64,000 bases of DNA from Candidatus Bathyarchaeota archaeon (GCA_963770935.1 CAVYRJ010000001.1:64001-128000); one strand, 5' to 3'; shown: positions 1-64,000, numbered from the stretch's first letter. The notes: generated from the letters alone by a model not told the origin. Numbers and translations: made by a program.

Positions 1-805
1 TTAGCTATCCAAAAACTCATTTCTGGTTTGCAAACAATTTTAAAAATATAAAATAGGGGATTCCCTATCCATGTAGCATGTTGGTAATAATCCACCCTTC
101 GGAAATATTCAAAGTACTTTTTAAAAAAAGCCTCTACCTCATTGTGCTTTAGGGGGTGCTCTTTTTTGTGCCAGTAATCAGATAAGGTATAATCAATTGA
201 AGGTATGTTTATTCCGGCAATTTGAAAATAAACAATGTTAAGGGATGGATTAGAATGAAAATAAATGAGCTTGACTATGTTTGCTAATTTGTTTGGTTCA
301 TCTATCCAGTAAAAGCGCGAGGCTTCGTGGTCAATGTACAATACACCGCCTTTTTTTAAAAAAGCCGAAAGTTTCCGGAGCGCACCTGAATAATCTGGCA
401 GATGGTGAAGAACAGAATAACATGTAATTAAATCGAATTCGCCTTTGTCAAAACTCATTTCCTCTATCGGCGAGTTGATTACAATTAATTTTTTGTCTTC
501 TATGTAGGTTTTATACCTATTTTTTAAAATATCGCACATTTCAGCGGAGATATCTATGGCGGTAACTTTGTAACCCAAACTAAGAAGCTTACCAGTCAAA
601 TTTCCGGTACCTGCTCCAAAATCGAGAGCGTTCTTGTGATTATTCGATACAAGTTTTTCCGCTGTTTTTAATGTTGAGTTATTCTCGTTTGCTCTTGCTT
701 GCTGTACACTTCTGGATGCAGCAACTCGTAATATTTTGCCTCAAGCCGGTGGACAGTAACATTAGCTTCATGGATGCTTTCTTGAAGATTCTTTGCCGCA
801 GACAA
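1..805 (-). CDS. Class I SAM-dependent methyltransferase (frameshifted, runs off the window edge)
   Basis: Manual translation gives motif I ALDFGAGTG, then VTAIDIS and FDLITCYSVLHH. TTG start near 805, apparent indels near 675 and 120. Absent from the ORF track. Confidence 0.8.
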
Positions 806-936
806 ATCCGTTTAAGCCTCGATTTCCAAGTTAAATTATTCATCCTAAGCCAGCATATGTAGCTTTCCGTAAAACAATAAACGGGATTCATAAAACCAAT
901 ACGGAGCAAGTTTTTCTGCAAATAAGGATAAGAGAT

Positions 937-1840
937 TTATAGATTAGCTTTCCAAAAGGGTAAGGGCTTTAGGAGCTGCCTAAACACCATTCTGCTTTCT
1001 CCAATGAAGTCTTCTTTTTCTTTCTCTGTGTCCAATTTGTTTATAACACCTTTAAGGTCACTGATGTTTATTTTTAGGTCTGTTGCGTTTGGCAGACTCT
1101 CTAGCAACACCATGAGTTGATTAATTTCTCTTTGATTGTCTTTTTCTCCAACCATTATGCTCAGTATTATGTCGTTGAGTGTGTAATATGCTAAAATTGT
1201 TTTTGCAGCATCTTTATTGTCTGGATGGTTTTCATCAGGTAGCTTGTTCTTTGAAGCAAAAGAAGTAGTCATGCAAAGTCCTAAGAAGACCATAAGTTTC
1301 ATTAGAGGTTTCTTTCGGCAGACGCTTCTCTACGGTCTAGCAAAAGCTTAGAAAAGTCCAAATTGACTAAGCAAGATGTTTGATTCATCAATCTTTTTCC
1401 AGCCGCTTCAGAACGCTTTGAGTAACTCTCTATTTGTTTCCAGTCGATTCTTTTTTGTAGACTTCTAAGAACATCGAATAATGAATCGACAATTTCCAAG
1501 GCTACAGCTGACTGTTTTTTTAGTCTCAACCTGCATGGTTGCCATATTTTGCTCGATTCTTCTTTGTTCTTCCAGATGCACATTAGCTTTTTCCCTTATT
1601 TTTTCAGCCAAAGCAGGCTCTTCAATTACAAATACGTCAGTACCCGCCTTTCCAAGTTACGCTTAATTCATTTCCAAATTGTTTTATGCTTTCTACATCG
1701 GTCACTGGAATTTCCTTGATTATTTCTTTTCGATTTCTAAGGCGCCCTTTTTCTGTGTGAAACCTTATCGTGTTATCAACAAACTCAAGTTGGCCATGTG
1801 CCAAGACTGGTTGAAACAGCTTTTGATGAAAAAGGCACCT
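937..1840 (-). CDS. Hypothetical protein split over ORFs 1637-1921, 1302-1583 and 937-1302
   Basis: Consecutive minus-strand ORF fragments join into one protein-like sequence after small indels. Start is approximate. Confidence 0.5.
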
Positions 1841-3256
1841 GGATAGTTTCTTGGGATGATGAAAATGCGGAGGATGGTGTGCGGCGTTTTTTGTTTTTAA
1901 TAACAAAGTAGGAGGGCACACATGTCAACACGAAAGCGGCAATAGCAACAGATGCGTACAGCGATGGATGCGGATATATTGAAAAAGGGGTTGGAGTGGA
2001 TGGTTGTTCCATTCCAATAGTAGATTGTTGAGTATTTTTCTGTATAATTAAAGTGAGGATCGTCAAAGATTATGTCCAAATTAAATCCGTACTGCTCAAT
2101 TAAAGAAGCTATTTTTGCGCCAATTTGAGGAGCCAAATCGTCTGCTTCCCAAAGACCCCAAATCCTATCATTAGCCTGTCGCATACCCCAACCATAATCC
2201 TTAGGAAGCACCACAGCAACATCAGCCTTTCAGCAACGCCATTTCTTGGAGAACTATGCATTCTGATTCCAAAAAGTCTGCATAGCCTCGAAGTGTTCAT
2301 CCGTTAAGGCGCCATAGGGATTGATTTGGGGATAATTAAAAACTATCACATACTTGGCTCCAGCATCATATGCAGTATTCAATTGCTCAAGCATCTGTGT
2401 TCCACTTGGCAAGTAAGGCGGGTCATTAGTTGCCCATGTTATTATTGCACCCCAATCTTTACCCTGAACATTTGCTGCCCCTCTACACAGACCCAATATG
2501 CTGTGCCTCATTATGATTCCAACCCAACTCCGCGAACACCACATCATATCCAGCTAAATAATCCAACCAGTAGAGCGCATTATCAGCGGTAAACACAGGA
2601 ATTACTCGTCCTGTGCATTAGGGATTGAATTACGATACCGTGCGTTGTTTAGTCGTTGGACATAGTAGCTGCCGAGGCCCCTTGTAAAATTTTTTGCTGC
2701 CTGACTGTAGTCCGTAACATTAGCAAAAGTTGTTTGAGTTCCTTCCGCTATAGGTTGTTGTCGAACCCATTATAGTTTCCAACATCAATTTGTTTGCCTC
2801 CAGGTTCGTCGAGGACGTAAGCTCCTAAAAACTTGTCTCCCCACCTATCGTTTGCCGAGCTCAGCCAAGCAACATGTGAAATGGCTCAACACCCGCATCT
2901 CTAAAAAGGTCTAATCTAGACCCGTTAAGTTGAGTTGTGAGTTGAAAAAGACGAAACTAAAGTACACCATAAAGTACAGGTTAGCGTCATAAGCGTATTG
3001 ACAGATTTCAGTAAGGGTAGTTTCATTCAGTGCAACATCCCAGTTGTCGACTACGAAGAGGTTGGTGTATCCCTTCACCTTGTCTATCAGAAGTTTCGCT
3101 TCGGCTAGTGGTGTTTCCGCCAAAAGTAACTCCGAAAAAGGGTATATCTTGAGCAGAAGTACCAGTGCTGGCTTTTGCCGGGTAAAAACAAACGCTAGGC
3201 AAAAAAACTACAGTAATCAGTAAAATAGCAATTGGAAATTTCAAGATAAATTTCAT
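1785..3256 (-). CDS. Secreted, C-terminally anchored hypothetical protein, possibly glycoside-hydrolase-like (multiple frameshifts)
   Basis: Signal peptide MKFILKFPIAILLITVVF; fragments include DEPGGKQID, GAANVQGKDWG and AYDAGAKYVIVFNYP; hydrophobic stretch followed by KNKKRR near the C-terminus. Confidence 0.55.
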
Positions 3257-3575
3257 GTCTTACCAATTAAAGGAGTTATTTTGTGAGGGAAATAAGTGTT
3301 TCTAATATTGAAGGTAATAGAAAAATAAATTGGAAAAAGCTGATTCCAATTAGCAAGCGAGCATATAATTTGGTGAAAAACATAAGGCTTATTACCAAAT
3401 TTTTATTCAGTAGGATGAGTGCGTCAATAAGTCAACATTTGCAGATCTTAGAAGAGAAGGAAAGCACCTTCGCGGAAAAAACAACCATGTCATCATACCT
3501 ATCAGTATTGCGAAAACGTTCTACAGTCGTTAACCATAAATCAGTCCATAGCTGGCTGCTCACAATTAAACGGCA

Positions 3576-5069
3576 GTGACAAATATGCGTGTTTGCCTAA
3601 TTAATCCACCTCGTATTCAACCGAGATTTTGGGGAAACCTCGGCATTCTTCAACCAATGGATATAGCGTATGTAGCAGCGCTTCTGGAAAAGGAACATGA
3701 GGTGCGCATCATAGATGCTGCTAACGAGGGATGGAAAAATTTTGAGCAAATTGATGAGACTAAATGTAGACAAGGATTAACAAATAAAGAAATAGCGGCT
3801 AGAATTAAGCAGATATCTCCAGATGTTGTTGGAATAACTATTTCATTCTCAGGTTGGTGGAGAACCGCTAATGAAGTTGCTGCAACAGTGAAAAACCTTG
3901 ACAAGGACATTATCACAGTTTTGAGCGGTTTACATCCATCTGCGAGACCTGTAGAGTGCCTTGAGCAGCCATACACTGATTTTGTCATAAGAGGAGAACC
4001 AGAATACACTACGATGGAGTTGATCCAAGCACTCGAACAGGAGAGCAAAGATTTCAAAAAAATCCGAGGAATCGGTTACAAGGAAAATGGAAAAACAATT
4101 ATCACGGAACTACGACCTCCAATTGAAGATTTGGATGCTTTGCCTTTTCCTGCTAGGCATTTGCTTCCCATGGAAACATACTTTGCCGCAGCAAAAGAAC
4201 TCCCGCCCAGAGGAGAGGTAACTAAACGTTGGACCACTTTGACAACTAGTAGGGGGTGCCCGTATAATTGCGTGTTTTGTTCAATTCACACTGTTATGAG
4301 CAGAAAATGGCGTGCAAGAAGCCCACAAAACGTTATTGGCGAATTAGAAGAGGTTGTTGAATCCTATCGAATTAAGCAGCTTGATATCGTTGATGAAAAC
4401 ATGACGCTTGACCCGAAAAGAATGGAGTCTATTTGTGATTTGATGGTGCAGCGGGGATTGGATGTTGAGTGGTTTGCTCCCAATGGAGTTAGGGCAGATA
4501 CATTGGATGAGGGTCTTTTGAGAAAAATGAAGGCGTCAGGCTGCAAGAAAATTCGTGTTGCTCCTGAGTCGGGCGTTCAACGAGTTGTTGACAACATTGT
4601 GAAGAAGAACTTGGATTTAAGATCTGTAGAAAAAGCGGTAATTCTGTCAAAAAAAGTCGGAATTAAAGTGGGCTGTTTCTTTGTTGTTGGCCTTATAGGG
4701 GAAACAAGGGAAGACATAGAGCAAACCATAGCCTTTGCTCAGAAGCTTAAGCGGCTGGGGGCTGATAGCTTCTACTTCAGCTATGCTACACCCGTTTATG
4801 GAACTGAACTCTACGAGCAGGCTAAACAGGGTGGCTTTCTGCGGGACTGTTTCAGTGACGACGCATTGGCTGAGGCTAAACCGCTCATTGAAACGCCTGA
4901 GTTGAGCGCGGATGAGATGGTTAAGTTGTGTGCGAGGGCAAATTTGGTTAATCCAACGTTTACTTATGATAGAATCATAAGGGCTATGCGGGACCCCAAA
5001 AAGGCAGCTAAAGGTCTATTGCGGGGTATCGCTAAAAAGAAGTTATTGCTCAAATACGCAAAGCAGTGA
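3576..5069 (+). CDS. B12-binding domain radical SAM protein
   Basis: N-terminal VCLINPP and SGLHPS cobalamin-binding domain; SRGCPYNCVFC (CxxxCxxC); ATPVYGT. Confidence 0.92.
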   Translation: MTNMRVCLINPPRIQPRFWGNLGILQPMDIAYVAALLEKEHEVRIIDAANEGWKNFEQIDETKCRQGLTNKEIAARIKQISPDVVGITISFSGWWRTANEVAATVKNLDKDIITVLSGLHPSARPVECLEQPYTDFVIRGEPEYTTMELIQALEQESKDFKKIRGIGYKENGKTIITELRPPIEDLDALPFPARHLLPMETYFAAAKELPPRGEVTKRWTTLTTSRGCPYNCVFCSIHTVMSRKWRARSPQNVIGELEEVVESYRIKQLDIVDENMTLDPKRMESICDLMVQRGLDVEWFAPNGVRADTLDEGLLRKMKASGCKKIRVAPESGVQRVVDNIVKKNLDLRSVEKAVILSKKVGIKVGCFFVVGLIGETREDIEQTIAFAQKLKRLGADSFYFSYATPVYGTELYEQAKQGGFLRDCFSDDALAEAKPLIETPELSADEMVKLCARANLVNPTFTYDRIIRAMRDPKKAAKGLLRGIAKKKLLLKYAKQ

Positions 5070-5086
5070 GTTGTTTATAGTTTCTG

Positions 5087-6115
5087 TTAAACTGGGAAGA
5101 AAAACCATCTCGTCACCAAGATAACGACGAAGCACAACAACATCCACAAAACAATGGTCACATCCCTAATCCGCAAGGCACCCAAAATCTTTTCCCCAGT
5201 TAACGGCTCTTGAGGGTCACCAAGAATGTATTGTCCAGGCTTCTCCAACTGAACCCGCAGTGCACCAGCAACAGCAGCCATTGGCCACCCGTGATTGCGG
5301 CTAGGAGTTTTTCTATGATCTCGATAAGCTATTCGCCAAGCGTTTTTGGCGTCCATTCGGAGGATAAACGCTGCTACAATCATCAATAATGCAGTTAATC
5401 TTGTGGGAATGTAATTGACGACGGTGTCAAGGTTCGCACTAAACCAGCCAGTGTTGATATGTTCTTTTGTTTTAAAGCCAACCATACCGTCAAGCGTGTT
5501 TATGGCTCGGAAAACTATGGCGCCTGTGACTCCGAAAAGGGCAAATGACATCATTGGTGAAAGTTTGAAGTCTATGAGGTTTTCTGACATGGATTCGATA
5601 ACTGCGCTGCTGATTTGGGAGCCGTTTAGGGTTCGGCTGTCTCTTCTGGAGAAGTGGCTGTATTTTTTGGCTTCATCTAGGTCGTTGGCTTGGATTGCTT
5701 TGGCGGCGGCTTTTGCCCAATCTGTCTCAAGCTTAATGCAAATAGTCATTTTGAGGATTATGATGCCGATGAAAGCGTAGATGAAAATGCCAAGGGAGAA
5801 CCAAGTAATATACGTGACAAATAACCATAAGCCAAAGAAGACGGGAAGCGCAAAAGCGGCAATCACCGTCAAACCCAACAGAACACCAAGGAACTTCTCT
5901 ACTTTTGGATTGGGATTCTTGAAGTAAGGTTCGATTTTCGCTGTAAAATTGCCCATCAACACGGTTGGGTGCAGCTTAAACACTAACCGATCAGGATTGT
6001 TCGGTGAAGGGTCGCCAAGAAACAAGTCTAAGACGACAGCCAAAACCAACATAATGGCGGCTACTATGATGTTTGTGGCGTTTTGCACCAACCACGGAGT
6101 AAGGGTGAGCAGCAT
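5087..6115 (-). CDS. cbiB: Adenosylcobinamide-phosphate synthase (CbiB/CobD family)
   Basis: Membrane protein with HPTVLMG, AVIESMSEN, RAINTLDGMVG and SRNHGWPMAAVAGAL motifs. Confidence 0.9.
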   Translation of the reverse strand: MLLTLTPWLVQNATNIIVAAIMLVLAVVLDLFLGDPSPNNPDRLVFKLHPTVLMGNFTAKIEPYFKNPNPKVEKFLGVLLGLTVIAAFALPVFFGLWLFVTYITWFSLGIFIYAFIGIIILKMTICIKLETDWAKAAAKAIQANDLDEAKKYSHFSRRDSRTLNGSQISSAVIESMSENLIDFKLSPMMSFALFGVTGAIVFRAINTLDGMVGFKTKEHINTGWFSANLDTVVNYIPTRLTALLMIVAAFILRMDAKNAWRIAYRDHRKTPSRNHGWPMAAVAGALRVQLEKPGQYILGDPQEPLTGEKILGALRIRDVTIVLWMLLCFVVILVTRWFFFPV

Positions 6116-6200
6116 TGTTTCGATACTTTGGAGACTCGCTTAATATTAATTACGGTAGCTCCCAAAAGAATGCCACTGTGGGAAAATATAGCTCCTTATC

Positions 6201-6995
6201 TTAAGGCGCCTTTTCCGCGTGTGTTTTATTCCACTCTTCGTTAAAGTAGCCTGTCGCTATTATCAAAACATGGGGGTTGTTTGACCATAAACTGGGCAGG
6301 ATGTTGTCTTGGCATACTTGCAGAGTAATCTGTTTGTTGTCAAATATGTGCATTCCAAATTGAATGGGATCATCTGTGTATTTTACTTGAAAAGAGGGTT
6401 TTTCTATAAGAGGTCCCCAGATTACATGGGGCAACTCATCTTCGGGGGGCTTTTGTGTGATTAATCGGATTTTTAGGTTTTTCTTTGTTTCGATCATGTT
6501 TTTGAGCAAGAGCCATTCGTTCTCAAATTTCATCGGAACCTTTATCGTAGGTAAAATAATATCTATGCTGTTTTGGCTTTTCTGAATGAGTTTTTGGTGT
6601 GTTTTAAGAAAGAGCGTTACTTCTGAAGTAATGATGTATTGTGCACTTTCAGAAGGACATGCGTTTTTTTTAACTATGGGAAAACAATCAAGCAATAAAT
6701 CTTTTTTCTTGACTAGATCGTTGTATTTTTGTTTTTTATTCTCAAGTAATATACAGAGCGCTTCGTTTATGGGCGTGGCTCTATACCGGGTTGGTTTGGC
6801 TATAATTTTTTCCACTAGCCCTATTTTCTCTAATGTTGGCATGATCCTGTAAATATCCTGTCGAGCTACATTGGTATCTTTTGCAAGTAGTTTTACATCT
6901 GCTTCATAAAATTTAACAAGGTTTAGGTATATTGTTGCCTGGAGCAAGCTAAGACCAAAATCCATAAGGAGATGTATACTTTCGCCCATATTCAT
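6201..6995 (-). CDS. TrmB-family transcriptional regulator
   Basis: N-terminal HTH (FGLSLLQATIYLNL...VARQDIYRIMPTLEKIGLV...PTRYRATP) plus C-terminal effector domain. Confidence 0.85.
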   Translation of the reverse strand: MNMGESIHLLMDFGLSLLQATIYLNLVKFYEADVKLLAKDTNVARQDIYRIMPTLEKIGLVEKIIAKPTRYRATPINEALCILLENKKQKYNDLVKKKDLLLDCFPIVKKNACPSESAQYIITSEVTLFLKTHQKLIQKSQNSIDIILPTIKVPMKFENEWLLLKNMIETKKNLKIRLITQKPPEDELPHVIWGPLIEKPSFQVKYTDDPIQFGMHIFDNKQITLQVCQDNILPSLWSNNPHVLIIATGYFNEEWNKTHAEKAP

Positions 6996-7094
6996 TTTAT
7001 GCGTCTTCCGTAGCGTGATAAATATGAGCTTTAAGTCTTAAGGTTTTAGCGTGTCAGATTTCTCAATCTCTTGGTTAGCCCAATTTGTGTGCTG

Positions 7095-7131
7095 GTTGAG
7101 CAAAAAAAAGGGATAGGTTTTTGATTTGTTT
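7095..7131 (-). terminator. Oligo-T terminator after propeller 1; the same CCTTTTTTTG-type tract follows the other paralogs
   Basis: T8 at 7102-7109 on the minus strand. T7 tracts at 11488-11494, 14249-14255, 18265-18271 and 24502-24508, and T-runs near 35993-36005, each about 20-45 nt after a stop codon. Confidence 0.65.
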
Positions 7132-9561
7132 TTATGGTCGTTTCTTGAGTAATAGCAGAACCATTACTATGCCGACAAGCGCGATAGCAACTATTATTCC
7201 AGCGATTGCGGGGATAAAGTATAGGTCAGCTGCTGAGGGTGAAGCGGTTGCGACGGGGGCTTGAGTGGTTGTTGGTTCTGAAACGGTGAAAGCGGTATCT
7301 GCGTGTGAGGGCCAATATGATTCAGAGCCGACAAAGTTGGCAGTAACAGTGTAGGTGCCTGAGATGTCAGGTTTCCAGTTCAAGCTAAAGAAGCCATTTG
7401 CGTTAGTGGTGGTTTGGCCTATTGAGCGTTGGTTACCGTTTGAGTCAATGACATTGATTGTTACTAAGACGCCTGTGGTGTTGGTTGGTTTGGGTTGTTG
7501 CTGGTAAATATATGCCATCCAATCTGTTTGGCTTTCGTCTGAGACTGCTGGAACACCGTTGGGGAAACGTGAAGCTTGTTCTTGTGCCTCAGTGCCTGGG
7601 GAAATGTCGATTACGGTACCTTTGATGAGGACGCTTTTGTCCGATGGAACTTCTATGTCGGGTGCTGAAACTGTGACAGCGGTTGGACCTTTGCCAAAGT
7701 TGTAGATGCTGTTGTCATAGTGGTTGTATGCCGTAACGGTTCCGTCTGCGATTACTGGTCCTTGCAGCCATCCTTGTGAGCGCCATATTTCTTCACCGGT
7801 GGTAGCATTAACCGCGACCAGTGCTGCTCCGCGGTAAAGCGGGTGGTTGGGGCTGTGTTCGCCTACTGCTGCAAAGATTTTTCCGTCTGCTGCAACGTGT
7901 AAGCCGTTTCCCAATGGATACGTGCCGTAGGGTGTTTCGTAACCTGCGTTGCCGATGTAGTAGTTCCAGTCGTTGTTTCCTGTTTCCATATCGAAACAGT
8001 GTATCGTGCCGTCGTATGCTACTGCATATAATTTGCCATATGCGACAACTGGGCTAGATGCGCCTAGACCGTTTCCGCCTGAGGTGTACATGCCCCATGC
8101 GCTTTCATACGGTTCAGTTTGCCAGAGTTGTTTTCCGGTGGTTGCGTCATAGCCGTACCATGTCATGGTTTCTTGTTTGAACCATGCAAATTTTCCGTCG
8201 ACTTCTCCTGTGAAGAAGTACGTGGCTGATTCGGTGCTTGAGACGTTGAAGTTGAATAGCTGGGCTCCATTTTTTGTACTGTATCCTGTGACGCTTATGA
8301 CTCTATCTACACCTGTACCGACTGCGTTGGCTGCAATTATTGTGTTCTTACCCATTGTTGCGATGCTTTGGCTGCCTGGGACGTCTGGTACGCTTACGTT
8401 CCATTCAATACCTCGGCTCCAAGTAACGTTTATGCCGGCGTTTGCTCTCCAGTCCCATCCTTGACTTCCACCTGTTTGGTTGACTATGGCTTTGGTTGCA
8501 TTCCACAATGTGAGCGTGTTTTGTGCGCCGCTAAGGATGTAGGACAACAGGTTACCTTTTTCGTCTAATGCATGTCTGCCAGTGGTGGCGTTGACGATTC
8601 GAAGTATTTCTGTTCCGGTGACGGGATCATACATTCTGTAGGTGGCTCCAGAGCTCCAGAGGTATGAAAACGCTCCGTGCTGGTTTGGTGAGTCGAATTC
8701 GAATGATTGACCGAATGATATGGTTGTGCCATTTTGGAACCAAAGTTGTTCGCCCGTTGCTAGATCTCGGCATACGAGCCCTAGGGTTGCCGATGCTCCA
8801 AGTCGTTGTTGATAGTAGAGTTTTCCGTTTAGAATTACTGGAGGTGACCATTTGCTTTCGTATGAAGCGCCGCTGTAGTAACCCAGATTTCCCAGCTCTC
8901 CGCTAACTAGTCCGCCTAGATCTTTTTCTTTTTTCCATAGAACGTGTGCACTGTTTGTAGCTGAACCGACTGGGACCCAGTTGGATCCTCCTGCCCATGA
9001 GCTGCCAACGACCATAGGTAAGCCGTACCAATTGTTTTCAATTGCATACCAGGCTCTATTCTGTGCGTTGATGGGTCTTGTCCAGTATTCCTGTGGAAGA
9101 GGTGTGTTAGGATAATCACCAATGGGTTCATCTTGAACAACTAGAACGATGTCAGGTGCTGTAGTACCTTTGATGGTGCGGGTGCCGACTGTTTCTCCTG
9201 GATAGCTGAATTTGATTGTGTAGGTGCCGACTTCGGTGGGTGTGATTGATATGTATTTTGAGCCTACTGGATCAGAAGGTCCAACGTCTGTTGTTATCTT
9301 TCCAGATGGGCTTATGACTGTTATGTTGTAGTTTGTCCATGTTGCAGTGGCGCTACCTGGGTATGCGTTGTTTGGAAGAAGGTCGACCCACGCAGTGACT
9401 TGGGCTCTTTGCCCAAGTCCAACGGGGTTGGGACTGACTGATAGAAAGCCATAGGTTGGGAAGTCTTCAGCTTGGACTGCAGGAACAAAGATAGATAGCA
9501 TTGACATTATCAGAATCGATGCGATTACTATTGACAGAGTTTTCACTTTTATTTGTCTCAT
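7132..9561 (-). CDS. Secreted PQQ-like beta-propeller surface protein with C-terminal anchor (KRP paralog 1)
   Basis: Signal peptide; repeated D..TG..W propeller motifs; DPVG, SPNQHG and EHS; ends ADLYFIP-TM-KKRP. Confidence 0.85.
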   Translation of the reverse strand: MRQIKVKTLSIVIASILIMSMLSIFVPAVQAEDFPTYGFLSVSPNPVGLGQRAQVTAWVDLLPNNAYPGSATATWTNYNITVISPSGKITTDVGPSDPVGSKYISITPTEVGTYTIKFSYPGETVGTRTIKGTTAPDIVLVVQDEPIGDYPNTPLPQEYWTRPINAQNRAWYAIENNWYGLPMVVGSSWAGGSNWVPVGSATNSAHVLWKKEKDLGGLVSGELGNLGYYSGASYESKWSPPVILNGKLYYQQRLGASATLGLVCRDLATGEQLWFQNGTTISFGQSFEFDSPNQHGAFSYLWSSGATYRMYDPVTGTEILRIVNATTGRHALDEKGNLLSYILSGAQNTLTLWNATKAIVNQTGGSQGWDWRANAGINVTWSRGIEWNVSVPDVPGSQSIATMGKNTIIAANAVGTGVDRVISVTGYSTKNGAQLFNFNVSSTESATYFFTGEVDGKFAWFKQETMTWYGYDATTGKQLWQTEPYESAWGMYTSGGNGLGASSPVVAYGKLYAVAYDGTIHCFDMETGNNDWNYYIGNAGYETPYGTYPLGNGLHVAADGKIFAAVGEHSPNHPLYRGAALVAVNATTGEEIWRSQGWLQGPVIADGTVTAYNHYDNSIYNFGKGPTAVTVSAPDIEVPSDKSVLIKGTVIDISPGTEAQEQASRFPNGVPAVSDESQTDWMAYIYQQQPKPTNTTGVLVTINVIDSNGNQRSIGQTTTNANGFFSLNWKPDISGTYTVTANFVGSESYWPSHADTAFTVSEPTTTQAPVATASPSAADLYFIPAIAGIIVAIALVGIVMVLLLLKKRP

Positions 9562-9634
9562 TTTTTCTTTTTCTCCAATTTTTATAGTCCTTCATATTCA
9601 GTTCGTACTCGATTTAAACGCTTGTAACAAGTAC

Positions 9635-9649
9635 CACTTTTGACAAGTG
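9635..9649. promoter_or_regulatory. Inverted repeat CACTT-N5-AAGTG upstream of the paralog 1 promoter
   Basis: Visible in the sequence, just upstream of a TTTAAA box near 9613-9618. Confidence 0.3.
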
Positions 9650-10097
9650 AACATTTGTTAAACTCTATCAAGAGATATGCATTATTTTTATGAAAAATGT
9701 CTTCATTTAGCTTTCTTAATTGGTGAAGTAGCGATACTGATTACTCAATCTGCTTGTTGAAGCTCTTGTATACAGGATTTTTTTGGATTTTGGCTAAGGT
9801 GACGGTTGTTTCTGAGGCAATTTTTTGGTTGAAGGATCGCAGTACAGAAAAAAACATCTATCATAACATTCTAGATTTGCAAAAATTCTGTTCCTAAAGT
9901 CTTGACTTAAAATTAAGCCGTGAACGCATTATCTTTGGAACGAGAGCGCATCCAAATCGGTGTATTTTGCCGTAAGGATAACAGCCAGAGCGTACATGAC
10001 GACCCCTAAGATTGGACGTCAGCAATTGGTCTTTGCTGTTGTAGGGATAGTTGTTGTTTGTTAGAAAACGTGAGATTTGCTTTTAAAGAATAAAGCG

Positions 10098-10316
10098 CTA
10101 ATCTCTCTGTTTGACCACGTATGCGGCTATGATTGAGATTATGATAAGGGCTATGAATATTATTCCAAATATGGACATTGGTGTTCTGAAGTTGGGGTCG
10201 CCTATGAGAGTGTCGTTTGAGGGCATTGGAACATAAAAAGCAGCCAAGAAAATACCAAAGAAAACGATGCCTATGCCTTGCGCCAAAAACACTAACGAGG
10301 TCAATTGACTTTTCAT
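10098..10316 (-). CDS. Small two-TM membrane protein
   Basis: 72 aa with two hydrophobic helices. Confidence 0.7.
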   Translation of the reverse strand: MKSQLTSLVFLAQGIGIVFFGIFLAAFYVPMPSNDTLIGDPNFRTPMSIFGIIFIALIIISIIAAYVVKQRD

Positions 10317-10456
10317 TTGACTAACCCATCCATCAATTTAAGCTAACGAAAGCTTACACTTTCATATTCTCTGCAGAACATATAAGCTTACACTTTACAA
10401 TAATCTAGCAAGCATAATATACAACTTAACATTTTCTTTATTACAAGGGAAAGTAG

Positions 10457-11353
10457 ATGTCCAGCGCTAAATCTAGTTATATGATTCGAACAGGATTATT
10501 TTTAACTGCTTTGTCTTGGTTCGCGTTTACGTTTTACGAGTTTGTTAATGCAATCACTCATGTTATCCAGCCCAACAGTGATAATCCGGTTTGGACTTGG
10601 CTGGTGCTTCAAGAAACCGGAGGAACCGTGGGTTTAGGCTTAAGAACAGCAGGCGGCTTAATCGCAGTTATAGCTTGCCTGTTCTATCTCGTAAAAAGGG
10701 ACCTCTCCGAACCAGAAGCTCTTATGGCACTTCGGCTGGTTGTAATCTTTGAAGCCTCATATTGGCTTTCCTTCCTCTTCTCTATAAGTCCTCGCGGCTT
10801 CACCAACATAAGCGCACTAATCGAGAACAACCTGCCAATTATCGTGCAGGCAACCGTTCTACCCATTGTTTTGATTATATTATTTTTCCACTTGACTCCA
10901 AAAAGGGCATCGACCGGCGGATTAAAGTGGGGGCTGATTTCAGGCATCGTTTACATTCTGGTCCTTTGGCTCAATAACGCGGGCAACTGGATAGCCGCAG
11001 CCATGATAAAAGGAATGGATTACTTAACACTGTACCCAGCGAACCTGTTTAGTTTCGGTTTAACCGTAGTCGGGTTGCTTTTGCTAGCTCTCTACACAGC
11101 GTATTTTACCAAGAAAACAATCGCAAAACACGACATCACACAATTAAACCTAAGAACAATAGGTTTCATCATCACTGCCTTCGGATTGTACTTTGACATA
11201 GTATACGTTATGTTCCTCTCTTTGGGAGCGGTTGGCGGCTGGGGAATGTGGTACGCTTGGTTTACGGGTCACAACTTGGACTTGTGGCTAATGGCACTTC
11301 CATTCGCGGGTCTCCCATTCCTTTTTCAAAATAAAAATGAAACCTCATCCTAA
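10457..11353 (+). CDS. Multi-pass membrane protein of unknown function
   Basis: 298 aa with about 8 hydrophobic segments. Confidence 0.75.
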   Translation: MSSAKSSYMIRTGLFLTALSWFAFTFYEFVNAITHVIQPNSDNPVWTWLVLQETGGTVGLGLRTAGGLIAVIACLFYLVKRDLSEPEALMALRLVVIFEASYWLSFLFSISPRGFTNISALIENNLPIIVQATVLPIVLIILFFHLTPKRASTGGLKWGLISGIVYILVLWLNNAGNWIAAAMIKGMDYLTLYPANLFSFGLTVVGLLLLALYTAYFTKKTIAKHDITQLNLRTIGFIITAFGLYFDIVYVMFLSLGAVGGWGMWYAWFTGHNLDLWLMALPFAGLPFLFQNKNETSS

Positions 11354-11523
11354 CCCTTTACGAGCAGTTGCGGTAAAAATTGAGGCAACTCGAAACAATC
11401 ACGCATTTTTGTTTTGTTTTCAAATGTCTTGCCAGAAATACGCTAATTATTAGTACCAAGATGGAATTCTAAGTTAAAGCTAAAAACAAAAAAAGGGAAA
11501 GTTTGTTTTTGTTTTATGGTAGT

Positions 11524-14043
11524 TTATGGTCGTTTTCTAAGCAGTAGCAAACCAACAATAGCTATAGCTATAATGATCGCTACTGTTGAACCAACAAAGT
11601 ACATCTCTGTAGGTGGTAAAGCTACGACTGGGACAGCTGTAGGTGTGGGTGCTGCTTCGTCGACGAAGAATGCGGTTTCAGCATATGAAGGCCAATAGGA
11701 TTCAGAGCCAGCGAAAGTGGCGACAACGGTGTATTCGCCTGTTATATCTGGTACCCATTTGAAGCTGAACATACCGCTTGCGTCACTGGTTGCTGAGCCG
11801 ATGGGTCGTTGATTGCCATTTGCGTCGATTACTTCAAGTGTTACTGGAACTCCAGTTGTGGTTTGTGGTTTTGGTTGCTGCATATACACGTACTTCATAA
11901 ATGCTGTCATGCTTTCATCAGAAACAGCTGGCAGGCCGTTGGGGAAACGTGGAGCTATATTAGAACTCTTTGCACCGGCTGATATGTCCATTACATTGCC
12001 CTTTATCATTACGCTGTCGCCATATGTTGCTATGTCGTTCTGGATTGAGACTGTTGTTTGGCTTGGTCCCTTGCCGAAGACGTACACATTCATATCGAAC
12101 ATGTTAGCGGTTGCCCAATATCCGTCAGCGAAAGCACCAATTTTCCAGAATCCCGTCATATCATAGATGCGTTCTCCTGTTGCAGCGTCATAGCAGTATA
12201 AGCTCCATCCTTTGTAGTAGGGTTGTGTAAGGGAGTGTTCAGCAGTTATTACAAACACTTTTCCATCAACAGGATAGATGCCGCCGATTGGATATCTGTC
12301 ATAAGGACCGTCAAGGTTGCATAGGTCGGTAGTAGTGTTCCATAGAAGTTTCCCTGTTTTAAGTTCATATGCATATAGTATTCCACCGTATCCACCTGAA
12401 TATAGTACGTCTTCACTGATAGCGCAGGTTCTGCTGTACATCATCCATTCGTTTTGTGGTTCAGTTGCCCAGAGTTGTGCTCCGGTGTTTATGTCAAAGC
12501 CCATCCACTGCCTTGTCTCTTTTGCCCTTACAACGAATACGCCAGCATCGAGAGAGAATTTATTTACCATAGTGCCTTCGAATTGATAAGTTACGTTGGC
12601 TGCTGGTGGTTTTAGGTTTATGTTGAACAACAATTGTCCCTTTGAAGCACCATCTGTTTTCACTGCCCAAATTGTGAATTGCTCGTCATATTGACTGTTG
12701 CCGTTAGCTACGAAACCTGAACCGCCAATTACTCGGTCTGGAAGAGTGAAGATGACGTTTCCTTTTAAGTTTAGCGGTAACGTTATGTTCCATGAATAGC
12801 CAAGTGATCCGTTGTGTTGCCTTGGTAGTATGTCGTTTTGAATCCCTGCTGGTCTCCATTGCCAGTAACTAGTTCCAGTTGTGCCCATTAGCATTGACGG
12901 TATTGCTGAGAAGTTCCATAGAGCTAACGATGTTCTGCCATTAGTTGGTCCTCCAATCACGTATCGCATATACTCACCGTTTGGTCCAACAGAGTTTACA
13001 CCTGAAGGAACGTTATAAATGGTAAAGAGTAACGCTCCCGTGAATGGATCATATGCCGTCATATTAGTGCCAAAAGTATTCCACAAGTATCCTTGTGCTC
13101 CGTGCTGATTAGGTGACCAGTATTCATATAGCGTAGCACTCTGTGCGCCGACTTTATCGTCCCGCCATAGCTCTTCTCCAGTGCGTAAATCTACTGCAAT
13201 ATATTCCTGTCCCGACATTAGGGTATAGTCTCTACTATGGAAGTCCCTGTGATTCAATGGCTGACTGTAATAAAGTATGCCATTTATGATGATTGGCTGC
13301 GTGAATCTTTGCTCATATGAGGTTCCTTCGTAATATGCCAGATTGTCCGTTACGGTTGGTTCGCCAACGAGGCCGCCAGCCTGAAGTGGCTTGGTCCACA
13401 TAATGTGAGCACTACCTGGCGCTTTGGTATAGGGATTATCTCGTCCGTCATTGAGCCAGTTACCTAAAATCGAGCTCCATTCTCTGTTGTATGCGTTTAC
13501 ATTACGTGTCCAGTATTCAGTTGGAAGTGGAACACCCGGCAGCAGTTCTAGTGGTGCCTCCTGTACGACAAAATTCGCTACGTTGCTGTCAGCGGCTGCA
13601 TATAATCGTTTAGACGTAGTTGTGTTTTTCCATGTTTCTGGGAAGTGAGTTTGAATAGAATATGTACCGACTGCATTTGGTGTATACAGATGGTATGTGG
13701 TTCCTACTGGATCAGTATATGGAAGATTTATGGTTTCTTTAGTGTTGTCAGGCTTGGTAATCGTCAGCGTTATGTCATACCATCCAGCTCTTGTGCTGGG
13801 TGATATAACAGTGCCTGCCGTCTCACCAATGTCTGGCGGCATTTCCGCAGTCCAAGTAATAAGGGTTACTTGTTGACCGACACCTACAGGGTTAGGAGCA
13901 GAAGATGCATAAATGAACGTGGGATACTTCTGTACAGTCTGAGCATTTGCTAAAGGCAAAACAGCAAAGATTGAAGAAGCAATCATTGTTATAGTTAGAA
14001 ACATCGCAATCAAAGTTGACATATTTTTATTTGATTTATTCAT
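11524..14043 (-). CDS. Secreted PQQ-like beta-propeller surface protein (KRP paralog 2)
   Basis: Signal peptide; DPVG, SPNQHG, WQWRP and EHS; ends TEMYFVG-TM-RKRP. Confidence 0.85.
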   Translation of the reverse strand: MNKSNKNMSTLIAMFLTITMIASSIFAVLPLANAQTVQKYPTFIYASSAPNPVGVGQQVTLITWTAEMPPDIGETAGTVISPSTRAGWYDITLTITKPDNTKETINLPYTDPVGTTYHLYTPNAVGTYSIQTHFPETWKNTTTSKRLYAAADSNVANFVVQEAPLELLPGVPLPTEYWTRNVNAYNREWSSILGNWLNDGRDNPYTKAPGSAHIMWTKPLQAGGLVGEPTVTDNLAYYEGTSYEQRFTQPIIINGILYYSQPLNHRDFHSRDYTLMSGQEYIAVDLRTGEELWRDDKVGAQSATLYEYWSPNQHGAQGYLWNTFGTNMTAYDPFTGALLFTIYNVPSGVNSVGPNGEYMRYVIGGPTNGRTSLALWNFSAIPSMLMGTTGTSYWQWRPAGIQNDILPRQHNGSLGYSWNITLPLNLKGNVIFTLPDRVIGGSGFVANGNSQYDEQFTIWAVKTDGASKGQLLFNINLKPPAANVTYQFEGTMVNKFSLDAGVFVVRAKETRQWMGFDINTGAQLWATEPQNEWMMYSRTCAISEDVLYSGGYGGILYAYELKTGKLLWNTTTDLCNLDGPYDRYPIGGIYPVDGKVFVITAEHSLTQPYYKGWSLYCYDAATGERIYDMTGFWKIGAFADGYWATANMFDMNVYVFGKGPSQTTVSIQNDIATYGDSVMIKGNVMDISAGAKSSNIAPRFPNGLPAVSDESMTAFMKYVYMQQPKPQTTTGVPVTLEVIDANGNQRPIGSATSDASGMFSFKWVPDITGEYTVVATFAGSESYWPSYAETAFFVDEAAPTPTAVPVVALPPTEMYFVGSTVAIIIAIAIVGLLLLRKRP

Positions 14044-14073
14044 GTTTTTTTCTTTCCTTAAATTTTATTTTTT

Positions 14074-14091
14074 GGAAGGCAATAGCCTTCC
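14074..14091 (-). promoter_or_regulatory. 5'-leader hairpin GGAAGGC-TATT-GCCTTCC
   Basis: Perfect 7-bp stem between a TTTTATATA box and the start codon. Confidence 0.55.
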
Positions 14092-14286
14092 CACATATTT
14101 TTATCGGTAACACGTATATAAAATTAGCTTGTTTTGAGGGTTTTTTTCAAAATTTTTTTGATATTGTTTTGCAATAGGCACGAGTAATTTATGTTAATTA
14201 GATTATGTTGACAAGGCAGTTGCTAAGACTAATTTTCGAGTGGAAAACAAAAAAAGGGAAAAAGATTTTGAGTTTGATTAATCTCT

Positions 14287-17046
14287 TTATGGTCGTTTTT
14301 TAAGCAATAGTAACGCGAGTAGGATGCCGACTAATGCGATTGCTACTATTACGCCTGCAATGGCGGGGACAAAGTATTGGTCGGCGACGGATACAGGTTC
14401 TGGCGTTGGTGTAGCAGTAACAGTTGGAGCATCCTCAACAAGTAGATAGGCTGTCGCAGATGATGGACCGTAGGATTTGGAGCCGGCGAAGTTTGCTAAG
14501 ATCTGGTAGTTCCCTTGAACTTCAGGAGTATACGGGAGTGCGTAGTTGCCGTTCATGTCGCTTGTTGTGGTACCGATAGAAATTAGGTTGCCATTTGGAT
14601 CAATAGCGCTTAAGCTGACTTCAACACCTTTAGCGTTCTCTGGCTTAATTTGCTGCATAAACTTGTATTCCATCCATGCGCTCATGTCATCATCGGAGAT
14701 AGCGGGAGTATCTTTAAGTGTAAAGTCGATTTTGTCATTTGTGTTGCGTCTGCCTGTTGGAGTCTGGTCAGTAACTGTACCTTTTAACATCACTTTTGTT
14801 CCCAGGAAGGATACATCGTTTTGTGTTGTGACTGTAGTAGCGCTTGGACCCTTGCCATAACAGTATATCTCATTGTCTAGACTGTTGCTGCCTAGGAGTC
14901 GACCGTCGGCTATAGATAGGCCACCGCCGAAGTCTAAGATGCTAAATATTTCAGTTCCGTCTGTAGCATTGATACAGCGTAAGTTTGGACCCCGGTATTG
15001 CGGAGAAGTATACGAGTGTTCACTTGTATAAGTGTAGATTTTTCCGTCAGCGACTGCACCTATGATCATTGGATAGTTGCCATATGGAGATTCAAAGCCT
15101 ATATTCAAAGCGTTGTATTTCCATACGATGTCCCCTGTTTTAATGTCGTATGCAATCAATTGACCAGAATAGCTGCCGTAGCCTATGAGGAGATGGTTGT
15201 AGACGATTTGACTTATGCCATAGTACGTAAATTGTGGTTCTGGTTCACTTTCCCAGAGCAGTTGTCCAGTGTATAAGTCATAAACCCATCGTTTCAGTTG
15301 CTGTGGATCACTCCAGGTGAGTACACCGTCTTCTGGATATACACCGTTCATTGATAGCCCGCCTGTAAATGCGCCTGGCTGCGAAATGTTCTTACCTATG
15401 TCTGCGAATGGCGGTGTGTAGGTCATTTCCCAAAGTTTTCTGCCTATTTCGTTAGGTTTTAGACTAACACCCATCATCCAGCCTGGTGCTACTCCGTTTG
15501 CATCGTTCCATCCTGCGGTTCCAACGATCATGAATTCATCTTGGCGAATAGCTCTGATTGTGCCTGTTTCATTTTGACGGGAATTCCTTGGACCAAGTAT
15601 GTTGGGAATTGATGAATTCGACGAATAAAATAGTGCTCCGTTATGAACACAGTTGTAAGCGACACCGCCAAGATAAGCGTTAGAGCCTCCAAAAGTACCA
15701 CCTGCAGGTCTCCACTGCCAGTATCCTGTCCCATCTTCACTCGAAACCATTGTTCCTGCGGAAGAATTCCATACTGTCAAGTAATAGTTGGGGCTAGAAG
15801 TACTTCCCTTGTTGACCATGTTATAGTAGAGAATGCTTCCATCTTTGCCGTAGACCTGTGTACCGCTTGTGGATACGTTAGCTATGAAGGCAATAGAGTT
15901 CATATTCCATCCGTCCAGCATCTCCCAAAGAGTCCCAGTGGTTACCTGTGAACTATTGAAAGTCTGAACAGCGGTTTGCCGACGAACCGTTAGATTCTCA
16001 AATTGAACTGCATTAGGTACCTGAACTATCGCGGGCAATTGGACGTTGGACGTTCTCCACAGGTATGCGAATCCTCCGTGCTGGTTAGGTGACTCGTAAA
16101 GATAGATTGAACCCATTGAAGGGATTGTTGTAGTGTAGTTGGTGAATATTGTTTCGCCTGTGTATAGATCAATAGCTTCCCAGCCTTGGTTACCGTGTGT
16201 AGTGAAGCGTGGGCTCCAGTGAATCTTGCCGTCAAGAATTATTGGCGCTGACCAAGAAGTGCCTTGATAGTGGCTGGTATGGAAGTTGTAGGTTTCCAAT
16301 CGTTCATCCATGAGGCCGCCAATTGAATATGGTTTTGTCCATAGTATGTGAGCGCTTTCTGGTGCTTGACCGAAACCGTAGTTGCCGACGTTGCCGCCTG
16401 AACTGCCTAGTGGCCACACGTTTGCTGCGCCACCAAGTTTGTTACCCGCAAGAACGTACCAGGTTCTTGCCGCACCGCTTATTGGGCGAGTCCAGTAATC
16501 TTCTGGAAGAGGGGATTCAGTCCAGGATGGCACTGGTTCTTCTTGTACAGTGAAAGTTTCTATTGGGCTAACAGCTGCGCTATAGAAAGAGCGGGTTGTG
16601 CTAACGGTACTGTTTTTCCAGGTTTCAGGGAAGATAGCTTGGACGTTATATGTGCCAACCATTTCAGGTGTGTATTTAACATAGTTGGCACCGACGGGGT
16701 CGCTATAGGGCATATTTACTATTTCTGTTGTATTGTCAGGTTTTGTAACGCTTATTTGCATACCATACCATCCGGATCTACCTGTAGGACTTGCTACTAT
16801 GTCTGCTGTTTCACCAATATCTGGCGGCATTTCTTTTGTCCAAGCAACAAGCAACATATCTTGACCGACACCAATGGGGCCAACACCGCCGCCTCCAGCG
16901 CTAGTGCCAACATATAGCCAAGTATAATAACGGTTTACAGTTTGGGCATTAACAATTGGAAAAGCCATGACTGCAGAAGCAAAAATTGTGATTGTAAGTA
17001 ACAACGCAATAATGGTTTTCATTTTTTTATTTTTTTCTATTTTCAT
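14287..17046 (-). CDS. Secreted PQQ-like beta-propeller surface protein (KRP paralog 3)
   Basis: 919 aa with the same motifs; ends ADQYFVP-TM-KKRP. Confidence 0.85.
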   Translation of the reverse strand: MKIEKNKKMKTIIALLLTITIFASAVMAFPIVNAQTVNRYYTWLYVGTSAGGGGVGPIGVGQDMLLVAWTKEMPPDIGETADIVASPTGRSGWYGMQISVTKPDNTTEIVNMPYSDPVGANYVKYTPEMVGTYNVQAIFPETWKNSTVSTTRSFYSAAVSPIETFTVQEEPVPSWTESPLPEDYWTRPISGAARTWYVLAGNKLGGAANVWPLGSSGGNVGNYGFGQAPESAHILWTKPYSIGGLMDERLETYNFHTSHYQGTSWSAPIILDGKIHWSPRFTTHGNQGWEAIDLYTGETIFTNYTTTIPSMGSIYLYESPNQHGGFAYLWRTSNVQLPAIVQVPNAVQFENLTVRRQTAVQTFNSSQVTTGTLWEMLDGWNMNSIAFIANVSTSGTQVYGKDGSILYYNMVNKGSTSSPNYYLTVWNSSAGTMVSSEDGTGYWQWRPAGGTFGGSNAYLGGVAYNCVHNGALFYSSNSSIPNILGPRNSRQNETGTIRAIRQDEFMIVGTAGWNDANGVAPGWMMGVSLKPNEIGRKLWEMTYTPPFADIGKNISQPGAFTGGLSMNGVYPEDGVLTWSDPQQLKRWVYDLYTGQLLWESEPEPQFTYYGISQIVYNHLLIGYGSYSGQLIAYDIKTGDIVWKYNALNIGFESPYGNYPMIIGAVADGKIYTYTSEHSYTSPQYRGPNLRCINATDGTEIFSILDFGGGLSIADGRLLGSNSLDNEIYCYGKGPSATTVTTQNDVSFLGTKVMLKGTVTDQTPTGRRNTNDKIDFTLKDTPAISDDDMSAWMEYKFMQQIKPENAKGVEVSLSAIDPNGNLISIGTTTSDMNGNYALPYTPEVQGNYQILANFAGSKSYGPSSATAYLLVEDAPTVTATPTPEPVSVADQYFVPAIAGVIVAIALVGILLALLLLKKRP

Positions 17047-17070
17047 TTTTTTCTTTCCTTTATTTTTTAT

Positions 17071-17117
17071 GTTATTGAAAGCAAACTATAAAGCAATAAC
17101 TTGCCTTCTTTAACAAC
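17071..17117 (-). promoter_or_regulatory. 5'-leader hairpin of paralog 3
   Basis: GAAGGCAAGTTAT pairs with ATAGTTTGCTTTC (13 bp including G-U pairs), with an outer GTTGTT/AATAAC stem. Confidence 0.5.
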
Positions 17118-17305
17118 TAGAGCTATTTGAACTAAAGAAGTATAAATATTTGTTTAATATTCAAGAATTTATGTGAAATCTTGAGTTTCAATATAAGCGT
17201 AGAAATCCGAATTTTCAAATATTTTCGGATTATCTTACATGAACCATAAACTAAAATTTACTATACCAGAGAAGAAAAAGCGACAATAAATAAAAGGGTA
17301 AAGAA

Positions 17306-18115
17306 TTAAATTTGTCGTCTCCTTCGCATAAAAAATAGGTATCCTAGGGTTAATGCAGCTACAATTATCAGTCCAGATAGAATTGGATAGCCATATTCAA
17401 ATTGCAGAGCAGAATCTGGAGAGTTTTGTTGCTGAACCGGTTGACTAGTTAGTGATGAAACTGTTGGTTGAGTGGTCGGCTGACTTTTTGGTTCGGGAGT
17501 AGCAGATGGTTTAGGTGGTTGTGATAGGGGCGGTTTCTGGATGTTTTGAAGAGGGTCTAGTGCGACATAAGCTGCTTGCGGGTTAGGTTGACTCACATAA
17601 GTTGTGGTATCAACCGATATCACAGTAATCATGCTTATCCAAGACTCGCCATTGACTCCAGGAATTACCAAGCGAAGAGTCTCGTACAAGTCTGCTCCGT
17701 CTAACTCGTAAGCTATTATCACATCTTCCTGCGCAATGAAGTAGTTTGAGATGTATATGGAATAACCGTCTGAAGCATAAAACCTCAATGAAGCTGGGTT
17801 CTCAACTAACCCAGCCGCCTCAAGCAAAAGTCCAAGTTGTACACCACCCCAAAAGCCACCTTTAATAGATCGACCAAAACACAATAACTCAGCATCGACA
17901 ATTGTTTTTGGCATAGCCATAAGATCAGATAAAGATAGAGTAACACTATTGTTGGATGAAATCACTATTGTCAATGTTCCCGGTGAATTTGTACTTTTAA
18001 CGATATCAGCTTCGGAAATTTGAGCGGAACCGTAATTTATAGAACCTGAAAGAAGTAACTCCACAACTATTAGCAAGAAAACTAAATTTCTATTTTTCAA
18101 GGTAGCATCATCCAT
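17306..18115 (-). CDS. Secreted, C-terminally anchored molybdopterin-oxidoreductase (sulfite oxidase/MsrP-like) domain protein
   Basis: LSLSDLMAMP, LLCFG, WGGVQLGLLLEAAG, ASDGY, IIAYELDG and LRLVIPG; Pro/Thr/Gln linker, TM helix and RRRR tail. Confidence 0.7.
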   Translation of the reverse strand: MDDATLKNRNLVFLLIVVELLLSGSINYGSAQISEADIVKSTNSPGTLTIVISSNNSVTLSLSDLMAMPKTIVDAELLCFGRSIKGGFWGGVQLGLLLEAAGLVENPASLRFYASDGYSIYISNYFIAQEDVIIAYELDGADLYETLRLVIPGVNGESWISMITVISVDTTTYVSQPNPQAAYVALDPLQNIQKPPLSQPPKPSATPEPKSQPTTQPTVSSLTSQPVQQQNSPDSALQFEYGYPILSGLIIVAALTLGYLFFMRRRRQI

Positions 18116-18126
18116 ACATCAAAGTG

Positions 18127-18138
18127 TGACACGTGTCA
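18127..18138. promoter_or_regulatory. Perfect palindrome TGACACGTGTCA, candidate operator
   Basis: Lies between a TTTAAAAA box and the ATG at 18115. Confidence 0.5.
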
Positions 18139-18301
18139 TATTTTTAAACATTACTAAACCGATCATTATTTCTCAGCAGATAAGTAATTGACCAGATAAA
18201 TTGCTTAATGTTATTCATCAAAGTTATTTTAGCAGTTTAGGTTCTAGTTTGTCAAAATAATAACAAAAAAAGGAAGATGGTTTTTTTTGTGGTATGTTTA
18301 T

Positions 18302-21029
18302 TTATGGTCGTTTTCGGAGCACCAGGATAATTACTAACCCGATGACCACGATTGCTATTATGATGCCAATGGTTGCTGGGATGAAGTATTGGTCAGCGAT
18401 GGATGCAGGTTCTTGCGTTGGTGCAGGAGTGGCTGCTGGCGCGTCTTCAACAGTTATGAATGTCGTTGCAGATGATGGACCGTAAGCTTTGGAGCCTGCA
18501 AAGGTAGCGAGTATTTGGTAGTCACCTGAAACCTCTGGATTGAAGGAGATGGCATATTCACCGTTCATGTCACTAGTGGTTGTGCCGATAGAAACTACGT
18601 TGTGGTTTGGATCTACTGCTTCTAAGGTTACTTCGACACCTTTTGCGTTTGTGGGCTTTGCTTGTTGCATGAATTTGTATTCCATCCATGCTTGCATGTC
18701 GTTGTCAGATATTGCTGGGCTGTCTTTTAGTGAGAATTGTAGGACATCGTTAATGTTGCGTCTGCCGTATGGAGTTTGGTCAGTAACTGTGCCTTTTACC
18801 ACGACTTTGTTTCCATGCACTGATACGTCGTTTTGTGCTGTAACTGTCGTAGCGCTTGGACCTTTGCCGAAAGCGTACAGTTGATTGTCATAGTAGTTGA
18901 GTCCTACGAGAATGCCGTCAGCCATGATTATGTTTGGTGTCGTGGGTGACATTCCGCCGAAGAATCCTAGTATCTTCCAGATTTCAGTTCCTGTTGCTGC
19001 ATCTATGCATCGTAAGTTAGGACCTCGATACAACGGTTGAGTTGGTGAGTGTTCGCCTGTAACTGTGTAGAGTTTTCCGTCAGTGATGACTGCAACACCG
19101 AGTGGGTAGTTGCCGCCGTATGCTGATTCAGTTCCGATGCTTGTAGGCTCATATACCCATAGAATAGCGCCTGTCTTTACGTCATATGCTGTCATGATTC
19201 CGCCGTAGCCATAGCTGAGTAATGTACCATTGTAGTAGTTTTGACTTCTGCCATAGTAGTGGAATTGTGTTTCAGGCTCGCTTTGCCAAACCAACTGTCC
19301 AGTTTCCATGCTGTAGCCAAATCTGTCAAGTGTCTTCTGTTTATGGAAAAGAATCATACCTTCTTCTGGATAGACTCCAGTGAGACTGACCGTTTCAGCG
19401 TCTGCAGATGATGGAGGTGTGAATTCTTGCCTTGAAATGAGAGTGCCTTCTTGACCAGGTACGAGACTAAGCTTTGTTACAAATCCTGGAACTGTATGAG
19501 TGCCGTTGTTAAATCCTGCCGCAACAACTACAATGTATTCGTCTTGTTTAACGACATTAATACTGCCGGTTTGGTTAGTTATTGCATTCCGTGGGCCTAG
19601 TACAAGGTTTATTGGTATTGATACGTTTAAAGAATAGAATAGTCGTCCGTCATGCACATTGTTATACTGAGGACTAGAAGATGTGAAATACGGATTTGCA
19701 GCGCCGAAGTGTCCAGCTGCGGGTCTCCATTGCCAGTATCCTGTTCCAAGTTGACTTGAAGGCATGGTTCCGTCAGAAGAATTCCATACAGATAAAGCGG
19801 CTTGGTTTGTTGTTGTGCTTACCGCAAGATTATATCGTAGTAAACTTCCATCTATGCCGTATACTTGAGTACCGCTGGTGCTTACGTTAGCTAGATAGCA
19901 TATTGTTTGTCCTGTGAATCCATCAAGCATTTCATAGAGAGTTCCTGTGGATAATGTGGAGGAGTTTACTAATTGTGATGCCGCCAACCGAATTACCGAC
20001 ATGTTCGGATATATTTGTGCATTTGCGATGTTGACGGTGGGGGGCAGTACGACACCAGATGTTCTCCATAAGTAGGGGAAGCCTCCATGCTGGTTAGGTG
20101 ATTCATAGTTGTAGATTTGACCCATTGATGGTCTCGTTGCATTGTAGTCCAGGGATAGTTGTTCGCCCGTGTATAAGTCAACTTGTATCCAGCCTTGATT
20201 GCCGTGGGCAGTTATGCGTGGGGTGTAGTGAAGTTTACCGTTAAGAATAAGGCCGTTCCAGTTGATTCCACCATAGCCAGTAGTTTGGTAGCCTATTTGA
20301 CCGTATGCTTCGTCCATGAGACCGCCAGTGTAGTATTGTTTTGTCCACAATATGTGAGATGATTCAGGTCCAATTCCGCTAACATAGTTAGAAGTTAGAC
20401 CTGCGGTACCCTGTGGATAGTTTTGAGCGGCGCCGGCAAGCCAGTTTCCAGCAAGCGTGTACCAGTCATGATTTGCGCTGTTTAGTGGGCGATTCCAGTA
20501 ATCGGTTGGTAATGGAGTTTCTGCCCATTGGGATGTTGGTTCTTGCTGAACTGTTAGATTTGTGGTGGCGGTATAGTCTGGTGTATAGTAAGTTCTGTGA
20601 TGTCGTTGTATTCTTCCATTCGCCTGAGAAGTACCCTTGCAAAACATATGTGCCAACAGTTTCTGGTACATATTCGATCCATGTTGCACCTACCGGATCA
20701 GTGCGCGGCATTGTTAATGTGTCATTAGTTCCATCAGGTTTTATAATTGAGACTGTATTTAGACTATTCCATCCGGCTCTACCAGTGGGTGAAGTAACAG
20801 TACCTGCGGTTTCACCAACATCTGGAGGCATATCAGCGGTCCAAGTGACCACTATAACGGACTGACCGACACCTACAGTGGACGGTGAAACACCAACATA
20901 ATAGAACGAACGGATGGTGCTCACAGTTTGAGCATTGACTGGGAAGAGAGCGACAGATGAAGCGACAATAGTTAACATTAGAAACAAAGCAATCATTGAT
21001 AGTTTAGATTTATTTTTTATGGTTTTCAT
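18302..21029 (-). CDS. Secreted PQQ-like beta-propeller surface protein (KRP paralog 4; one frameshift near 20590)
   Basis: ORFs 20466-21029 and 18302-20689 join into a full homolog of paralog 3; ends ADQYFIP-TM-RKRP. Confidence 0.85.
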
Positions 21030-21056
21030 TTTTTTTTCTTTCCTTTATTTTCTTTA

Positions 21057-21077
21057 TAGGAAGGAATTGCCCTCCTA
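21057..21077 (-). promoter_or_regulatory. 5'-leader hairpin of paralog 4
   Basis: TAGGAGGG-CAATT-CCTTCCTA, an 8-bp stem with one G-U pair, downstream of TTTTATATA. Confidence 0.55.
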
Positions 21078-21251
21078 GGGAGCAGAGTATCGGTGTACGG
21101 TGTATATAAAATTAACCTAATTCAACAAACAACTAGCAATTCTTTTAAAGAAATATTTCCGAAATTATATTCTATTCTGAAATAATTGAAACTTTAGAAA
21201 TGTTACGGGAGCTAAGACAAAATATCAAATGGAGAAAACGCAAGGATAATA

Positions 21252-22824
21252 TCAGATTTTGTAAAAGACTACTCTGCCCCCAACAATAGTCATTTCGACT
21301 TCAATCGTGGCTATTTCGTTATGCTTAGATGTGAGCAAATCTTGGGAGAGAACAATGAGGTCAGCATTTTTACCCCTCTCAATGGATCCCTTGATATTTT
21401 CCTCTGAAAAAGCGTACGCCGCATCAAGCGTATAAAAGCGCAAGGCATCCTCAACAGCAACCCCCTCGTTGGGAATAAACTCCCGTTTCACGGTTGCTTG
21501 GATTCCTAACAGAGGACTTAATGGTTCCATGGGGCAATCGGAGCCGCCGATAACCTTTATGCCTGAGCTGACTAATGTTTTTAGCGGATAAAGCCACCTC
21601 GCTCTTTCGGACCCCAAACGCTCAAACGCTGACCATACTCTAAACTCAGAATCCATAACGCAAGGTTGAACCGACACAATCACACTGGCGTTTTTCATGC
21701 GTTTAATCAGCCCTTGATTAAGAACTGCCGCCTGTTCAATCCGACTGCGTAGCGCTCTTCCTTCCGTTTCTTTAGAAATATTTTCAATTGCTGTTAAAGC
21801 CAGGTCAATCGCTTTGTCTCCAGCAGCATGTATGTTTAATTGTAGCTTGGCTTTGAGGATTTTAATGGCTAAAATGTTCATTTCTTCTTGTGTGTAGGAT
21901 AAGGTTCCGTTTGAAATGGGACAATCACTATAAGGTTCAAACATCGCGGCTGTTTTTGATGATAAATAGCCATCTGCAAAAATTACTGCACCGCTAACCT
22001 TAATTGTGCTGTTTGGGAATCTTTTGATAAATCAGAGATTGATTCGCTATCTATGAGTTCAACTGGAGCAATCACATAAACGCTTATTGGCAGCCTATTT
22101 TGTTCATTAAGCTGTTTGATTATCGACAACTCATCTGAAGAAAAAACTATCCAGCAAACACTAGTTATTCCAGCTCTCACAATTTTCTCGAACGCTGAAA
22201 AGATGGCTTCCATGAGTTCTTCCTTGGTTATAGTGGGAATGAACTTCCAAACTGAGTTTGTAGCATCGCCCCGTAAAATACCCGTCAGCTGACCTATTTC
22301 CTGTTTTTTATCAATAGTTTCACCGGATGCGACGGTTTGCTTTGTTAAGCCAGCTATTTCCAAAGCATAACTGTTAGCGATGGCAGTTGGGCGTATCTTT
22401 GATAAAAAATCACAGGGTTATCTGGAGAGACAACGTCTAAATCGTGACAGGTTGGAAGACGATTTTCAGCAAAACTATTTTGTTCCCACCCGTGTCCAAT
22501 AATCCAGTTTCCTTTCGGTGTTTTTTGCACATGCTTATTGAGACGAGCCTGTAGTTCCTTGATTGACCTCACGTCCCATAGATCAACCCATGTTAAGACT
22601 CTGCCAAAATCCGCAACATGTATGTGTGAATCGATAAAGCCTGGAACTACGGTTTTGCCTTTTAAGTCGATAACTTTTGTTTCTTTACCCATCCAGTTTG
22701 TAATGGCGCTGCTAATTCCGACTTGAATTATTTTGGCGGCTTCAATGGCAACTGCTTCAGCACGTGGTTGAGCAGGGTTCATAGTGATGATTTTTCCGTT
22801 GATTAAGACCAAGTCTGCTGGCAT
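21252..22824 (-). CDS. Amidohydrolase_3 (YtcJ-like) metal-dependent amidohydrolase (two frameshifts)
   Basis: DLKGKTVVPGFIDSHIH, NIHAAGDKA, GGSDCP and GSIERGKNADLIVL distributed across three ORFs. Confidence 0.85.
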
Positions 22825-22863
22825 ACAGTCACATTAAATTGCCTTTTAATTAACTTTAATGCT

Positions 22864-24304
22864 TTATGTGTAAGGATGAAGTTGCTCTCTAAACTTCTTG
22901 TAGTTGGTAAAAAACCACCTTAACACTTTTGTACGCCAAATGCGGTCGTTTAATGCTGTCTAGCCATGCTTTTGCTGTAGAAGGTGTTTTTTCGGAATTG
23001 ACGTAGAATATAGGACCATGAATAAAAGCGATTATAGAAGTCTCTTCGTGCATTTACTTAGTAAAATTAATTGTTAAATTGGGATTTTCAAAGACAGGTA
23101 CTTGCATGTCATAGCGACCCCAATCTGATGAAATCGGCGACCCGAGATCTTCCAATGTGCTTCTAAGAGCAGTTCCAGGATATGGAGTTGCCAAGCATAA
23201 GTAAACATAGTCTGGGTTGGCTCTTTTGATAAAGCTGAAGGTTTGTTTTAGGGTTTCGTCTGTTTCGCCAGGGTATCCGATGACAACAGACATGGCTACT
23301 GAAAGCCCTACTTCTTTTGCCAGTTTAATCGCTTTCTCATTTTGTTCAATTGTGGTTTTTTTGTTAACGGCATCCAAGATTTTCTGGCATCCTGATTCAG
23401 CTCCGAAACTAACAAGTTGGCAGTCTGCATCCCGCATTTTGACCAGAACTTCTTTGGAAATTCTGTCGACTCTCGTTTGGCAATCCCAAGGAATACCTAT
23501 ATGTCTCTTCTTGATTTCTTCACAAATAGTGATTGCTCGCTTTTGATCATAGGTAAATGCATCATCGTAAAAGCTAAAGGTGCCTGCCTTCTGTTCATTT
23601 TTTAACCATTCCAACTCGTCCACAACCTTTATTGGGTCTCTAGCCCTGAATGCTGTTCCAGCCATCCGAGACGATACGCAATATGAGCATTGGAAAGGGC
23701 AGCCTCTACTGGTTAAAACGGGGAGAATTCTTCTTCCGAAAAATTGATACTTGTCTAATGCAAAATAGTGATATGCTGGGTAAGGCAGTTCGTCAAGGTT
23801 TTGAATGAAAGGTCTGTTAGGCGTTCGAATTACCTGTCCATTTTTTCTAAAAGTAATTCCAGAAACATCATCAATATCTTCCGGGGCAGCCAATTTTTGC
23901 AGCAGGTTAAGAAAAGTTTCTTCACCTTCGCCTCTTACAATAATATCGACGTCTGGATGTTCATTTAGTATTTGGCTGTCCATAAATGTCGCATGTGGTC
24001 CACCTAAAACTACAGGTGTTTGGGGACAATTTTCTTTTGCAACTCGAGCTGCTAAAAGAGTTGACTGGATGAAGGGAGTGACAGATGTTATTCCGATTAC
24101 ATCAGGCATAAAAGAAGCTAACTTTGTCCCCAGAGTTTTGTGGTCTATTTCAAGTGCTTGGCAATCAATTAAAGCCAATTGGTAGCCTGCTTTTTCCAGA
24201 ACGGCCGCCAAATAAGCTAAACCAATAGGCAAGTTAGGACACCACATCTTGCCCATATCTAAGGTTGGAGGAATTACCAACGCTACTTTAATTTTTTTGT
24301 TCAT
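22864..24304 (-). CDS. B12-binding radical SAM protein (3' frameshifts near 23060 and 22960)
   Basis: PIGLAYLAA, GGPHAT and SRGCPFQCSYC. The C-terminus continues in other frames (RRDFYNRFYS...MAR) like the paralog at 34405. Confidence 0.9.
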
Positions 24305-24544
24305 GTCCGAAGCCTTAACATGGTCCAATAGCTTCACCGTATATGAATTAAGCTAATATCGTTACTAACTAAAAATTGAACATTATTAATGTTCTCTAAA
24401 TAAACCATTAATCAATGAAATTCCTAGTTTTGCAATTTCAAAATATCATTTTCCCTAAGTTACAAGATAAAATCCAACGAGGCTTTAACTAAGATAAAAA
24501 CAAAAAAAGAAAGTAGAGATTTTTTTAGGTGTTTGTTTAGCTGT

Positions 24545-27253
24545 TTATGGTCGTTTTCGGAGCACTAGGATGATTATTAATCCTATTGCAACGATTGCGA
24601 TGATTATGCCGATTGTTGCTGGTACGAAGTATAGGTCAGCAGTCGATTGTGGAATTGGTGTTGGTGCAGGAGTTGTTGGCTCCTCATTACCTACTGCTAG
24701 GTAAGTGGTTCCGGACGATGGTCCATATGCTGCGGAGCCTGCGAAGGTTGCGATGATTTGGTATGTGCCTGGAACTTCGGGAGTGTATGCGAATCCATAG
24801 TTGCCGTTCATGTCACTTGTTGTTGTACCGATTGAAACTAAGTTGCCGTTTGGATCAATTGCTTCTAAGGTAACTTCGACACCTTTTGCGTTTGCGGGCA
24901 TCGTGTTTCCTTGGAACAAGTGTTCCATGTACGCTTCTTGGTCTGCGTCGGATATTGCTGGTGTGCCTTTGAGTGAGAAGTCTAAGCTGCCTGCGACATT
25001 GTGTCTTCCTGATGGAGATTGGTCGGTGACTGTGCCTTGGATCATTATGCTCGCGCCTAGTGCTGGAATTGCTTGTGGTGCAGAAACTGTGGTTGCGCTT
25101 GGTCCTCTGCCTATGCAGTATATTTGGTTGTCAACGCTGTTTAGGTATACTAAGCGTCCATCTGCGACCTTGATTCCCATGGCCCAAGCGGACATCTTCC
25201 AGAGCATTTCTCCTGTGGTTAGGTCTACACACCATACGTTTGCGTCGCGTCTAATGGGGCTGTTGACTGAGTGTTCGCTAGTGTAGCAGTATGCTTTGCC
25301 GTCAGCGATAGCACCTATGTACATTGTTGTGTGCCAGTATGGAGATTCTCCTAATCCTTCGGATGGAGCTGTCCAATTCCAGAGGACGTCTCCTGTTTGT
25401 GCATCGTAACCGATTAGTACGCCAGAGTAGCCTGAGGCGATGAGTTTGTTGTCATAGTAGACTTCGTTGAGACCATAGTAATTCCATCCGTTTTCTGGTA
25501 CTGCAGTCTTCCAAACTTGTTGTCCAGTTGTTAGGTCGAAGCCCCAGCGGTTGCCTGAGATACGTTCTCTGAAGTAGAACATGTTCTCTTCTGGTACCAC
25601 TTGGCATAATTCAACTGCATCAGTTACTTGGTATCCTATGTATGTAGCGTTGGGGAAATCGGCGACTGACTTCGGTGGTGTGAATGTAGTTGTCCATAGT
25701 GTCTCTCCTACGTGGTCCGTCTTTAAGCTGATAGCTCTTAAGTAGCCTTGCACGACGCCTCTAGCATCGTTTCGTCCAGTTGTTCCAATGATGATATATT
25801 CGTCAGGAATTACTCGTCTGATGGTAGCAGTTTGGTTGACAATAGAGTTCACGTTGACTCCGTTTATCATTGTGTTTTCCATTGTTTTGTTTGCTGAGAA
25901 ACCATTTTGTCCGTTATAGGTGTTGTTTAGGTATGGTCTCCACATCCAGTAAGTATTTGACGTGGATGAAGGCTCTGTCTTAGAACCGTTATAGAGTGTT
26001 TTGTCACCAGCCGTTCCGTATGCTGCTCTCCACCAAATAGCTTCAGTTGTGTTCCAAATTTGCAGTCTATAGTTAGGTGCTGTGGTAGTGCCGAGGTTGA
26101 CCATGTTAACGTAGCATATTCCTCCGTAGCCATCTCGGTATTGTGTACCGCTGGAGGATACGTTGGCTATGCTACAGATGTAGCCATTGGAGTAAGCATC
26201 ATACATGTCCCATTTGCCCGATGTGCCTGTATTAGTAACCCAGAGGTAGGCGAATGTCCCGTGTTGGTTGGGAGTGTCCATGTATAGAATCTGACCAAAA
26301 TTGAATGCATTAATGTCCAAGCTTCCTGAGTCATCAAAGCCGCCGCTTCTGTCGATTGGGAATGATGTGTTCTGGAAGAAAATCTTTTCACCAGTGTATA
26401 AATCAATGGCCCATCGTCCAATGCGTGGAGGTGTCTCTTGCTTAATGTAGACTTTTCCTTCAAGGACTATACTTGGTGTGCCAAAGGTTTCGTATGACTG
26501 CCCGTTATAGTAGCTTTCAGCAGAATTGGCAGCATTCATTCCGTCTGCGATTCCACCTGACCAGTATGAAGTTGTCCACAAAACGTGAGCACTTTCTGGT
26601 CCTTCACTCATGGGGTTGACGTTCGTAGTTGAGCCATTAACCATGGCATAAGATCCTTAGCCATTGTCCTGCCTTAGCTGGTACCAGAGTCTGTTATTTT
26701 GGTATATTGGGCGTGTCGAGTAGTCGTTTGGAAGTGGAGTCTCTTCATATTTGGTTATTGGTTCCTGCTGTACAGTTACGTATGATGCTGGGCTAATAGC
26801 CGCTGCGAAAGTGTCGTTTGTATAGGCATGTGTCGGTTTTATATTACCTGGTGTTGGATAGCCTGTCAGTGTTGTTGCAGGGAAGAATACTTGGAATGTA
26901 TATGTGCCTAGCTGATCATATGTGTATGAGAAGTAAGCTGAGCCGACTGGGTCAGATACTAGGTTAGTTTTAGTTTCGTTAGTTCCATCGGGCTTCACAA
27001 TGTTTACGCTGTAGACAAATCTGTCACCGTATTCACCAGAAGCTGTGGGCATATAATAGTTGCACCAAATGACAAACAAACCTGATTGTCCTAGACCGAT
27101 GACTTCGGGTGAAGGTTCGCCCCAGACGTAGTTAATAAGCTCCCATGGAGGTGTGTGTGCAGTAGTAGATGGCAGAGCCATCATTGTGGTTAGCATTGAT
27201 ATTGCCAGAATCATTGTTATAGCAATAGTAATTTTACTTTTTGCAATTTTCAA
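24545..27253 (-). CDS. Secreted PQQ-like beta-propeller surface protein (KRP paralog 5; local indels at 26655-26680)
   Basis: Two ORFs join; DPVG, TPNQHG, WMWRP and EHS; ends ADLYFVP-TM-RKRP. Confidence 0.85.
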
Positions 27254-27453
27254 ATTTTTCTTATTCTCCTATATTTTGTGACTTATGCAAACGTAAAAAG
27301 CGCTTATTAACGTTTTCCAGATTTGCGCTTGCCTGTTGTAAATATTGGTCGTGTTTTTCTGGCAAAAACACCATAATTTTTTTAAAAAGTTAAAACTACT
27401 TTGATGAAATTGTGGAGATCAGCTCCAAACATAAATGCCAAAAATCTGCAATA

Positions 27454-28819
27454 TCAAAGTAAACCCTTCAAAAAAGTAAGAAGACCATCCCGCCGAATTC
27501 TTCGGAAAATTGTTTTCGGCGATGTGTTAAAACTCCGTTGAAAACGCTGTTGAATCTTAACCACTGATTCGTAATTAAACTGGTCAGTTTTAACGAAAGC
27601 CAAAAAATCTTCCTTTCGATCGTAAAGACCTTTCTTGAGAACTTCTTCGTCAAGACCGCTAGTTGGACAGGCTATATAGACATAGAATGTGCACCAATCT
27701 GGGCCCAACTTTTTTGCGAACTTGTAGGTTGCTTCCATATCAGCTACTGTTTCACCGGGGATTCCGAGCATAAAAGAGCAGGCTATGTTCATACGCGCTT
27801 TTCTGCAGAGCTTGAAGGCAGCCTCGATTTTTTCGGGGGTTGTGTGTGTGTTTAGTTTTTCTAGAATTCGAGGAACACCTGATTGCACCCCAAAAAATAT
27901 TGTTCTGCAACCAGCTTCATACATTTCATTAAGCAATTCTAAAGATAAGAGGTCAACTCTTGTGTCACAAGCCCATTCAATATCGAGTTTTCGCTCTTTC
28001 ATTAGACGACATATTTCAGACGTTCGTTTTTTGTTGATGGTGAAGTTGTCGTCTATGAAGTAGATACCTTTGGAACCAAATTTCTGCTTCATGTATTCGA
28101 GTTCTTCTATGACACGAAGAGGAGAGAAAGCGCGGCATTTGACCCCCAGAGATTCCGAGTTTCGCAGTAGTTGCAGTCATATGGACAGCCTCTCTGTATA
28201 TTCATTACATCAACGGGGTTAGCTTTAAGATAGCCAATTTTTCTATCATAAATTTCCATTGGTAAAAGGTGTCGTGCAGGGAAGGGTATGCTGTCTACGT
28301 CTTCGTTTATTTGTGGAGCGGTTTTAACTATTTTTCCATCTAATTTGCAGGCGACGCCTGGAATTTGGGCGATTATTCGCTTGTCGATGCCTTTTGTAAT
28401 TTGGGTTGCGAGTTCAACCATGGCTTTTTCGCCTTCGCCCATCACAGCGTAATCTATTTCTGGATTTTCAAGTGCTGTTTCAGGCAGGTATGAGGCGTGC
28501 CAACCACCAATTACCACTTTGCATGAAGGGGTCACTTCTTTGGTAATCTTTGCCATTTCCACACAGCGACGATAAGTAACTGAACCACAGGTTATACCCA
28601 CTATTTCTGGTTTGATTCTCTGTATTTCCTGCTTTACAAAATCCAGAGTTGTCCTTAACTGGTAATTATCGAGAATTTGAACTTCAAAACCGGCTTTTTC
28701 AAGAGCCCCACCAACATACGCTAATCCTAAAGGGGGAAGTTTAGCTGGCACACCCCAAGGAGAATTTAACGGTGGAATGGTCGTCATCAACAGAATCAAC
28801 GTAATTTTTCCCCAGACAT
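27454..28819 (-). CDS. B12-binding radical SAM protein (frameshifted near 28130 and near the start)
   Basis: PPLGLAYVGG, GGWHAS and QRGCPYDCNYC; second ORF carries FIDDNF, WACDTRVD and GIPGET. Confidence 0.88.
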
Positions 28820-29073
28820 ATCAATTATTACACATAGCATAACTTCGTTTCATAATAAACTTAACTGTATAAGGCATAAACAACAAAATAATTGAAAAAC
28901 ACCAGAATTCGATTACTTGGTAGGAGGAGAATAAAACGAACCATCTAAACTAGGGTTTGTGAATATTAACGAGCCAATTGCAAACAAAAATCCATTTTAG
29001 CAATCAGCCTGCTAATGGGATATACTTAATTAATTCGCAATTTTAATATAAGAAAAAAAGGTCAGTTGGGTAA

Positions 29074-30516
29074 ATGCCTATTGGAGAGACAAGAAGACTC
29101 AAGATTGCGTTAGTTAGTCCTCCACCGCCATCCGTTTTAGCGTTTGTTGACTACCAAAATCCAACAGTAGGCTTAGCGATTTTGGCAGCAGTAGCAGAGA
29201 AAAACGGGCCGAAGTGACAGTATTCGACTGCCCAGCGCTCCACATGACCTACGACCAACTTAAGCAAGAAATTGGATGTTTCAAGCCTGATATAGTCGGC
29301 ATCACAGCTGTTACTCCAACGTTTTCATCAGCACTAAAAGTTGCGCAAAGCACAAAGCAAGCTTATCCACAGTCGCTGGTTGTGTTAGGAGGTCCCCACG
29401 TAACAATTTCAGATGACCAATTTATTCTACAGCACCCTGAAGTAGATGTTGTTGTTAAAGGTGAAGGCGAACAAACAATAGTTGACCTGGCGCACTACGT
29501 TTTGGGTGAGACGAATTTAGATCAGATTGCAGGAATAACATTTAAGAAAAATGAGCAAATTGTCCACACTCCAAATAGACCCTGCATTGAAAACCTCGAT
29601 GATTTGCCACCTCCAGCATACGACTATTTTCCCTTAAGCAAGTATCGGATTTTCGGCAAGCTGAGGTCTTCGATGGTAACGGGAAGGGGATTAACTCTTG
29701 CCCCACAATGCAGCTTCTGTTTGGTTCCACAAATCGGAGGCAACAGCTACCGAACGAAAACGCCCAAAGGCATCGTCGACGAGATGGAATACTTACGAAA
29801 CCACTACCACCCCCGACTTCATCTCATTCAACGATGAAGCCTTTACTTATGACCAAAAAAGAGCAGCAGCGGTCTGCTCAGAAATTCGCCAGCGAAAAAT
29901 CACAGTTCCATGGGACTGCCAAACACGAGTTGACCTGATTTCAAAAGAACTACTATACAGAATGAGAGCAGTGAATTGTCAGCTAGTTTGTTTCGGCATC
30001 GAATCGGGGAGCCAAAAAATTCTCAACGCCATGAAAAAGGACACCACAGTAGAGCAAAATGCGACCGCAATCAGATGGGCTAAAGAAGCAGGCTTATCCG
30101 TGAATGTTTCCCTGATTATTGGCTACCCCGGCGAGACCAAAGAAACACTTAAAGAGACGATAGATTTTATGAAGAAAACTGAACCTGACGACATTTTCCT
30201 GTTTCTGGCGACGCCTTATCCGAACACTGAATTGCGCGAGACAGTTCTGGATATGGGTTGGAAGATGTCGCAGGATTGGAATGACTTTGAGATGCAGTCG
30301 GCGACTTTTGAAAATATGGCGCTACCTTTTGGCAGAATTAACAATGTCCGGGAAATTTTCTATAATCAACTTTACTCGCCTGCCTATATCTTGCGACAAT
30401 CGCTAAAGCATACGATTTACAGTGGGATTATGGTACAAAATGGGCTGCATCAACTCCTTTGGCGACTTAAGTTGCCGTGGCTTTCTGCGAATTTTAAGAA
30501 GCTTCTACATATGTAG
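29074..30516 (+). CDS. B12-binding radical SAM protein (two frameshifts, cluster motif atypical as read)
   Basis: MPIGETRRLKIALVSPPP, GGPHVT, WDCQTRVD and ATPYPNT; the motif reads GRGLTLAPQCSFC. Confidence 0.8.
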
Positions 30517-30558
30517 AGCCAAAAAAGCGGTAAAAAGCGCCCGATTACTCGGTGGTTT

Positions 30559-32943
30559 TTAGGTTATAGTGGAATCGGTGAGGCAGTAAATGTTCCAGTT
30601 ATTATTCCCCACATACAACTTTCCATCGTAGAGAGAAGCAGCTGACCAACTGTTGGAGCTTGTTTCAAAACGACTAAGCTTATCCCCAGTAGTCGCATCA
30701 AGCACGTATATTGAACGTTGATCAGTAACTACGTAGAGTTTGCCGTCAGCATAAGTTGGGGAAACATACAACTCTTCGTTAAGGAAGGCAAACCATAGAG
30801 GTTGACCGGTTTGTGCGTTAACACAAACGATAGAGTACTTATCGATTAAGAAAACTTGACCGTTCGCGTAAGCAGGAGAACATACGATTAATTCTCTTGC
30901 TGCGTCGTCGCTGAAGGTCCATATCGTTTCGCCAGTGTCGATATTTATGGCGTAGTAGGCACCCATGTTTGAGGATATGATAACCATGCCGTCGGCTACA
31001 ACTGGAGATCCGTGCAAGTCGGTGCCTCCGCCCAAGGTAATGAAATAAGGTACAGTTATCTTCCAAATCAGGACTCCCGACGCAGCGTCTAGTTTGTAAA
31101 GAGCACCTGCATCGGGTTCTTGCGAAGTAACATAAACTGCACCATTAGCAATAGCTGGAGAAGATGTAATGTACCCCAGAGTCTTAAAGGTCCAAACGAC
31201 ATCGCCATTATCGGCATCAAAACAGTACACATTCTTGTCTAATGAACCGACATAAACAAGGCCACCGACCACGGTGGGAGAAGACTTCAAACGGACCAAA
31301 GAGGCAAAGTTAGCTTCAACGTAACCTCCAGCTGATTTTTTCCAAATTAAGCTACCTTCGTTAGCGTTGAGACAATATACGTTTCCATCGTCAGGTCCTA
31401 TGTAGACTTTTCCGTTGGATAATGCAAGAGAAGATTGAATTCTGCTGGAGGTGGGGAACTTCCAGATGTAGCTGCCGTTTTGCGCATCTAGACAGTAGAC
31501 GTTTTTATCTTGTGAACCGAAAAAAACTCTGCCGTTTGCCATGCTAGGTGAGGAGCTTACAGCTCCAGTGGTCGTATAATTCCAGAGTAAAGCCAGGTTT
31601 GTTGGTCCAGACTGGGCAGCCGCTAAGTGAGCGGGGTTTTGTCTGTAGTTTGACCAAGTTTGAGGACCGAAAGCCCACACTTGACCTGCTGTGTCGTATT
31701 CTTCGCCTGATATCGAGTCAACAGCTGTTGTAACACTACCCGGAATCATGTACAGGTTGCCGTAGGCAATGACGACGGATTCTCTTGGAGCGTAAGCCTC
31801 TAGGGGCAACTGCCATATGACCGCCCCCGTGTAAGCATCGAGGCATGAAAACTCAGCCAAGCCTCCCTCGCCGATATATGAAGCTGTTTGCCCAGTGGTA
31901 GCATAGACTTTGCCGTCTGCAACGGTCGGGGTTCCTGGGAACATCAAAGTGCTTGGCCCTTGGTATTTCCACACAACATCTCCGTTGGTTACATTAAGAG
32001 CGTAGAGAAACCCATCTTTATTCATGGAATACACCATGCCGTAGGCTGTTGCAGTCCCCACACAGAAGTAGCCCTCCTGAGTTTGAGGGTTGAAAGTCCA
32101 CAAAGTGTCGCCATTATTTTCGTCAAAACAGTACAAGGTGTTATCATGAGTACCGCCCCTGAAAAACTTGCCTTCATAGTAGGAACCAGAGAATAGCATG
32201 GAGCCTTTTGTTTCTCTATCCCAAAGAACCTTGCCCGTTTTAGCGTCAAGAGCTATTTGATGAGGTTCATATGAACCGGCAAACACCTTGCCATTACCAT
32301 ATTGGATTCCTGACCCGTTAGATCCACCACCAGGAACGAATGTTCTCCACGCGAGTTTGGGCGGATTCGATGGATCGGAGAAGTCCCACGCTTGAACGTA
32401 GGAATCGTCATTTGTGTAAAACATTTTTTCTTCGGGACTGTAAACGTTAGCTGTGAAGAGCGGTCTGGGGGAAGCGGAAAAGATGGGGCTTGTCCACAAT
32501 ATTTTGCCAGTATCTATGTCGAGGCTACTGTTGCCTATGACAAGATGTGTTTCATCAATTTTGTAAACTACTGGCCAAGGTCCAGAGTCTGGAACGGTGG
32601 TGTTCCATAGGATGTCTCCTGTGTCTTTATCCATGGCGATTACCATGGTTTTTGTAGTGACGAAGACTTTGCCATTGAATGCTGATATGTAGCTTTGTAT
32701 GCCCGGTATATTAGTTGTCCATAAGCTGTCAGGTGATTGAGGTGCGGGTCCTGCTGAGAAACGAGTGAAAGAGGAGTCGCCTTGTGGCTGGGGCCACTCA
32801 AACTGGAGCAGAGAATTGTCACTTGTTCCAGAGTTGTTGCCTTCTGAATTATTCATGCGCAAAACGCTTAAAATAATGGAACTAGACAAAATAATAAGCA
32901 AAGCCAAGATTATTACTATATAGAGGTACTTTGAAATTCTCAT
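30559..32943 (-). CDS. N-terminally anchored tandem PQQ-like (BamB-type) beta-propeller protein
   Basis: Signal anchor; many SSP....G.VY.GS.D..VY..DA..G...W repeats; no KRP tail. Confidence 0.85.
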   Translation of the reverse strand: MRISKYLYIVIILALLIILSSSIILSVLRMNNSEGNNSGTSDNSLLQFEWPQPQGDSSFTRFSAGPAPQSPDSLWTTNIPGIQSYISAFNGKVFVTTKTMVIAMDKDTGDILWNTTVPDSGPWPVVYKIDETHLVIGNSSLDIDTGKILWTSPIFSASPRPLFTANVYSPEEKMFYTNDDSYVQAWDFSDPSNPPKLAWRTFVPGGGSNGSGIQYGNGKVFAGSYEPHQIALDAKTGKVLWDRETKGSMLFSGSYYEGKFFRGGTHDNTLYCFDENNGDTLWTFNPQTQEGYFCVGTATAYGMVYSMNKDGFLYALNVTNGDVVWKYQGPSTLMFPGTPTVADGKVYATTGQTASYIGEGGLAEFSCLDAYTGAVIWQLPLEAYAPRESVVIAYGNLYMIPGSVTTAVDSISGEEYDTAGQVWAFGPQTWSNYRQNPAHLAAAQSGPTNLALLWNYTTTGAVSSSPSMANGRVFFGSQDKNVYCLDAQNGSYIWKFPTSSRIQSSLALSNGKVYIGPDDGNVYCLNANEGSLIWKKSAGGYVEANFASLVRLKSSPTVVGGLVYVGSLDKNVYCFDADNGDVVWTFKTLGYITSSPAIANGAVYVTSQEPDAGALYKLDAASGVLIWKITVPYFITLGGGTDLHGSPVVADGMVIISSNMGAYYAINIDTGETIWTFSDDAARELIVCSPAYANGQVFLIDKYSIVCVNAQTGQPLWFAFLNEELYVSPTYADGKLYVVTDQRSIYVLDATTGDKLSRFETSSNSWSAASLYDGKLYVGNNNWNIYCLTDSTIT

Positions 32944-33280
32944 TGTTCCACCTTAAGGATTGGCAAAAGGGTAGAGCCATTAGCCATACTTACCCTCCTC
33001 TTGGCACTAATGCTTATGTTGAACTATAAAACTTTGTGGAAAACAATCAATACTAAAAATTTTCGGCCAAGTAACTATTTTAATGATAGTTTAATGCGTT
33101 AGACCCCTTCTGTGAACTACGTGAAAATGGCAGCCTTAGAAGAAGCAGAGCGTTGACTGCCAGTTATTCTGCAGAAATATTTAAAGGAACGGATTTAGGA
33201 TGCATCGCAAAATCTTTTTTAGTGCGAGAATTATAGGTAAGAGAAAGATGGGAATCAGGTAGCTAAATGGGGGTTTTGGT

Positions 33281-34354
33281 TTGGAGAATAAGGGTCCTTT
33301 GCTTATGACTTCTTGGAGATCAACTGGTGCCTGTAATGCACGCTGTGCATACTGTAATGTTGATGCAACGTGTAAACATGCTGATAGAGAATTAACTACA
33401 AAAGAAGCCTTTGCTTTGGTGGATGAAATCCACAGTTTCGGTGTCAGGTGGTTCGGGATAAAGGGCGGTGAACCCCTGATGCGTAAAGACATTTTTGAAA
33501 TAGTGAAATATGCAAAAAGCTTAGGGCTCAACGTGTGCCTTCTAACTAACGGATGCTTCGTTGACGGAGAAATCTACGATAACCTAGTAAAAAACCAGGT
33601 TTGGACATCGGTGAGCATAGATGGACCAGAAGAAATAAATGATCAACTGCGAGGAAAAGGCTCCTACAAAAAAGCGTTGGCAGCTATTGAAAAATTGTCT
33701 GCTGGCAAAATCCTCAACGGTTTAGCAGCGGCAATCACAACCATAAACTACAAGCATCTAGACCATGTTGCGGAGTTAGCTGACAAATACCATGCCAACT
33801 TTGTTTGGTACAACCATTTGGTTCCAAGCGGAAGAGCAAAAGAAACAATGGATTTAACTCCGACTCCTGAACAGTACGAGTGGGTCCTAAACCACATCTG
33901 GGATTTAACTCAAAAATACGAAGGGAAATTTGAAATTCATGTTCACTGTCCACACTACGCCCGTGTAGTCAAACAAAGAAACCCCAAGAATTTTGATGAG
34001 TGGTACGAACACAAGTTTCATGGAAAATGCACTTACTTCGCCTTCGGCGGCTATCTCAGTGTAACCGAAAACGGTAATTTGATTCCATGCTTTTACACCG
34101 ATCTGCGTCCTTCAGAACCAATGATGCTTGGGAACATAAGAGAAAAATCTCTTAGAAAAGCATGGGAGGAAGTACAGAAATCTGAATACTACAGCAGCTT
34201 TAAGGAACGAAACGTGTTAAAAGGAAAATGTGGAGTTTGCGAATACCGTGAGCTATGTGGAGGCTGCAGAAATAGAGCTTTTGCATACACGGGAGACATA
34301 TATGAATCGGATCCAGCTTGCATTTATATTCCGAAAAGCTTACGTAAAAAATAG
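33281..34354 (+). CDS. Radical SAM/SPASM protein (NirJ/AhbC/AhbD/PqqE-like)
   Basis: CNARCAYC, GGEPL and the SPASM motif CGVCEYRELCGGCR...DPAC. Confidence 0.9.
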   Translation: MENKGPLLMTSWRSTGACNARCAYCNVDATCKHADRELTTKEAFALVDEIHSFGVRWFGIKGGEPLMRKDIFEIVKYAKSLGLNVCLLTNGCFVDGEIYDNLVKNQVWTSVSIDGPEEINDQLRGKGSYKKALAAIEKLSAGKILNGLAAAITTINYKHLDHVAELADKYHANFVWYNHLVPSGRAKETMDLTPTPEQYEWVLNHIWDLTQKYEGKFEIHVHCPHYARVVKQRNPKNFDEWYEHKFHGKCTYFAFGGYLSVTENGNLIPCFYTDLRPSEPMMLGNIREKSLRKAWEEVQKSEYYSSFKERNVLKGKCGVCEYRELCGGCRNRAFAYTGDIYESDPACIYIPKSLRKK

Positions 34355-34404
34355 ATGGGCATCTATCGAGCCCTTTCACTTACATAATCATTAGTTAGGG
34401 CGCA

Positions 34405-35808
34405 TTGAAGATGAAAAAGAAAATTGCACTAGTAAATACACCATTCATAGAAGTAAAGGATAACCATCCACTTCTTCCGCCATTGGGCTTGACTTATTTA
34501 GCAGCCGCTCTTGAACAAGATAACCATGAAATAAAGATAATAGATTGCCCAGCAAGTAATTTTTCCCATGAAAAATTGAAAGAAGAACTCTCCTCTTTTT
34601 CTCCCGACATAGTAGGCATCACATCTTTGACACCTACCATAGATTCTGCTTTCCACTCTGCACGTGCTGCAAAAGAAGCAGCACCAAATGCCCAGGTCAT
34701 TTTGGGAGGTCCACATGCCACTTTTTTAGATAAAGAAGTTTTAAGTCAAGAAGCTGCCATTGACATGGTTGTAAGGGGAGAAGGCGAACAAACCCTAAAA
34801 GAAATCGCCCAAGGCTCAAACAATGCAAATACTCTTGGCAACGTTTCTGGAATCACTTTTAGGAATGAAAACGGACAGATTTTGCAGACTCCTAATCGAG
34901 CTTTTATTAAGAACCTAGATGACCTTCCGCGTCCAGCATACAAATATCTTAACTTAGAGGATTACAGGCTTTTTGGGAAACTCCACATGCCAATCATGGC
35001 AAGTCGAGGCTGCCTATATCAATGCTCTTTTTGTGTTTCCTCTCAAATGTGGGGCGGAAGATATAGGACAAGAACGCCAAAGAGTGTTGCCGATGAACTT
35101 GAATGGCTTAGAGATGAACATGGTGCCGACGGAGTCCAGTTCCATGACGACATTTTGACGCCTGAAGTAAAGAGGATAACTGAAATCTGTGATGAAATCA
35201 TTAAAAGAAAGATAAATGTCCCGTGGGGTTGTCAAGCAAGAGTTGATCAAATTTCTAAAGAGGTTCTGGTAAAGTTACGTAAAGCGGGTTGTAATGAGGT
35301 TTCATACGGAATTGAGTCGGGATGCCAGAAAATTTTGGATGCCGTTAAGAAGAAGACATCGACAGAGCAGAATGAGAAAGCTATCAAAATGGCTAAGGAG
35401 GCAGGGATATTTGTTGCTGTTACGGCATTGATTGGATATCCGGGTGAAACCAAAGAGAACGTTAAGGAAACTCTTGATTTGTTGAGAAGAGCTGAGCCTG
35501 ATGATATTTGGCTATGTATAGCAACGCCGTATCCTGGCACTGAATTGCGCGGGTTATTAGATAATTTGGGTTGGAAGGTTTCAGACAATTGGAGCTTGTA
35601 TGATACGATGCATTCAGTTTTTGAAAATCCTCTGTTGTCTGGAGATGACTTAAAGCAGATTAGGAAGGATTTTTATAATGGCTTCTACAGCCCTGGGTAT
35701 GTTCTTCGTCAAACTGTAAAAGGATACATCAAGGGCAACTATTTCAGTCAAATCATGGCTAGAACAGCATTGAATCATTTGTTGTGGAGAGTCAGGTCAA
35801 GTTTCTAA
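34405..35808 (+). CDS. B12-binding radical SAM protein
   Basis: PPLGLTYLAA, GGPHAT, SRGCLYQCSFC and ATPYPGT. Confidence 0.92.
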   Translation: MKMKKKIALVNTPFIEVKDNHPLLPPLGLTYLAAALEQDNHEIKIIDCPASNFSHEKLKEELSSFSPDIVGITSLTPTIDSAFHSARAAKEAAPNAQVILGGPHATFLDKEVLSQEAAIDMVVRGEGEQTLKEIAQGSNNANTLGNVSGITFRNENGQILQTPNRAFIKNLDDLPRPAYKYLNLEDYRLFGKLHMPIMASRGCLYQCSFCVSSQMWGGRYRTRTPKSVADELEWLRDEHGADGVQFHDDILTPEVKRITEICDEIIKRKINVPWGCQARVDQISKEVLVKLRKAGCNEVSYGIESGCQKILDAVKKKTSTEQNEKAIKMAKEAGIFVAVTALIGYPGETKENVKETLDLLRRAEPDDIWLCIATPYPGTELRGLLDNLGWKVSDNWSLYDTMHSVFENPLLSGDDLKQIRKDFYNGFYSPGYVLRQTVKGYIKGNYFSQIMARTALNHLLWRVRSSF

Positions 35809-35946
35809 TATAAAGTAGAACTGTTTCTCGCTCCTTTTCTTTGCACAGTCTCTCTTTCATATATTGCCAGGACGCAAGAATAATTGAAGAATTTGTTTGA
35901 TACTATATATCTATGGATAGAGGTTAATTCAGTCATTCGAGTTTCT

Positions 35947-35966
35947 GTAGTAGTAGTAGTAGTAGT
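35947..35966. repeat. (GTA)n microsatellite, about 6.7 units
   Basis: gtagtagtagtagtagtagt between convergent genes. Confidence 0.8.
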
Positions 35967-36032
35967 TCTTTGTTAAGACAGCAAGAATATACAAAAAATA
36001 AAAAAGGAAGTTGGCTATTTTTGAGAGCTTTC

Positions 36033-38755
36033 TTATGGGTGTTTTCTAAGCAAAAGCAATACGATTACGGCGCCGACTATGATTATTGTGATGATTACAC
36101 CGATTATTCCTGGAATCAAGTACATGTCGGCTATGGATTGTGGTGCGGGCGTTGGTGCGTTTGTTAGATTGTGGTGCTTGACCCACTGTTAAGTAGGTTG
36201 AAGAAGCAGAGGGACCATAGGAGTTGGATCCTGCGAAGTTGGCGAAGATTTGGTATGTGCCGGGGACTTCTGGAGTAAATGATAAGCCATAGTTGCCGTA
36301 CACGTCGCTGGTAGCGTTGCCTACGGTGACTAAGTTGCCGTTTGGATCAATTGCGCTTAACGTAACTTCTACGCCTTTAGCGTTTGTGGGCATCGGTCTT
36401 TGATGGAACATGTATTCCATCCATGCGTCCATGTCGTTATCCGATATTGCTGGTGTTCCCTTGAGTGCTACATCTAAATTGCCGTTGATATCATGTCTGC
36501 CGGATTGAGACTGGTCAGTTACGGTTCCTGTGAGTGTTACGCTGGATCCTAGTGCTGGGACAATCTGTGGTGCCGAAACTGTAGTGGCGCTCGGACCTTT
36601 GCCAAGGCAGTAGATTTGGTTGTCATGGTTGTCAAGGTACATGATGCGACCTTCAGAGATAATGACCTTCGAGAGTGCGTTGTTGGCTGTATTGGGGTAG
36701 GCGGTTAATCGCCACACTAAATCGCCGGTATTTGTGTCGACACAGAAGATGGCTCCGTCACGTCTAATCGGGGAACTTTCACCTGCCCATCCAGTTGACC
36801 CGTGAAGGTAGAGCAGTTCGCGTCCAGATGGATCGTTTATGAAGAAAGCTAAACTGAGTGGCGTATGTTCCAATCCCTGTGTCTCAAGGTAACCCAGTGA
36901 TGGGGCTGTGAAGTTCCATAAGAATTCGCCTGTATTGACATCTAAGCAGTCCAGTACTCCATAAGAGCCAATTGTGTATGCTTTGCCGTTGCTGACTGTA
37001 ATACCCATCCCGTATGATGCAAATTGTGCGGTTACTTGATAGGTCCATAGTTGTGTTCCTGTTTCTATGCTGTACATCCAGATTTTTCCAGTATTTCGCT
37101 CGGTAAACCAGAAGACACCGTCTTTTGCAGATACTCCAAGTGAGACTCCACCGTTTGCTGTTGAGTTAGGATAGTCGTCTGATGCTTTGGGCGCGTCAAA
37201 GGTTTTATCCCACAGCGGGGTTCCCCATTCGCCTTGTTTTAGGCTAATAGCTCTTAGGAAACCTGGAACATTTCCTCTGGCGTCGTTTCGTCCTGCTGTT
37301 CCTACTACTACATACTGGTCAGGCACTATATCTCGGATTGTACCGGTTTCATTTAGGATTGAATTGCGTGGACCAAATATGCTTGCAACTGAAAGGTTCA
37401 TTGTGTACCCGTTTAAACCGTTGTAGACAGCACCGTTTTGAGCTGTTGACATGCTGACGGTTGTTGCTCCTGGTCTCCAGAACCAATAAGAATTGTCAGA
37501 TGTGGTTGTCGGGACGTTAGTAGTTCCGTTAATGAGTGTTGCAGGGGGGGCAATTCCGTATGAGGGCCGCCACCAGATAGCTTGTGTGGTGTTCCAGATC
37601 TGCAAATAATAGTTTGGGGCAGTAGCACTTCCAAGATTGTTGAAGTTGATGTAGCATATGCTTCCGATTGAGTCTCTAAATTGTGTGCCAGTTGTGGATA
37701 CGTTAGCTATTTTGCATATGGATTTTCCGGTGAATGCATCAAGCATTTCCCACATTGTTCCGTTGACTCCGCCAGGGTTAGTTATAGCAACGCCAGAGGT
37801 CCTCCAAAGATATGAGAAGCCTCCGTGCTGATTGGGCGAGTCATAGTTAAGGACTTGACCTAATGTGGGCATCGCAGCATCACCTAGCGTGTTGTTTTCG
37901 TAATATATGGTTTCACCTGTGTAGATATCAATGCAGTAATAACCGTATCTTGGGGGGTTCTGTATAGAATAGTAGGCTTTGCCTTCAAGAACCAATATTG
38001 GACTAGAGAAGCCCTCGTATGCAATTCCGTTGTAGAATCCTGTGTCAACATAACCACCCATGACACCTCCAAGCCAGTATGAACGGGTCCAGAGGACGTG
38101 GCTGCTTTGTGGACCTGCAGTGTTCGGGATTCCTTTTGACCTCAACGATTCAAAATAGGGTCCACCTAACCATTGTCCCATTACGGTCATTCCCCATCCT
38201 TTGTTAGTATCATAAACTGGACGAGTCCAGTAGTCGTTAGGAAGGGGAGTTTCAGCGTATCCCGGTATTGGGTCTTGCTGCACAGTGAAAGTATTTGGTT
38301 TGCTTATACTTGGTGCATAAGTATCATTGACGGCAACATTGTTTGTTTGACCAGGGACACCTGTTAGAGTTTTCCCAATGAAGCGAGAAACGATTGTATA
38401 TACTCCGGTTTCGGTTGGTGTGTACCATTGGATCGCTGATCCGACTGGATCAGATGTAATTGGACCGATTGTTTCGTTGGTTCCATCAGGCTTCATTATG
38501 TCTAAGTAGAAAGTCCATCTGTCACCCATGGCGCCACTTGCTGTCGGCGGATACGCATTTAGCCACATTAACAGCAGTACTTGTTGTCCCACTCCTACTA
38601 CTGGCTCATTGGGTTGGATGTAGCAGTAATGTTGTCATGTTATATGGATTTGGACGCGCGTCAGCGGTTTGTGTTGTTAACAATGCGAGAGAAATAGTCA
38701 ATATTGTAATCAAAGCAATCGAAATGGCTTTATTTTTATTTAATATTTTTTGCAT
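36033..38755 (-). CDS. Secreted PQQ-like beta-propeller surface protein (KRP paralog 6; frameshifts near 38610 and 36165)
   Basis: Signal peptide from ATG 38755; DPVG, SPNQHG and WFWRP; the alternative frame gives the tail ADMYLIP-TM-RKHP with stop at 36033. Confidence 0.85.
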
Positions 38756-38782
38756 TTTTCTTTCCTCTATTTCAGATTTTGC

Positions 38783-38818
38783 GTTTGACAAGACTATGCT
38801 AAATTTATCTTGCCAAAC
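38783..38818 (-). promoter_or_regulatory. 5'-leader hairpin of paralog 6
   Basis: GTTTGGCAAGA pairs with TCTTGTCAAAC (11 bp, one G-U pair). Confidence 0.5.
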
Positions 38819-38833
38819 TGCTAAGTAGGGTTC

Positions 38834-38852
38834 GTTATTTAACTTAAATAAC
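38834..38852. promoter_or_regulatory. Perfect inverted repeat GTTATTTAA-C-TTAAATAAC over the TATA box
   Basis: 9+1+9 palindrome in the divergent region between paralog 6 and the HemN-like gene. Confidence 0.5.
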
Positions 38853-39035
38853 TTTTGTGGAATTAAAAGTGAGAATAAAAAAGTCAAAACCGCTCTTAAT
38901 GGAAGTATAAGATACTCAACTCAGATAGTTTCAAATTATTCCACATTTACTAATGCGACTCAATTATAGCTTCTTTACGGAAACTTTATTATGTAATCGA
39001 GTGGTTTTTAACGTTAAATTAAAGGGGAACAATTA

Positions 39036-40331
39036 ATGACAAAAGCAACTGCCCAAGAGAAAAGCAAGTCAAACGCTTATGAATCACGGGAAAATTGGCC
39101 ACCCTATACTTACAGAGATTATCCAGACATAAAACCTGAAACATACGAGGCTTTTCTGAAGTTTTTGGACACTGAAAACACTTCAGGTAGACTGATGGAG
39201 TTGCAACCATGGATATCCGTTTGCGATTCAAAATGTGCTTTTTGCTATTTTCCAACCGCGCCAACAAACAAGGTGCAAATAGAACACTATCTTGAATTGC
39301 TAAAGAAAGAACTGGATATGTATGCGAAAACGCGGTACGTGAAGACAAGTGTGTTCGACGAGATAGTTCTCGGCGGAGGAACACCAAGCGTCTTGACAGC
39401 CGAGCAGATGATTGACCTCATAGACTTCTGCAAGGAACGTTTCAACACTAACAAAGAATACTTCATTAAAGTCACTGGTTCCTCGAAAACTTTGGCATTG
39501 CCAAAAATCGACAAACTCGCCGCCTACGGCGTTTACCAAATGGACATGGGCGCACAAACCTTCGACGACAAAATCCGAAAAATGCTGTGTTTACCTGATA
39601 GTGCCGCTGATGTGGAAAAAGCAATACGCCACGCTCGGAAACTGGGCTTATGCGTTTGTGTGGACCTTATGTATAATCTTCCAGGGCAAACGATGGAGAG
39701 TTGGGTAAACACACTTAAAAAAGCCATCGAGTTAGACGTTGAGATCGACGCTTATTCATTGCATGTTGATCCGGGAACTGCACTTGAGAAGATGATTAAG
39801 ACAGGTAAGTCGCCACCTGTTGGAGATGCTGAGTTTGAGAAGCAAATGTATCTAGCAGCCTACAACATGCTAACTGAAGCAGGCTATAAGGCAGTGGGTC
39901 ACGACCGCTATAGCCGCGTAGAGTGGCACATGCGTGAAAACTGCCTCAACGGCTGGCCATGGGGAGGAATACTAACCACTGGAGCAGGCTGCTTTATGGG
40001 TTATTTACAACGGTTTAGCTACAGCAACATCGAAAACATCGATGAATACATGAAGACGGTAAGCGCCGGAAAACTTCCAATCCAAAGACTCTCAGAGTCC
40101 ACCGACGACGAAATGATGCGAAGAGAAATGAGCAGACTTTACTTGCGTTTGCCTGTAAGCAAGAAGGAGTTTCTGGAGAAATTCGGCAAACTGCCAGAAG
40201 ACGTATTTCCTCAACAACTAAAAAATCTCAAAACAAAGGGACTAATCGAGATAGATGACAAAGAAGTTAGACTGACGAAGCAGGGCGAGGTCTGGAAAGG
40301 CAATATAGCATGGGAATTCGCTCAAAAATAA
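39036..40331 (+). CDS. HemN-like (class C) radical SAM protein
   Basis: CDSKCAFC, GGGTPS, GAQTFD, DLMYNLPGQT and TTGAG. Confidence 0.88.
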   Translation: MTKATAQEKSKSNAYESRENWPPYTYRDYPDIKPETYEAFLKFLDTENTSGRLMELQPWISVCDSKCAFCYFPTAPTNKVQIEHYLELLKKELDMYAKTRYVKTSVFDEIVLGGGTPSVLTAEQMIDLIDFCKERFNTNKEYFIKVTGSSKTLALPKIDKLAAYGVYQMDMGAQTFDDKIRKMLCLPDSAADVEKAIRHARKLGLCVCVDLMYNLPGQTMESWVNTLKKAIELDVEIDAYSLHVDPGTALEKMIKTGKSPPVGDAEFEKQMYLAAYNMLTEAGYKAVGHDRYSRVEWHMRENCLNGWPWGGILTTGAGCFMGYLQRFSYSNIENIDEYMKTVSAGKLPIQRLSESTDDEMMRREMSRLYLRLPVSKKEFLEKFGKLPEDVFPQQLKNLKTKGLIEIDDKEVRLTKQGEVWKGNIAWEFAQK

Positions 40332-40508
40332 TCAGCGGCTAAACGGGACAGGAATCAACGTTCCATACGGAATGCAGCCCTTCCGCTTTGTGAGCAAAAT
40401 AAGAAATTTGCACTCTATTTTGAATAAAGATACTAATGGCAATTGAACAGACACTATCAAATATAAGCTCTATTTTTAGCCTTTAAAATAAAAAAGAAAG
40501 GGAAGAGG

Positions 40509-41168
40509 TTATGGGTGGTAGCCCAATTCAGACGCGCCACTAATTCTGGCGATGAAGGGCACTATTATTCCCAAGATTATCAAAGGCAACAACGTCTGCC
40601 AAAGAGCGGTCAACGGGTCTGCCTGAGTCATCCAAGCGGATGCTGAGACGGTATAGTTGAGGATGAACTGGAATATACCAACTGCAAGACAAGCCGTCAT
40701 ACCTGAAGCAAGCATTCTCTTGATTCGCATTGATTTCTCGTTTAGAGATCCCGCCATGTATCCAATTAGAATGCCGCCTACAATGTAACCGCCAATGAAA
40801 CTGGGGTCAGCATACGGGTTAATGTTCAATCCGTAGTTAATGAGGGAGTATTGGACGTTGTATCCAGCGAAGGCAACGTAATACAATGTACCCATTATAA
40901 ATCCGGCAGCGCCGCCAGCATATTTATTCCATGTCAAGCCTAAGAAGAGCGGAATTCCAAAAACTACCATCAGAGCAAGACCGTGTGTGAAAATGACTGT
41001 CACAAACGCAAGTGGCGAACCAGCTGAATCCATCGATGGCGGTGGGAAAGCTGAATCAAGTATTGGTCTAAGTACTGCTGGGAAAATCACTATCACTATG
41101 CCGATTATCACTGGTATAATTATGCCCCAAAGAATAGTACTAAGTTTAACTTTTCCCGGTTCTGTCAA
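40509..41168 (-). CDS. Multi-pass membrane protein (weak resemblance to ECF S-components)
   Basis: About 6 hydrophobic segments with AGGAAGF. Confidence 0.6.
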   Translation of the reverse strand: MTEPGKVKLSTILWGIIIPVIIGIVIVIFPAVLRPILDSAFPPPSMDSAGSPLAFVTVIFTHGLALMVVFGIPLFLGLTWNKYAGGAAGFIMGTLYYVAFAGYNVQYSLINYGLNINPYADPSFIGGYIVGGILIGYMAGSLNEKSMRIKRMLASGMTACLAVGIFQFILNYTVSASAWMTQADPLTALWQTLLPLIILGIIVPFIARISGASELGYHP

Positions 41169-41369
41169 TTTTTATCCCTTGACTTATTTTACATTGTGGC
41201 ATGTTTATAAGCTTAATGCTTACAAGCTTGTTACCTAAAAAATTTTACGTTAAAAAAATAGAACTTTAGCAACATGTGAGAGCTAAAATTAGTTAGCAAA
41301 TCTATAAAACAAAAATAATAACAAAAGAAAAGGGTTGGGAAATTTGAAGTTTTATTTCTGTTTTTTATT

Positions 41370-42668
41370 TCAGTGGCGTGAGGCGCAGATGATTCCGCTT
41401 AGGGGCAGTCTTGATGGACAAACGTACGAGCATGTTCCGCAGGCGATGCAGTCTTTAACCCAGAGTTTTTCGGCTTTCTCTATGTCGCCTTTCATGATGG
41501 CATTGTAAATCATAATGGGGTGTAAACGTACTGGGCATGAGGAGATGCATTTTGAGCAGTGAATGCAAGCTGTTTGTGGTTCTTCAGGTTTGTATTTGCT
41601 TTTGGAGAACACAAGAATACTTGATGTTCTCTTGGTTACTGGAGCATCGATTGTTTGGATAGAGTTTCCCATCATGACTCCGCCGACGACGACTTGTCGG
41701 ATATCGTTTGTGTCTACTTTGTACTGTGCGAGTATGTCTTTTACTGGAGTGCCAATTTTCACGAGTATATTCTTGGGTTCGGGAACATCACCGTTCAATG
41801 TCGTGACCCTAGATATTAGGGGTTCACCTTCGAAGACAGCGTTAGCAATTGCGTTTATTGTTGCAACATTCTGCACTATGGTGCCCATTTCGTATGAACG
41901 TTTGCCAGGGGGTGTTTCGTAATTCAAGATTGCTTTTTGCAGTACACTTGCGTCTCCTTGCTGATAGGTAAGATGTTTAACTACGACTTCTGTGTCTGGT
42001 TCTTGGCCAAAGGCTTCTTGTAGTTTAGGAGCAGCTTCCACTTTGCTCGTTTTGGTTGCAACAATAACTTTTGGGTTTCCTAAGATTTTCCGAAGAACTC
42101 TTACTCCGCGTACCAAGTTCGCCGTTTTTTCAATCATTAATCGCTCGTCTGCAGTATCAAAGGGCTCTCCTTCCGCCGCATTTACAATGAGGGTTTTTAT
42201 TGTTGTGCCTTTAGGTACAGAAAGTTTAATGCTGGTTGGGAAGCCAGCGCCTCCTAAACCGATAATGCCTGCTTCGCGGATCCGAAGAAGAAGCTCATCA
42301 ATGGAGATGTCTTTGAGTTCTGCCTCAGATATGGGAGTTAGCGCTTTGTCTTTTGTGTTCTTTCCATCGTTTTCAATCCAGATGGCTTCTGAGCATTCTG
42401 CATAGCAACTGTTGTATATGTCACCAATTTTTATGACCTTCCCGGAGATTGGGCTGTGGACTGGTGCACTAACACGTTCTTTTGCATCTGCAATTTTCTG
42501 CCCTACATCTACACTATCACCGACTGAGACTACGGGTTTGTTTGGTGCTCCGGTGTGTTGATAAGTTAAGACTAAGGCAGTTTTTGGATCAGGGAAAACT
42601 TCAATAGGTGTTATTCTTGCTTTGTCTTTGTGTTCTTTTATTTCAACGAGGTTTGCCATTTTGTTCAT
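41370..42668 (-). CDS. rnfC: Rnf electron transport complex subunit C
   Basis: QHTGAP, VHSPISG, AGIIGLGGAGFPT, and two CxxCxxCxxxCP ferredoxin motifs. Confidence 0.9.
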   Translation of the reverse strand: MNKMANLVEIKEHKDKARITPIEVFPDPKTALVLTYQHTGAPNKPVVSVGDSVDVGQKIADAKERVSAPVHSPISGKVIKIGDIYNSCYAECSEAIWIENDGKNTKDKALTPISEAELKDISIDELLLRIREAGIIGLGGAGFPTSIKLSVPKGTTIKTLIVNAAEGEPFDTADERLMIEKTANLVRGVRVLRKILGNPKVIVATKTSKVEAAPKLQEAFGQEPDTEVVVKHLTYQQGDASVLQKAILNYETPPGKRSYEMGTIVQNVATINAIANAVFEGEPLISRVTTLNGDVPEPKNILVKIGTPVKDILAQYKVDTNDIRQVVVGGVMMGNSIQTIDAPVTKRTSSILVFSKSKYKPEEPQTACIHCSKCISSCPVRLHPIMIYNAIMKGDIEKAEKLWVKDCIACGTCSYVCPSRLPLSGIICASRH

Positions 42669-43847
42669 CTCCCAAAGGGTTTGTGGATTCCTACACGATC
42701 AAGGAGTGGTACCGTCAAGTTCATAATGATTAACGCTAGCAAGGAGCCGCCAAAGAAGTTCATATAGGTTTGTATGAGAATCGTTAGTAAGCCTAAGCCA
42801 ACGCCGAAGATAATTTGCCCTAAGCCAGTTAAAGGTGTTGTTGCAGGGTCGGTTGCCATAAAGAAGCCTAAGAAAATTGAGCTGCCTATGAACACTTCAA
42901 AGAGCAACCTTATCATCAGATCTGTATCTGCATAAACAAATGCAAATACCAGAGACATTACAGCAATAGAAACGAAGTAAGCAACTGTGATTTTCCATTT
43001 GATGTATTTGCGAGCAATGACAAACAATGCGATGCCAACGACGATTACGGCAAGGCTGCAAGCGCCGCCTGTCCAACCGTGGAACTTCTCCAGTATCATA
43101 AGCTGGTTAATGTCAGTTGTGCCTGCACTCAGTGGGTTAGCAGTAACAGCTTTGTAGATAGGTAAGGAATGAGCCTAAACCATTGTTTCCAACTGGTGCG
43201 GTTCCTCCACCAAGAGGACCCGCTAGGACAGGTACTCCTAAACCTGTTCCTGTTGCTGCGTCATATGGGGCGAAGTGGCTTTTGACTAATAATATGCTGC
43301 CTATGAATGGTAGCAGAACTAAGAGTTTTGCAGCTGCTGCAGGATTGACGAATTTTCTTCCGCCTAAGCTTTGCATTTTTTTGAAGAGAACAAGGCCTAT
43401 CAGTGAAATAAATGCGACATAAAGAAATGCGTTAGGTGCAGTTAATGAATCGATGGGCATTACATCAGATCCTTGAGCCATAGAGGGGACACCAAGCGAG
43501 AATGAGAGTGTAACGATTAAGCCGAAGACTGCTGCAGACCAAATGTTTAATTCACTGTCAAAGGCGACCTTATGTAGTAAAGCATCCATTCCGACGGCTA
43601 CTCCGATTGCTATGAGAGCATTTATGAGTACTAGCGAACCAAGCGGCAGTTGCCAGACGTTTTTGAGAGCTAAGCTTTCAATTTGTCCGTCAGTGGGGCT
43701 AGGAACGGGCCACCATATGATTGCGGTGATGATGGTGATAATTAACAGAGCGATAAAGGTGTATTGCATTAGACGTTTCTTTGACATTGCACCGGTTATG
43801 TGTGGAGCAGATTTGACGACTAATTCATTAGTGGATTCGTTACTCAT
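42665..43847 (-). CDS. rnfD: Rnf subunit D-like membrane protein (one frameshift near 43140)
   Basis: SAPHI, GGRKFVNPAAA, FFMATDPATTP and IIMNLTVPLLD; overlaps the rnfC start. Confidence 0.85.
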
Positions 43848-44074
43848 TTTTTATTAACCTTCTTAAATGAAGATTTTATCTAAGGTCTTGGTTATTAAGC
43901 TTTTTCAGAAATTATAATTTCCGTCAGAAATCCAAGTATTCAATTCTTGCTTGTTTTTTTTGTGACCATATGGGCGAAAAATTGGTTTGATTAGTTTACT
44001 GGAATGTCTTTAACACCGGTTTTTAGTAAAGCTAATACCTGTAAGCTTTAAACATATATTTTATAGGGCTCAGC

Positions 44075-44530
44075 TTGACCGACAACGATAATAAAGAACT
44101 TGAAGGAATAACACTTTACGTCTACTTATACTGTGTCAAAAAAGGTAAGCCAGTGGGTCCCCGAGATGTTATGAAGGGTGCCAATCTAAGTAGCCCCAGC
44201 GTGGCTTATAGGCACCTGCAAAAACTCGAAGATTTGGGTTATTTGCAGAAAAACAAGTACGGCGAATACACACTCAAGAGCAGAGGGCATGTTAGGGGTT
44301 ACACATGGCTTGGTCGACGTTTAGTTGGGAAAATGTATCTCTACGCTCTTCTTTTTTCAGGTATTTTAGGTGTTGAACTCTTCGTTTTCTTTATGCATTT
44401 TTCGGTTGAAAACTATGAATTCAAAGTCTTTTTCTCCTTATTAATGCTAATAACTGGGTTGGCACTAGCTGTTTTCACTGCGGAAGGGCTACGGCAGAAC
44501 AAACGAAAGTTCATCGCCTCAATAGAATAG
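44075..44530 (+). CDS. Membrane-anchored winged-HTH regulator
   Basis: GPRDVMKGANLSSPSVAYRHLQKLEDLG followed by two TM helices. Confidence 0.75.
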   Translation: MTDNDNKELEGITLYVYLYCVKKGKPVGPRDVMKGANLSSPSVAYRHLQKLEDLGYLQKNKYGEYTLKSRGHVRGYTWLGRRLVGKMYLYALLFSGILGVELFVFFMHFSVENYEFKVFFSLLMLITGLALAVFTAEGLRQNKRKFIASIE

Positions 44531-44647
44531 GCAATCCTGACAACTAACAACGGTTGTTTTCTGCAACTTTCTTAAAAAAAATGATACTCTATTTCTTAGA
44601 GGAAGTTTTATATCGCCTAGGTAAATCTATCTTCAACAGTGAATTAA

Positions 44648-45754
44648 ATGAATCCAATTACAGCCCCATTGTTTATGGTTGTTTGGCGGTGTACACGCAA
44701 CTGTGTGGGCAGTTGCACTTATTGCAGTTACACTAAAGAATACGCTAAAGATCAAGAGTTAAACACCGCACAAGCCAAACATATGGTTGATGAAATGGCA
44801 GAGTTTGGCTCACAGTGGCTTGGAATCAGCGGCGGAGAACCCTTGGTTCGACCAGACGTTTGGGAAGTTATAGAATACGCCGAACAGAAGCATAACATGA
44901 AAGTCAGCTTAATCACAAGCGGCTTCGCATGGGATGAAGAACGCTTTGATAAATTACGCAAGTATGAAGTTCACACTGCAATAAGCATCGATGGAAACAA
45001 AGAAACAAACGATATGATACGCCGAAAAGGCGGCTACGACAAAGCCGTACATGCTATGAAGAAACTTGGCGAAGTCGGATTGCTTGACTGCCTAGTAACA
45101 ACCATGACTAAGCACAACATCCATCAGATGGCTCACCCTGCAGCGTTGGCAGAGGAACACGGCGCCCGCATGCTCGTCTACCACAACCTCGTGCCTGTAG
45201 GTAGAGCAAGCGACAACATGCCAGAGTTAGCGCCAACCCCCGATCAGTACGAAGTAGCATTCAACGAAATCTACGACATCCAACGCAAGCTATACGGTAA
45301 AGTCAAAGTAAACGTTTATGCACCATTTTACGCACGTATCGTACGCCAGAAAAACCCAGTGGACTTCTGGCAATGGTACAACGAAGGCTACCTCGGAAAA
45401 TGCACCATCGGCGGCAACTACATCGGTATAACCGAAAACGGTGACTACCGAAGCTGCGGCTTCCACGAAGGCTACCGCATCGGCAACGTCAAAGACAAAA
45501 AGCTAAGCACCGCATGGGAAGAACTACAAAAAAGCGAACTTCACCTCAAATTACGAGATAAAAACAACCTCAAAGGCAGATGCGGAATCTGCGAATACCG
45601 AGAAATCTGCGGCGGATGCAGAACACGCGCAGAATACTACACAGGCGACCTCTTCGAATCAGACCCAGCATGCAACTACATACCCAAAATCCTACAAGAA
45701 GACCCCAAAGCACTCGAAGCACTACGCAAAAACCCAATGGACAAAGTGCAATAA
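44648..45754 (+). CDS. Radical SAM/SPASM protein, paralog of 33281-34354
   Basis: CVGSCTYC, GGEPL, HNLVPVGRA and CGICEYREICGGCR...DPAC. Confidence 0.9.
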   Translation: MNPITAPLFMVVWRCTRNCVGSCTYCSYTKEYAKDQELNTAQAKHMVDEMAEFGSQWLGISGGEPLVRPDVWEVIEYAEQKHNMKVSLITSGFAWDEERFDKLRKYEVHTAISIDGNKETNDMIRRKGGYDKAVHAMKKLGEVGLLDCLVTTMTKHNIHQMAHPAALAEEHGARMLVYHNLVPVGRASDNMPELAPTPDQYEVAFNEIYDIQRKLYGKVKVNVYAPFYARIVRQKNPVDFWQWYNEGYLGKCTIGGNYIGITENGDYRSCGFHEGYRIGNVKDKKLSTAWEELQKSELHLKLRDKNNLKGRCGICEYREICGGCRTRAEYYTGDLFESDPACNYIPKILQEDPKALEALRKNPMDKVQ

Positions 45755-45835
45755 ACCAAGTTTTCTATTGTTAATATTTTCCACAAAAACAACTATTTCC
45801 AGCTAAATTTACCAAGCCAAAATCACTTTGGCGTT

Positions 45836-45995
45836 CAGTCAACAACCTCTTGCAGTCAACAACAAGCAACATCGAAAAGACTCCGTCACGTCAACAACAA
45901 CCAAACAAACCCCAAACAAAAAACACAAACCACAACACAACCCCCCAAAAAATTGCGCACAAAACTCTCACAACAACAACCAAACAAAGAAAACA
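45836..45995. repeat. C/A-rich low-complexity tract with an 18-bp direct repeat
   Basis: CAACAACAACCAAACAAA at 45892-45909 and 45971-45988; GTCAACAAC occurs three times. Confidence 0.7.
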
Positions 45996-46221
45996 GTATA
46001 ATCCTGCAAATTCGATTGTCTTTAACATTTGAAAGACTTCTTCTAAATCAGCACAGCCTAGTTAGCTTATGGTTAAACGCATCTTTTCAATTGGCGTTTT
46101 TAACTTGGCTAACATGAGATGTTAAAGGCTAAGTAAATCTATATTTTGTAGCTCTCTAGGGACTTAGACTGATTGTAGAAAAGTTATTATTCCAACCCAG
46201 TTCACACCTACAGGGGAGATT

Positions 46222-46989
46222 ATGACTATGCCTTTATCGTTTATCATAGGAACCGCTGGTTCAGGCAAATCACTTTTCACAGCTGCTTTTGCAGAGTGGC
46301 TAAAAATGAGCAAACAGGATGTTGCAGTAGTCAATTTGGATCCTGGAGCATTAAAACTGCCCTATCAACCAGACGTTGATGTGCGCAATTATGTAGAGGT
46401 CGGGGACATTATGGAGAAGTACGGTTTAGGTCCAAATGGCGCTTTGGTTATGGCTGCTGACTTAATTGCAGACGAGATTGAACACTTGACCCGTGACATT
46501 GAAGAAGCCCACGCTGACATTGTTTTGGTCGATACTCCTGGACAAATGGAGTTGTTTGCTTTCCGGGCAAGTGGACCTTACATAGTTAACGAATTAACAA
46601 AGGAACCAAAAGCCCTAATCTACCTATTCGATGCCGTTTTCTCAATTAACCCATTAAACTATGTTTCAAACATGTTCTTGGCTGCAGCAGTTTACAACAG
46701 GTTTTTCCAGCCACAGGTACATTTACTTTCAAAAAGCGATTTAATTCCCCAAAAAGAGGTGCAGGCAATCGCCAATTGGTCTGCAAACACCAATGCCTTG
46801 GAAGATGCAATTGAACAGAAACTTGAGGGAACCAAACGCCTCTTCAGCCGCAATATGATGCAAGCTATCAACAAGTTAGGCTTACAATTCCACTTAATGC
46901 CTGTTTCCTCTAAAACAAACGAAGGTATGGTAAACGTTAACACTTTGCTAGAACGTATTTTAAATGAAGGCGAAAAATACACAACCTAA
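46222..46989 (+). CDS. GPN-loop GTPase
   Basis: GTAGSGKS, NLDPG, LGPNG and DTPGQME. Confidence 0.92.
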   Translation: MTMPLSFIIGTAGSGKSLFTAAFAEWLKMSKQDVAVVNLDPGALKLPYQPDVDVRNYVEVGDIMEKYGLGPNGALVMAADLIADEIEHLTRDIEEAHADIVLVDTPGQMELFAFRASGPYIVNELTKEPKALIYLFDAVFSINPLNYVSNMFLAAAVYNRFFQPQVHLLSKSDLIPQKEVQAIANWSANTNALEDAIEQKLEGTKRLFSRNMMQAINKLGLQFHLMPVSSKTNEGMVNVNTLLERILNEGEKYTT

Positions 46990-47612
46990 ACGCTAATCAA
47001 AGACCAGCTTGCAGCAAATGCCCCACGCTTAGCCTTCAAAGCCGAATCTGCCCCAGCAACAATGATAACGTCATTGTCTCTTGGTTTCAGATCCTTAAGA
47101 ATCAGTTCTGCAGCCACAGGATACTGCTTTTCGATGCAATCGCTCACGGATTCGATCCGCAAATGTCCATTCTTGAAAATAATAACTAGAGCTTTGCGGG
47201 CACCTGCAATGATAGCTGCATCCCGCTGGTCAATTCCTGAACCAACCTTCAAAGTACAATTCTTCACCAAGAAAGCAAAGTTAAACTCAGATGCACTCAA
47301 CTCAGACCTTGGAAGCTCGACACGTCGGGGAAAAATCTCTTCAAATTGACCCCAGACTTCTGAGCCTTTACTTGTCAACTTGCAGCCGTCTTTAGAAGTT
47401 TCAATCAAACCAGCATCCCTAAGCCTACTAATTATCGTACGAACTGCACCATCGCCAACCTGAAGTTTCTCCGCCAGCTTATTCCTTCCCAAAGGTGTCT
47501 GCGCCAATAACTCTAACGCATAGAAAACGTGGAATATCGTGAAGGTCGTTGATGGCCCAGGAGCTTTTTTTCCAGCAATTTTCTGCATAAACTTCTTGAG
47601 AGATTCCACCAT
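46986..47612 (-). CDS. Archaeal HTH protein (DUF4443/DUF2111-like)
   Basis: LGRNKLAEKLQVGDGAVRTIISRL and GIDQRDAAI. Confidence 0.7.
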   Translation of the reverse strand: MVESLKKFMQKIAGKKAPGPSTTFTIFHVFYALELLAQTPLGRNKLAEKLQVGDGAVRTIISRLRDAGLIETSKDGCKLTSKGSEVWGQFEEIFPRRVELPRSELSASEFNFAFLVKNCTLKVGSGIDQRDAAIIAGARKALVIIFKNGHLRIESVSDCIEKQYPVAAELILKDLKPRDNDVIIVAGADSALKAKRGAFAASWSLISV

Positions 47613-47672
47613 ATTTTGCACTATTATAGTTAAGCGAGGGCTGGTTTTTATAACTTATTAAACAAGTGTTGA

Positions 47673-48050
47673 TTAACCCTTGCACGCTACCACAGAAACC
47701 TCAACCAACGCTCCCGACTTGAGTTCCACACCAACCGTTGCTCTGGCTGGGAAATCGTTTTCGAAGTATTTTGCGTATTCAAGGTTAAACTCTTCAAACA
47801 ACGACATCGAGGAAAGGTACACGGTGGATTGAACTACATCTTTTAGGCTGTAGCCTGCAGCATCTAAAATGGCTTTTATATTCTCCATTACTTGGCGGGT
47901 TTGTAACCTGACGTTTTCAACAATAAGTCTGCCTTTCTCTGGGTCAATAGCAAGCTGACCAGAAACAAACAGAAAATTACCCGCTTGCATCGCTTGATTG
48001 TATGGACCTATCGGTTTTGGTGCGTTCTGGCTAAACACAGCTTTTTTCAT
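47673..48050 (-). CDS. ridA: RidA/YjgF family enamine deaminase
   Basis: APKPIGPYNQA, FVSGQL, FPARATV and VEV; ATG at 48050. Confidence 0.9.
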   Translation of the reverse strand: MKKAVFSQNAPKPIGPYNQAMQAGNFLFVSGQLAIDPEKGRLIVENVRLQTRQVMENIKAILDAAGYSLKDVVQSTVYLSSMSLFEEFNLEYAKYFENDFPARATVGVELKSGALVEVSVVACKG

Positions 48051-48212
48051 GCAATCCCTTGTTGATTGTGTTGTTTGCAGGTTAAAATGGTTTCTCCAAA
48101 CCATCCTCACCAGCATTTAGTTGATGATTAGTTGCGTGCATTGTCGAAAGCCTTTTAAGAAAAACGGCGAGTTACTATGCCTATTACACGATTGAACGGA
48201 AGAGAAACTCCA

Positions 48213-49391
48213 ATGAAAAAAAACGGAAAATATTTGTTCACATCCGAATCAGTCGGAGAAGGTCACCCGGACAAAGTTGCAGACCAGATTTCCGACAGCG
48301 TTTTAGATGCAATATTCACCCATGATCCTAAAGCACGCGTAGACTGTGAAACCCTCGTCATGCAAGGAACCGTGGTTATTACGGGTCAAATAACCACCTG
48401 CTCCTACGTTAACATCCCAAAAATTGTCCGCCAAACACTCAAAGAAATTGGTTTTGACAATGCAAAGGATGGCTTGGACTGGGAAACATGCGGCGTTTTG
48501 GTTTCTTTAACTGAGCAATCCCCAGACATTTCTATGGGGGTAACCGAATCTAAAGGTCATGAGCAAGGTGCTGGAGACCAAGGAATGGTTTTCGGCTACG
48601 CAACTAACGAAACAAAAGAACTCATGCCACTACCCATCATGCTAGCACAAAAACTAGTTAAACGCTTGGCTGAATGCAGAAAAACAAAAATTATGCCCTA
48701 TCTACGCCCTGACTGCAAGTCTCAAGTAACCATCGAATACGAAAATGGCAAACCAAAATGCGTCAAAACTGTCGTTATCGCAGCGCAGAACAACGGAACT
48801 GTCGACGAGTCCACATTAAAGAAGGATATTGTTGAGAAAGTTATCAAACAAGTCATCCCAGCAAACATGCTAGCTGAATGACATAAAATATGTCATAAAC
48901 GGTACAGGCAGATTCGTTATCGGTGGAACATTAGCAGATTCAGGCTTAACTGGAAGAAAAATTATCGTTGACACATACGGTGGAGTTGGAAGCCACGGGG
49001 GCGGATGCTTCAGCGGTAAAGACCCTTCAAAGGTTGACCGTTCAGGTTGCTACATGGCAAGATACATTGCCAAAAACATTGTTGCATCAGGCTTAGCTGA
49101 CCAATGTGAAATTCAAATTTCCTATGCCATCGGCGTTGCGCAGCCAATCTCAGTGCTGGTCAACACTTACGAAACAGGCAAACTGTCAGACGAAAAAATC
49201 ATGGACTTGTATTGAAGTACTTTGACATGAGACCTAAAGCAATTATCGACCAATTAGATCTGCTAAGACCCATATACAAGAAAACAGCAGTCTTTGGCCA
49301 CTTTGGACGAGAAGACGCAGATTTCCCCTGGGAAAAAACTGACAAAGCTGAACAACTCAAAAAAGAGCTGGAAAAAACCAAAAAAGCATAA
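48213..49391 (+). CDS. metK: S-adenosylmethionine synthetase, bacterial/eukaryotic type (two frameshifts)
   Basis: [13 protein letters not shown] and GAGDQG; downstream frames give [25 protein letters not shown] and FGHFGR. Confidence 0.92.
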
Positions 49392-49747
49392 ATTTTCTTT
49401 TTTTAAATTTTTTCATTTTTCTCTAAAAACTTTATCGCGAAGAAAGTTATAGTCCTTACATCAATAGATCAAAATCAACATTTCAAGAAGAAAAGATCTT
49501 TCCGACCCCCTTCAAACACCCCGCATCAAACTTTTAGTGTTAATCGAGAATCTAAGTAGCTACCTTCCCCAAAAATCGACATGAAAACAGAAATTAATAA
49601 AGAAATCAACCCCTCACCTCAAAAAACCCTAATCCAAACAACCTATACCGAAAAAGTCGAAGCGGTGACTAACCTTAAAATAAAATCCTTCAACAAACAG
49701 AGTCAAGGCTAACGAAAAAGGTTCGTTACACCTTTTCGGTGGCAAAT

Positions 49748-49954
49748 TTATTTCTTGCTAAGATACCATTTAAGGTATTCTTTTCGGCGGTTCTGCCTGA
49801 CTTCTTCGTCGGTTTCATCAGCCGGACGGTTCTTGTCATGCAAATCATTGAGTTCCTGCCCCGTACAGGATAGGCCACAGCTTTTGCAGACATAATGTTT
49901 GGTCAACGAAATGTATTGTATTTCTCCGCCGCATTCTGGACAGTAATTTACCAT
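49748..49954 (-). CDS. Small zinc-ribbon protein
   Basis: CPECGG...CKSCG, 68 aa. Confidence 0.75.
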   Translation of the reverse strand: MVNYCPECGGEIQYISLTKHYVCKSCGLSCTGQELNDLHDKNRPADETDEEVRQNRRKEYLKWYLSKK

Positions 49955-50048
49955 TTTTTCGTTTCTCTTTTGATGGTTTTGTAAGTAATTCGTTTCTTGG
50001 GAGATATTAGTCTTCGCATAGGTTTCTAAGCTTTTAACCTAAAAAAAG

Positions 50049-51093
50049 TCAGACGTGAGTGTACATCTTGTCGCTCGAGTAGTTTCCGGTGGCCATTTCT
50101 TGTTCAATTTCCCGCAACATCAATATGCGTTTGAAAGTCGGTGGATGAGTGGCAAACAGACTGTTCATTTGAACCCATGTGCTTTTGGACTCTTTCTCCA
50201 TTGCTAAATGCAACTCGCGCTCGTCCAAAACACCGTCTTGGTCCAAGTCGTATTCATCTTTTTTCTCCATGATTCGCCCGACTTCCTGTTTTGCCATCCC
50301 CGGGTCTTCAATGTAAAATGCTCTGGCGCCTTCTGGCGGCTTAGGTGAGATTGATAATCCGTATGTGATTTTTGCCAATGCACTCTCAAGTTCTCTGGGT
50401 GAACCAGTAACGTAGGCGGAATAGGCGTCGGCGTAGTGTTCTCGAAGTCTACTAAGTCTCATGACGATTAGGAATGTGATTATGTAGATAGCAAACGAGA
50501 TAACGCCGATGATGATTAAGGCAGCACCCGAATTATCCTTGCTATTTCTTCGTCCACCACTAAAAGCGCCCGCACGCAAGGCCACCTGGGCAATTATGTA
50601 GGCAATTAACGGCAACGCAGAAAGCACCGTCATGACAATGTAGTCTTTATGCTTGATGTGACCCAACTCGTGGGCTATGACGCTTTTTATTTCCCCTTGA
50701 TTTAATTGCTGCAAGAGCCCCTCGTGTACGGCTAAGGTGGCGCTGCTCGTGGTTCTGCCAAAAGTGAACGCGTTGGGTGTGTTACTTGGAACGGTAGCTA
50801 TCTTAGGAATGGGTACTACCTGTTTTATCCGCTAACTCTTTAACGGTTGATTCAAGCCATAGGTTTTCGCCGAGTTGAAGATAGTGCAGGCGAGTTGTCG
50901 CAGCCACAATCACTGGACCAACTGCGTACTGGAACAAAATGAAGAGAGCTGAGCCGCCTAAAGCAATGAGTAACCCAGTAAAAACATCCAATTGCAGGAA
51001 ATAAACGATTAAAAACATAAAGAGAGCGAATATGAAAGCGGATAAGAAAATAGACAATGCCATTGCAACCTTGAGTTGGGATAGGCTAGCCAA
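50049..51093 (-). CDS. htpX: HtpX-family (M48) membrane zinc metalloprotease (one frameshift near 50815)
   Basis: PNAFTFG, AHELGH, SRLREHYAD and FATHPP. Confidence 0.88.
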
Positions 51094-51197
51094 GCACTTT
51101 GCCTCTCGTTGTTTTTCAGAAAGTACTATACAAAGGAATTAAGTCTTTCCCAAAAAGGCTAACAAAATAAAATAAAAAATAAAAATAAAAAGAAAAT

Positions 51198-52196
51198 TTA
51201 GATGGGGTAAGCTCCACAGGTCTTGCAGAACTGTATTTTGGTTTTGATGTAGCTGTGGCACTTGGGACACTGAACAGCTTCTTCGATCTTGGGGAACACA
51301 TCTTTGGGTTTGCCGAATTTCTCGCGGAAGACCTCGTAGTAAAGAAGCTGTTCTTTGTCCTGAATTTCCACATCATCGGCTGCTTTGATTGCAGCTTTTT
51401 TCTCGTTGAACTCTTTATCAGTTATCATGTCGTTGAAGTATGTACGTAGCGTTTCTGTTCCTGTGCCAGCTTCCAAAGGCGCTTTAGGTCTCCAGATGAT
51501 GTCTTTAGGTATGACATCTTCGTAGGCTTTGCGTAAAATCCATTTGCCGTATTTTACTCCGTTGCGCATGTTAATCTTGTATTTGATTGGTAACTCCATT
51601 GCCCACTTCATGAATTCGGGGTCTCGGTATGGTGCTTTGATTTGCATTCCAAGAGATTCAGCCATCGGGAACGAGGAGAAACCCATTTCAGCCCACATTT
51701 CCTGTTGCTTCACTGCAAACTGTTCCTCAGAGAGGTGGAATTGCCAGGGGTAGCCGAAAAGCTCGTCTAATGCGTCTCCTGTGAAAACGGTCTTTATTCC
51801 CTTAGGTTTTAGCAGAGTTAAGCCGATGTAGACGGGGAGGCTGTTTCTAATCTCCATAGGGTCATATTTTTTGAGCGCTTCCACAACTTTTGGGAAGAAT
51901 TTCATTACGTCTTCTTTGCCGAATTGATAAGTTTCATGTTTTAGGTGCAAAAGTTCAACCATTTTTTTGACGTATTCGGTGTCTTTGGGTTGTCCATGTT
52001 TGAAGGCTAGGGTAAGGCAGGGGATGTCGGGTTTGTATTTCACTGCTTCATAGGCTATTATTTGAGTGTCTGTTCCGGCGGAAAAAAGGAAGCCGTCTGC
52101 CATGTTTTTCTTGACAACTTTGTTTACTAATGTTTTAATATCTGGCAAAAGTTTGTTAACTTCTAATTCGTTAAATGCCATTTCTGTCACTCGCAT
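51198..52196 (-). CDS. Asparagine-synthase C-terminal (ATP pyrophosphatase) domain protein with zinc ribbon
   Basis: FSAGTDT, TGDALDELFGY, GKWILRKA, WRPKAP and CPKC...CKTC; no Ntn glutaminase domain. Confidence 0.8.
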   Translation of the reverse strand: MRVTEMAFNELEVNKLLPDIKTLVNKVVKKNMADGFLFSAGTDTQIIAYEAVKYKPDIPCLTLAFKHGQPKDTEYVKKMVELLHLKHETYQFGKEDVMKFFPKVVEALKKYDPMEIRNSLPVYIGLTLLKPKGIKTVFTGDALDELFGYPWQFHLSEEQFAVKQQEMWAEMGFSSFPMAESLGMQIKAPYRDPEFMKWAMELPIKYKINMRNGVKYGKWILRKAYEDVIPKDIIWRPKAPLEAGTGTETLRTYFNDMITDKEFNEKKAAIKAADDVEIQDKEQLLYYEVFREKFGKPKDVFPKIEEAVQCPKCHSYIKTKIQFCKTCGAYPI

Positions 52197-52385
52197 TACA
52201 GTGTTTGTCGTTTATGCACTATTTAAGTTTACCGTATGCATATAAAAGGGGGCAAAATATAAACATCTGTGCTGAAACTGAAAACAATGTTGAACAAACG
52301 GCAATTTGCCAAACAAAAAGGTTTTCACCAACTAAGTTTAAATGTCAAAAACAAAACTCATAATACCAAGCCGAGGCTCAACCAA

Positions 52386-53138
52386 ATGAAAATCAGCATA
52401 CTCCACATGAAAATACGCAACACCATAGAAGACAACCTAACAGCCACGAAAAACGCAGTCCTAAAAGCCGCCAAACAAAACCCAATCCTAATTGCCCTCC
52501 CCGAATACTTCACTGTTCCAAACTGCATGGCAGATTTCACCGATGCCAAAAAAATATCCCAAGAAACTTGTGCCAAAACGCTGAATTTTTTACAGGAAAT
52601 TTCCCAAAAAATCGGTTGGGTATACCTGCTAGGCGGAACTGTCTTGGAAGAAGACGGAGGTAAATACTACAACACCAGCACGCTCTGGAGAAACGGTAAA
52701 CTTCTAGCAAAATATAAGAAAATCAGTCCCATTAAAGCTGAGCTTGAGGCAGGTGTCGCTAAAGGATCTACTCCCATTGTGATAGACACAGAATTAGGCA
52801 AGCTTGGAATGATTGTGTGCGCCGACACCTTTAACCCCGAAGTCGTCGAGGGTATCGCCGCCTTGGGGGCAGAAATTGTCTCGTTGCCCGTGGCTGCGAT
52901 GGGAACCCATCCAACAGTTCAAGGTCACCCCCTAACAGTTGGGATTGCCCGAAACTTCGGTTTCTACATCCTTAAAGTTGGCAATGTATGTTCAAACATG
53001 AGGGGAGGCCGAAGCGCCATAATTGCGCCCTGGGGAATTCTCGGAGAAGTTACTGACTCACCAGAAGACTCTATTTTGAGCGCAGATTTAGATATGCAGA
53101 TGCTAAGAGACTACCGAGCACAACTCAGTAAATCTTAG
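52386..53138 (+). CDS. Carbon-nitrogen hydrolase (nitrilase superfamily)
   Basis: Catalytic triad in LPEY, KYKK and VCAD; GRSAIIAPWG. Confidence 0.88.
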   Translation: MKISILHMKIRNTIEDNLTATKNAVLKAAKQNPILIALPEYFTVPNCMADFTDAKKISQETCAKTLNFLQEISQKIGWVYLLGGTVLEEDGGKYYNTSTLWRNGKLLAKYKKISPIKAELEAGVAKGSTPIVIDTELGKLGMIVCADTFNPEVVEGIAALGAEIVSLPVAAMGTHPTVQGHPLTVGIARNFGFYILKVGNVCSNMRGGRSAIIAPWGILGEVTDSPEDSILSADLDMQMLRDYRAQLSKS

Positions 53139-54009
53139 CCCAAGATTCTACGATTCGATTCATTTCCTCAAACTCATATTGTGCAAGCCATTCTCTGAAG
53201 TCACTGTTCTGGACAGCAAACTTTGCAATTTGTTTTGCGTTCTCTGAATTATGTACGAGTAACAGTACTGCATCAATTTTGTGACGTGAAATGTAAGCCA
53301 CTGTTTTGAGAAGCGCATCGATTTTCTCGTCTGTTGGCATTTCAGCGCTGAGTTCTACAACAACGGGCTTCTTTAGTGTAGCAACGAAGTCGCGAACAAA
53401 CGTATCAACCCAGTAATTAGTCAAGTAATCCCTTGATGAGAGAGGCACATGGAAATAGTCAACCAGCTCAGCTATTGCGTTAAAATCTATCCCAAACCGC
53501 TCTTTAGCTAGGACAGGGTCAGGGAACATTTCAACCGCAAACACGCCTTTTGTGTGGGTTTTGGCCTCTTTGAGAAACTCGGTTATCGTTTGGGCGCGCC
53601 ATTTCGTCCAGTTTAAGCCACTTCTTTTTCTTTGCTCAGTACATCGGGGACATATGCAGTAATCTTCATCGGGAAAGTGGTAGAGGTTGAGTGTAACACC
53701 AGTGATGTCTTGTTTTGATATATTGTCAAGATAATTGAAGACTTTAGCTCGGTAGTCTGGGTGGGTGGGACAAACAAAGTCGAATGCTAAATTAGATTTC
53801 CTGTTCCTTCGCAGCGCAGGTCCACCTTTTGAGAGGGCAACGATGCTTGGGTCTTCGCGAATAGCTCTGGCATCACAAAAAACTGTAACATCATTCTGCA
53901 TTTCTTTTGCAGCTGGAAAAACTTGTCCGTCAACCCATTTTGAGAAAAAAACGTGTGGATCAAAGCCCTCAACTTTTTCAGGGGTGTATGTGACTAAGCC
54001 TATTTTCAT
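53125..54009 (-). CDS. Uncharacterised cytoplasmic protein with CxCPRC motif, probable TIM barrel (paralog A)
   Basis: FVCPTHPDYR, HFPDEDYCICPRC, WTKWRA and KERFGIDF. Confidence 0.7.
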   Translation of the reverse strand: MKIGLVTYTPEKVEGFDPHVFFSKWVDGQVFPAAKEMQNDVTVFCDARAIREDPSIVALSKGGPALRRNRKSNLAFDFVCPTHPDYRAKVFNYLDNISKQDITGVTLNLYHFPDEDYCICPRCTEQRKRSGLNWTKWRAQTITEFLKEAKTHTKGVFAVEMFPDPVLAKERFGIDFNAIAELVDYFHVPLSSRDYLTNYWVDTFVRDFVATLKKPVVVELSAEMPTDEKIDALLKTVAYISRHKIDAVLLLVHNSENAKQIAKFAVQNSDFREWLAQYEFEEMNRIVESWAKIY

Positions 54010-54068
54010 GCCCTATTCCTTCGCTCGCAACAAATATATTATTGGCGCTTATTTAATTGTTGATTCAA

Positions 54069-54287
54069 ATGGACAAACATAAAACCCCAATTACCATTGA
54101 TGCTACTAAATGTCCACCTTGCGCAGGGCAGGTTTGTATCGGTGTTTGTCCACAAGGCGCCCTTGAAGAGGGCAAAAACAGAAAGCCCCAAGTCATCTCA
54201 GTTGTCCAATGTACAAAATGTGGCGTATGTGTAAACCTGTGTCCAAATAAAGCCATCACTATAAATGTTAGCAACCCCAAAAAATAA
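54069..54287 (+). CDS. 2[4Fe-4S] ferredoxin
   Basis: CPPCAGQVCIGVCP and CTKCGVCVNLCP. Confidence 0.9.
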   Translation: MDKHKTPITIDATKCPPCAGQVCIGVCPQGALEEGKNRKPQVISVVQCTKCGVCVNLCPNKAITINVSNPKK

Positions 54288-54305
54288 TGATGGGGACTGG
54301 CGGGT

Positions 54306-55343
54306 TTGGAACAAATCGACCTTTCAGACAATGTTAAACTGATTGTAAAAGAGAATGTACTAGCCATTTTTTGTGATAGTGCTTTAAAGACAGTTAGCTC
54401 AGCAATATACAATGGCGGGACCAATCAGGTTAAAGCTGTCCTCAATGTAGGGGTGCCGGAAGGTTATAGCGACCTTTCCTTGCACCTTGACCCGCTAGAA
54501 CTAATCACTTCATCGGCGGCAAAGCTTGGATTAACCAAAGAATACCTTGCAATGGTTACAGCTGCAAAGGTCAAAAATTATAGTTTAGTCTCCAAAAAAA
54601 GCGACAAATTCTCAGTTCATGTAGCGGCTACCGCAGGTTGCTCACACGGCGAATCTTCAGGCGAAGAGATGGATGTTCAAGAAATCGTAGGCACCATCAA
54701 CATTATTGTCTTAATCGATGGGAACCCGTCGGAGAGTTGCATGATTGCTGCGTTAATCACTGCCACTGAAGCGAAGTCTGCGGTGATGAGGGATTTTGAT
54801 GTTCGAAGCCACTATACGGGGGACTCCGCGACGGGCTCGATAACTGACAGTGTCACAGTTGCATCGACATGTAGTGGTAAAACTTTGAGTTTGGCTGGTC
54901 CGGCTTCGAATCTTGGTAAGCTGGTAGGACAATGTGCGAGGCGGGCGGTTACGGAGGCATTGCTTAAACAGGAACCAATTTGGGCTTGCCGAACAGTATT
55001 GGACAGACTTAAGGAGAGGCATATTGGACTTGAAAAAATGGCATCAGAAATATCCAAAGTTGAAGGTTTAACAGTCGGTGTCGAAGAGTTGACCAAGATT
55101 TTGAGGAACAATAAGCTTGCTGGTTTTTACTTGCTTGCTGCCGCGAAGATGGATGACGATTACAAGAAGAATTTGTTACCAAAAGACTTTACAAATTGGA
55201 CAGAGGTAAGCAAATGCTTTGGTACTTATACCCGACTCATGCGCAATTGTTCTAAGATGCCAAACTACGACTTTGTCGATTTGCCCCCGTTCCTAAAGCA
55301 TACATTAATCAAAATTGTCAAGAGTTCTCAATCTGAGCATTAA
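54306..55343 (+). CDS. cbiZ: Adenosylcobinamide amidohydrolase CbiZ with C-terminal extension
   Basis: SSAIYNGG, MVTAA, ATAG, GTINII, TATEAKS and ATGSITD. Confidence 0.85.
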   Translation: MEQIDLSDNVKLIVKENVLAIFCDSALKTVSSAIYNGGTNQVKAVLNVGVPEGYSDLSLHLDPLELITSSAAKLGLTKEYLAMVTAAKVKNYSLVSKKSDKFSVHVAATAGCSHGESSGEEMDVQEIVGTINIIVLIDGNPSESCMIAALITATEAKSAVMRDFDVRSHYTGDSATGSITDSVTVASTCSGKTLSLAGPASNLGKLVGQCARRAVTEALLKQEPIWACRTVLDRLKERHIGLEKMASEISKVEGLTVGVEELTKILRNNKLAGFYLLAAAKMDDDYKKNLLPKDFTNWTEVSKCFGTYTRLMRNCSKMPNYDFVDLPPFLKHTLIKIVKSSQSEH

Positions 55344-55412
55344 CTGAAAAGACTTAAATAACTTGAAATTTATTCCCGTAAATAAAAACAACAAAAATAA
55401 TGGTGATTAAAC

Positions 55413-56315
55413 TTGAAATTTGGCGTATTTCTCTATCAACCAGAGCCTGTTGAAGGTGTCGATTACAACTTCTACCGTCAAAAATCAGAATCTGGAATCG
55501 TTGGAAAACCAAATCCAAAAATGTACACTAACATCGCTGTCTTTGGCGATAATAACATGGCCGCGAAACGCCCAGATTGGGTATCCGTAAGCTCATACGG
55601 TCCAGCGCTCCGAACAAACAAACGCTTCAACCTCCGCTGGGACGTTGTATGTATGACTAACCCAGAAGCTAGAGAATACAACTTAAAAATCATCGCTGAA
55701 ACTGCTAAAGTAACTCCGGGCATCAGTATCAGCAGCCAACACTTTGCAGATCAGCATTTCTGTACTTGCCCAAGATGTATAGAGCAGCAACGTAAAAGCG
55801 GCTTAAAGTGGGTTGACTGGCGGGCGAAAGTTGTCACTGACTTCCTTGCTGAAGTTAAAGAAATAGTCTCCGGCAAACCACTCTTTGTCAACTGCCTCCC
55901 TGACCCATTAATGGGCAAGGAACGCTTCGGCTATGACTTTGAAGCCATGGCACAGTACGCTGACTACTTTGTAATCCCAATGTTCAGCAAAGCATACCCA
56001 ACCCCATGGTACTGGGAAACCATCGCAAGAGGCTATAAGAGCTTCCTAAAGAAGCCCGTCTTTGTAAACTTCTACGTCCGCGGACCAAACGAAACCTGGG
56101 ACACCGTTGCACCAACAAAACAAATCATGACAGTCGCAACACGTGTTGCACGCCAAGGCGTCGATGGCATCATCTTTCTGGCAGAAAAAGCCGAATACAT
56201 ACAAAAGTTCCAGAAAGAAGCAGCTGCAGACAAAGAAACCCGTGAGTTCCTCAAAGACCACGGCGGCGACGACGTCTTAGAACTCTTCAACCGCTGGGAA
56301 AAACTCTACAAATAG
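55413..56315 (+). CDS. Uncharacterised cytoplasmic protein with CxCPRC motif, probable TIM barrel (paralog B)
   Basis: VVCMTNPEAR, HFADQHFCTCPRC, WVDWRA and KERFGYDF. Confidence 0.7.
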   Translation: MKFGVFLYQPEPVEGVDYNFYRQKSESGIVGKPNPKMYTNIAVFGDNNMAAKRPDWVSVSSYGPALRTNKRFNLRWDVVCMTNPEAREYNLKIIAETAKVTPGISISSQHFADQHFCTCPRCIEQQRKSGLKWVDWRAKVVTDFLAEVKEIVSGKPLFVNCLPDPLMGKERFGYDFEAMAQYADYFVIPMFSKAYPTPWYWETIARGYKSFLKKPVFVNFYVRGPNETWDTVAPTKQIMTVATRVARQGVDGIIFLAEKAEYIQKFQKEAAADKETREFLKDHGGDDVLELFNRWEKLYK

Positions 56316-56381
56316 TTCCCATTCTTATTTTTAATTTTATTTTTTTTCCTGATAGCTTTAAGTTACCTGTATCATATTCTA

Positions 56382-56684
56382 TTGATGTTGCCTTGGCAAT
56401 TTTCAAAATCTGAAATACAGAAAGATAGTGAATATAAAAAAATGAAAATTATAAGAGGTTGGAAGATGTTGAGCCATGAATGTGGCTACTTAAACGATAA
56501 TTCAGGGCAAACCTTGGTCGTTTTGAAAAAGGAATACAGTAATAACTTTCATGTGCGGCTGTTTGAGTGCGGACAAACCAAGAAAGACGATGGCAAAACA
56601 ATCTCTCCTGACTATGCGACAAAGGCTAAAGCCGACGCGTTCGCGACCGATTGGATGCAGAAACATCCAACGGGCATGGCGTAA
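56382..56684 (+). CDS. Hypothetical protein (start may be ATG 56442)
   Basis: ORF with ordinary globular composition. Confidence 0.55.
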   Translation: MMLPWQFSKSEIQKDSEYKKMKIIRGWKMLSHECGYLNDNSGQTLVVLKKEYSNNFHVRLFECGQTKKDDGKTISPDYATKAKADAFATDWMQKHPTGMA

Positions 56685-56763
56685 TCAAATATTTTGTTTT
56701 AGCCAGACACCAATAAAGGAATAATAAAGAAAAGCTTTTGTTAGGGTGGAATTTGAGTGAAAA

Positions 56764-56925
56764 TTAGGCTGTTGTTGCCTTAATTTGTGCATCTATTTTT
56801 CTTTGGCGTTTTTGCAGAAGTTTTCGTTTGTTTGCCTTAGGGTTTGGTTTCACTCTGTAGACTTTGCCGTGGGTATTCGTGTAGTACTTTTTTCCTTTAG
56901 CCTTTAGTTTTGTCTTTTTCTTCAA
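56764..56925 (-). CDS. Small, very basic protein (53 aa)
   Basis: GGAGG upstream of TTG 56925; MKKKTKLKAKGKKYYTNTHGKVYRVKPNPKANKRK... Confidence 0.6.
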   Translation of the reverse strand: MKKKTKLKAKGKKYYTNTHGKVYRVKPNPKANKRKLLQKRQRKIDAQIKATTA

Positions 56926-57153
56926 GCGTATAGTCCCTCCTTGGCTCTCCAACAGGGAATTGTGCTATACAATACACCGTAACTATTTGAGTATGCCTAT
57001 AAAAAATAAAATGTACAAAGCGTGACTTCCTAGTTTTTAACCATTATTTGATATGTAAGTCGCCATTCATTTATAAGTCCGCAGCAAGTATATTTAATGA
57101 TCTTGTAAAACACTAAATTTTTTTGCAAGAACCTCAATGGAGAAGGCAACTAT

Positions 57154-57288
57154 ATGTACACTTACGAAAAACTCATTCAAGAAAAATTTAAATGCAGAAT
57201 ATGTTCATCAAGTTTCCAAACTCCCGACGAGCTACGTGCCCACAGAATGGTTGCCCACAAAGGACACATGCTTGCATTTAGGCGTTAA
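57154..57288 (+). CDS. C2H2 zinc-finger microprotein (44 aa)
   Basis: MYTYEKLIQEKFKCRICSSSFQTPDELRAHRMVAHKGHMLAFRR; GGAG upstream; shorter than any ORF in the track. Confidence 0.75.
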   Translation: MYTYEKLIQEKFKCRICSSSFQTPDELRAHRMVAHKGHMLAFRR

Positions 57289-57610
57289 GTCCATTTTGTT
57301 TTTTTATTGTGTTAACCGAATACAATTTGTTTGCAATTAGCTAAAAGAAACCCATAAATCTACACAAGCAGCTACCCTTTATAGCGCATTAGAATAGTCA
57401 TACAAAAACCTAACATGGACACCCTGCAGAAAATGAGAATATAGAAAAGGGTTTATTTTTTTCCGAGCAATAAAGTGAGTAACAGTTGATTAGAATCGTT
57501 AAATACCTAATTTTTCTCCATCATCCATGATTTTTTAAGTCTTTTACTTTGTTTAGAAAACTATATAATGCATCTTCGCGTACAACCACTCACTCAAAAG
57601 GCGAACTACA

Positions 57611-58996
57611 TTGAAGGTTACTCTAGTCAATCCACCTTATCCATCAAATGCACATTCACATCCACCATTCATACCGTTGGGACTAGCATACCTTGGAGCA
57701 GTCGCCGAAAAAGCAGGCCATCAAGTTAGCATAATCGATTGCCAAGCAGAAAAACTATCCTACGACACTTTCCGACAAAGAATCGCAAAGGTTCCATCCG
57801 ACATTGTCGGCGTAACTTCCACCACACTTCTTTATAATTCAGCCAAAAAAATAATGGAAACCGCCAAGGAAGAACACCCAAAAGCCGTCAACATGATTGG
57901 CGGAAGCCATGTAAGCTTTTGGGACGAGAATGCCCTCAACGAATGCCCAAGCATAGATATTGTTGTGAGACGTGAAGGCGAATTTACATTTCTTGAGTTG
58001 CTGCAACGTATAGAAGCAGAAAAGAACTTTAATGGAGTCTTAGGTACAACATTCCGAGCAAGCGATAAGAAAATCCTTCGCAACGAAGACAGACCATTCC
58101 TACAAGACTTGGATTCTCTTCCTTCCCCAGCGTACCATTTGCTTCCTCTAAACGCATTCCGCCGTATGGGCAAAACCATCTTTCCCTTAGTTACTAGCCG
58201 TGGATGCGTTCAATGGTGTGACTTCTGCAGCACAGTACGCATGTTCGGCAGAGGCTACCGTGTACGAAACCCCAAATACGTGATAGACGAAATGGAAATG
58301 CTCCACAACAAGTACGGCGAAAGCCAATTCACATTCTACGACGACGCATTTACGGTAAATCGCCAGCACGTACTGAAAATGTGCGAGGACATCAAAACCC
58401 GCAAACTCAAAGTCACTTGGGACTGCGAAACACGGGTCGATATGGTTGACAAAGAACTGTTATCGGCAATGTATGATGCAGGATGCATAACTGTATGGTT
58501 CGGCGTAGAATCTGGCTCAGAGAAAATGCTCTGCCAAATGAATAAAAAAATAAAGCTAGAGGAAACACGCTCAGCTTTCAAGATAGCCCAGAAAGTGGGT
58601 TTGATGACTATTGCCAGTGCAGTCATAGGCTTCCCCGGCGAAACTGAAGAAACCGCTTGGGAAACGATCAACTTCATAAACTCCCTGAACCCCGACGACA
58701 TAGGCTTCTATGTAGCAACACCCTACCCTGGAACGCCAATGTATGAGGAAGTAATCAAAAACGGCTGGTTGCGAATAACCGACTTCAACAAATACGACAC
58801 AGCAACCCCAACTTTCGAGACACCATACCTGAGCATGGAAAGAATCCGTGAAATCAAGTACAAAGCTCACCAGAAGTTTTACCTACGCCCAAGCTACGTG
58901 TTCAAGATGATGCGAAAAGGCGGAACCTACGGCCGGTCTGGATTGAAAACGTCTGCGGCCTATGCACTCAGAGCCATGCACATAAAACTCTCCTAA
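57611..58996 (+). CDS. B12-binding radical SAM protein (tandem copy 1)
   Basis: NPPYP, PLGLAYLGA and SRGCVQWCDFC. Confidence 0.92.
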   Translation: MKVTLVNPPYPSNAHSHPPFIPLGLAYLGAVAEKAGHQVSIIDCQAEKLSYDTFRQRIAKVPSDIVGVTSTTLLYNSAKKIMETAKEEHPKAVNMIGGSHVSFWDENALNECPSIDIVVRREGEFTFLELLQRIEAEKNFNGVLGTTFRASDKKILRNEDRPFLQDLDSLPSPAYHLLPLNAFRRMGKTIFPLVTSRGCVQWCDFCSTVRMFGRGYRVRNPKYVIDEMEMLHNKYGESQFTFYDDAFTVNRQHVLKMCEDIKTRKLKVTWDCETRVDMVDKELLSAMYDAGCITVWFGVESGSEKMLCQMNKKIKLEETRSAFKIAQKVGLMTIASAVIGFPGETEETAWETINFINSLNPDDIGFYVATPYPGTPMYEEVIKNGWLRITDFNKYDTATPTFETPYLSMERIREIKYKAHQKFYLRPSYVFKMMRKGGTYGRSGLKTSAAYALRAMHIKLS

Positions 58997-59094
58997 ACCT
59001 TCTTTTTCTAATATTTTGATTAATAATTGATAATTTAAGAAAGCAATATATTTAATCAACATAAGAATGTCCCCCTAGAAAGGCGCCAGCTGAA

Positions 59095-60477
59095 ATGAAA
59101 ATTACACTAGTTAATCCCCCTTATCCACCAAGCGTACATTCACATCCACCCTTTATCCCATTGGGCTTGGCATATTTGGGAGCAGTTGCAGAGAAAGCAG
59201 GCTACCAAGTCAAAGTTATTGATTGCCAGGCAGAAAAACTGACCTGCGAAACCTTCGGAGACCGCATCGCCCAAACGCCGTCTGACTTTATCGGGGTAAC
59301 AGCGACAACGCTACTCTACAAGTCCGCCATGAAGCTAATCACGATAGCTAAAAAGGCTCATCCACAAGCTGTCACGGTGCTCGGTGGATCACATGGAACT
59401 TTCTGGGACGAAAACGCCCTCAAAGAATATCCAAGCCTAGATATTGTCGTGCGAAGAGAAGGCGAATTAACTTTCATTGAACTCCTCGAAAAACTTCAGA
59501 ATAAAGGCAGCCTCAGCAACTTACTAGGCATCACCTACCGAAACGGCGACAAAACCATCCGAAATCCAGACAGACCCTTTATAGAAAACTTGGACCAACT
59601 GCCTTTTCCTGCGCATCATCTGCTGCCTCTTGAAAATTTAAAGCACAATGGTAAAATCCTGTTCCCCTTAGTCAGCAGTCGCGGATGTGTCTATTGGTGT
59701 GATTTCTGCAGCACAGTACGCATGTTCGGCAGAGGCTACCGAATGCGGAGTCCTAAAAACGTTGTAGACGAAATGCAGCTTGTACACGACAAATACGGCG
59801 TTGAACAAGTTACATTTTACGATGACGCATTTACTGTTGACCGCACTCGAGTGATGAAAATCTGCGAGGAGTTGCAATATAGAAAACTGCATATGATCTG
59901 GGATTGCGGTACCCGCGTGGATATGGTGGATCGTGAACTGATGAAAACTATGCATGCAGCGGGTTGCTTTGCGGTTTGGTTAGGTGTGGAGTCTGGTTCT
60001 GAAGCCATCCTTGGAGCGATGAACAAAAGTATCAAGCTGGATCAGACAAGAAAGGCATATAAAACGGCCCATGATGTAGGGTTGATGACGATTGCGAACG
60101 TCGTTTTAGGTTTTCCCGGGGAAACAGAAAAGACAGCTCGTGAAACCATCCGTTTCGTTAAAGAGTTGAACCCTGACGATGTGGGATTCTACATAGCTAC
60201 GCCTTATCCGGGCACACCAATGTACGAGGAAGTAAAGAAAAACGGTTGGCTAAAGACCACAGACTTTGATAAATATGATACTGCTGGTCCAACTTTTGAG
60301 ACACCCTCTTTGAGCATGGAGAAACTTACTAAACTCCGGTACAAAGCATATCAAGACTTTTACCTGAGGCCAAGCTATGTCCTAAGAATGATGCGTAGAG
60401 GAGGAACCTACGGCAGGGCAGCGGTTAAAACTTCAGGCGCTTATCTGCTCAGGTCGTTGCACGTTAAACTTTCGTAG
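59095..60477 (+). CDS. B12-binding radical SAM protein (tandem copy 2)
   Basis: NPPYP, PLGLAYLGA and SRGCVYWCDFC; close paralog of copy 1. Confidence 0.92.
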   Translation: MKITLVNPPYPPSVHSHPPFIPLGLAYLGAVAEKAGYQVKVIDCQAEKLTCETFGDRIAQTPSDFIGVTATTLLYKSAMKLITIAKKAHPQAVTVLGGSHGTFWDENALKEYPSLDIVVRREGELTFIELLEKLQNKGSLSNLLGITYRNGDKTIRNPDRPFIENLDQLPFPAHHLLPLENLKHNGKILFPLVSSRGCVYWCDFCSTVRMFGRGYRMRSPKNVVDEMQLVHDKYGVEQVTFYDDAFTVDRTRVMKICEELQYRKLHMIWDCGTRVDMVDRELMKTMHAAGCFAVWLGVESGSEAILGAMNKSIKLDQTRKAYKTAHDVGLMTIANVVLGFPGETEKTARETIRFVKELNPDDVGFYIATPYPGTPMYEEVKKNGWLKTTDFDKYDTAGPTFETPSLSMEKLTKLRYKAYQDFYLRPSYVLRMMRRGGTYGRAAVKTSGAYLLRSLHVKLS

Positions 60478-60843
60478 CTCCCGGCTTTTCCTAACCAAAG
60501 CAATTACTGCAAGAACCAGCACTAGCGCGCTAATCGAAATTGTAATTGAAGAAAAAGTAAAGCCGATGGATGATAATCCTAAGAACAAACCTACCAACCC
60601 GATTAAGCCAAAGCTTAACGCTACGGATAATACTATTTGTTCAACGAAATCTATTTTGTTTTTGCCCAAGAACAGTATGTTTACTAGACAGTATCCTGGA
60701 ATAAACGCTATAAAAACTGTACTTAATACATACCGAGGAACCAAAATAATCGAAATCTCTGGACTGCTTGGGATAAAATAAGTAACTAGTAATGTTAAAA
60801 CAGTGAATCCAACAATAATTTCAAACCATCTTAGCGGCTTCAG
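60433..60843 (-). CDS. Small membrane protein (DUF1616-like)
   Basis: FIPGYCL...EQIVLSVALS; about four TM helices; start uncertain. Confidence 0.6.
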   Translation of the reverse strand: MKPLRWFEIIVGFTVLTLLVTYFIPSSPEISIILVPRYVLSTVFIAFIPGYCLVNILFLGKNKIDFVEQIVLSVALSFGLIGLVGLFLGLSSIGFTFSSITISISALVLVLAVIALVRKSRELRKFNVQRPEQISA

Positions 60844-60892
60844 ATTTTAGCCTTCAAAAATTTAAACAAATAAAAAATAAAGGAAGAAAATT

Positions 60893-61804
60893 TTACATAA
60901 AAGCCTTGTAGATCGGGTGAGTTTCTTCTAGTGGTCTAGTTCCAAGGTCGCCTGCTGCAGATGCGATGTATGTGTCGGTTACTGCGACGGCTGGGAATAC
61001 CCATTCAGCTTGTTCGGCTGGTCCAATCATAAGCCAGTTTGCGCCTGCGACTTGCATGATTGCGTTGGTTGCGGTTCTACATCCTGGGCGGAATTCTTTT
61101 GCAACGTTTGCTTTTACCCAACCCATGGTTGTGACAACGTTTCCGCTGCCTAATCCTGTAGGGTGACCATACTTTTCTTTCATTATGGGTATGGTTCTAA
61201 CTGCAGTTCCCATGTCTGGGGCAAACGCAGGGATAGCTGTGTCGACTAGGGGCTTTGTGATTCCACCTTTTTCAGCTAACGCTAAGGCTTCAACAATGAC
61301 CTTCATTTTGCCTTCAAGGGTGGTATCTTTTGGGTCGTCAGCAAGCACAATTGACATTTTAATGCCACTGTCTTTTAGGACGGCTAATTCAGCATCGGTT
61401 ACGCCTTTGTAAACTGAGTTGTAGAAGCATCGGTCTGAAAGACCCATCTTTTTTGCCATGGTTGCTGCTGCCATGCGCGTCTTTGGGCTCATAGCGTCAA
61501 GCATTAGTGGTGCGTCACTGTGTTTTGAGACAAAGTCAATGTACTTCTCGAATGCCAGTTCAGTAGTTCCTACAATGTCAAAACCGAACGGGACACCTGT
61601 AATATCGCTTTGAGTGTGCATTGTGTTAATGATTTGTTCTGCAACGGCAGCATCAAAAATTCCTTTATTTGCATCCGAAACCATTTTTTGGCCTAGCCAA
61701 AAGATTGAGCCAATCAAGAATGTAGGTAATTCTCCCGGTTGACCGCCTACTTTGACTTTTGCTATTTCGTAAACTTTTTGATTCGTGTTGAATTTAAAGG
61801 ACAT
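60893..61804 (-). CDS. mtrH: MtrH-family methyl-corrinoid:pterin methyltransferase, stand-alone
   Basis: KVGGQPGELPTFLIGSIF, GIFD, YNSV and GHPTGLGSGN. Confidence 0.88.
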   Translation of the reverse strand: MSFKFNTNQKVYEIAKVKVGGQPGELPTFLIGSIFWLGQKMVSDANKGIFDAAVAEQIINTMHTQSDITGVPFGFDIVGTTELAFEKYIDFVSKHSDAPLMLDAMSPKTRMAAATMAKKMGLSDRCFYNSVYKGVTDAELAVLKDSGIKMSIVLADDPKDTTLEGKMKVIVEALALAEKGGITKPLVDTAIPAFAPDMGTAVRTIPIMKEKYGHPTGLGSGNVVTTMGWVKANVAKEFRPGCRTATNAIMQVAGANWLMIGPAEQAEWVFPAVAVTDTYIASAAGDLGTRPLEETHPIYKAFM

Positions 61805-61823
61805 TGTTCCACTTCAGAATTGA

Positions 61824-62249
61824 TTATTTCTTCAATGCTTTCTTTGCAAGCTCTGGAGCTTCTTCTTTGTTCTTGCCGAAGAGTGCGCCGATTGCATCAG
61901 CGTCTTCTTTCTTAACTGCTGCGCCACCCATAATTATGCCGACTTTGTCTTTTAATCCTGCTGCTTTGAGTAATTCGTCGAGTTTTGCAATGTTGTTCTT
62001 TGCTGGAACTGTATTGACTGAAATTGCAATCAAGTTTGCATTGTTTTCTTTTGCTTTGTCAACGAAGACTTGTGGTGCAACACTCTTTCCGACGTCAATG
62101 GTTTTGAATCCTGCTCGTTTTAGTGACCTGCGGACTGCTTCTTTTGCAGTGTCATGCATGTCTGGTTCGATGTTTCCGATAACAACTATGCCGATTGGAT
62201 TCTCTGGTTCTGGAGGCTCTTTTTCCATCATAGATTTAAGCCAAGACAT
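61824..62249 (-). CDS. Stand-alone corrinoid (B12-binding Rossmann domain) protein
   Basis: DMHDTAK (variant of DxHxxGK), GFKTIDVG and IIMGGA; 141 aa with no cap domain. Confidence 0.82.
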   Translation of the reverse strand: MSWLKSMMEKEPPEPENPIGIVVIGNIEPDMHDTAKEAVRRSLKRAGFKTIDVGKSVAPQVFVDKAKENNANLIAISVNTVPAKNNIAKLDELLKAAGLKDKVGIIMGGAAVKKEDADAIGALFGKNKEEAPELAKKALKK

Positions 62250-62357
62250 TTAAACACCTTTGTTTTCCTTTTTGATACTCTGGGCTTTTTATACTCGAAT
62301 TTGATATTTAACCTTTTACCAACAATTCCAATGTAAGCATATTAAGCGGGAAAGTAA

Positions 62358-64000
62358 ATGCTCAAAGCAAACAAAACATACCTCTTATTACTGTTAATTT
62401 TTACTTTCTCATTCGTATACCGCTTGGTCTTGATGCTTTGGGACATTTTTCCCTCGGGCGCTGACATTGGCTTGCATAATAGCGTAATATACTCGATTAC
62501 TGGGTCTGGAAAGGTAGATTTGTTTTATAATTTTTATCATATGGGTGGTGGTTTGTCTCTTACTTTTCCAGGTTACCACTTTTTTGCTTCAACGATAATG
62601 CTAATGGCTGGTCTGCCAGAATATGTAGCGCACGCAGCCGTTGTCTCTTTGTTTTCAGCGTTGATTGTTTTAGCTGCTTTTTTGATAACTAGGCGTGTAT
62701 GGTCAGAGCCAGCTGCATTCATCGTAGCTTTTTTAGCTGCGATTTCACGCTTTGACATCGAAATGCTACTCTGGGGAGGCTACCCCAATGTCATAACATT
62801 GATGTTAATTCCTGTGATTTTCTATCTGTATTTGCAGAAAGACCGGTTTTCCATAACTCCCTTTTCTAGTTTCGACATCTATTCTTGCAGGATCAATATT
62901 TTTAACGCATTCTTTAAGCGCTGCAGTCTATGTAGGCATAACTGTTGTTACAGTGCTCTTTGTGCTAATTAGACCTAAACTGTTGGGCACAACGCGAAAA
63001 ACTGGCCTTTACTGGTTGCTACCGATTGTTCTTGGCGCTATCTTATTTTCCCCATTTTTAATTCAGGCTGTGCCCGCTTACCTGAATAGTAACTCGTCAT
63101 TATCTTCTGACCCTATAAGTTCAAATGCCATCAAATTGGCAACTGTTGCCTCCCGAGTTCTGCCGCTTGATTTAGTTTTACCACTTTTTGGTGTTATTGT
63201 TGGATTCATTGTTCTCTCAAAAAAATATGTTGGACGATTTCTTTGCTTGCCAACGTTTCTTTTATCCATGTGGCTTTTTGTGCCCCTCTTATTAACTCAA
63301 AGCTATTTGGTTGGATTCTCTGTTGATTACAACCGTTTTCTATATTTCTTAATTTTCCCATTAATTATTTTCGTAGCAGTAGTTATCGAGCATGGCTCAA
63401 GCTTCTTTGCCCATATAATAGTTACTTACAGAAGTTTAACAAGCCAAACCCAAAAAACTCTCAAGAAAGCCACTAGCAAGAAAATAGAGCTGCATTTACC
63501 AGATTTAACACACAGAAGTATCTATGCGGGGTTTACCCTATTTTTCATACTTTTCTCGTTCCTTGCACTTCCAATCTTCATGGGTCCTGTGTACAATACA
63601 GGTCAAACAATTCAAAAGTTCTATCAAACTATGGATAATCAGGGTTGGGAGGCAATTCAATGGGCAAAAACTAACACTCCTAAAGATTCAGTATTTGTTT
63701 CGGACGCGTTATATGGTTGGTGGTTTGGTGGGTTTGCCCAGCGACGGACCTATAGTGCTGTTGATCCACAGTATTTATCGATTAATGAGGAATACAATAA
63801 AACCCTGTTTGCCAGAAACCTCCTCGATACTGATTATTTGATTGATAACGGGTATTTCCAAGTAAGAGAAGACGGCGGATACCTTTCAAGGCATAATCCA
63901 GAGTTTCTGGCGCACATAAGGAATGATTATTTCCCCTATCCATTCTTCAACTTTGATAATGACGCTATTGTAGTTACGCTGCTTAACGAAGGAAAAAGTG
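62358..64000 (+). CDS. Multi-pass membrane protein, GT-C glycosyltransferase-like (frameshift near 62862, truncated by the window edge)
   Basis: GADIGLH, FPGYHF and WGGYPN; many TM helices; reading continues in another frame through WAKTNTPKDSVFVSD...GWW. Confidence 0.6.

Follow-up and report, generated by a model that had tools for sequence, protein, structure and literature searches.

A conserved radical SAM gene island in two families of Bathyarchaeia, with a single-copy membrane-anchored propeller and a variable set of surface propellers

The stretch of DNA analysed here, 64 kb from a Bathyarchaeia archaeon with a genome of 1.98 Mb (the window), carries radical SAM genes that form a real, conserved island which recurs in two families of the order. 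The conserved core includes B12-binding radical SAM enzymes of four old clades, a pair of AhbD/NirJ-like SPASM enzymes, a single HemN/ChuW-like enzyme, a metal amidohydrolase and a class I methyltransferase, together with CbiB, CbiZ, a ferredoxin, an RnfD(-C)-like membrane redox module and its small membrane partner, TrmB regulators and the propeller P6. The explanation favoured here, which we put at roughly an even chance, is that of a lineage-specific island inherited as a unit, whose radical SAM enzymes tailor one scaffold serially, with P6 as the extracytoplasmic partner. The six other propellers of the window (KRPs) are variable, recent copies of a surface-protein family and not conserved parts of the island.

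Gene content and conservation of the island

A Pfam scan of 51 ORFs of the window found PF04055 (Radical_SAM) above its cut-off in ten genes, seven of which additionally match PF02310 (B12-binding), two SPASM and one HemN_C. PQQ_2 propeller matches occur in seven ORFs, all on the minus strand, with signal or anchor helices at the N-terminus and anchors at the C-terminus also detected. Both counts are those of a first-pass annotation of this DNA, which had ten radical SAM and seven exported propeller genes, and the gene order that it gave between 22.8 and 40.3 kb agrees exactly with the scan; the cbiB, cbiZ, metK, ferredoxin, rnfC/D-like, MtrH and corrinoid protein genes that it named are likewise all in the window. 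The assembly splits B12_3, B12_4, the amidohydrolase, RnfD, MetK, M48, P4, P5 and P7 by frameshifts, probably assembly indels. Housekeeping genes (GPN, RidA, MetK and M48) are interspersed within the block in the window's genus.

Some 35 genes stand in identical order in six genomes of the same genus. Rearranged, the same gene set recurs in four more genera of the family as well as in a second one, with three to seven B12-binding radical SAM genes, SPASM, HemN-like, P6, the amidohydrolase, CbiB, RnfD, a five-helix protein, a methyltransferase, CbiZ and the MtrH/corrinoid protein pair. The second family has in addition a CobQ/CbiA-like amidotransferase, two further methyltransferases and an Fe-S aldo-keto reductase. 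P6 was followed through 80 related loci, all but one titled Bathyarchaeia or Bathyarchaeota or simply archaea, with upstream neighbours counted in the 72 whose upstream sequence extends for 1.5 kb or more. In 47 of these 72 loci the divergent neighbour, within 1.2 kb, is a SPASM gene, and in 11 a B12-binding radical SAM gene lies directly upstream, whilst within 8 kb of P6 are found a SPASM gene (62 of the 80), a B12-binding radical SAM gene (61), the amidohydrolase (41) and CbiB (30). The linkage between propellers and radical SAM genes, proposed earlier as a test across Bathyarchaeia, is therefore conserved for P6, but not for the six KRPs, as a KRP is within 8 kb of P6 at only 15 of the 80 loci.

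Co-variation of propellers and radical SAM genes had been proposed as a test too, and in a sample of 81 genomes of the order they do share a phyletic pattern, with orthologues of SPASM1 in 21, the HemN-like gene in 21, P6 in 20 and KRPs in 21, always in the identical six genera and without any match among the remaining 60 genomes. As the pattern is confined to six genera in two families, it represents at least two, and perhaps just two, independent lineages. This confinement also suits the notion that there is no single system at all, only a chance neighbourhood of duplicated radical SAM paralogues with separate roles, B12 housekeeping and inserted surface genes that shared ancestry holds together, the phyletic pattern being a mere reflection of a larger accessory genome; the island-bearing genomes are indeed larger (1.5-3.0 Mb vs 1.0-2.1 Mb), the families differ in gene order and the housekeeping genes sit inside the block. 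However, some 15 gene families have stayed within about 40 kb of each other through the rearrangement between families, the divergent P6-SPASM pair is retained as counted above, and dedicated TrmB-type regulators are conserved inside the block. In addition, six of the 12 B12-binding radical SAM loci of the genome (seven of 13 genes) are inside the window, which is 3.2% of its length, where 0.39 would be expected (binomial P 8.8e-7), and a chance neighbourhood is thus considered very improbable.

The radical SAM enzymes and their possible scaffold

The B12-binding enzymes, each with PF02310 and PF04055, fall into four deep clades of the tree, every one of which contains both families. B12_1 (3576-5069, plus strand) has a CxxxCxxC motif, is convergent with cbiB and adjoins it in both families, forms its own clade with members from both and has a best NCBIfam match of 217 bits vs a cut-off of 575. 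B12_2 (23054-24337, minus) is of the same clade as B12_6 (34405-35808, plus), which begins 50 bp 3' of SPASM1 and whose nearest solved structure is AprD4, an aminoglycoside enzyme. B12_3 (27454-28799, minus) is in two pieces owing to one frameshift and is 53-60% identical to an intact relative of 443 aa, B12_4 (29214-30516, plus) is also in two pieces with a frameshift, and B12_9 (57611-58996, plus) and B12_10 (59095-60477, plus) are 67% identical to each other. SPASM1 (33281-34354, plus) is divergent from P6 with a gap of 337 bp and shares 45% identity with SPASM2 (44648-45754, plus). The HemN-like enzyme, of class C type (39036-40331, plus; PF04055 and HemN_C), is also matched by solved structures.

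None of the enzymes of the island attains any family cut-off in an NCBIfam scan, and the possibility raised earlier that they are merely members of known housekeeping families finds no match at such a family's cut-off. Below the cut-offs the best matches are to tetrapyrrole enzymes, the SPASM enzymes to AhbD/NirJ, four B12-binding enzymes to BchE and the class C enzyme to ChuW/HutW (187 bits vs 400), HemW (153 vs 205) and HemN (129 vs 325). With the B12-binding enzymes, BchE is closely followed in score by HpnJ (sugar chemistry), ApyD (peptide) and P-methylases.

To our knowledge radical SAM enzymes of classes B and C have established roles that lie almost exclusively in biosynthesis, with SAM spent at every turnover. 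In the favoured explanation the two classes would carry out radical C-methylations in series on one scaffold, with the SPASM enzymes and the amidohydrolase contributing side-chain chemistry on the same scaffold. Tentatively, this scaffold may be a tetrapyrrole or corrinoid-type cofactor, a guess to which the best family matches, the lack of a peptide-recognition domain in the SPASM enzymes and the corrinoid genes as conserved neighbours all point. It rests on weak similarity because no enzyme is at any NCBIfam cut-off, and the HpnJ, ApyD and P-methylase scores, the AprD4 structure match and the location of the de novo tetrapyrrole/cobalamin genes of the genome on a different contig count against it.

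An alternative scaffold would be protein. Radical SAM enzymes that mature proteins include the anaerobic sulfatase-maturating enzyme, whose targets are sulfatases, QhpD, whose target is quinohemoprotein amine dehydrogenase, and both Mmp10 and a glutamine C-methyltransferase, which act on methyl-coenzyme M reductase. By analogy the SPASM and B12-binding enzymes might, ahead of Sec export, modify the propellers (P6 with its paralogue, perhaps the KRPs too) or some unseen small peptide. The divergent SPASM-P6 arrangement is what such a role would suggest, as is the second double propeller that many genomes of the same genus carry inside the SPASM1-B12_6 operon, as is the phyletic pattern that the KRP family has in common with the island genes, and the matches of the B12-binding enzymes below cut-off include ApyD (148-250 bits) and the methyl-coenzyme M reductase glutamine methylase (94-139 bits). 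However, the SPASM enzymes begin straight at the radical SAM domain without the N-terminal peptide-recognition domain, and peptide maturases score 60-90 bits below AhbD/NirJ. A PqqD-type gene is absent from the window, and the sole match in the genome is below threshold and falls within a SPASM-like ORF of a different contig. The conserved small intergenic ORFs (the ferredoxin, zinc-ribbon or zinc-finger proteins and a DUF1616 piece) include no obvious peptide precursor, and the conserved cysteines of P6 belong to its ordinary repeat motif. Protein or peptide maturation is therefore seen as unlikely.

Supply of cobamide, SAM and electrons

Returning to serial tailoring of a cofactor-like scaffold, the cobamide that it requires would come from salvage by CbiZ and CbiB. 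CbiB, adenosylcobinamide-phosphate synthase (5087-6115, minus; PF03186, 247.8 bits), and CbiZ, adenosylcobinamide amidohydrolase (54306-55343, plus; PF01955, 159 bits), are conserved neighbours of the island, as is a 2x[4Fe-4S] ferredoxin of 76 aa (54057-54287, plus) that stands directly 5' of cbiZ and is conserved in the loci of eight relatives; on this ground the built-in cobamide supply suggested by the first-pass annotation is supported as far as salvage goes.

The same does not apply to SAM. MetK, a bacterial-type SAM synthetase identified by Pfam (48140-49352, plus, in four frame pieces), is a neighbour and not a member of the island; a search of the genome gave no SAM synthetase of archaeal type, thus MetK is probably the only one of the cell, and it is absent from the island regions fetched in other genera, which argues against the dedicated SAM supply once ascribed to it.

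Reducing power would be provided by the ferredoxin and RnfC-D module, of which the RnfC-like protein (41370-42668, minus) has FMN and 2x[4Fe-4S] domains and the RnfD-like membrane protein (42665-43847, minus) is in two frames, both being identified by Pfam. The pair is not an Rnf complex: a search of the genome for the RnfA/E family gave no gene. Some relatives have a ferredoxin domain fused to RnfD in place of RnfC. RnfD is always followed by a five-helix membrane protein (40509-41168, minus) that is specific to Bathyarchaeota, with a weak atlas lead (0.86) to the S components of ECF transporters.

Propellers at the cell surface

P6 (30559-32943, minus; PQQ_2, 246 bits) is a double PQQ-like, BamB-like beta-propeller with an N-terminal membrane anchor and is a single-copy, conserved member of the island. 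In profile comparison it is far closer to archaeal cell-surface propellers and to BamB than to PQQ dehydrogenases. It may receive, hold or sense the product or a precursor outside the cytoplasm; that the radical SAM enzymes work on the other side of the membrane, in the cytoplasm, counts against the favoured explanation.

The KRPs are a family of about 33 genes dispersed across the genome, with number and location differing between species, and those of the window group with dispersed copies from the same genome. Five of 32 KRP loci are in the window against 1.03 expected (P 0.003, a generous figure owing to tandem copies), and the mapped island regions of the six genomes of the genus have from none to about four. 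P1 (7132-9561, minus; PQQ_2, 49 bits) has a signal peptide, an Ig-like Big_3_5 domain and a C-terminal anchor, with TM helices at both ends, and its nearest relative is a dispersed copy at C3:28433. P2 (11524-14043, minus) and P3 (14287-17046, minus) also match PQQ_2; for P3 a sequence search of solved structures gave nothing at E 0.01, and every named homologue is from Bathyarchaeota. P4 (18302-21029, minus; PQQ_2 ORF 18302-20689) has its N-terminal signal-peptide piece in another frame, P5 (24545-27253, minus; PQQ_2 ORF 24545-26644) is in two pieces, and P7 (36046-38634, minus; PQQ_2 ORF 36046-38592) has its C-terminal anchor in another frame and lacks the N-terminal signal in the main frame, with one base at 36160 missing in contigs from three of four runs.

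The KRPs and P6 are rich in N-x-S/T sequons (1.0-1.5 per 100 residues vs a genome median of 0.45), which raises the possibility that the island modifies a glycan, lipid carrier or membrane lipid that decorates or anchors heavily glycosylated propellers. Two STT3-like oligosaccharyltransferase paralogues come after the MtrH/corrinoid pair in all six genomes of the genus and in other genera, whilst upstream there are glycosyltransferases, an epimerase, a UbiA prenyltransferase and DUF1616. Inside it are two further candidates, a DUF4015/GHL10-like, glycosyl-hydrolase-like protein (53125-54009, minus) without a Pfam match and with an atlas score of 0.98 to DUF4015 clusters, and a DUF4015-like protein (55413-56315, plus). 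The sugar-modifying AprD4 and HpnJ are also amongst the closest known relatives of the enzymes. That the STT3-like, glycosyltransferase and DUF4015/GHL10-like genes are conserved neighbours too counts against serial tailoring of a cofactor. Nevertheless, the lipid-type B12-binding radical SAM model TIGR04072 gives at most 154 bits vs a cut-off of 360, and envelope tailoring, which leaves the conserved CbiB/CbiZ and AhbD/NirJ-like genes unexplained, is thought to be rather improbable.

Links to aromatic catabolism and earlier descriptions

The first-pass annotation held that this could be an undescribed system. No description of the island was found in the literature as far as it was available, but the expansion of both families in Bathy-6, and a supposed link between them, is already in print in the accessible part of PMC11697101. 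In lignocellulose-fed habitats 24-46 PQQ-domain genes and 7-20 B12-radical SAM genes are given per genome, with PQQ-domain proteins detected in proteomes (PMC11697101, in part), and the idea put forward there for Bathy-6 is catabolic, the enzymes transforming lignin- or humic-derived aromatics that surface propellers bind or oxidise. Amongst the conserved neighbours of the island are an MtrH/MtgA-type methyl-corrinoid methyltransferase (60893-61804, minus; Pfam MtrH 262.6 bits, NCBIfam mtrH 265.9 vs a cut-off of 271.4) and a small corrinoid (B12-binding) protein (61824-62249, minus; Pfam and NCBIfam), which correspond to the second half of a methoxy-aromatic O-demethylase system (PMC10989822, in the part available), and methoxylated aromatics support growth of a cultivated relative (PMC10477458, likewise). 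The Pfam scan, however, found no MtgB-type O-demethylase gene within the window. By the curated NCBIfam model the propellers are not PQQ dehydrogenases, with P6 at 138 bits vs 480 and the KRPs giving no match, and no PqqC was found. As far as we know the enzyme classes are biosynthetic, and the cost in SAM per turnover is high for bulk use. Four old, separately conserved clades suit a fixed pathway, such as serial tailoring, more than a flexible catabolic toolkit, and catabolism is accordingly regarded as an unlikely role.

Other genes of the window

The Amidohydro_3 metal amidohydrolase of the core (21252-22824, minus; Pfam) is spread over three frames here, whereas relatives have it intact (525-541 aa). 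The regulators are a TrmB-family protein (6201-6995, minus; PF01978) and a small TrmB-like protein found by Pfam 5' of SPASM2 (44075-44530, plus). Within the KRP array are a six-helix membrane protein recognised by hydropathy (10457-11353, plus), without a Pfam or NCBIfam match, and an exported, C-terminally anchored protein with TM helices and a molybdopterin-oxidoreductase domain (17306-18115, minus; PF00174, 44 bits). Beside the island in both families is a divergent pair identified by Pfam, an Asn-synthase-like PP-loop amidotransferase (51198-52277, minus) and a CN-hydrolase (52269-53138, plus). The C-terminal part of a class I SAM methyltransferase (3-599, minus; Methyltransf_11), which extends beyond the window, is a border gene of the island in relatives, its orthologues having 58-67% identity in genomes of the same genus and 50-62% in the other family.

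Gene content and assembly of the window

A first-pass annotation had listed ten radical SAM genes, seven secreted propellers and a set of genes for cobamide, SAM and electron supply, and a Pfam scan of the 51 open reading frames of the window bears out this inventory item by item. Seven of the radical SAM genes have an N-terminal B12-binding domain (B12-rSAM genes, class B), two have a SPASM domain and one has a HemN C-terminal domain; seven propeller genes encode exported proteins, and the inventory is completed by CbiB, CbiZ, a bacterial-type MetK, RnfC, RnfD, MtrH with a small corrinoid protein and, immediately upstream of cbiZ, a 76-residue 2x[4Fe-4S] ferredoxin (54057-54287). The gene order described between 22.8 and 40.3 kb also holds. 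There are no tRNA genes within the window and no Rfam families, hence no cobalamin riboswitch, anywhere in it.

The window spans positions 64001-128000 of contig C1 in a genome of 1.98 Mb, which is in 18 contigs and 91% complete. Frameshifts split nine genes of the window, with breaks falling, among others, in the stretches 21252-22824, 27454-28799, 29214-30516, 36046-38634, 42665-43847, 48140-49352 and 50049-51093. The metK gene has three frame changes, yet its three main pieces keep 93-97% amino-acid identity to an intact relative (75% for a short first piece of 28 residues); the genes for the amidohydrolase, RnfD, B12_3 and the M48 protein behave in the same way, and the customary C-terminal membrane anchor of propeller P7 is recoverable in another frame. 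At the corresponding place (36160) a base is lacking in the contigs of three out of four further public runs, and several of the frame breaks adjoin A/T runs. Because MetK keeps its identity across the frames and the base at 36160 is missing from three of the four runs, the split genes are read as assembly indels rather than as gene decay, with true pseudogenisation rejected as their main cause. Split genes with high identity to intact relatives also occur on other contigs, for example C4:139844-142287 and C14:83537-84919, and many genes of the genome have such single-base frameshifts; this is in keeping with indel errors, so the gene calls and pseudogene counts of this genome need care. In an RNA-library run (X20) 7% of the sampled words matched, its contigs partly covering P5, P7, RnfC and the HemN-like gene. 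The contigs are those of a strain related to this one (90-99% identity) and DNA may be present in the library, so that neither cover nor its lack carries information on co-expression.

Conservation of the radical SAM island

The genome has 12 B12-rSAM loci (13 genes), and six of these loci (seven genes) lie in the window, which is 3.2% of the genome and would be expected to hold 0.39 (P 8.8e-7). It is apparent from related genomes that this is a co-inherited island, the conserved members of which are the radical SAM enzymes together with an amidohydrolase and a methyltransferase, the cobinamide salvage genes and their ferredoxin, a membrane module of RnfD type and its small partner, regulators of local scope, and a single extracytoplasmic propeller, P6.

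Six genomes of the window's genus retain the order of about 35 genes. The order starts with a B12-rSAM gene and a methyltransferase, followed by surface propellers of the KRP family (P1-P5 and P7 in the window; from none to about four per mapped region), a further B12-rSAM gene, TrmB, CbiB, B12_1, the amidohydrolase and another B12-rSAM gene. Next comes P6, a membrane-anchored double PQQ-like propeller (30559-32943, reverse strand), divergent from SPASM1 (33281-34354, forward strand), then a second double propeller in some genomes, B12_6, a KRP or none, the HemN-like gene (39036-40331, forward strand, class C type) and a five-helix protein (40509-41168, reverse strand). RnfC (41370-42668) and RnfD (42665-43847), both on the reverse strand, are followed by TrmB, SPASM2 (44648-45754, forward strand), a housekeeping block (GPN, DUF4443, RidA, MetK and M48), Asn-synthase-like/CN-hydrolase genes, a DUF4015-like gene, the ferredoxin with CbiZ and a DUF4015 gene, and the order ends with B12_9 and B12_10, MtrH with its corrinoid protein and two STT3-like genes.

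In four more genera of the same family (the first family), and in a second family of the same order, the gene order is reshuffled, with the same gene set kept within about 40 kb and the housekeeping block lying outside the island. The second family has extra genes for a CobQ/CbiA-like amidotransferase, two class I methyltransferases, a glycosyltransferase and an Fe-S aldo-keto reductase, the last of which is also found just to the left of the window.

P6 has 80 related loci in public genomes, and among the 72 with at least 1.5 kb of upstream sequence a SPASM gene is the divergent neighbour of P6 within 1.2 kb in 47 and at 1.2-2.2 kb in three more, with a B12-rSAM gene directly upstream in 11; most of the others are additional copies of P6 at a different place in a genome. 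Counted over all 80 loci, the genes that lie no more than 8 kb from P6 include a SPASM gene in 62, a B12-rSAM gene in 61, an amidohydrolase in 41, a HemN-like gene in 33, CbiB in 30 and, least often, a KRP, in 15.

The tree built from 53 B12-rSAM sequences divides deeply, and with good support, into four clades (B12_1; B12_3; B12_2, B12_4 and B12_6; B12_9 and B12_10), and B12_9 and B12_10 are recent duplicates with 67% identity. Every one of the four clades holds both families, so the B12-rSAM enzymes are paralogues of old origin that have each been conserved separately, which is what one would expect if each served its own step in a single pathway. That the genes of the island have no common function at all would be very unlikely.

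Distribution among the Bathyarchaeia

With the exception of one, the 80 P6 loci come from records labelled as Candidatus Bathyarchaeota, as Bathyarchaeia or otherwise as archaeal, the labels including MCG-6, a Bathy6 MAG (locus L122) and the cultivated Bathyarchaeum tardum, under which a locus of the second-family type (L113) is filed. The named homologues of SPASM1 and of the KRP P3 are likewise almost all from Bathyarchaeota. The one exception, locus L114, is filed as Candidatus Sulfotelmatobacter sp. and has the archaeal arrangement of P6, SPASM, amidohydrolase, CbiB and B12-rSAM genes; it is probably a mis-binned Bathyarchaeia contig.

In a sample of 81 genomes drawn evenly from 46 genera of the order, the SPASM1 orthologue, the HemN-like gene and the KRP family are each found in 21 genomes and P6 in 20, the one genome without P6 being 89% complete and in 240 contigs. 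The carrier genera are identical for all four, five in the first family and one in the second. The remaining 60 genomes, with four first-family genera and three second-family genera among them, have no match to any of the four. This pattern of presence and absence sets the six genera apart from their nearest relatives. The genomes counted are related, and six genera in two families stand for at least two independent lineages, perhaps no more.

A class-wide sample of 201 genomes from 87 genera has KRPs in 27 genomes, these being the same genera and one fragmented genome of another family. The latter (G205; 550 contigs, 5% contamination) has KRP fragments on contigs C434, C523 and C62, and neither P6 nor a SPASM1 orthologue was found in it. 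It reflects either contamination or a transfer of KRPs without the island, and is a counter-example of low weight. Relatives of the B12-rSAM genes as such have a wider spread than the island, with 6-19 matches per genome in the window's genus, 1-4 in nine of 12 genomes from other families and none in the other three.

P6 and the surface propellers

The seven propellers of the window are of two kinds. The six KRPs have 28-55% identity among themselves and share a layout of signal peptide, N-terminal Ig-like part, propeller, C-terminal Ig-like domain and C-terminal anchor helix, in which the propeller is only weakly recognised (PQQ_2, 29-54 bits); P3 has no sequence match among solved structures. 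P6 has an N-terminal anchor and then a pair of PQQ-like propellers of great regularity (PQQ_2, 246 bits); its identity to the KRPs is only 24-26% over about 150 residues. A P6 profile built from 44 orthologues scores 139-159 bits with BamB and with natural cell-surface propellers of archaea, also matches designed proteins derived from the latter, and reaches no more than 75 bits with PQQ dehydrogenases. Many genomes of the same genus have within the operon of SPASM1 and B12_6 a second propeller, which is also a double canonical PQQ-like propeller and is absent from the window's genome.

The first-pass annotation had treated all seven propellers as parts of one island with the radical SAM genes, a reading that is right in part. 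The conserved B12/radical SAM block stands, with P6 as its partner, but the other propellers are not physically tied to it; the KRPs form a large surface-propeller family that is co-distributed with the island. Within the window's genome there are 32 KRP loci on 13 of the 18 contigs, five of them (six genes) in the window where 1.03 would be expected (P 0.003), and as four of these form a tandem array the number of independent loci is about three. In a tree of 49 KRP sequences the six of the window group with dispersed copies of their own genome and with copies flanking the island in one other genus, and lie apart from the island-linked copies of other genomes, and in the second family, likewise, the KRP beside the island clusters with dispersed copies from its own genome. 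Dispersed copies in this tree are from three genomes only (G000, the window's own, G035 and G064), and an apparent clade of island KRPs from the relatives G001, G003, G004 and G012 may, given this sampling, be a mere species-group clade. The KRPs are thus guests of the island, and, again given the sampling of dispersed copies, an ancestral island-linked KRP is compatible with the tree.

Two further genes lie inside the KRP array. One encodes a membrane protein that has six helices and belongs to no known family (10457-11353), and the product of the other is exported and anchored and has a molybdopterin-oxidoreductase domain (17306-18115). Their pairing recalls the MsrP/MsrQ type of repair of extracytoplasmic proteins.

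The radical SAM enzymes and their possible substrate

All of the window's radical SAM enzymes score below the curated cut-offs of every NCBIfam family. All seven B12-rSAM genes have PF02310 and PF04055 above cut-off, and the CxxxCxxC motif is present in all intact radical SAM enzymes and in six of the seven B12-rSAM genes, being unseen in the frameshift-split B12_4. The best score of these seven for any named family is 267.7 against a cut-off of 481 for BchE, with HpnJ, ApyD and P-methylases close behind in score, and they lie further below the cut-offs of HpnJ, HpnR, ApyD, PhpK, BzaD, the MCR glutamine C-methyltransferase, the TIGR04072 lipid type and others. SPASM1 and SPASM2 rank highest for AhbD (223.6 and 204.5 bits against a cut-off of 500). 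TIGR04053 and families of NirJ type come next (NirJ 157 and 150 against 515; AhbC 142 and 148 against 650), and peptide maturases are clearly lower. The HemN-like enzyme scores 187 against 400 for ChuW/HutW, 153 against 205 for HemW and 129 against 325 for HemN. A fourth cysteine after CxxxCxxC is typical of HemN, and as the motif here reads CDSKCAFCYF the HemN-like enzyme is without it. Relatives of solved structure are distant, being AprD4, TsrM, OxsB, CysS and TokK for B12_6, PqqE, SkfB and anSME for SPASM1, and HemN and NocN for the HemN-like enzyme.

The island is an uncharacterised tailoring cluster rich in radical SAM enzymes, partly anticipated in print. Its radical SAM enzymes may act in series on one scaffold, which could possibly be a tetrapyrrole or a corrinoid-type cofactor. 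This candidate, tentative as it is, stands first because each of the three enzyme types has tetrapyrrole families at the top of its ranking and because corrinoid genes are kept in the neighbourhood. AhbC/AhbD and NirJ (SPASM), HemN/HemW/ChuW (class C) and BchE/BchQ/BchR (B12) are the best-scoring curated families for the three types and share domain layout and length with the enzymes of the window, whose SPASM members lack a peptide-recognition domain. On the other side, most scores are below about half of the cut-off (AhbD 224/500, NirJ 157/515, ChuW 187/400, BchE at most 268/481), and we know of no tetrapyrrole pathway with seven class B enzymes.

Alternatively, though this is unlikely, the enzymes would modify the propellers or act on a peptide. 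The SPASM enzyme anSME matures sulfatases, and QhpD matures quinohemoprotein amine dehydrogenase, which has a propeller subunit; in these systems, as in the window, a cytoplasmic SPASM gene adjoins the gene of an exported protein, and SPASM1 weakly matches anSME and PqqE sequences. Unlike these systems, the window scores only 79 bits for anSME against 349 and has no sulfatase domain, gamma-subunit gene or precursor peptide. Both SPASM enzymes of the window have the radical SAM domain right at the start. Among 220 small intergenic open reading frames no precursor peptide was found, those conserved in relatives being the ferredoxin, zinc-ribbon/C2H2-like proteins, a DUF1616 piece and fragments of frameshifted genes. 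PQQ biosynthesis is similar in that a SPASM enzyme, with PqqE as best solved structure, adjoins proteins of PQQ-repeat Pfam families. It differs in that SPASM1 and SPASM2 score 118 and 126 bits for PqqE against a cut-off of 381, PqqC (PF03070) is not found in the 91%-complete genome, and PqqD (PF05402) has no more there than a sub-threshold match of 20.8 bits, on a contig other than that of the window.

That the island tailors glycans or lipids of the envelope is a rather remote prospect; neighbouring genes of STT3-like, glycosyltransferase and DUF4015/GHL10-like type favour it, as does a sequon density in the KRPs and P6 of two to three times the median, and the lipid-type family TIGR04072 is among those further below cut-off than BchE.

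It is conceivable, though quite improbable, that the island is devoted to the synthesis of a new cofactor, derived from a corrinoid or tetrapyrrole and heavily C-methylated or else derived from a peptide, which would be used outside the cell by P6 and via P6 by the approximately 30 KRPs. If so, this would explain the joint gain and loss of the island, P6 and the KRP family, and would equip these Bathyarchaeia to bind lignin and humic matter, or to act on them by redox chemistry, outside the cell.

Relation to the published gene counts

For Bathy-6 genomes, the main text of PMC11697101 (ISME Commun 2024) gives 24-46 Sec-exported PQQ-domain genes and 7-20 COG1032 B12-radical SAM genes per genome, as well as a PqqE-like SPASM gene; it suggests that both families cooperate, serving lignin metabolism, and names the propellers PQQ-dependent dehydrogenases. 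The gene families, the class of organism and the architecture of Sec signal, PQQ-like and Ig-like parts are in common with the window, but the text consulted has gene counts and makes no mention of an island conserved as such, of P6 paired with a SPASM gene or of a common phyletic pattern. In the literature searched no description of these three was found; a gene map may exist in the figures or supplements of this paper and the two that follow. The main texts of the Bathyarchaeum tardum paper (PMC10477458; 'propeller', 'radical SAM', 'PQQ') and of the O-demethylase paper (PMC10989822; 'propeller', 'radical', 'PQQ') do not contain the terms in brackets.

The published suggestion has as its counterpart here a transformation of lignin-derived aromatics by the radical SAM enzymes, which we regard as improbable. 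As judged from curated models, PQQ-dependent dehydrogenases are not a supported identity for the propellers, P6 scoring 138 bits against a cut-off of 480 for the PQQ alcohol dehydrogenase model TIGR03075 and the six KRPs having no match. Bathyarchaeia are among the most abundant archaea of anoxic sediments, peat and soils, and their handling of lignin-type matter is unsettled. The published gene count now becomes a defined and testable unit of about 15 co-inherited gene families, with four old B12-radical SAM clades and a conserved SPASM-propeller pair, and with a locus filed under the cultivated B. tardum, expression, cofactor chemistry and protein modification could be studied directly in culture.

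Cofactor supply and partner genes

Both enzymes of archaeal cobinamide salvage are present, CbiZ (PF01955, 159 bits) and CbiB (PF03186, 248 bits), and both are conserved beside radical SAM genes; unlike in plain salvage they are embedded among genes for B12-dependent radical SAM enzymes, and may either just supply these enzymes or furnish their substrate. CobS, CobY and CobT with an ECF transporter of the Cbi type lie 32-46 kb upstream of the window, and genes for de novo tetrapyrrole and cobalamin synthesis are on contig C14 of the same genome. A cultivated relative is described in PMC10477458 as lacking cobalamin synthesis.

The first-pass annotation saw metK and rnfCD as possible built-in supply lines of the radical SAM enzymes; a dedicated role of this kind was not borne out. 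No archaeal-type SAM synthetase (PF01941) is found in the 91%-complete genome, and the archaeon seems to rely on the bacterial-type MetK (48140-49352). A six-subunit Rnf complex (RnfA-E and RnfG) is rejected, as the window has genes of RnfC and RnfD type only and the RnfA/E (Rnf-Nqr) family is not found in the same genome. Where RnfC is absent, as in two relatives (L002:3912-5306 in G003 and L052:13216-14544 in G035), the RnfD-like protein has a fused C-terminal 2x[4Fe-4S] ferredoxin domain and is always followed by the Bathyarchaeota-specific five-helix protein, a pair that resembles a minimal redox module of the membrane and differs from the Rnf complex with its six subunits. The five-helix protein has an atlas score of only 0.86 against ECF S components, which is a lead only. 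As regards a possible MtrH/MtgA-type methyl transfer to H4MPT, MtrH is well above the Pfam cut-off (262.6 bits) and just under that of NCBIfam mtrH (265.9 against 271.4); a B12-binding protein adjoins it, and there is no MtgB-type partner in the window.

The two genes that follow the MtrH/corrinoid pair encode long STT3-like membrane proteins (window 62358-63999, and C1:128795-131101, equal to L150:795-3101), as they do in all six same-genus genomes mapped, and with a third STT3 gene upstream (C1:41460-43765) there are three oligosaccharyltransferase-like genes in about 90 kb. Also upstream, CobS occurs twice with a MobA-like nucleotidyltransferase, once fused and once adjacent (C1 ~21200-23700, L147:17205-19692; and 29260-32570, L148:5259-8571). 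The fused copy adjoins a CobT-like gene and the other adjoins a UbiA prenyltransferase, a sugar epimerase and another radical SAM gene, and the second set may have a role outside the assembly of cobamides. The N- and C-terminal domains of a large terminase are on two adjacent open reading frames about 12 kb upstream (C1 ~50880-52330, L149:6879-8334), probably the remnant of a prophage.
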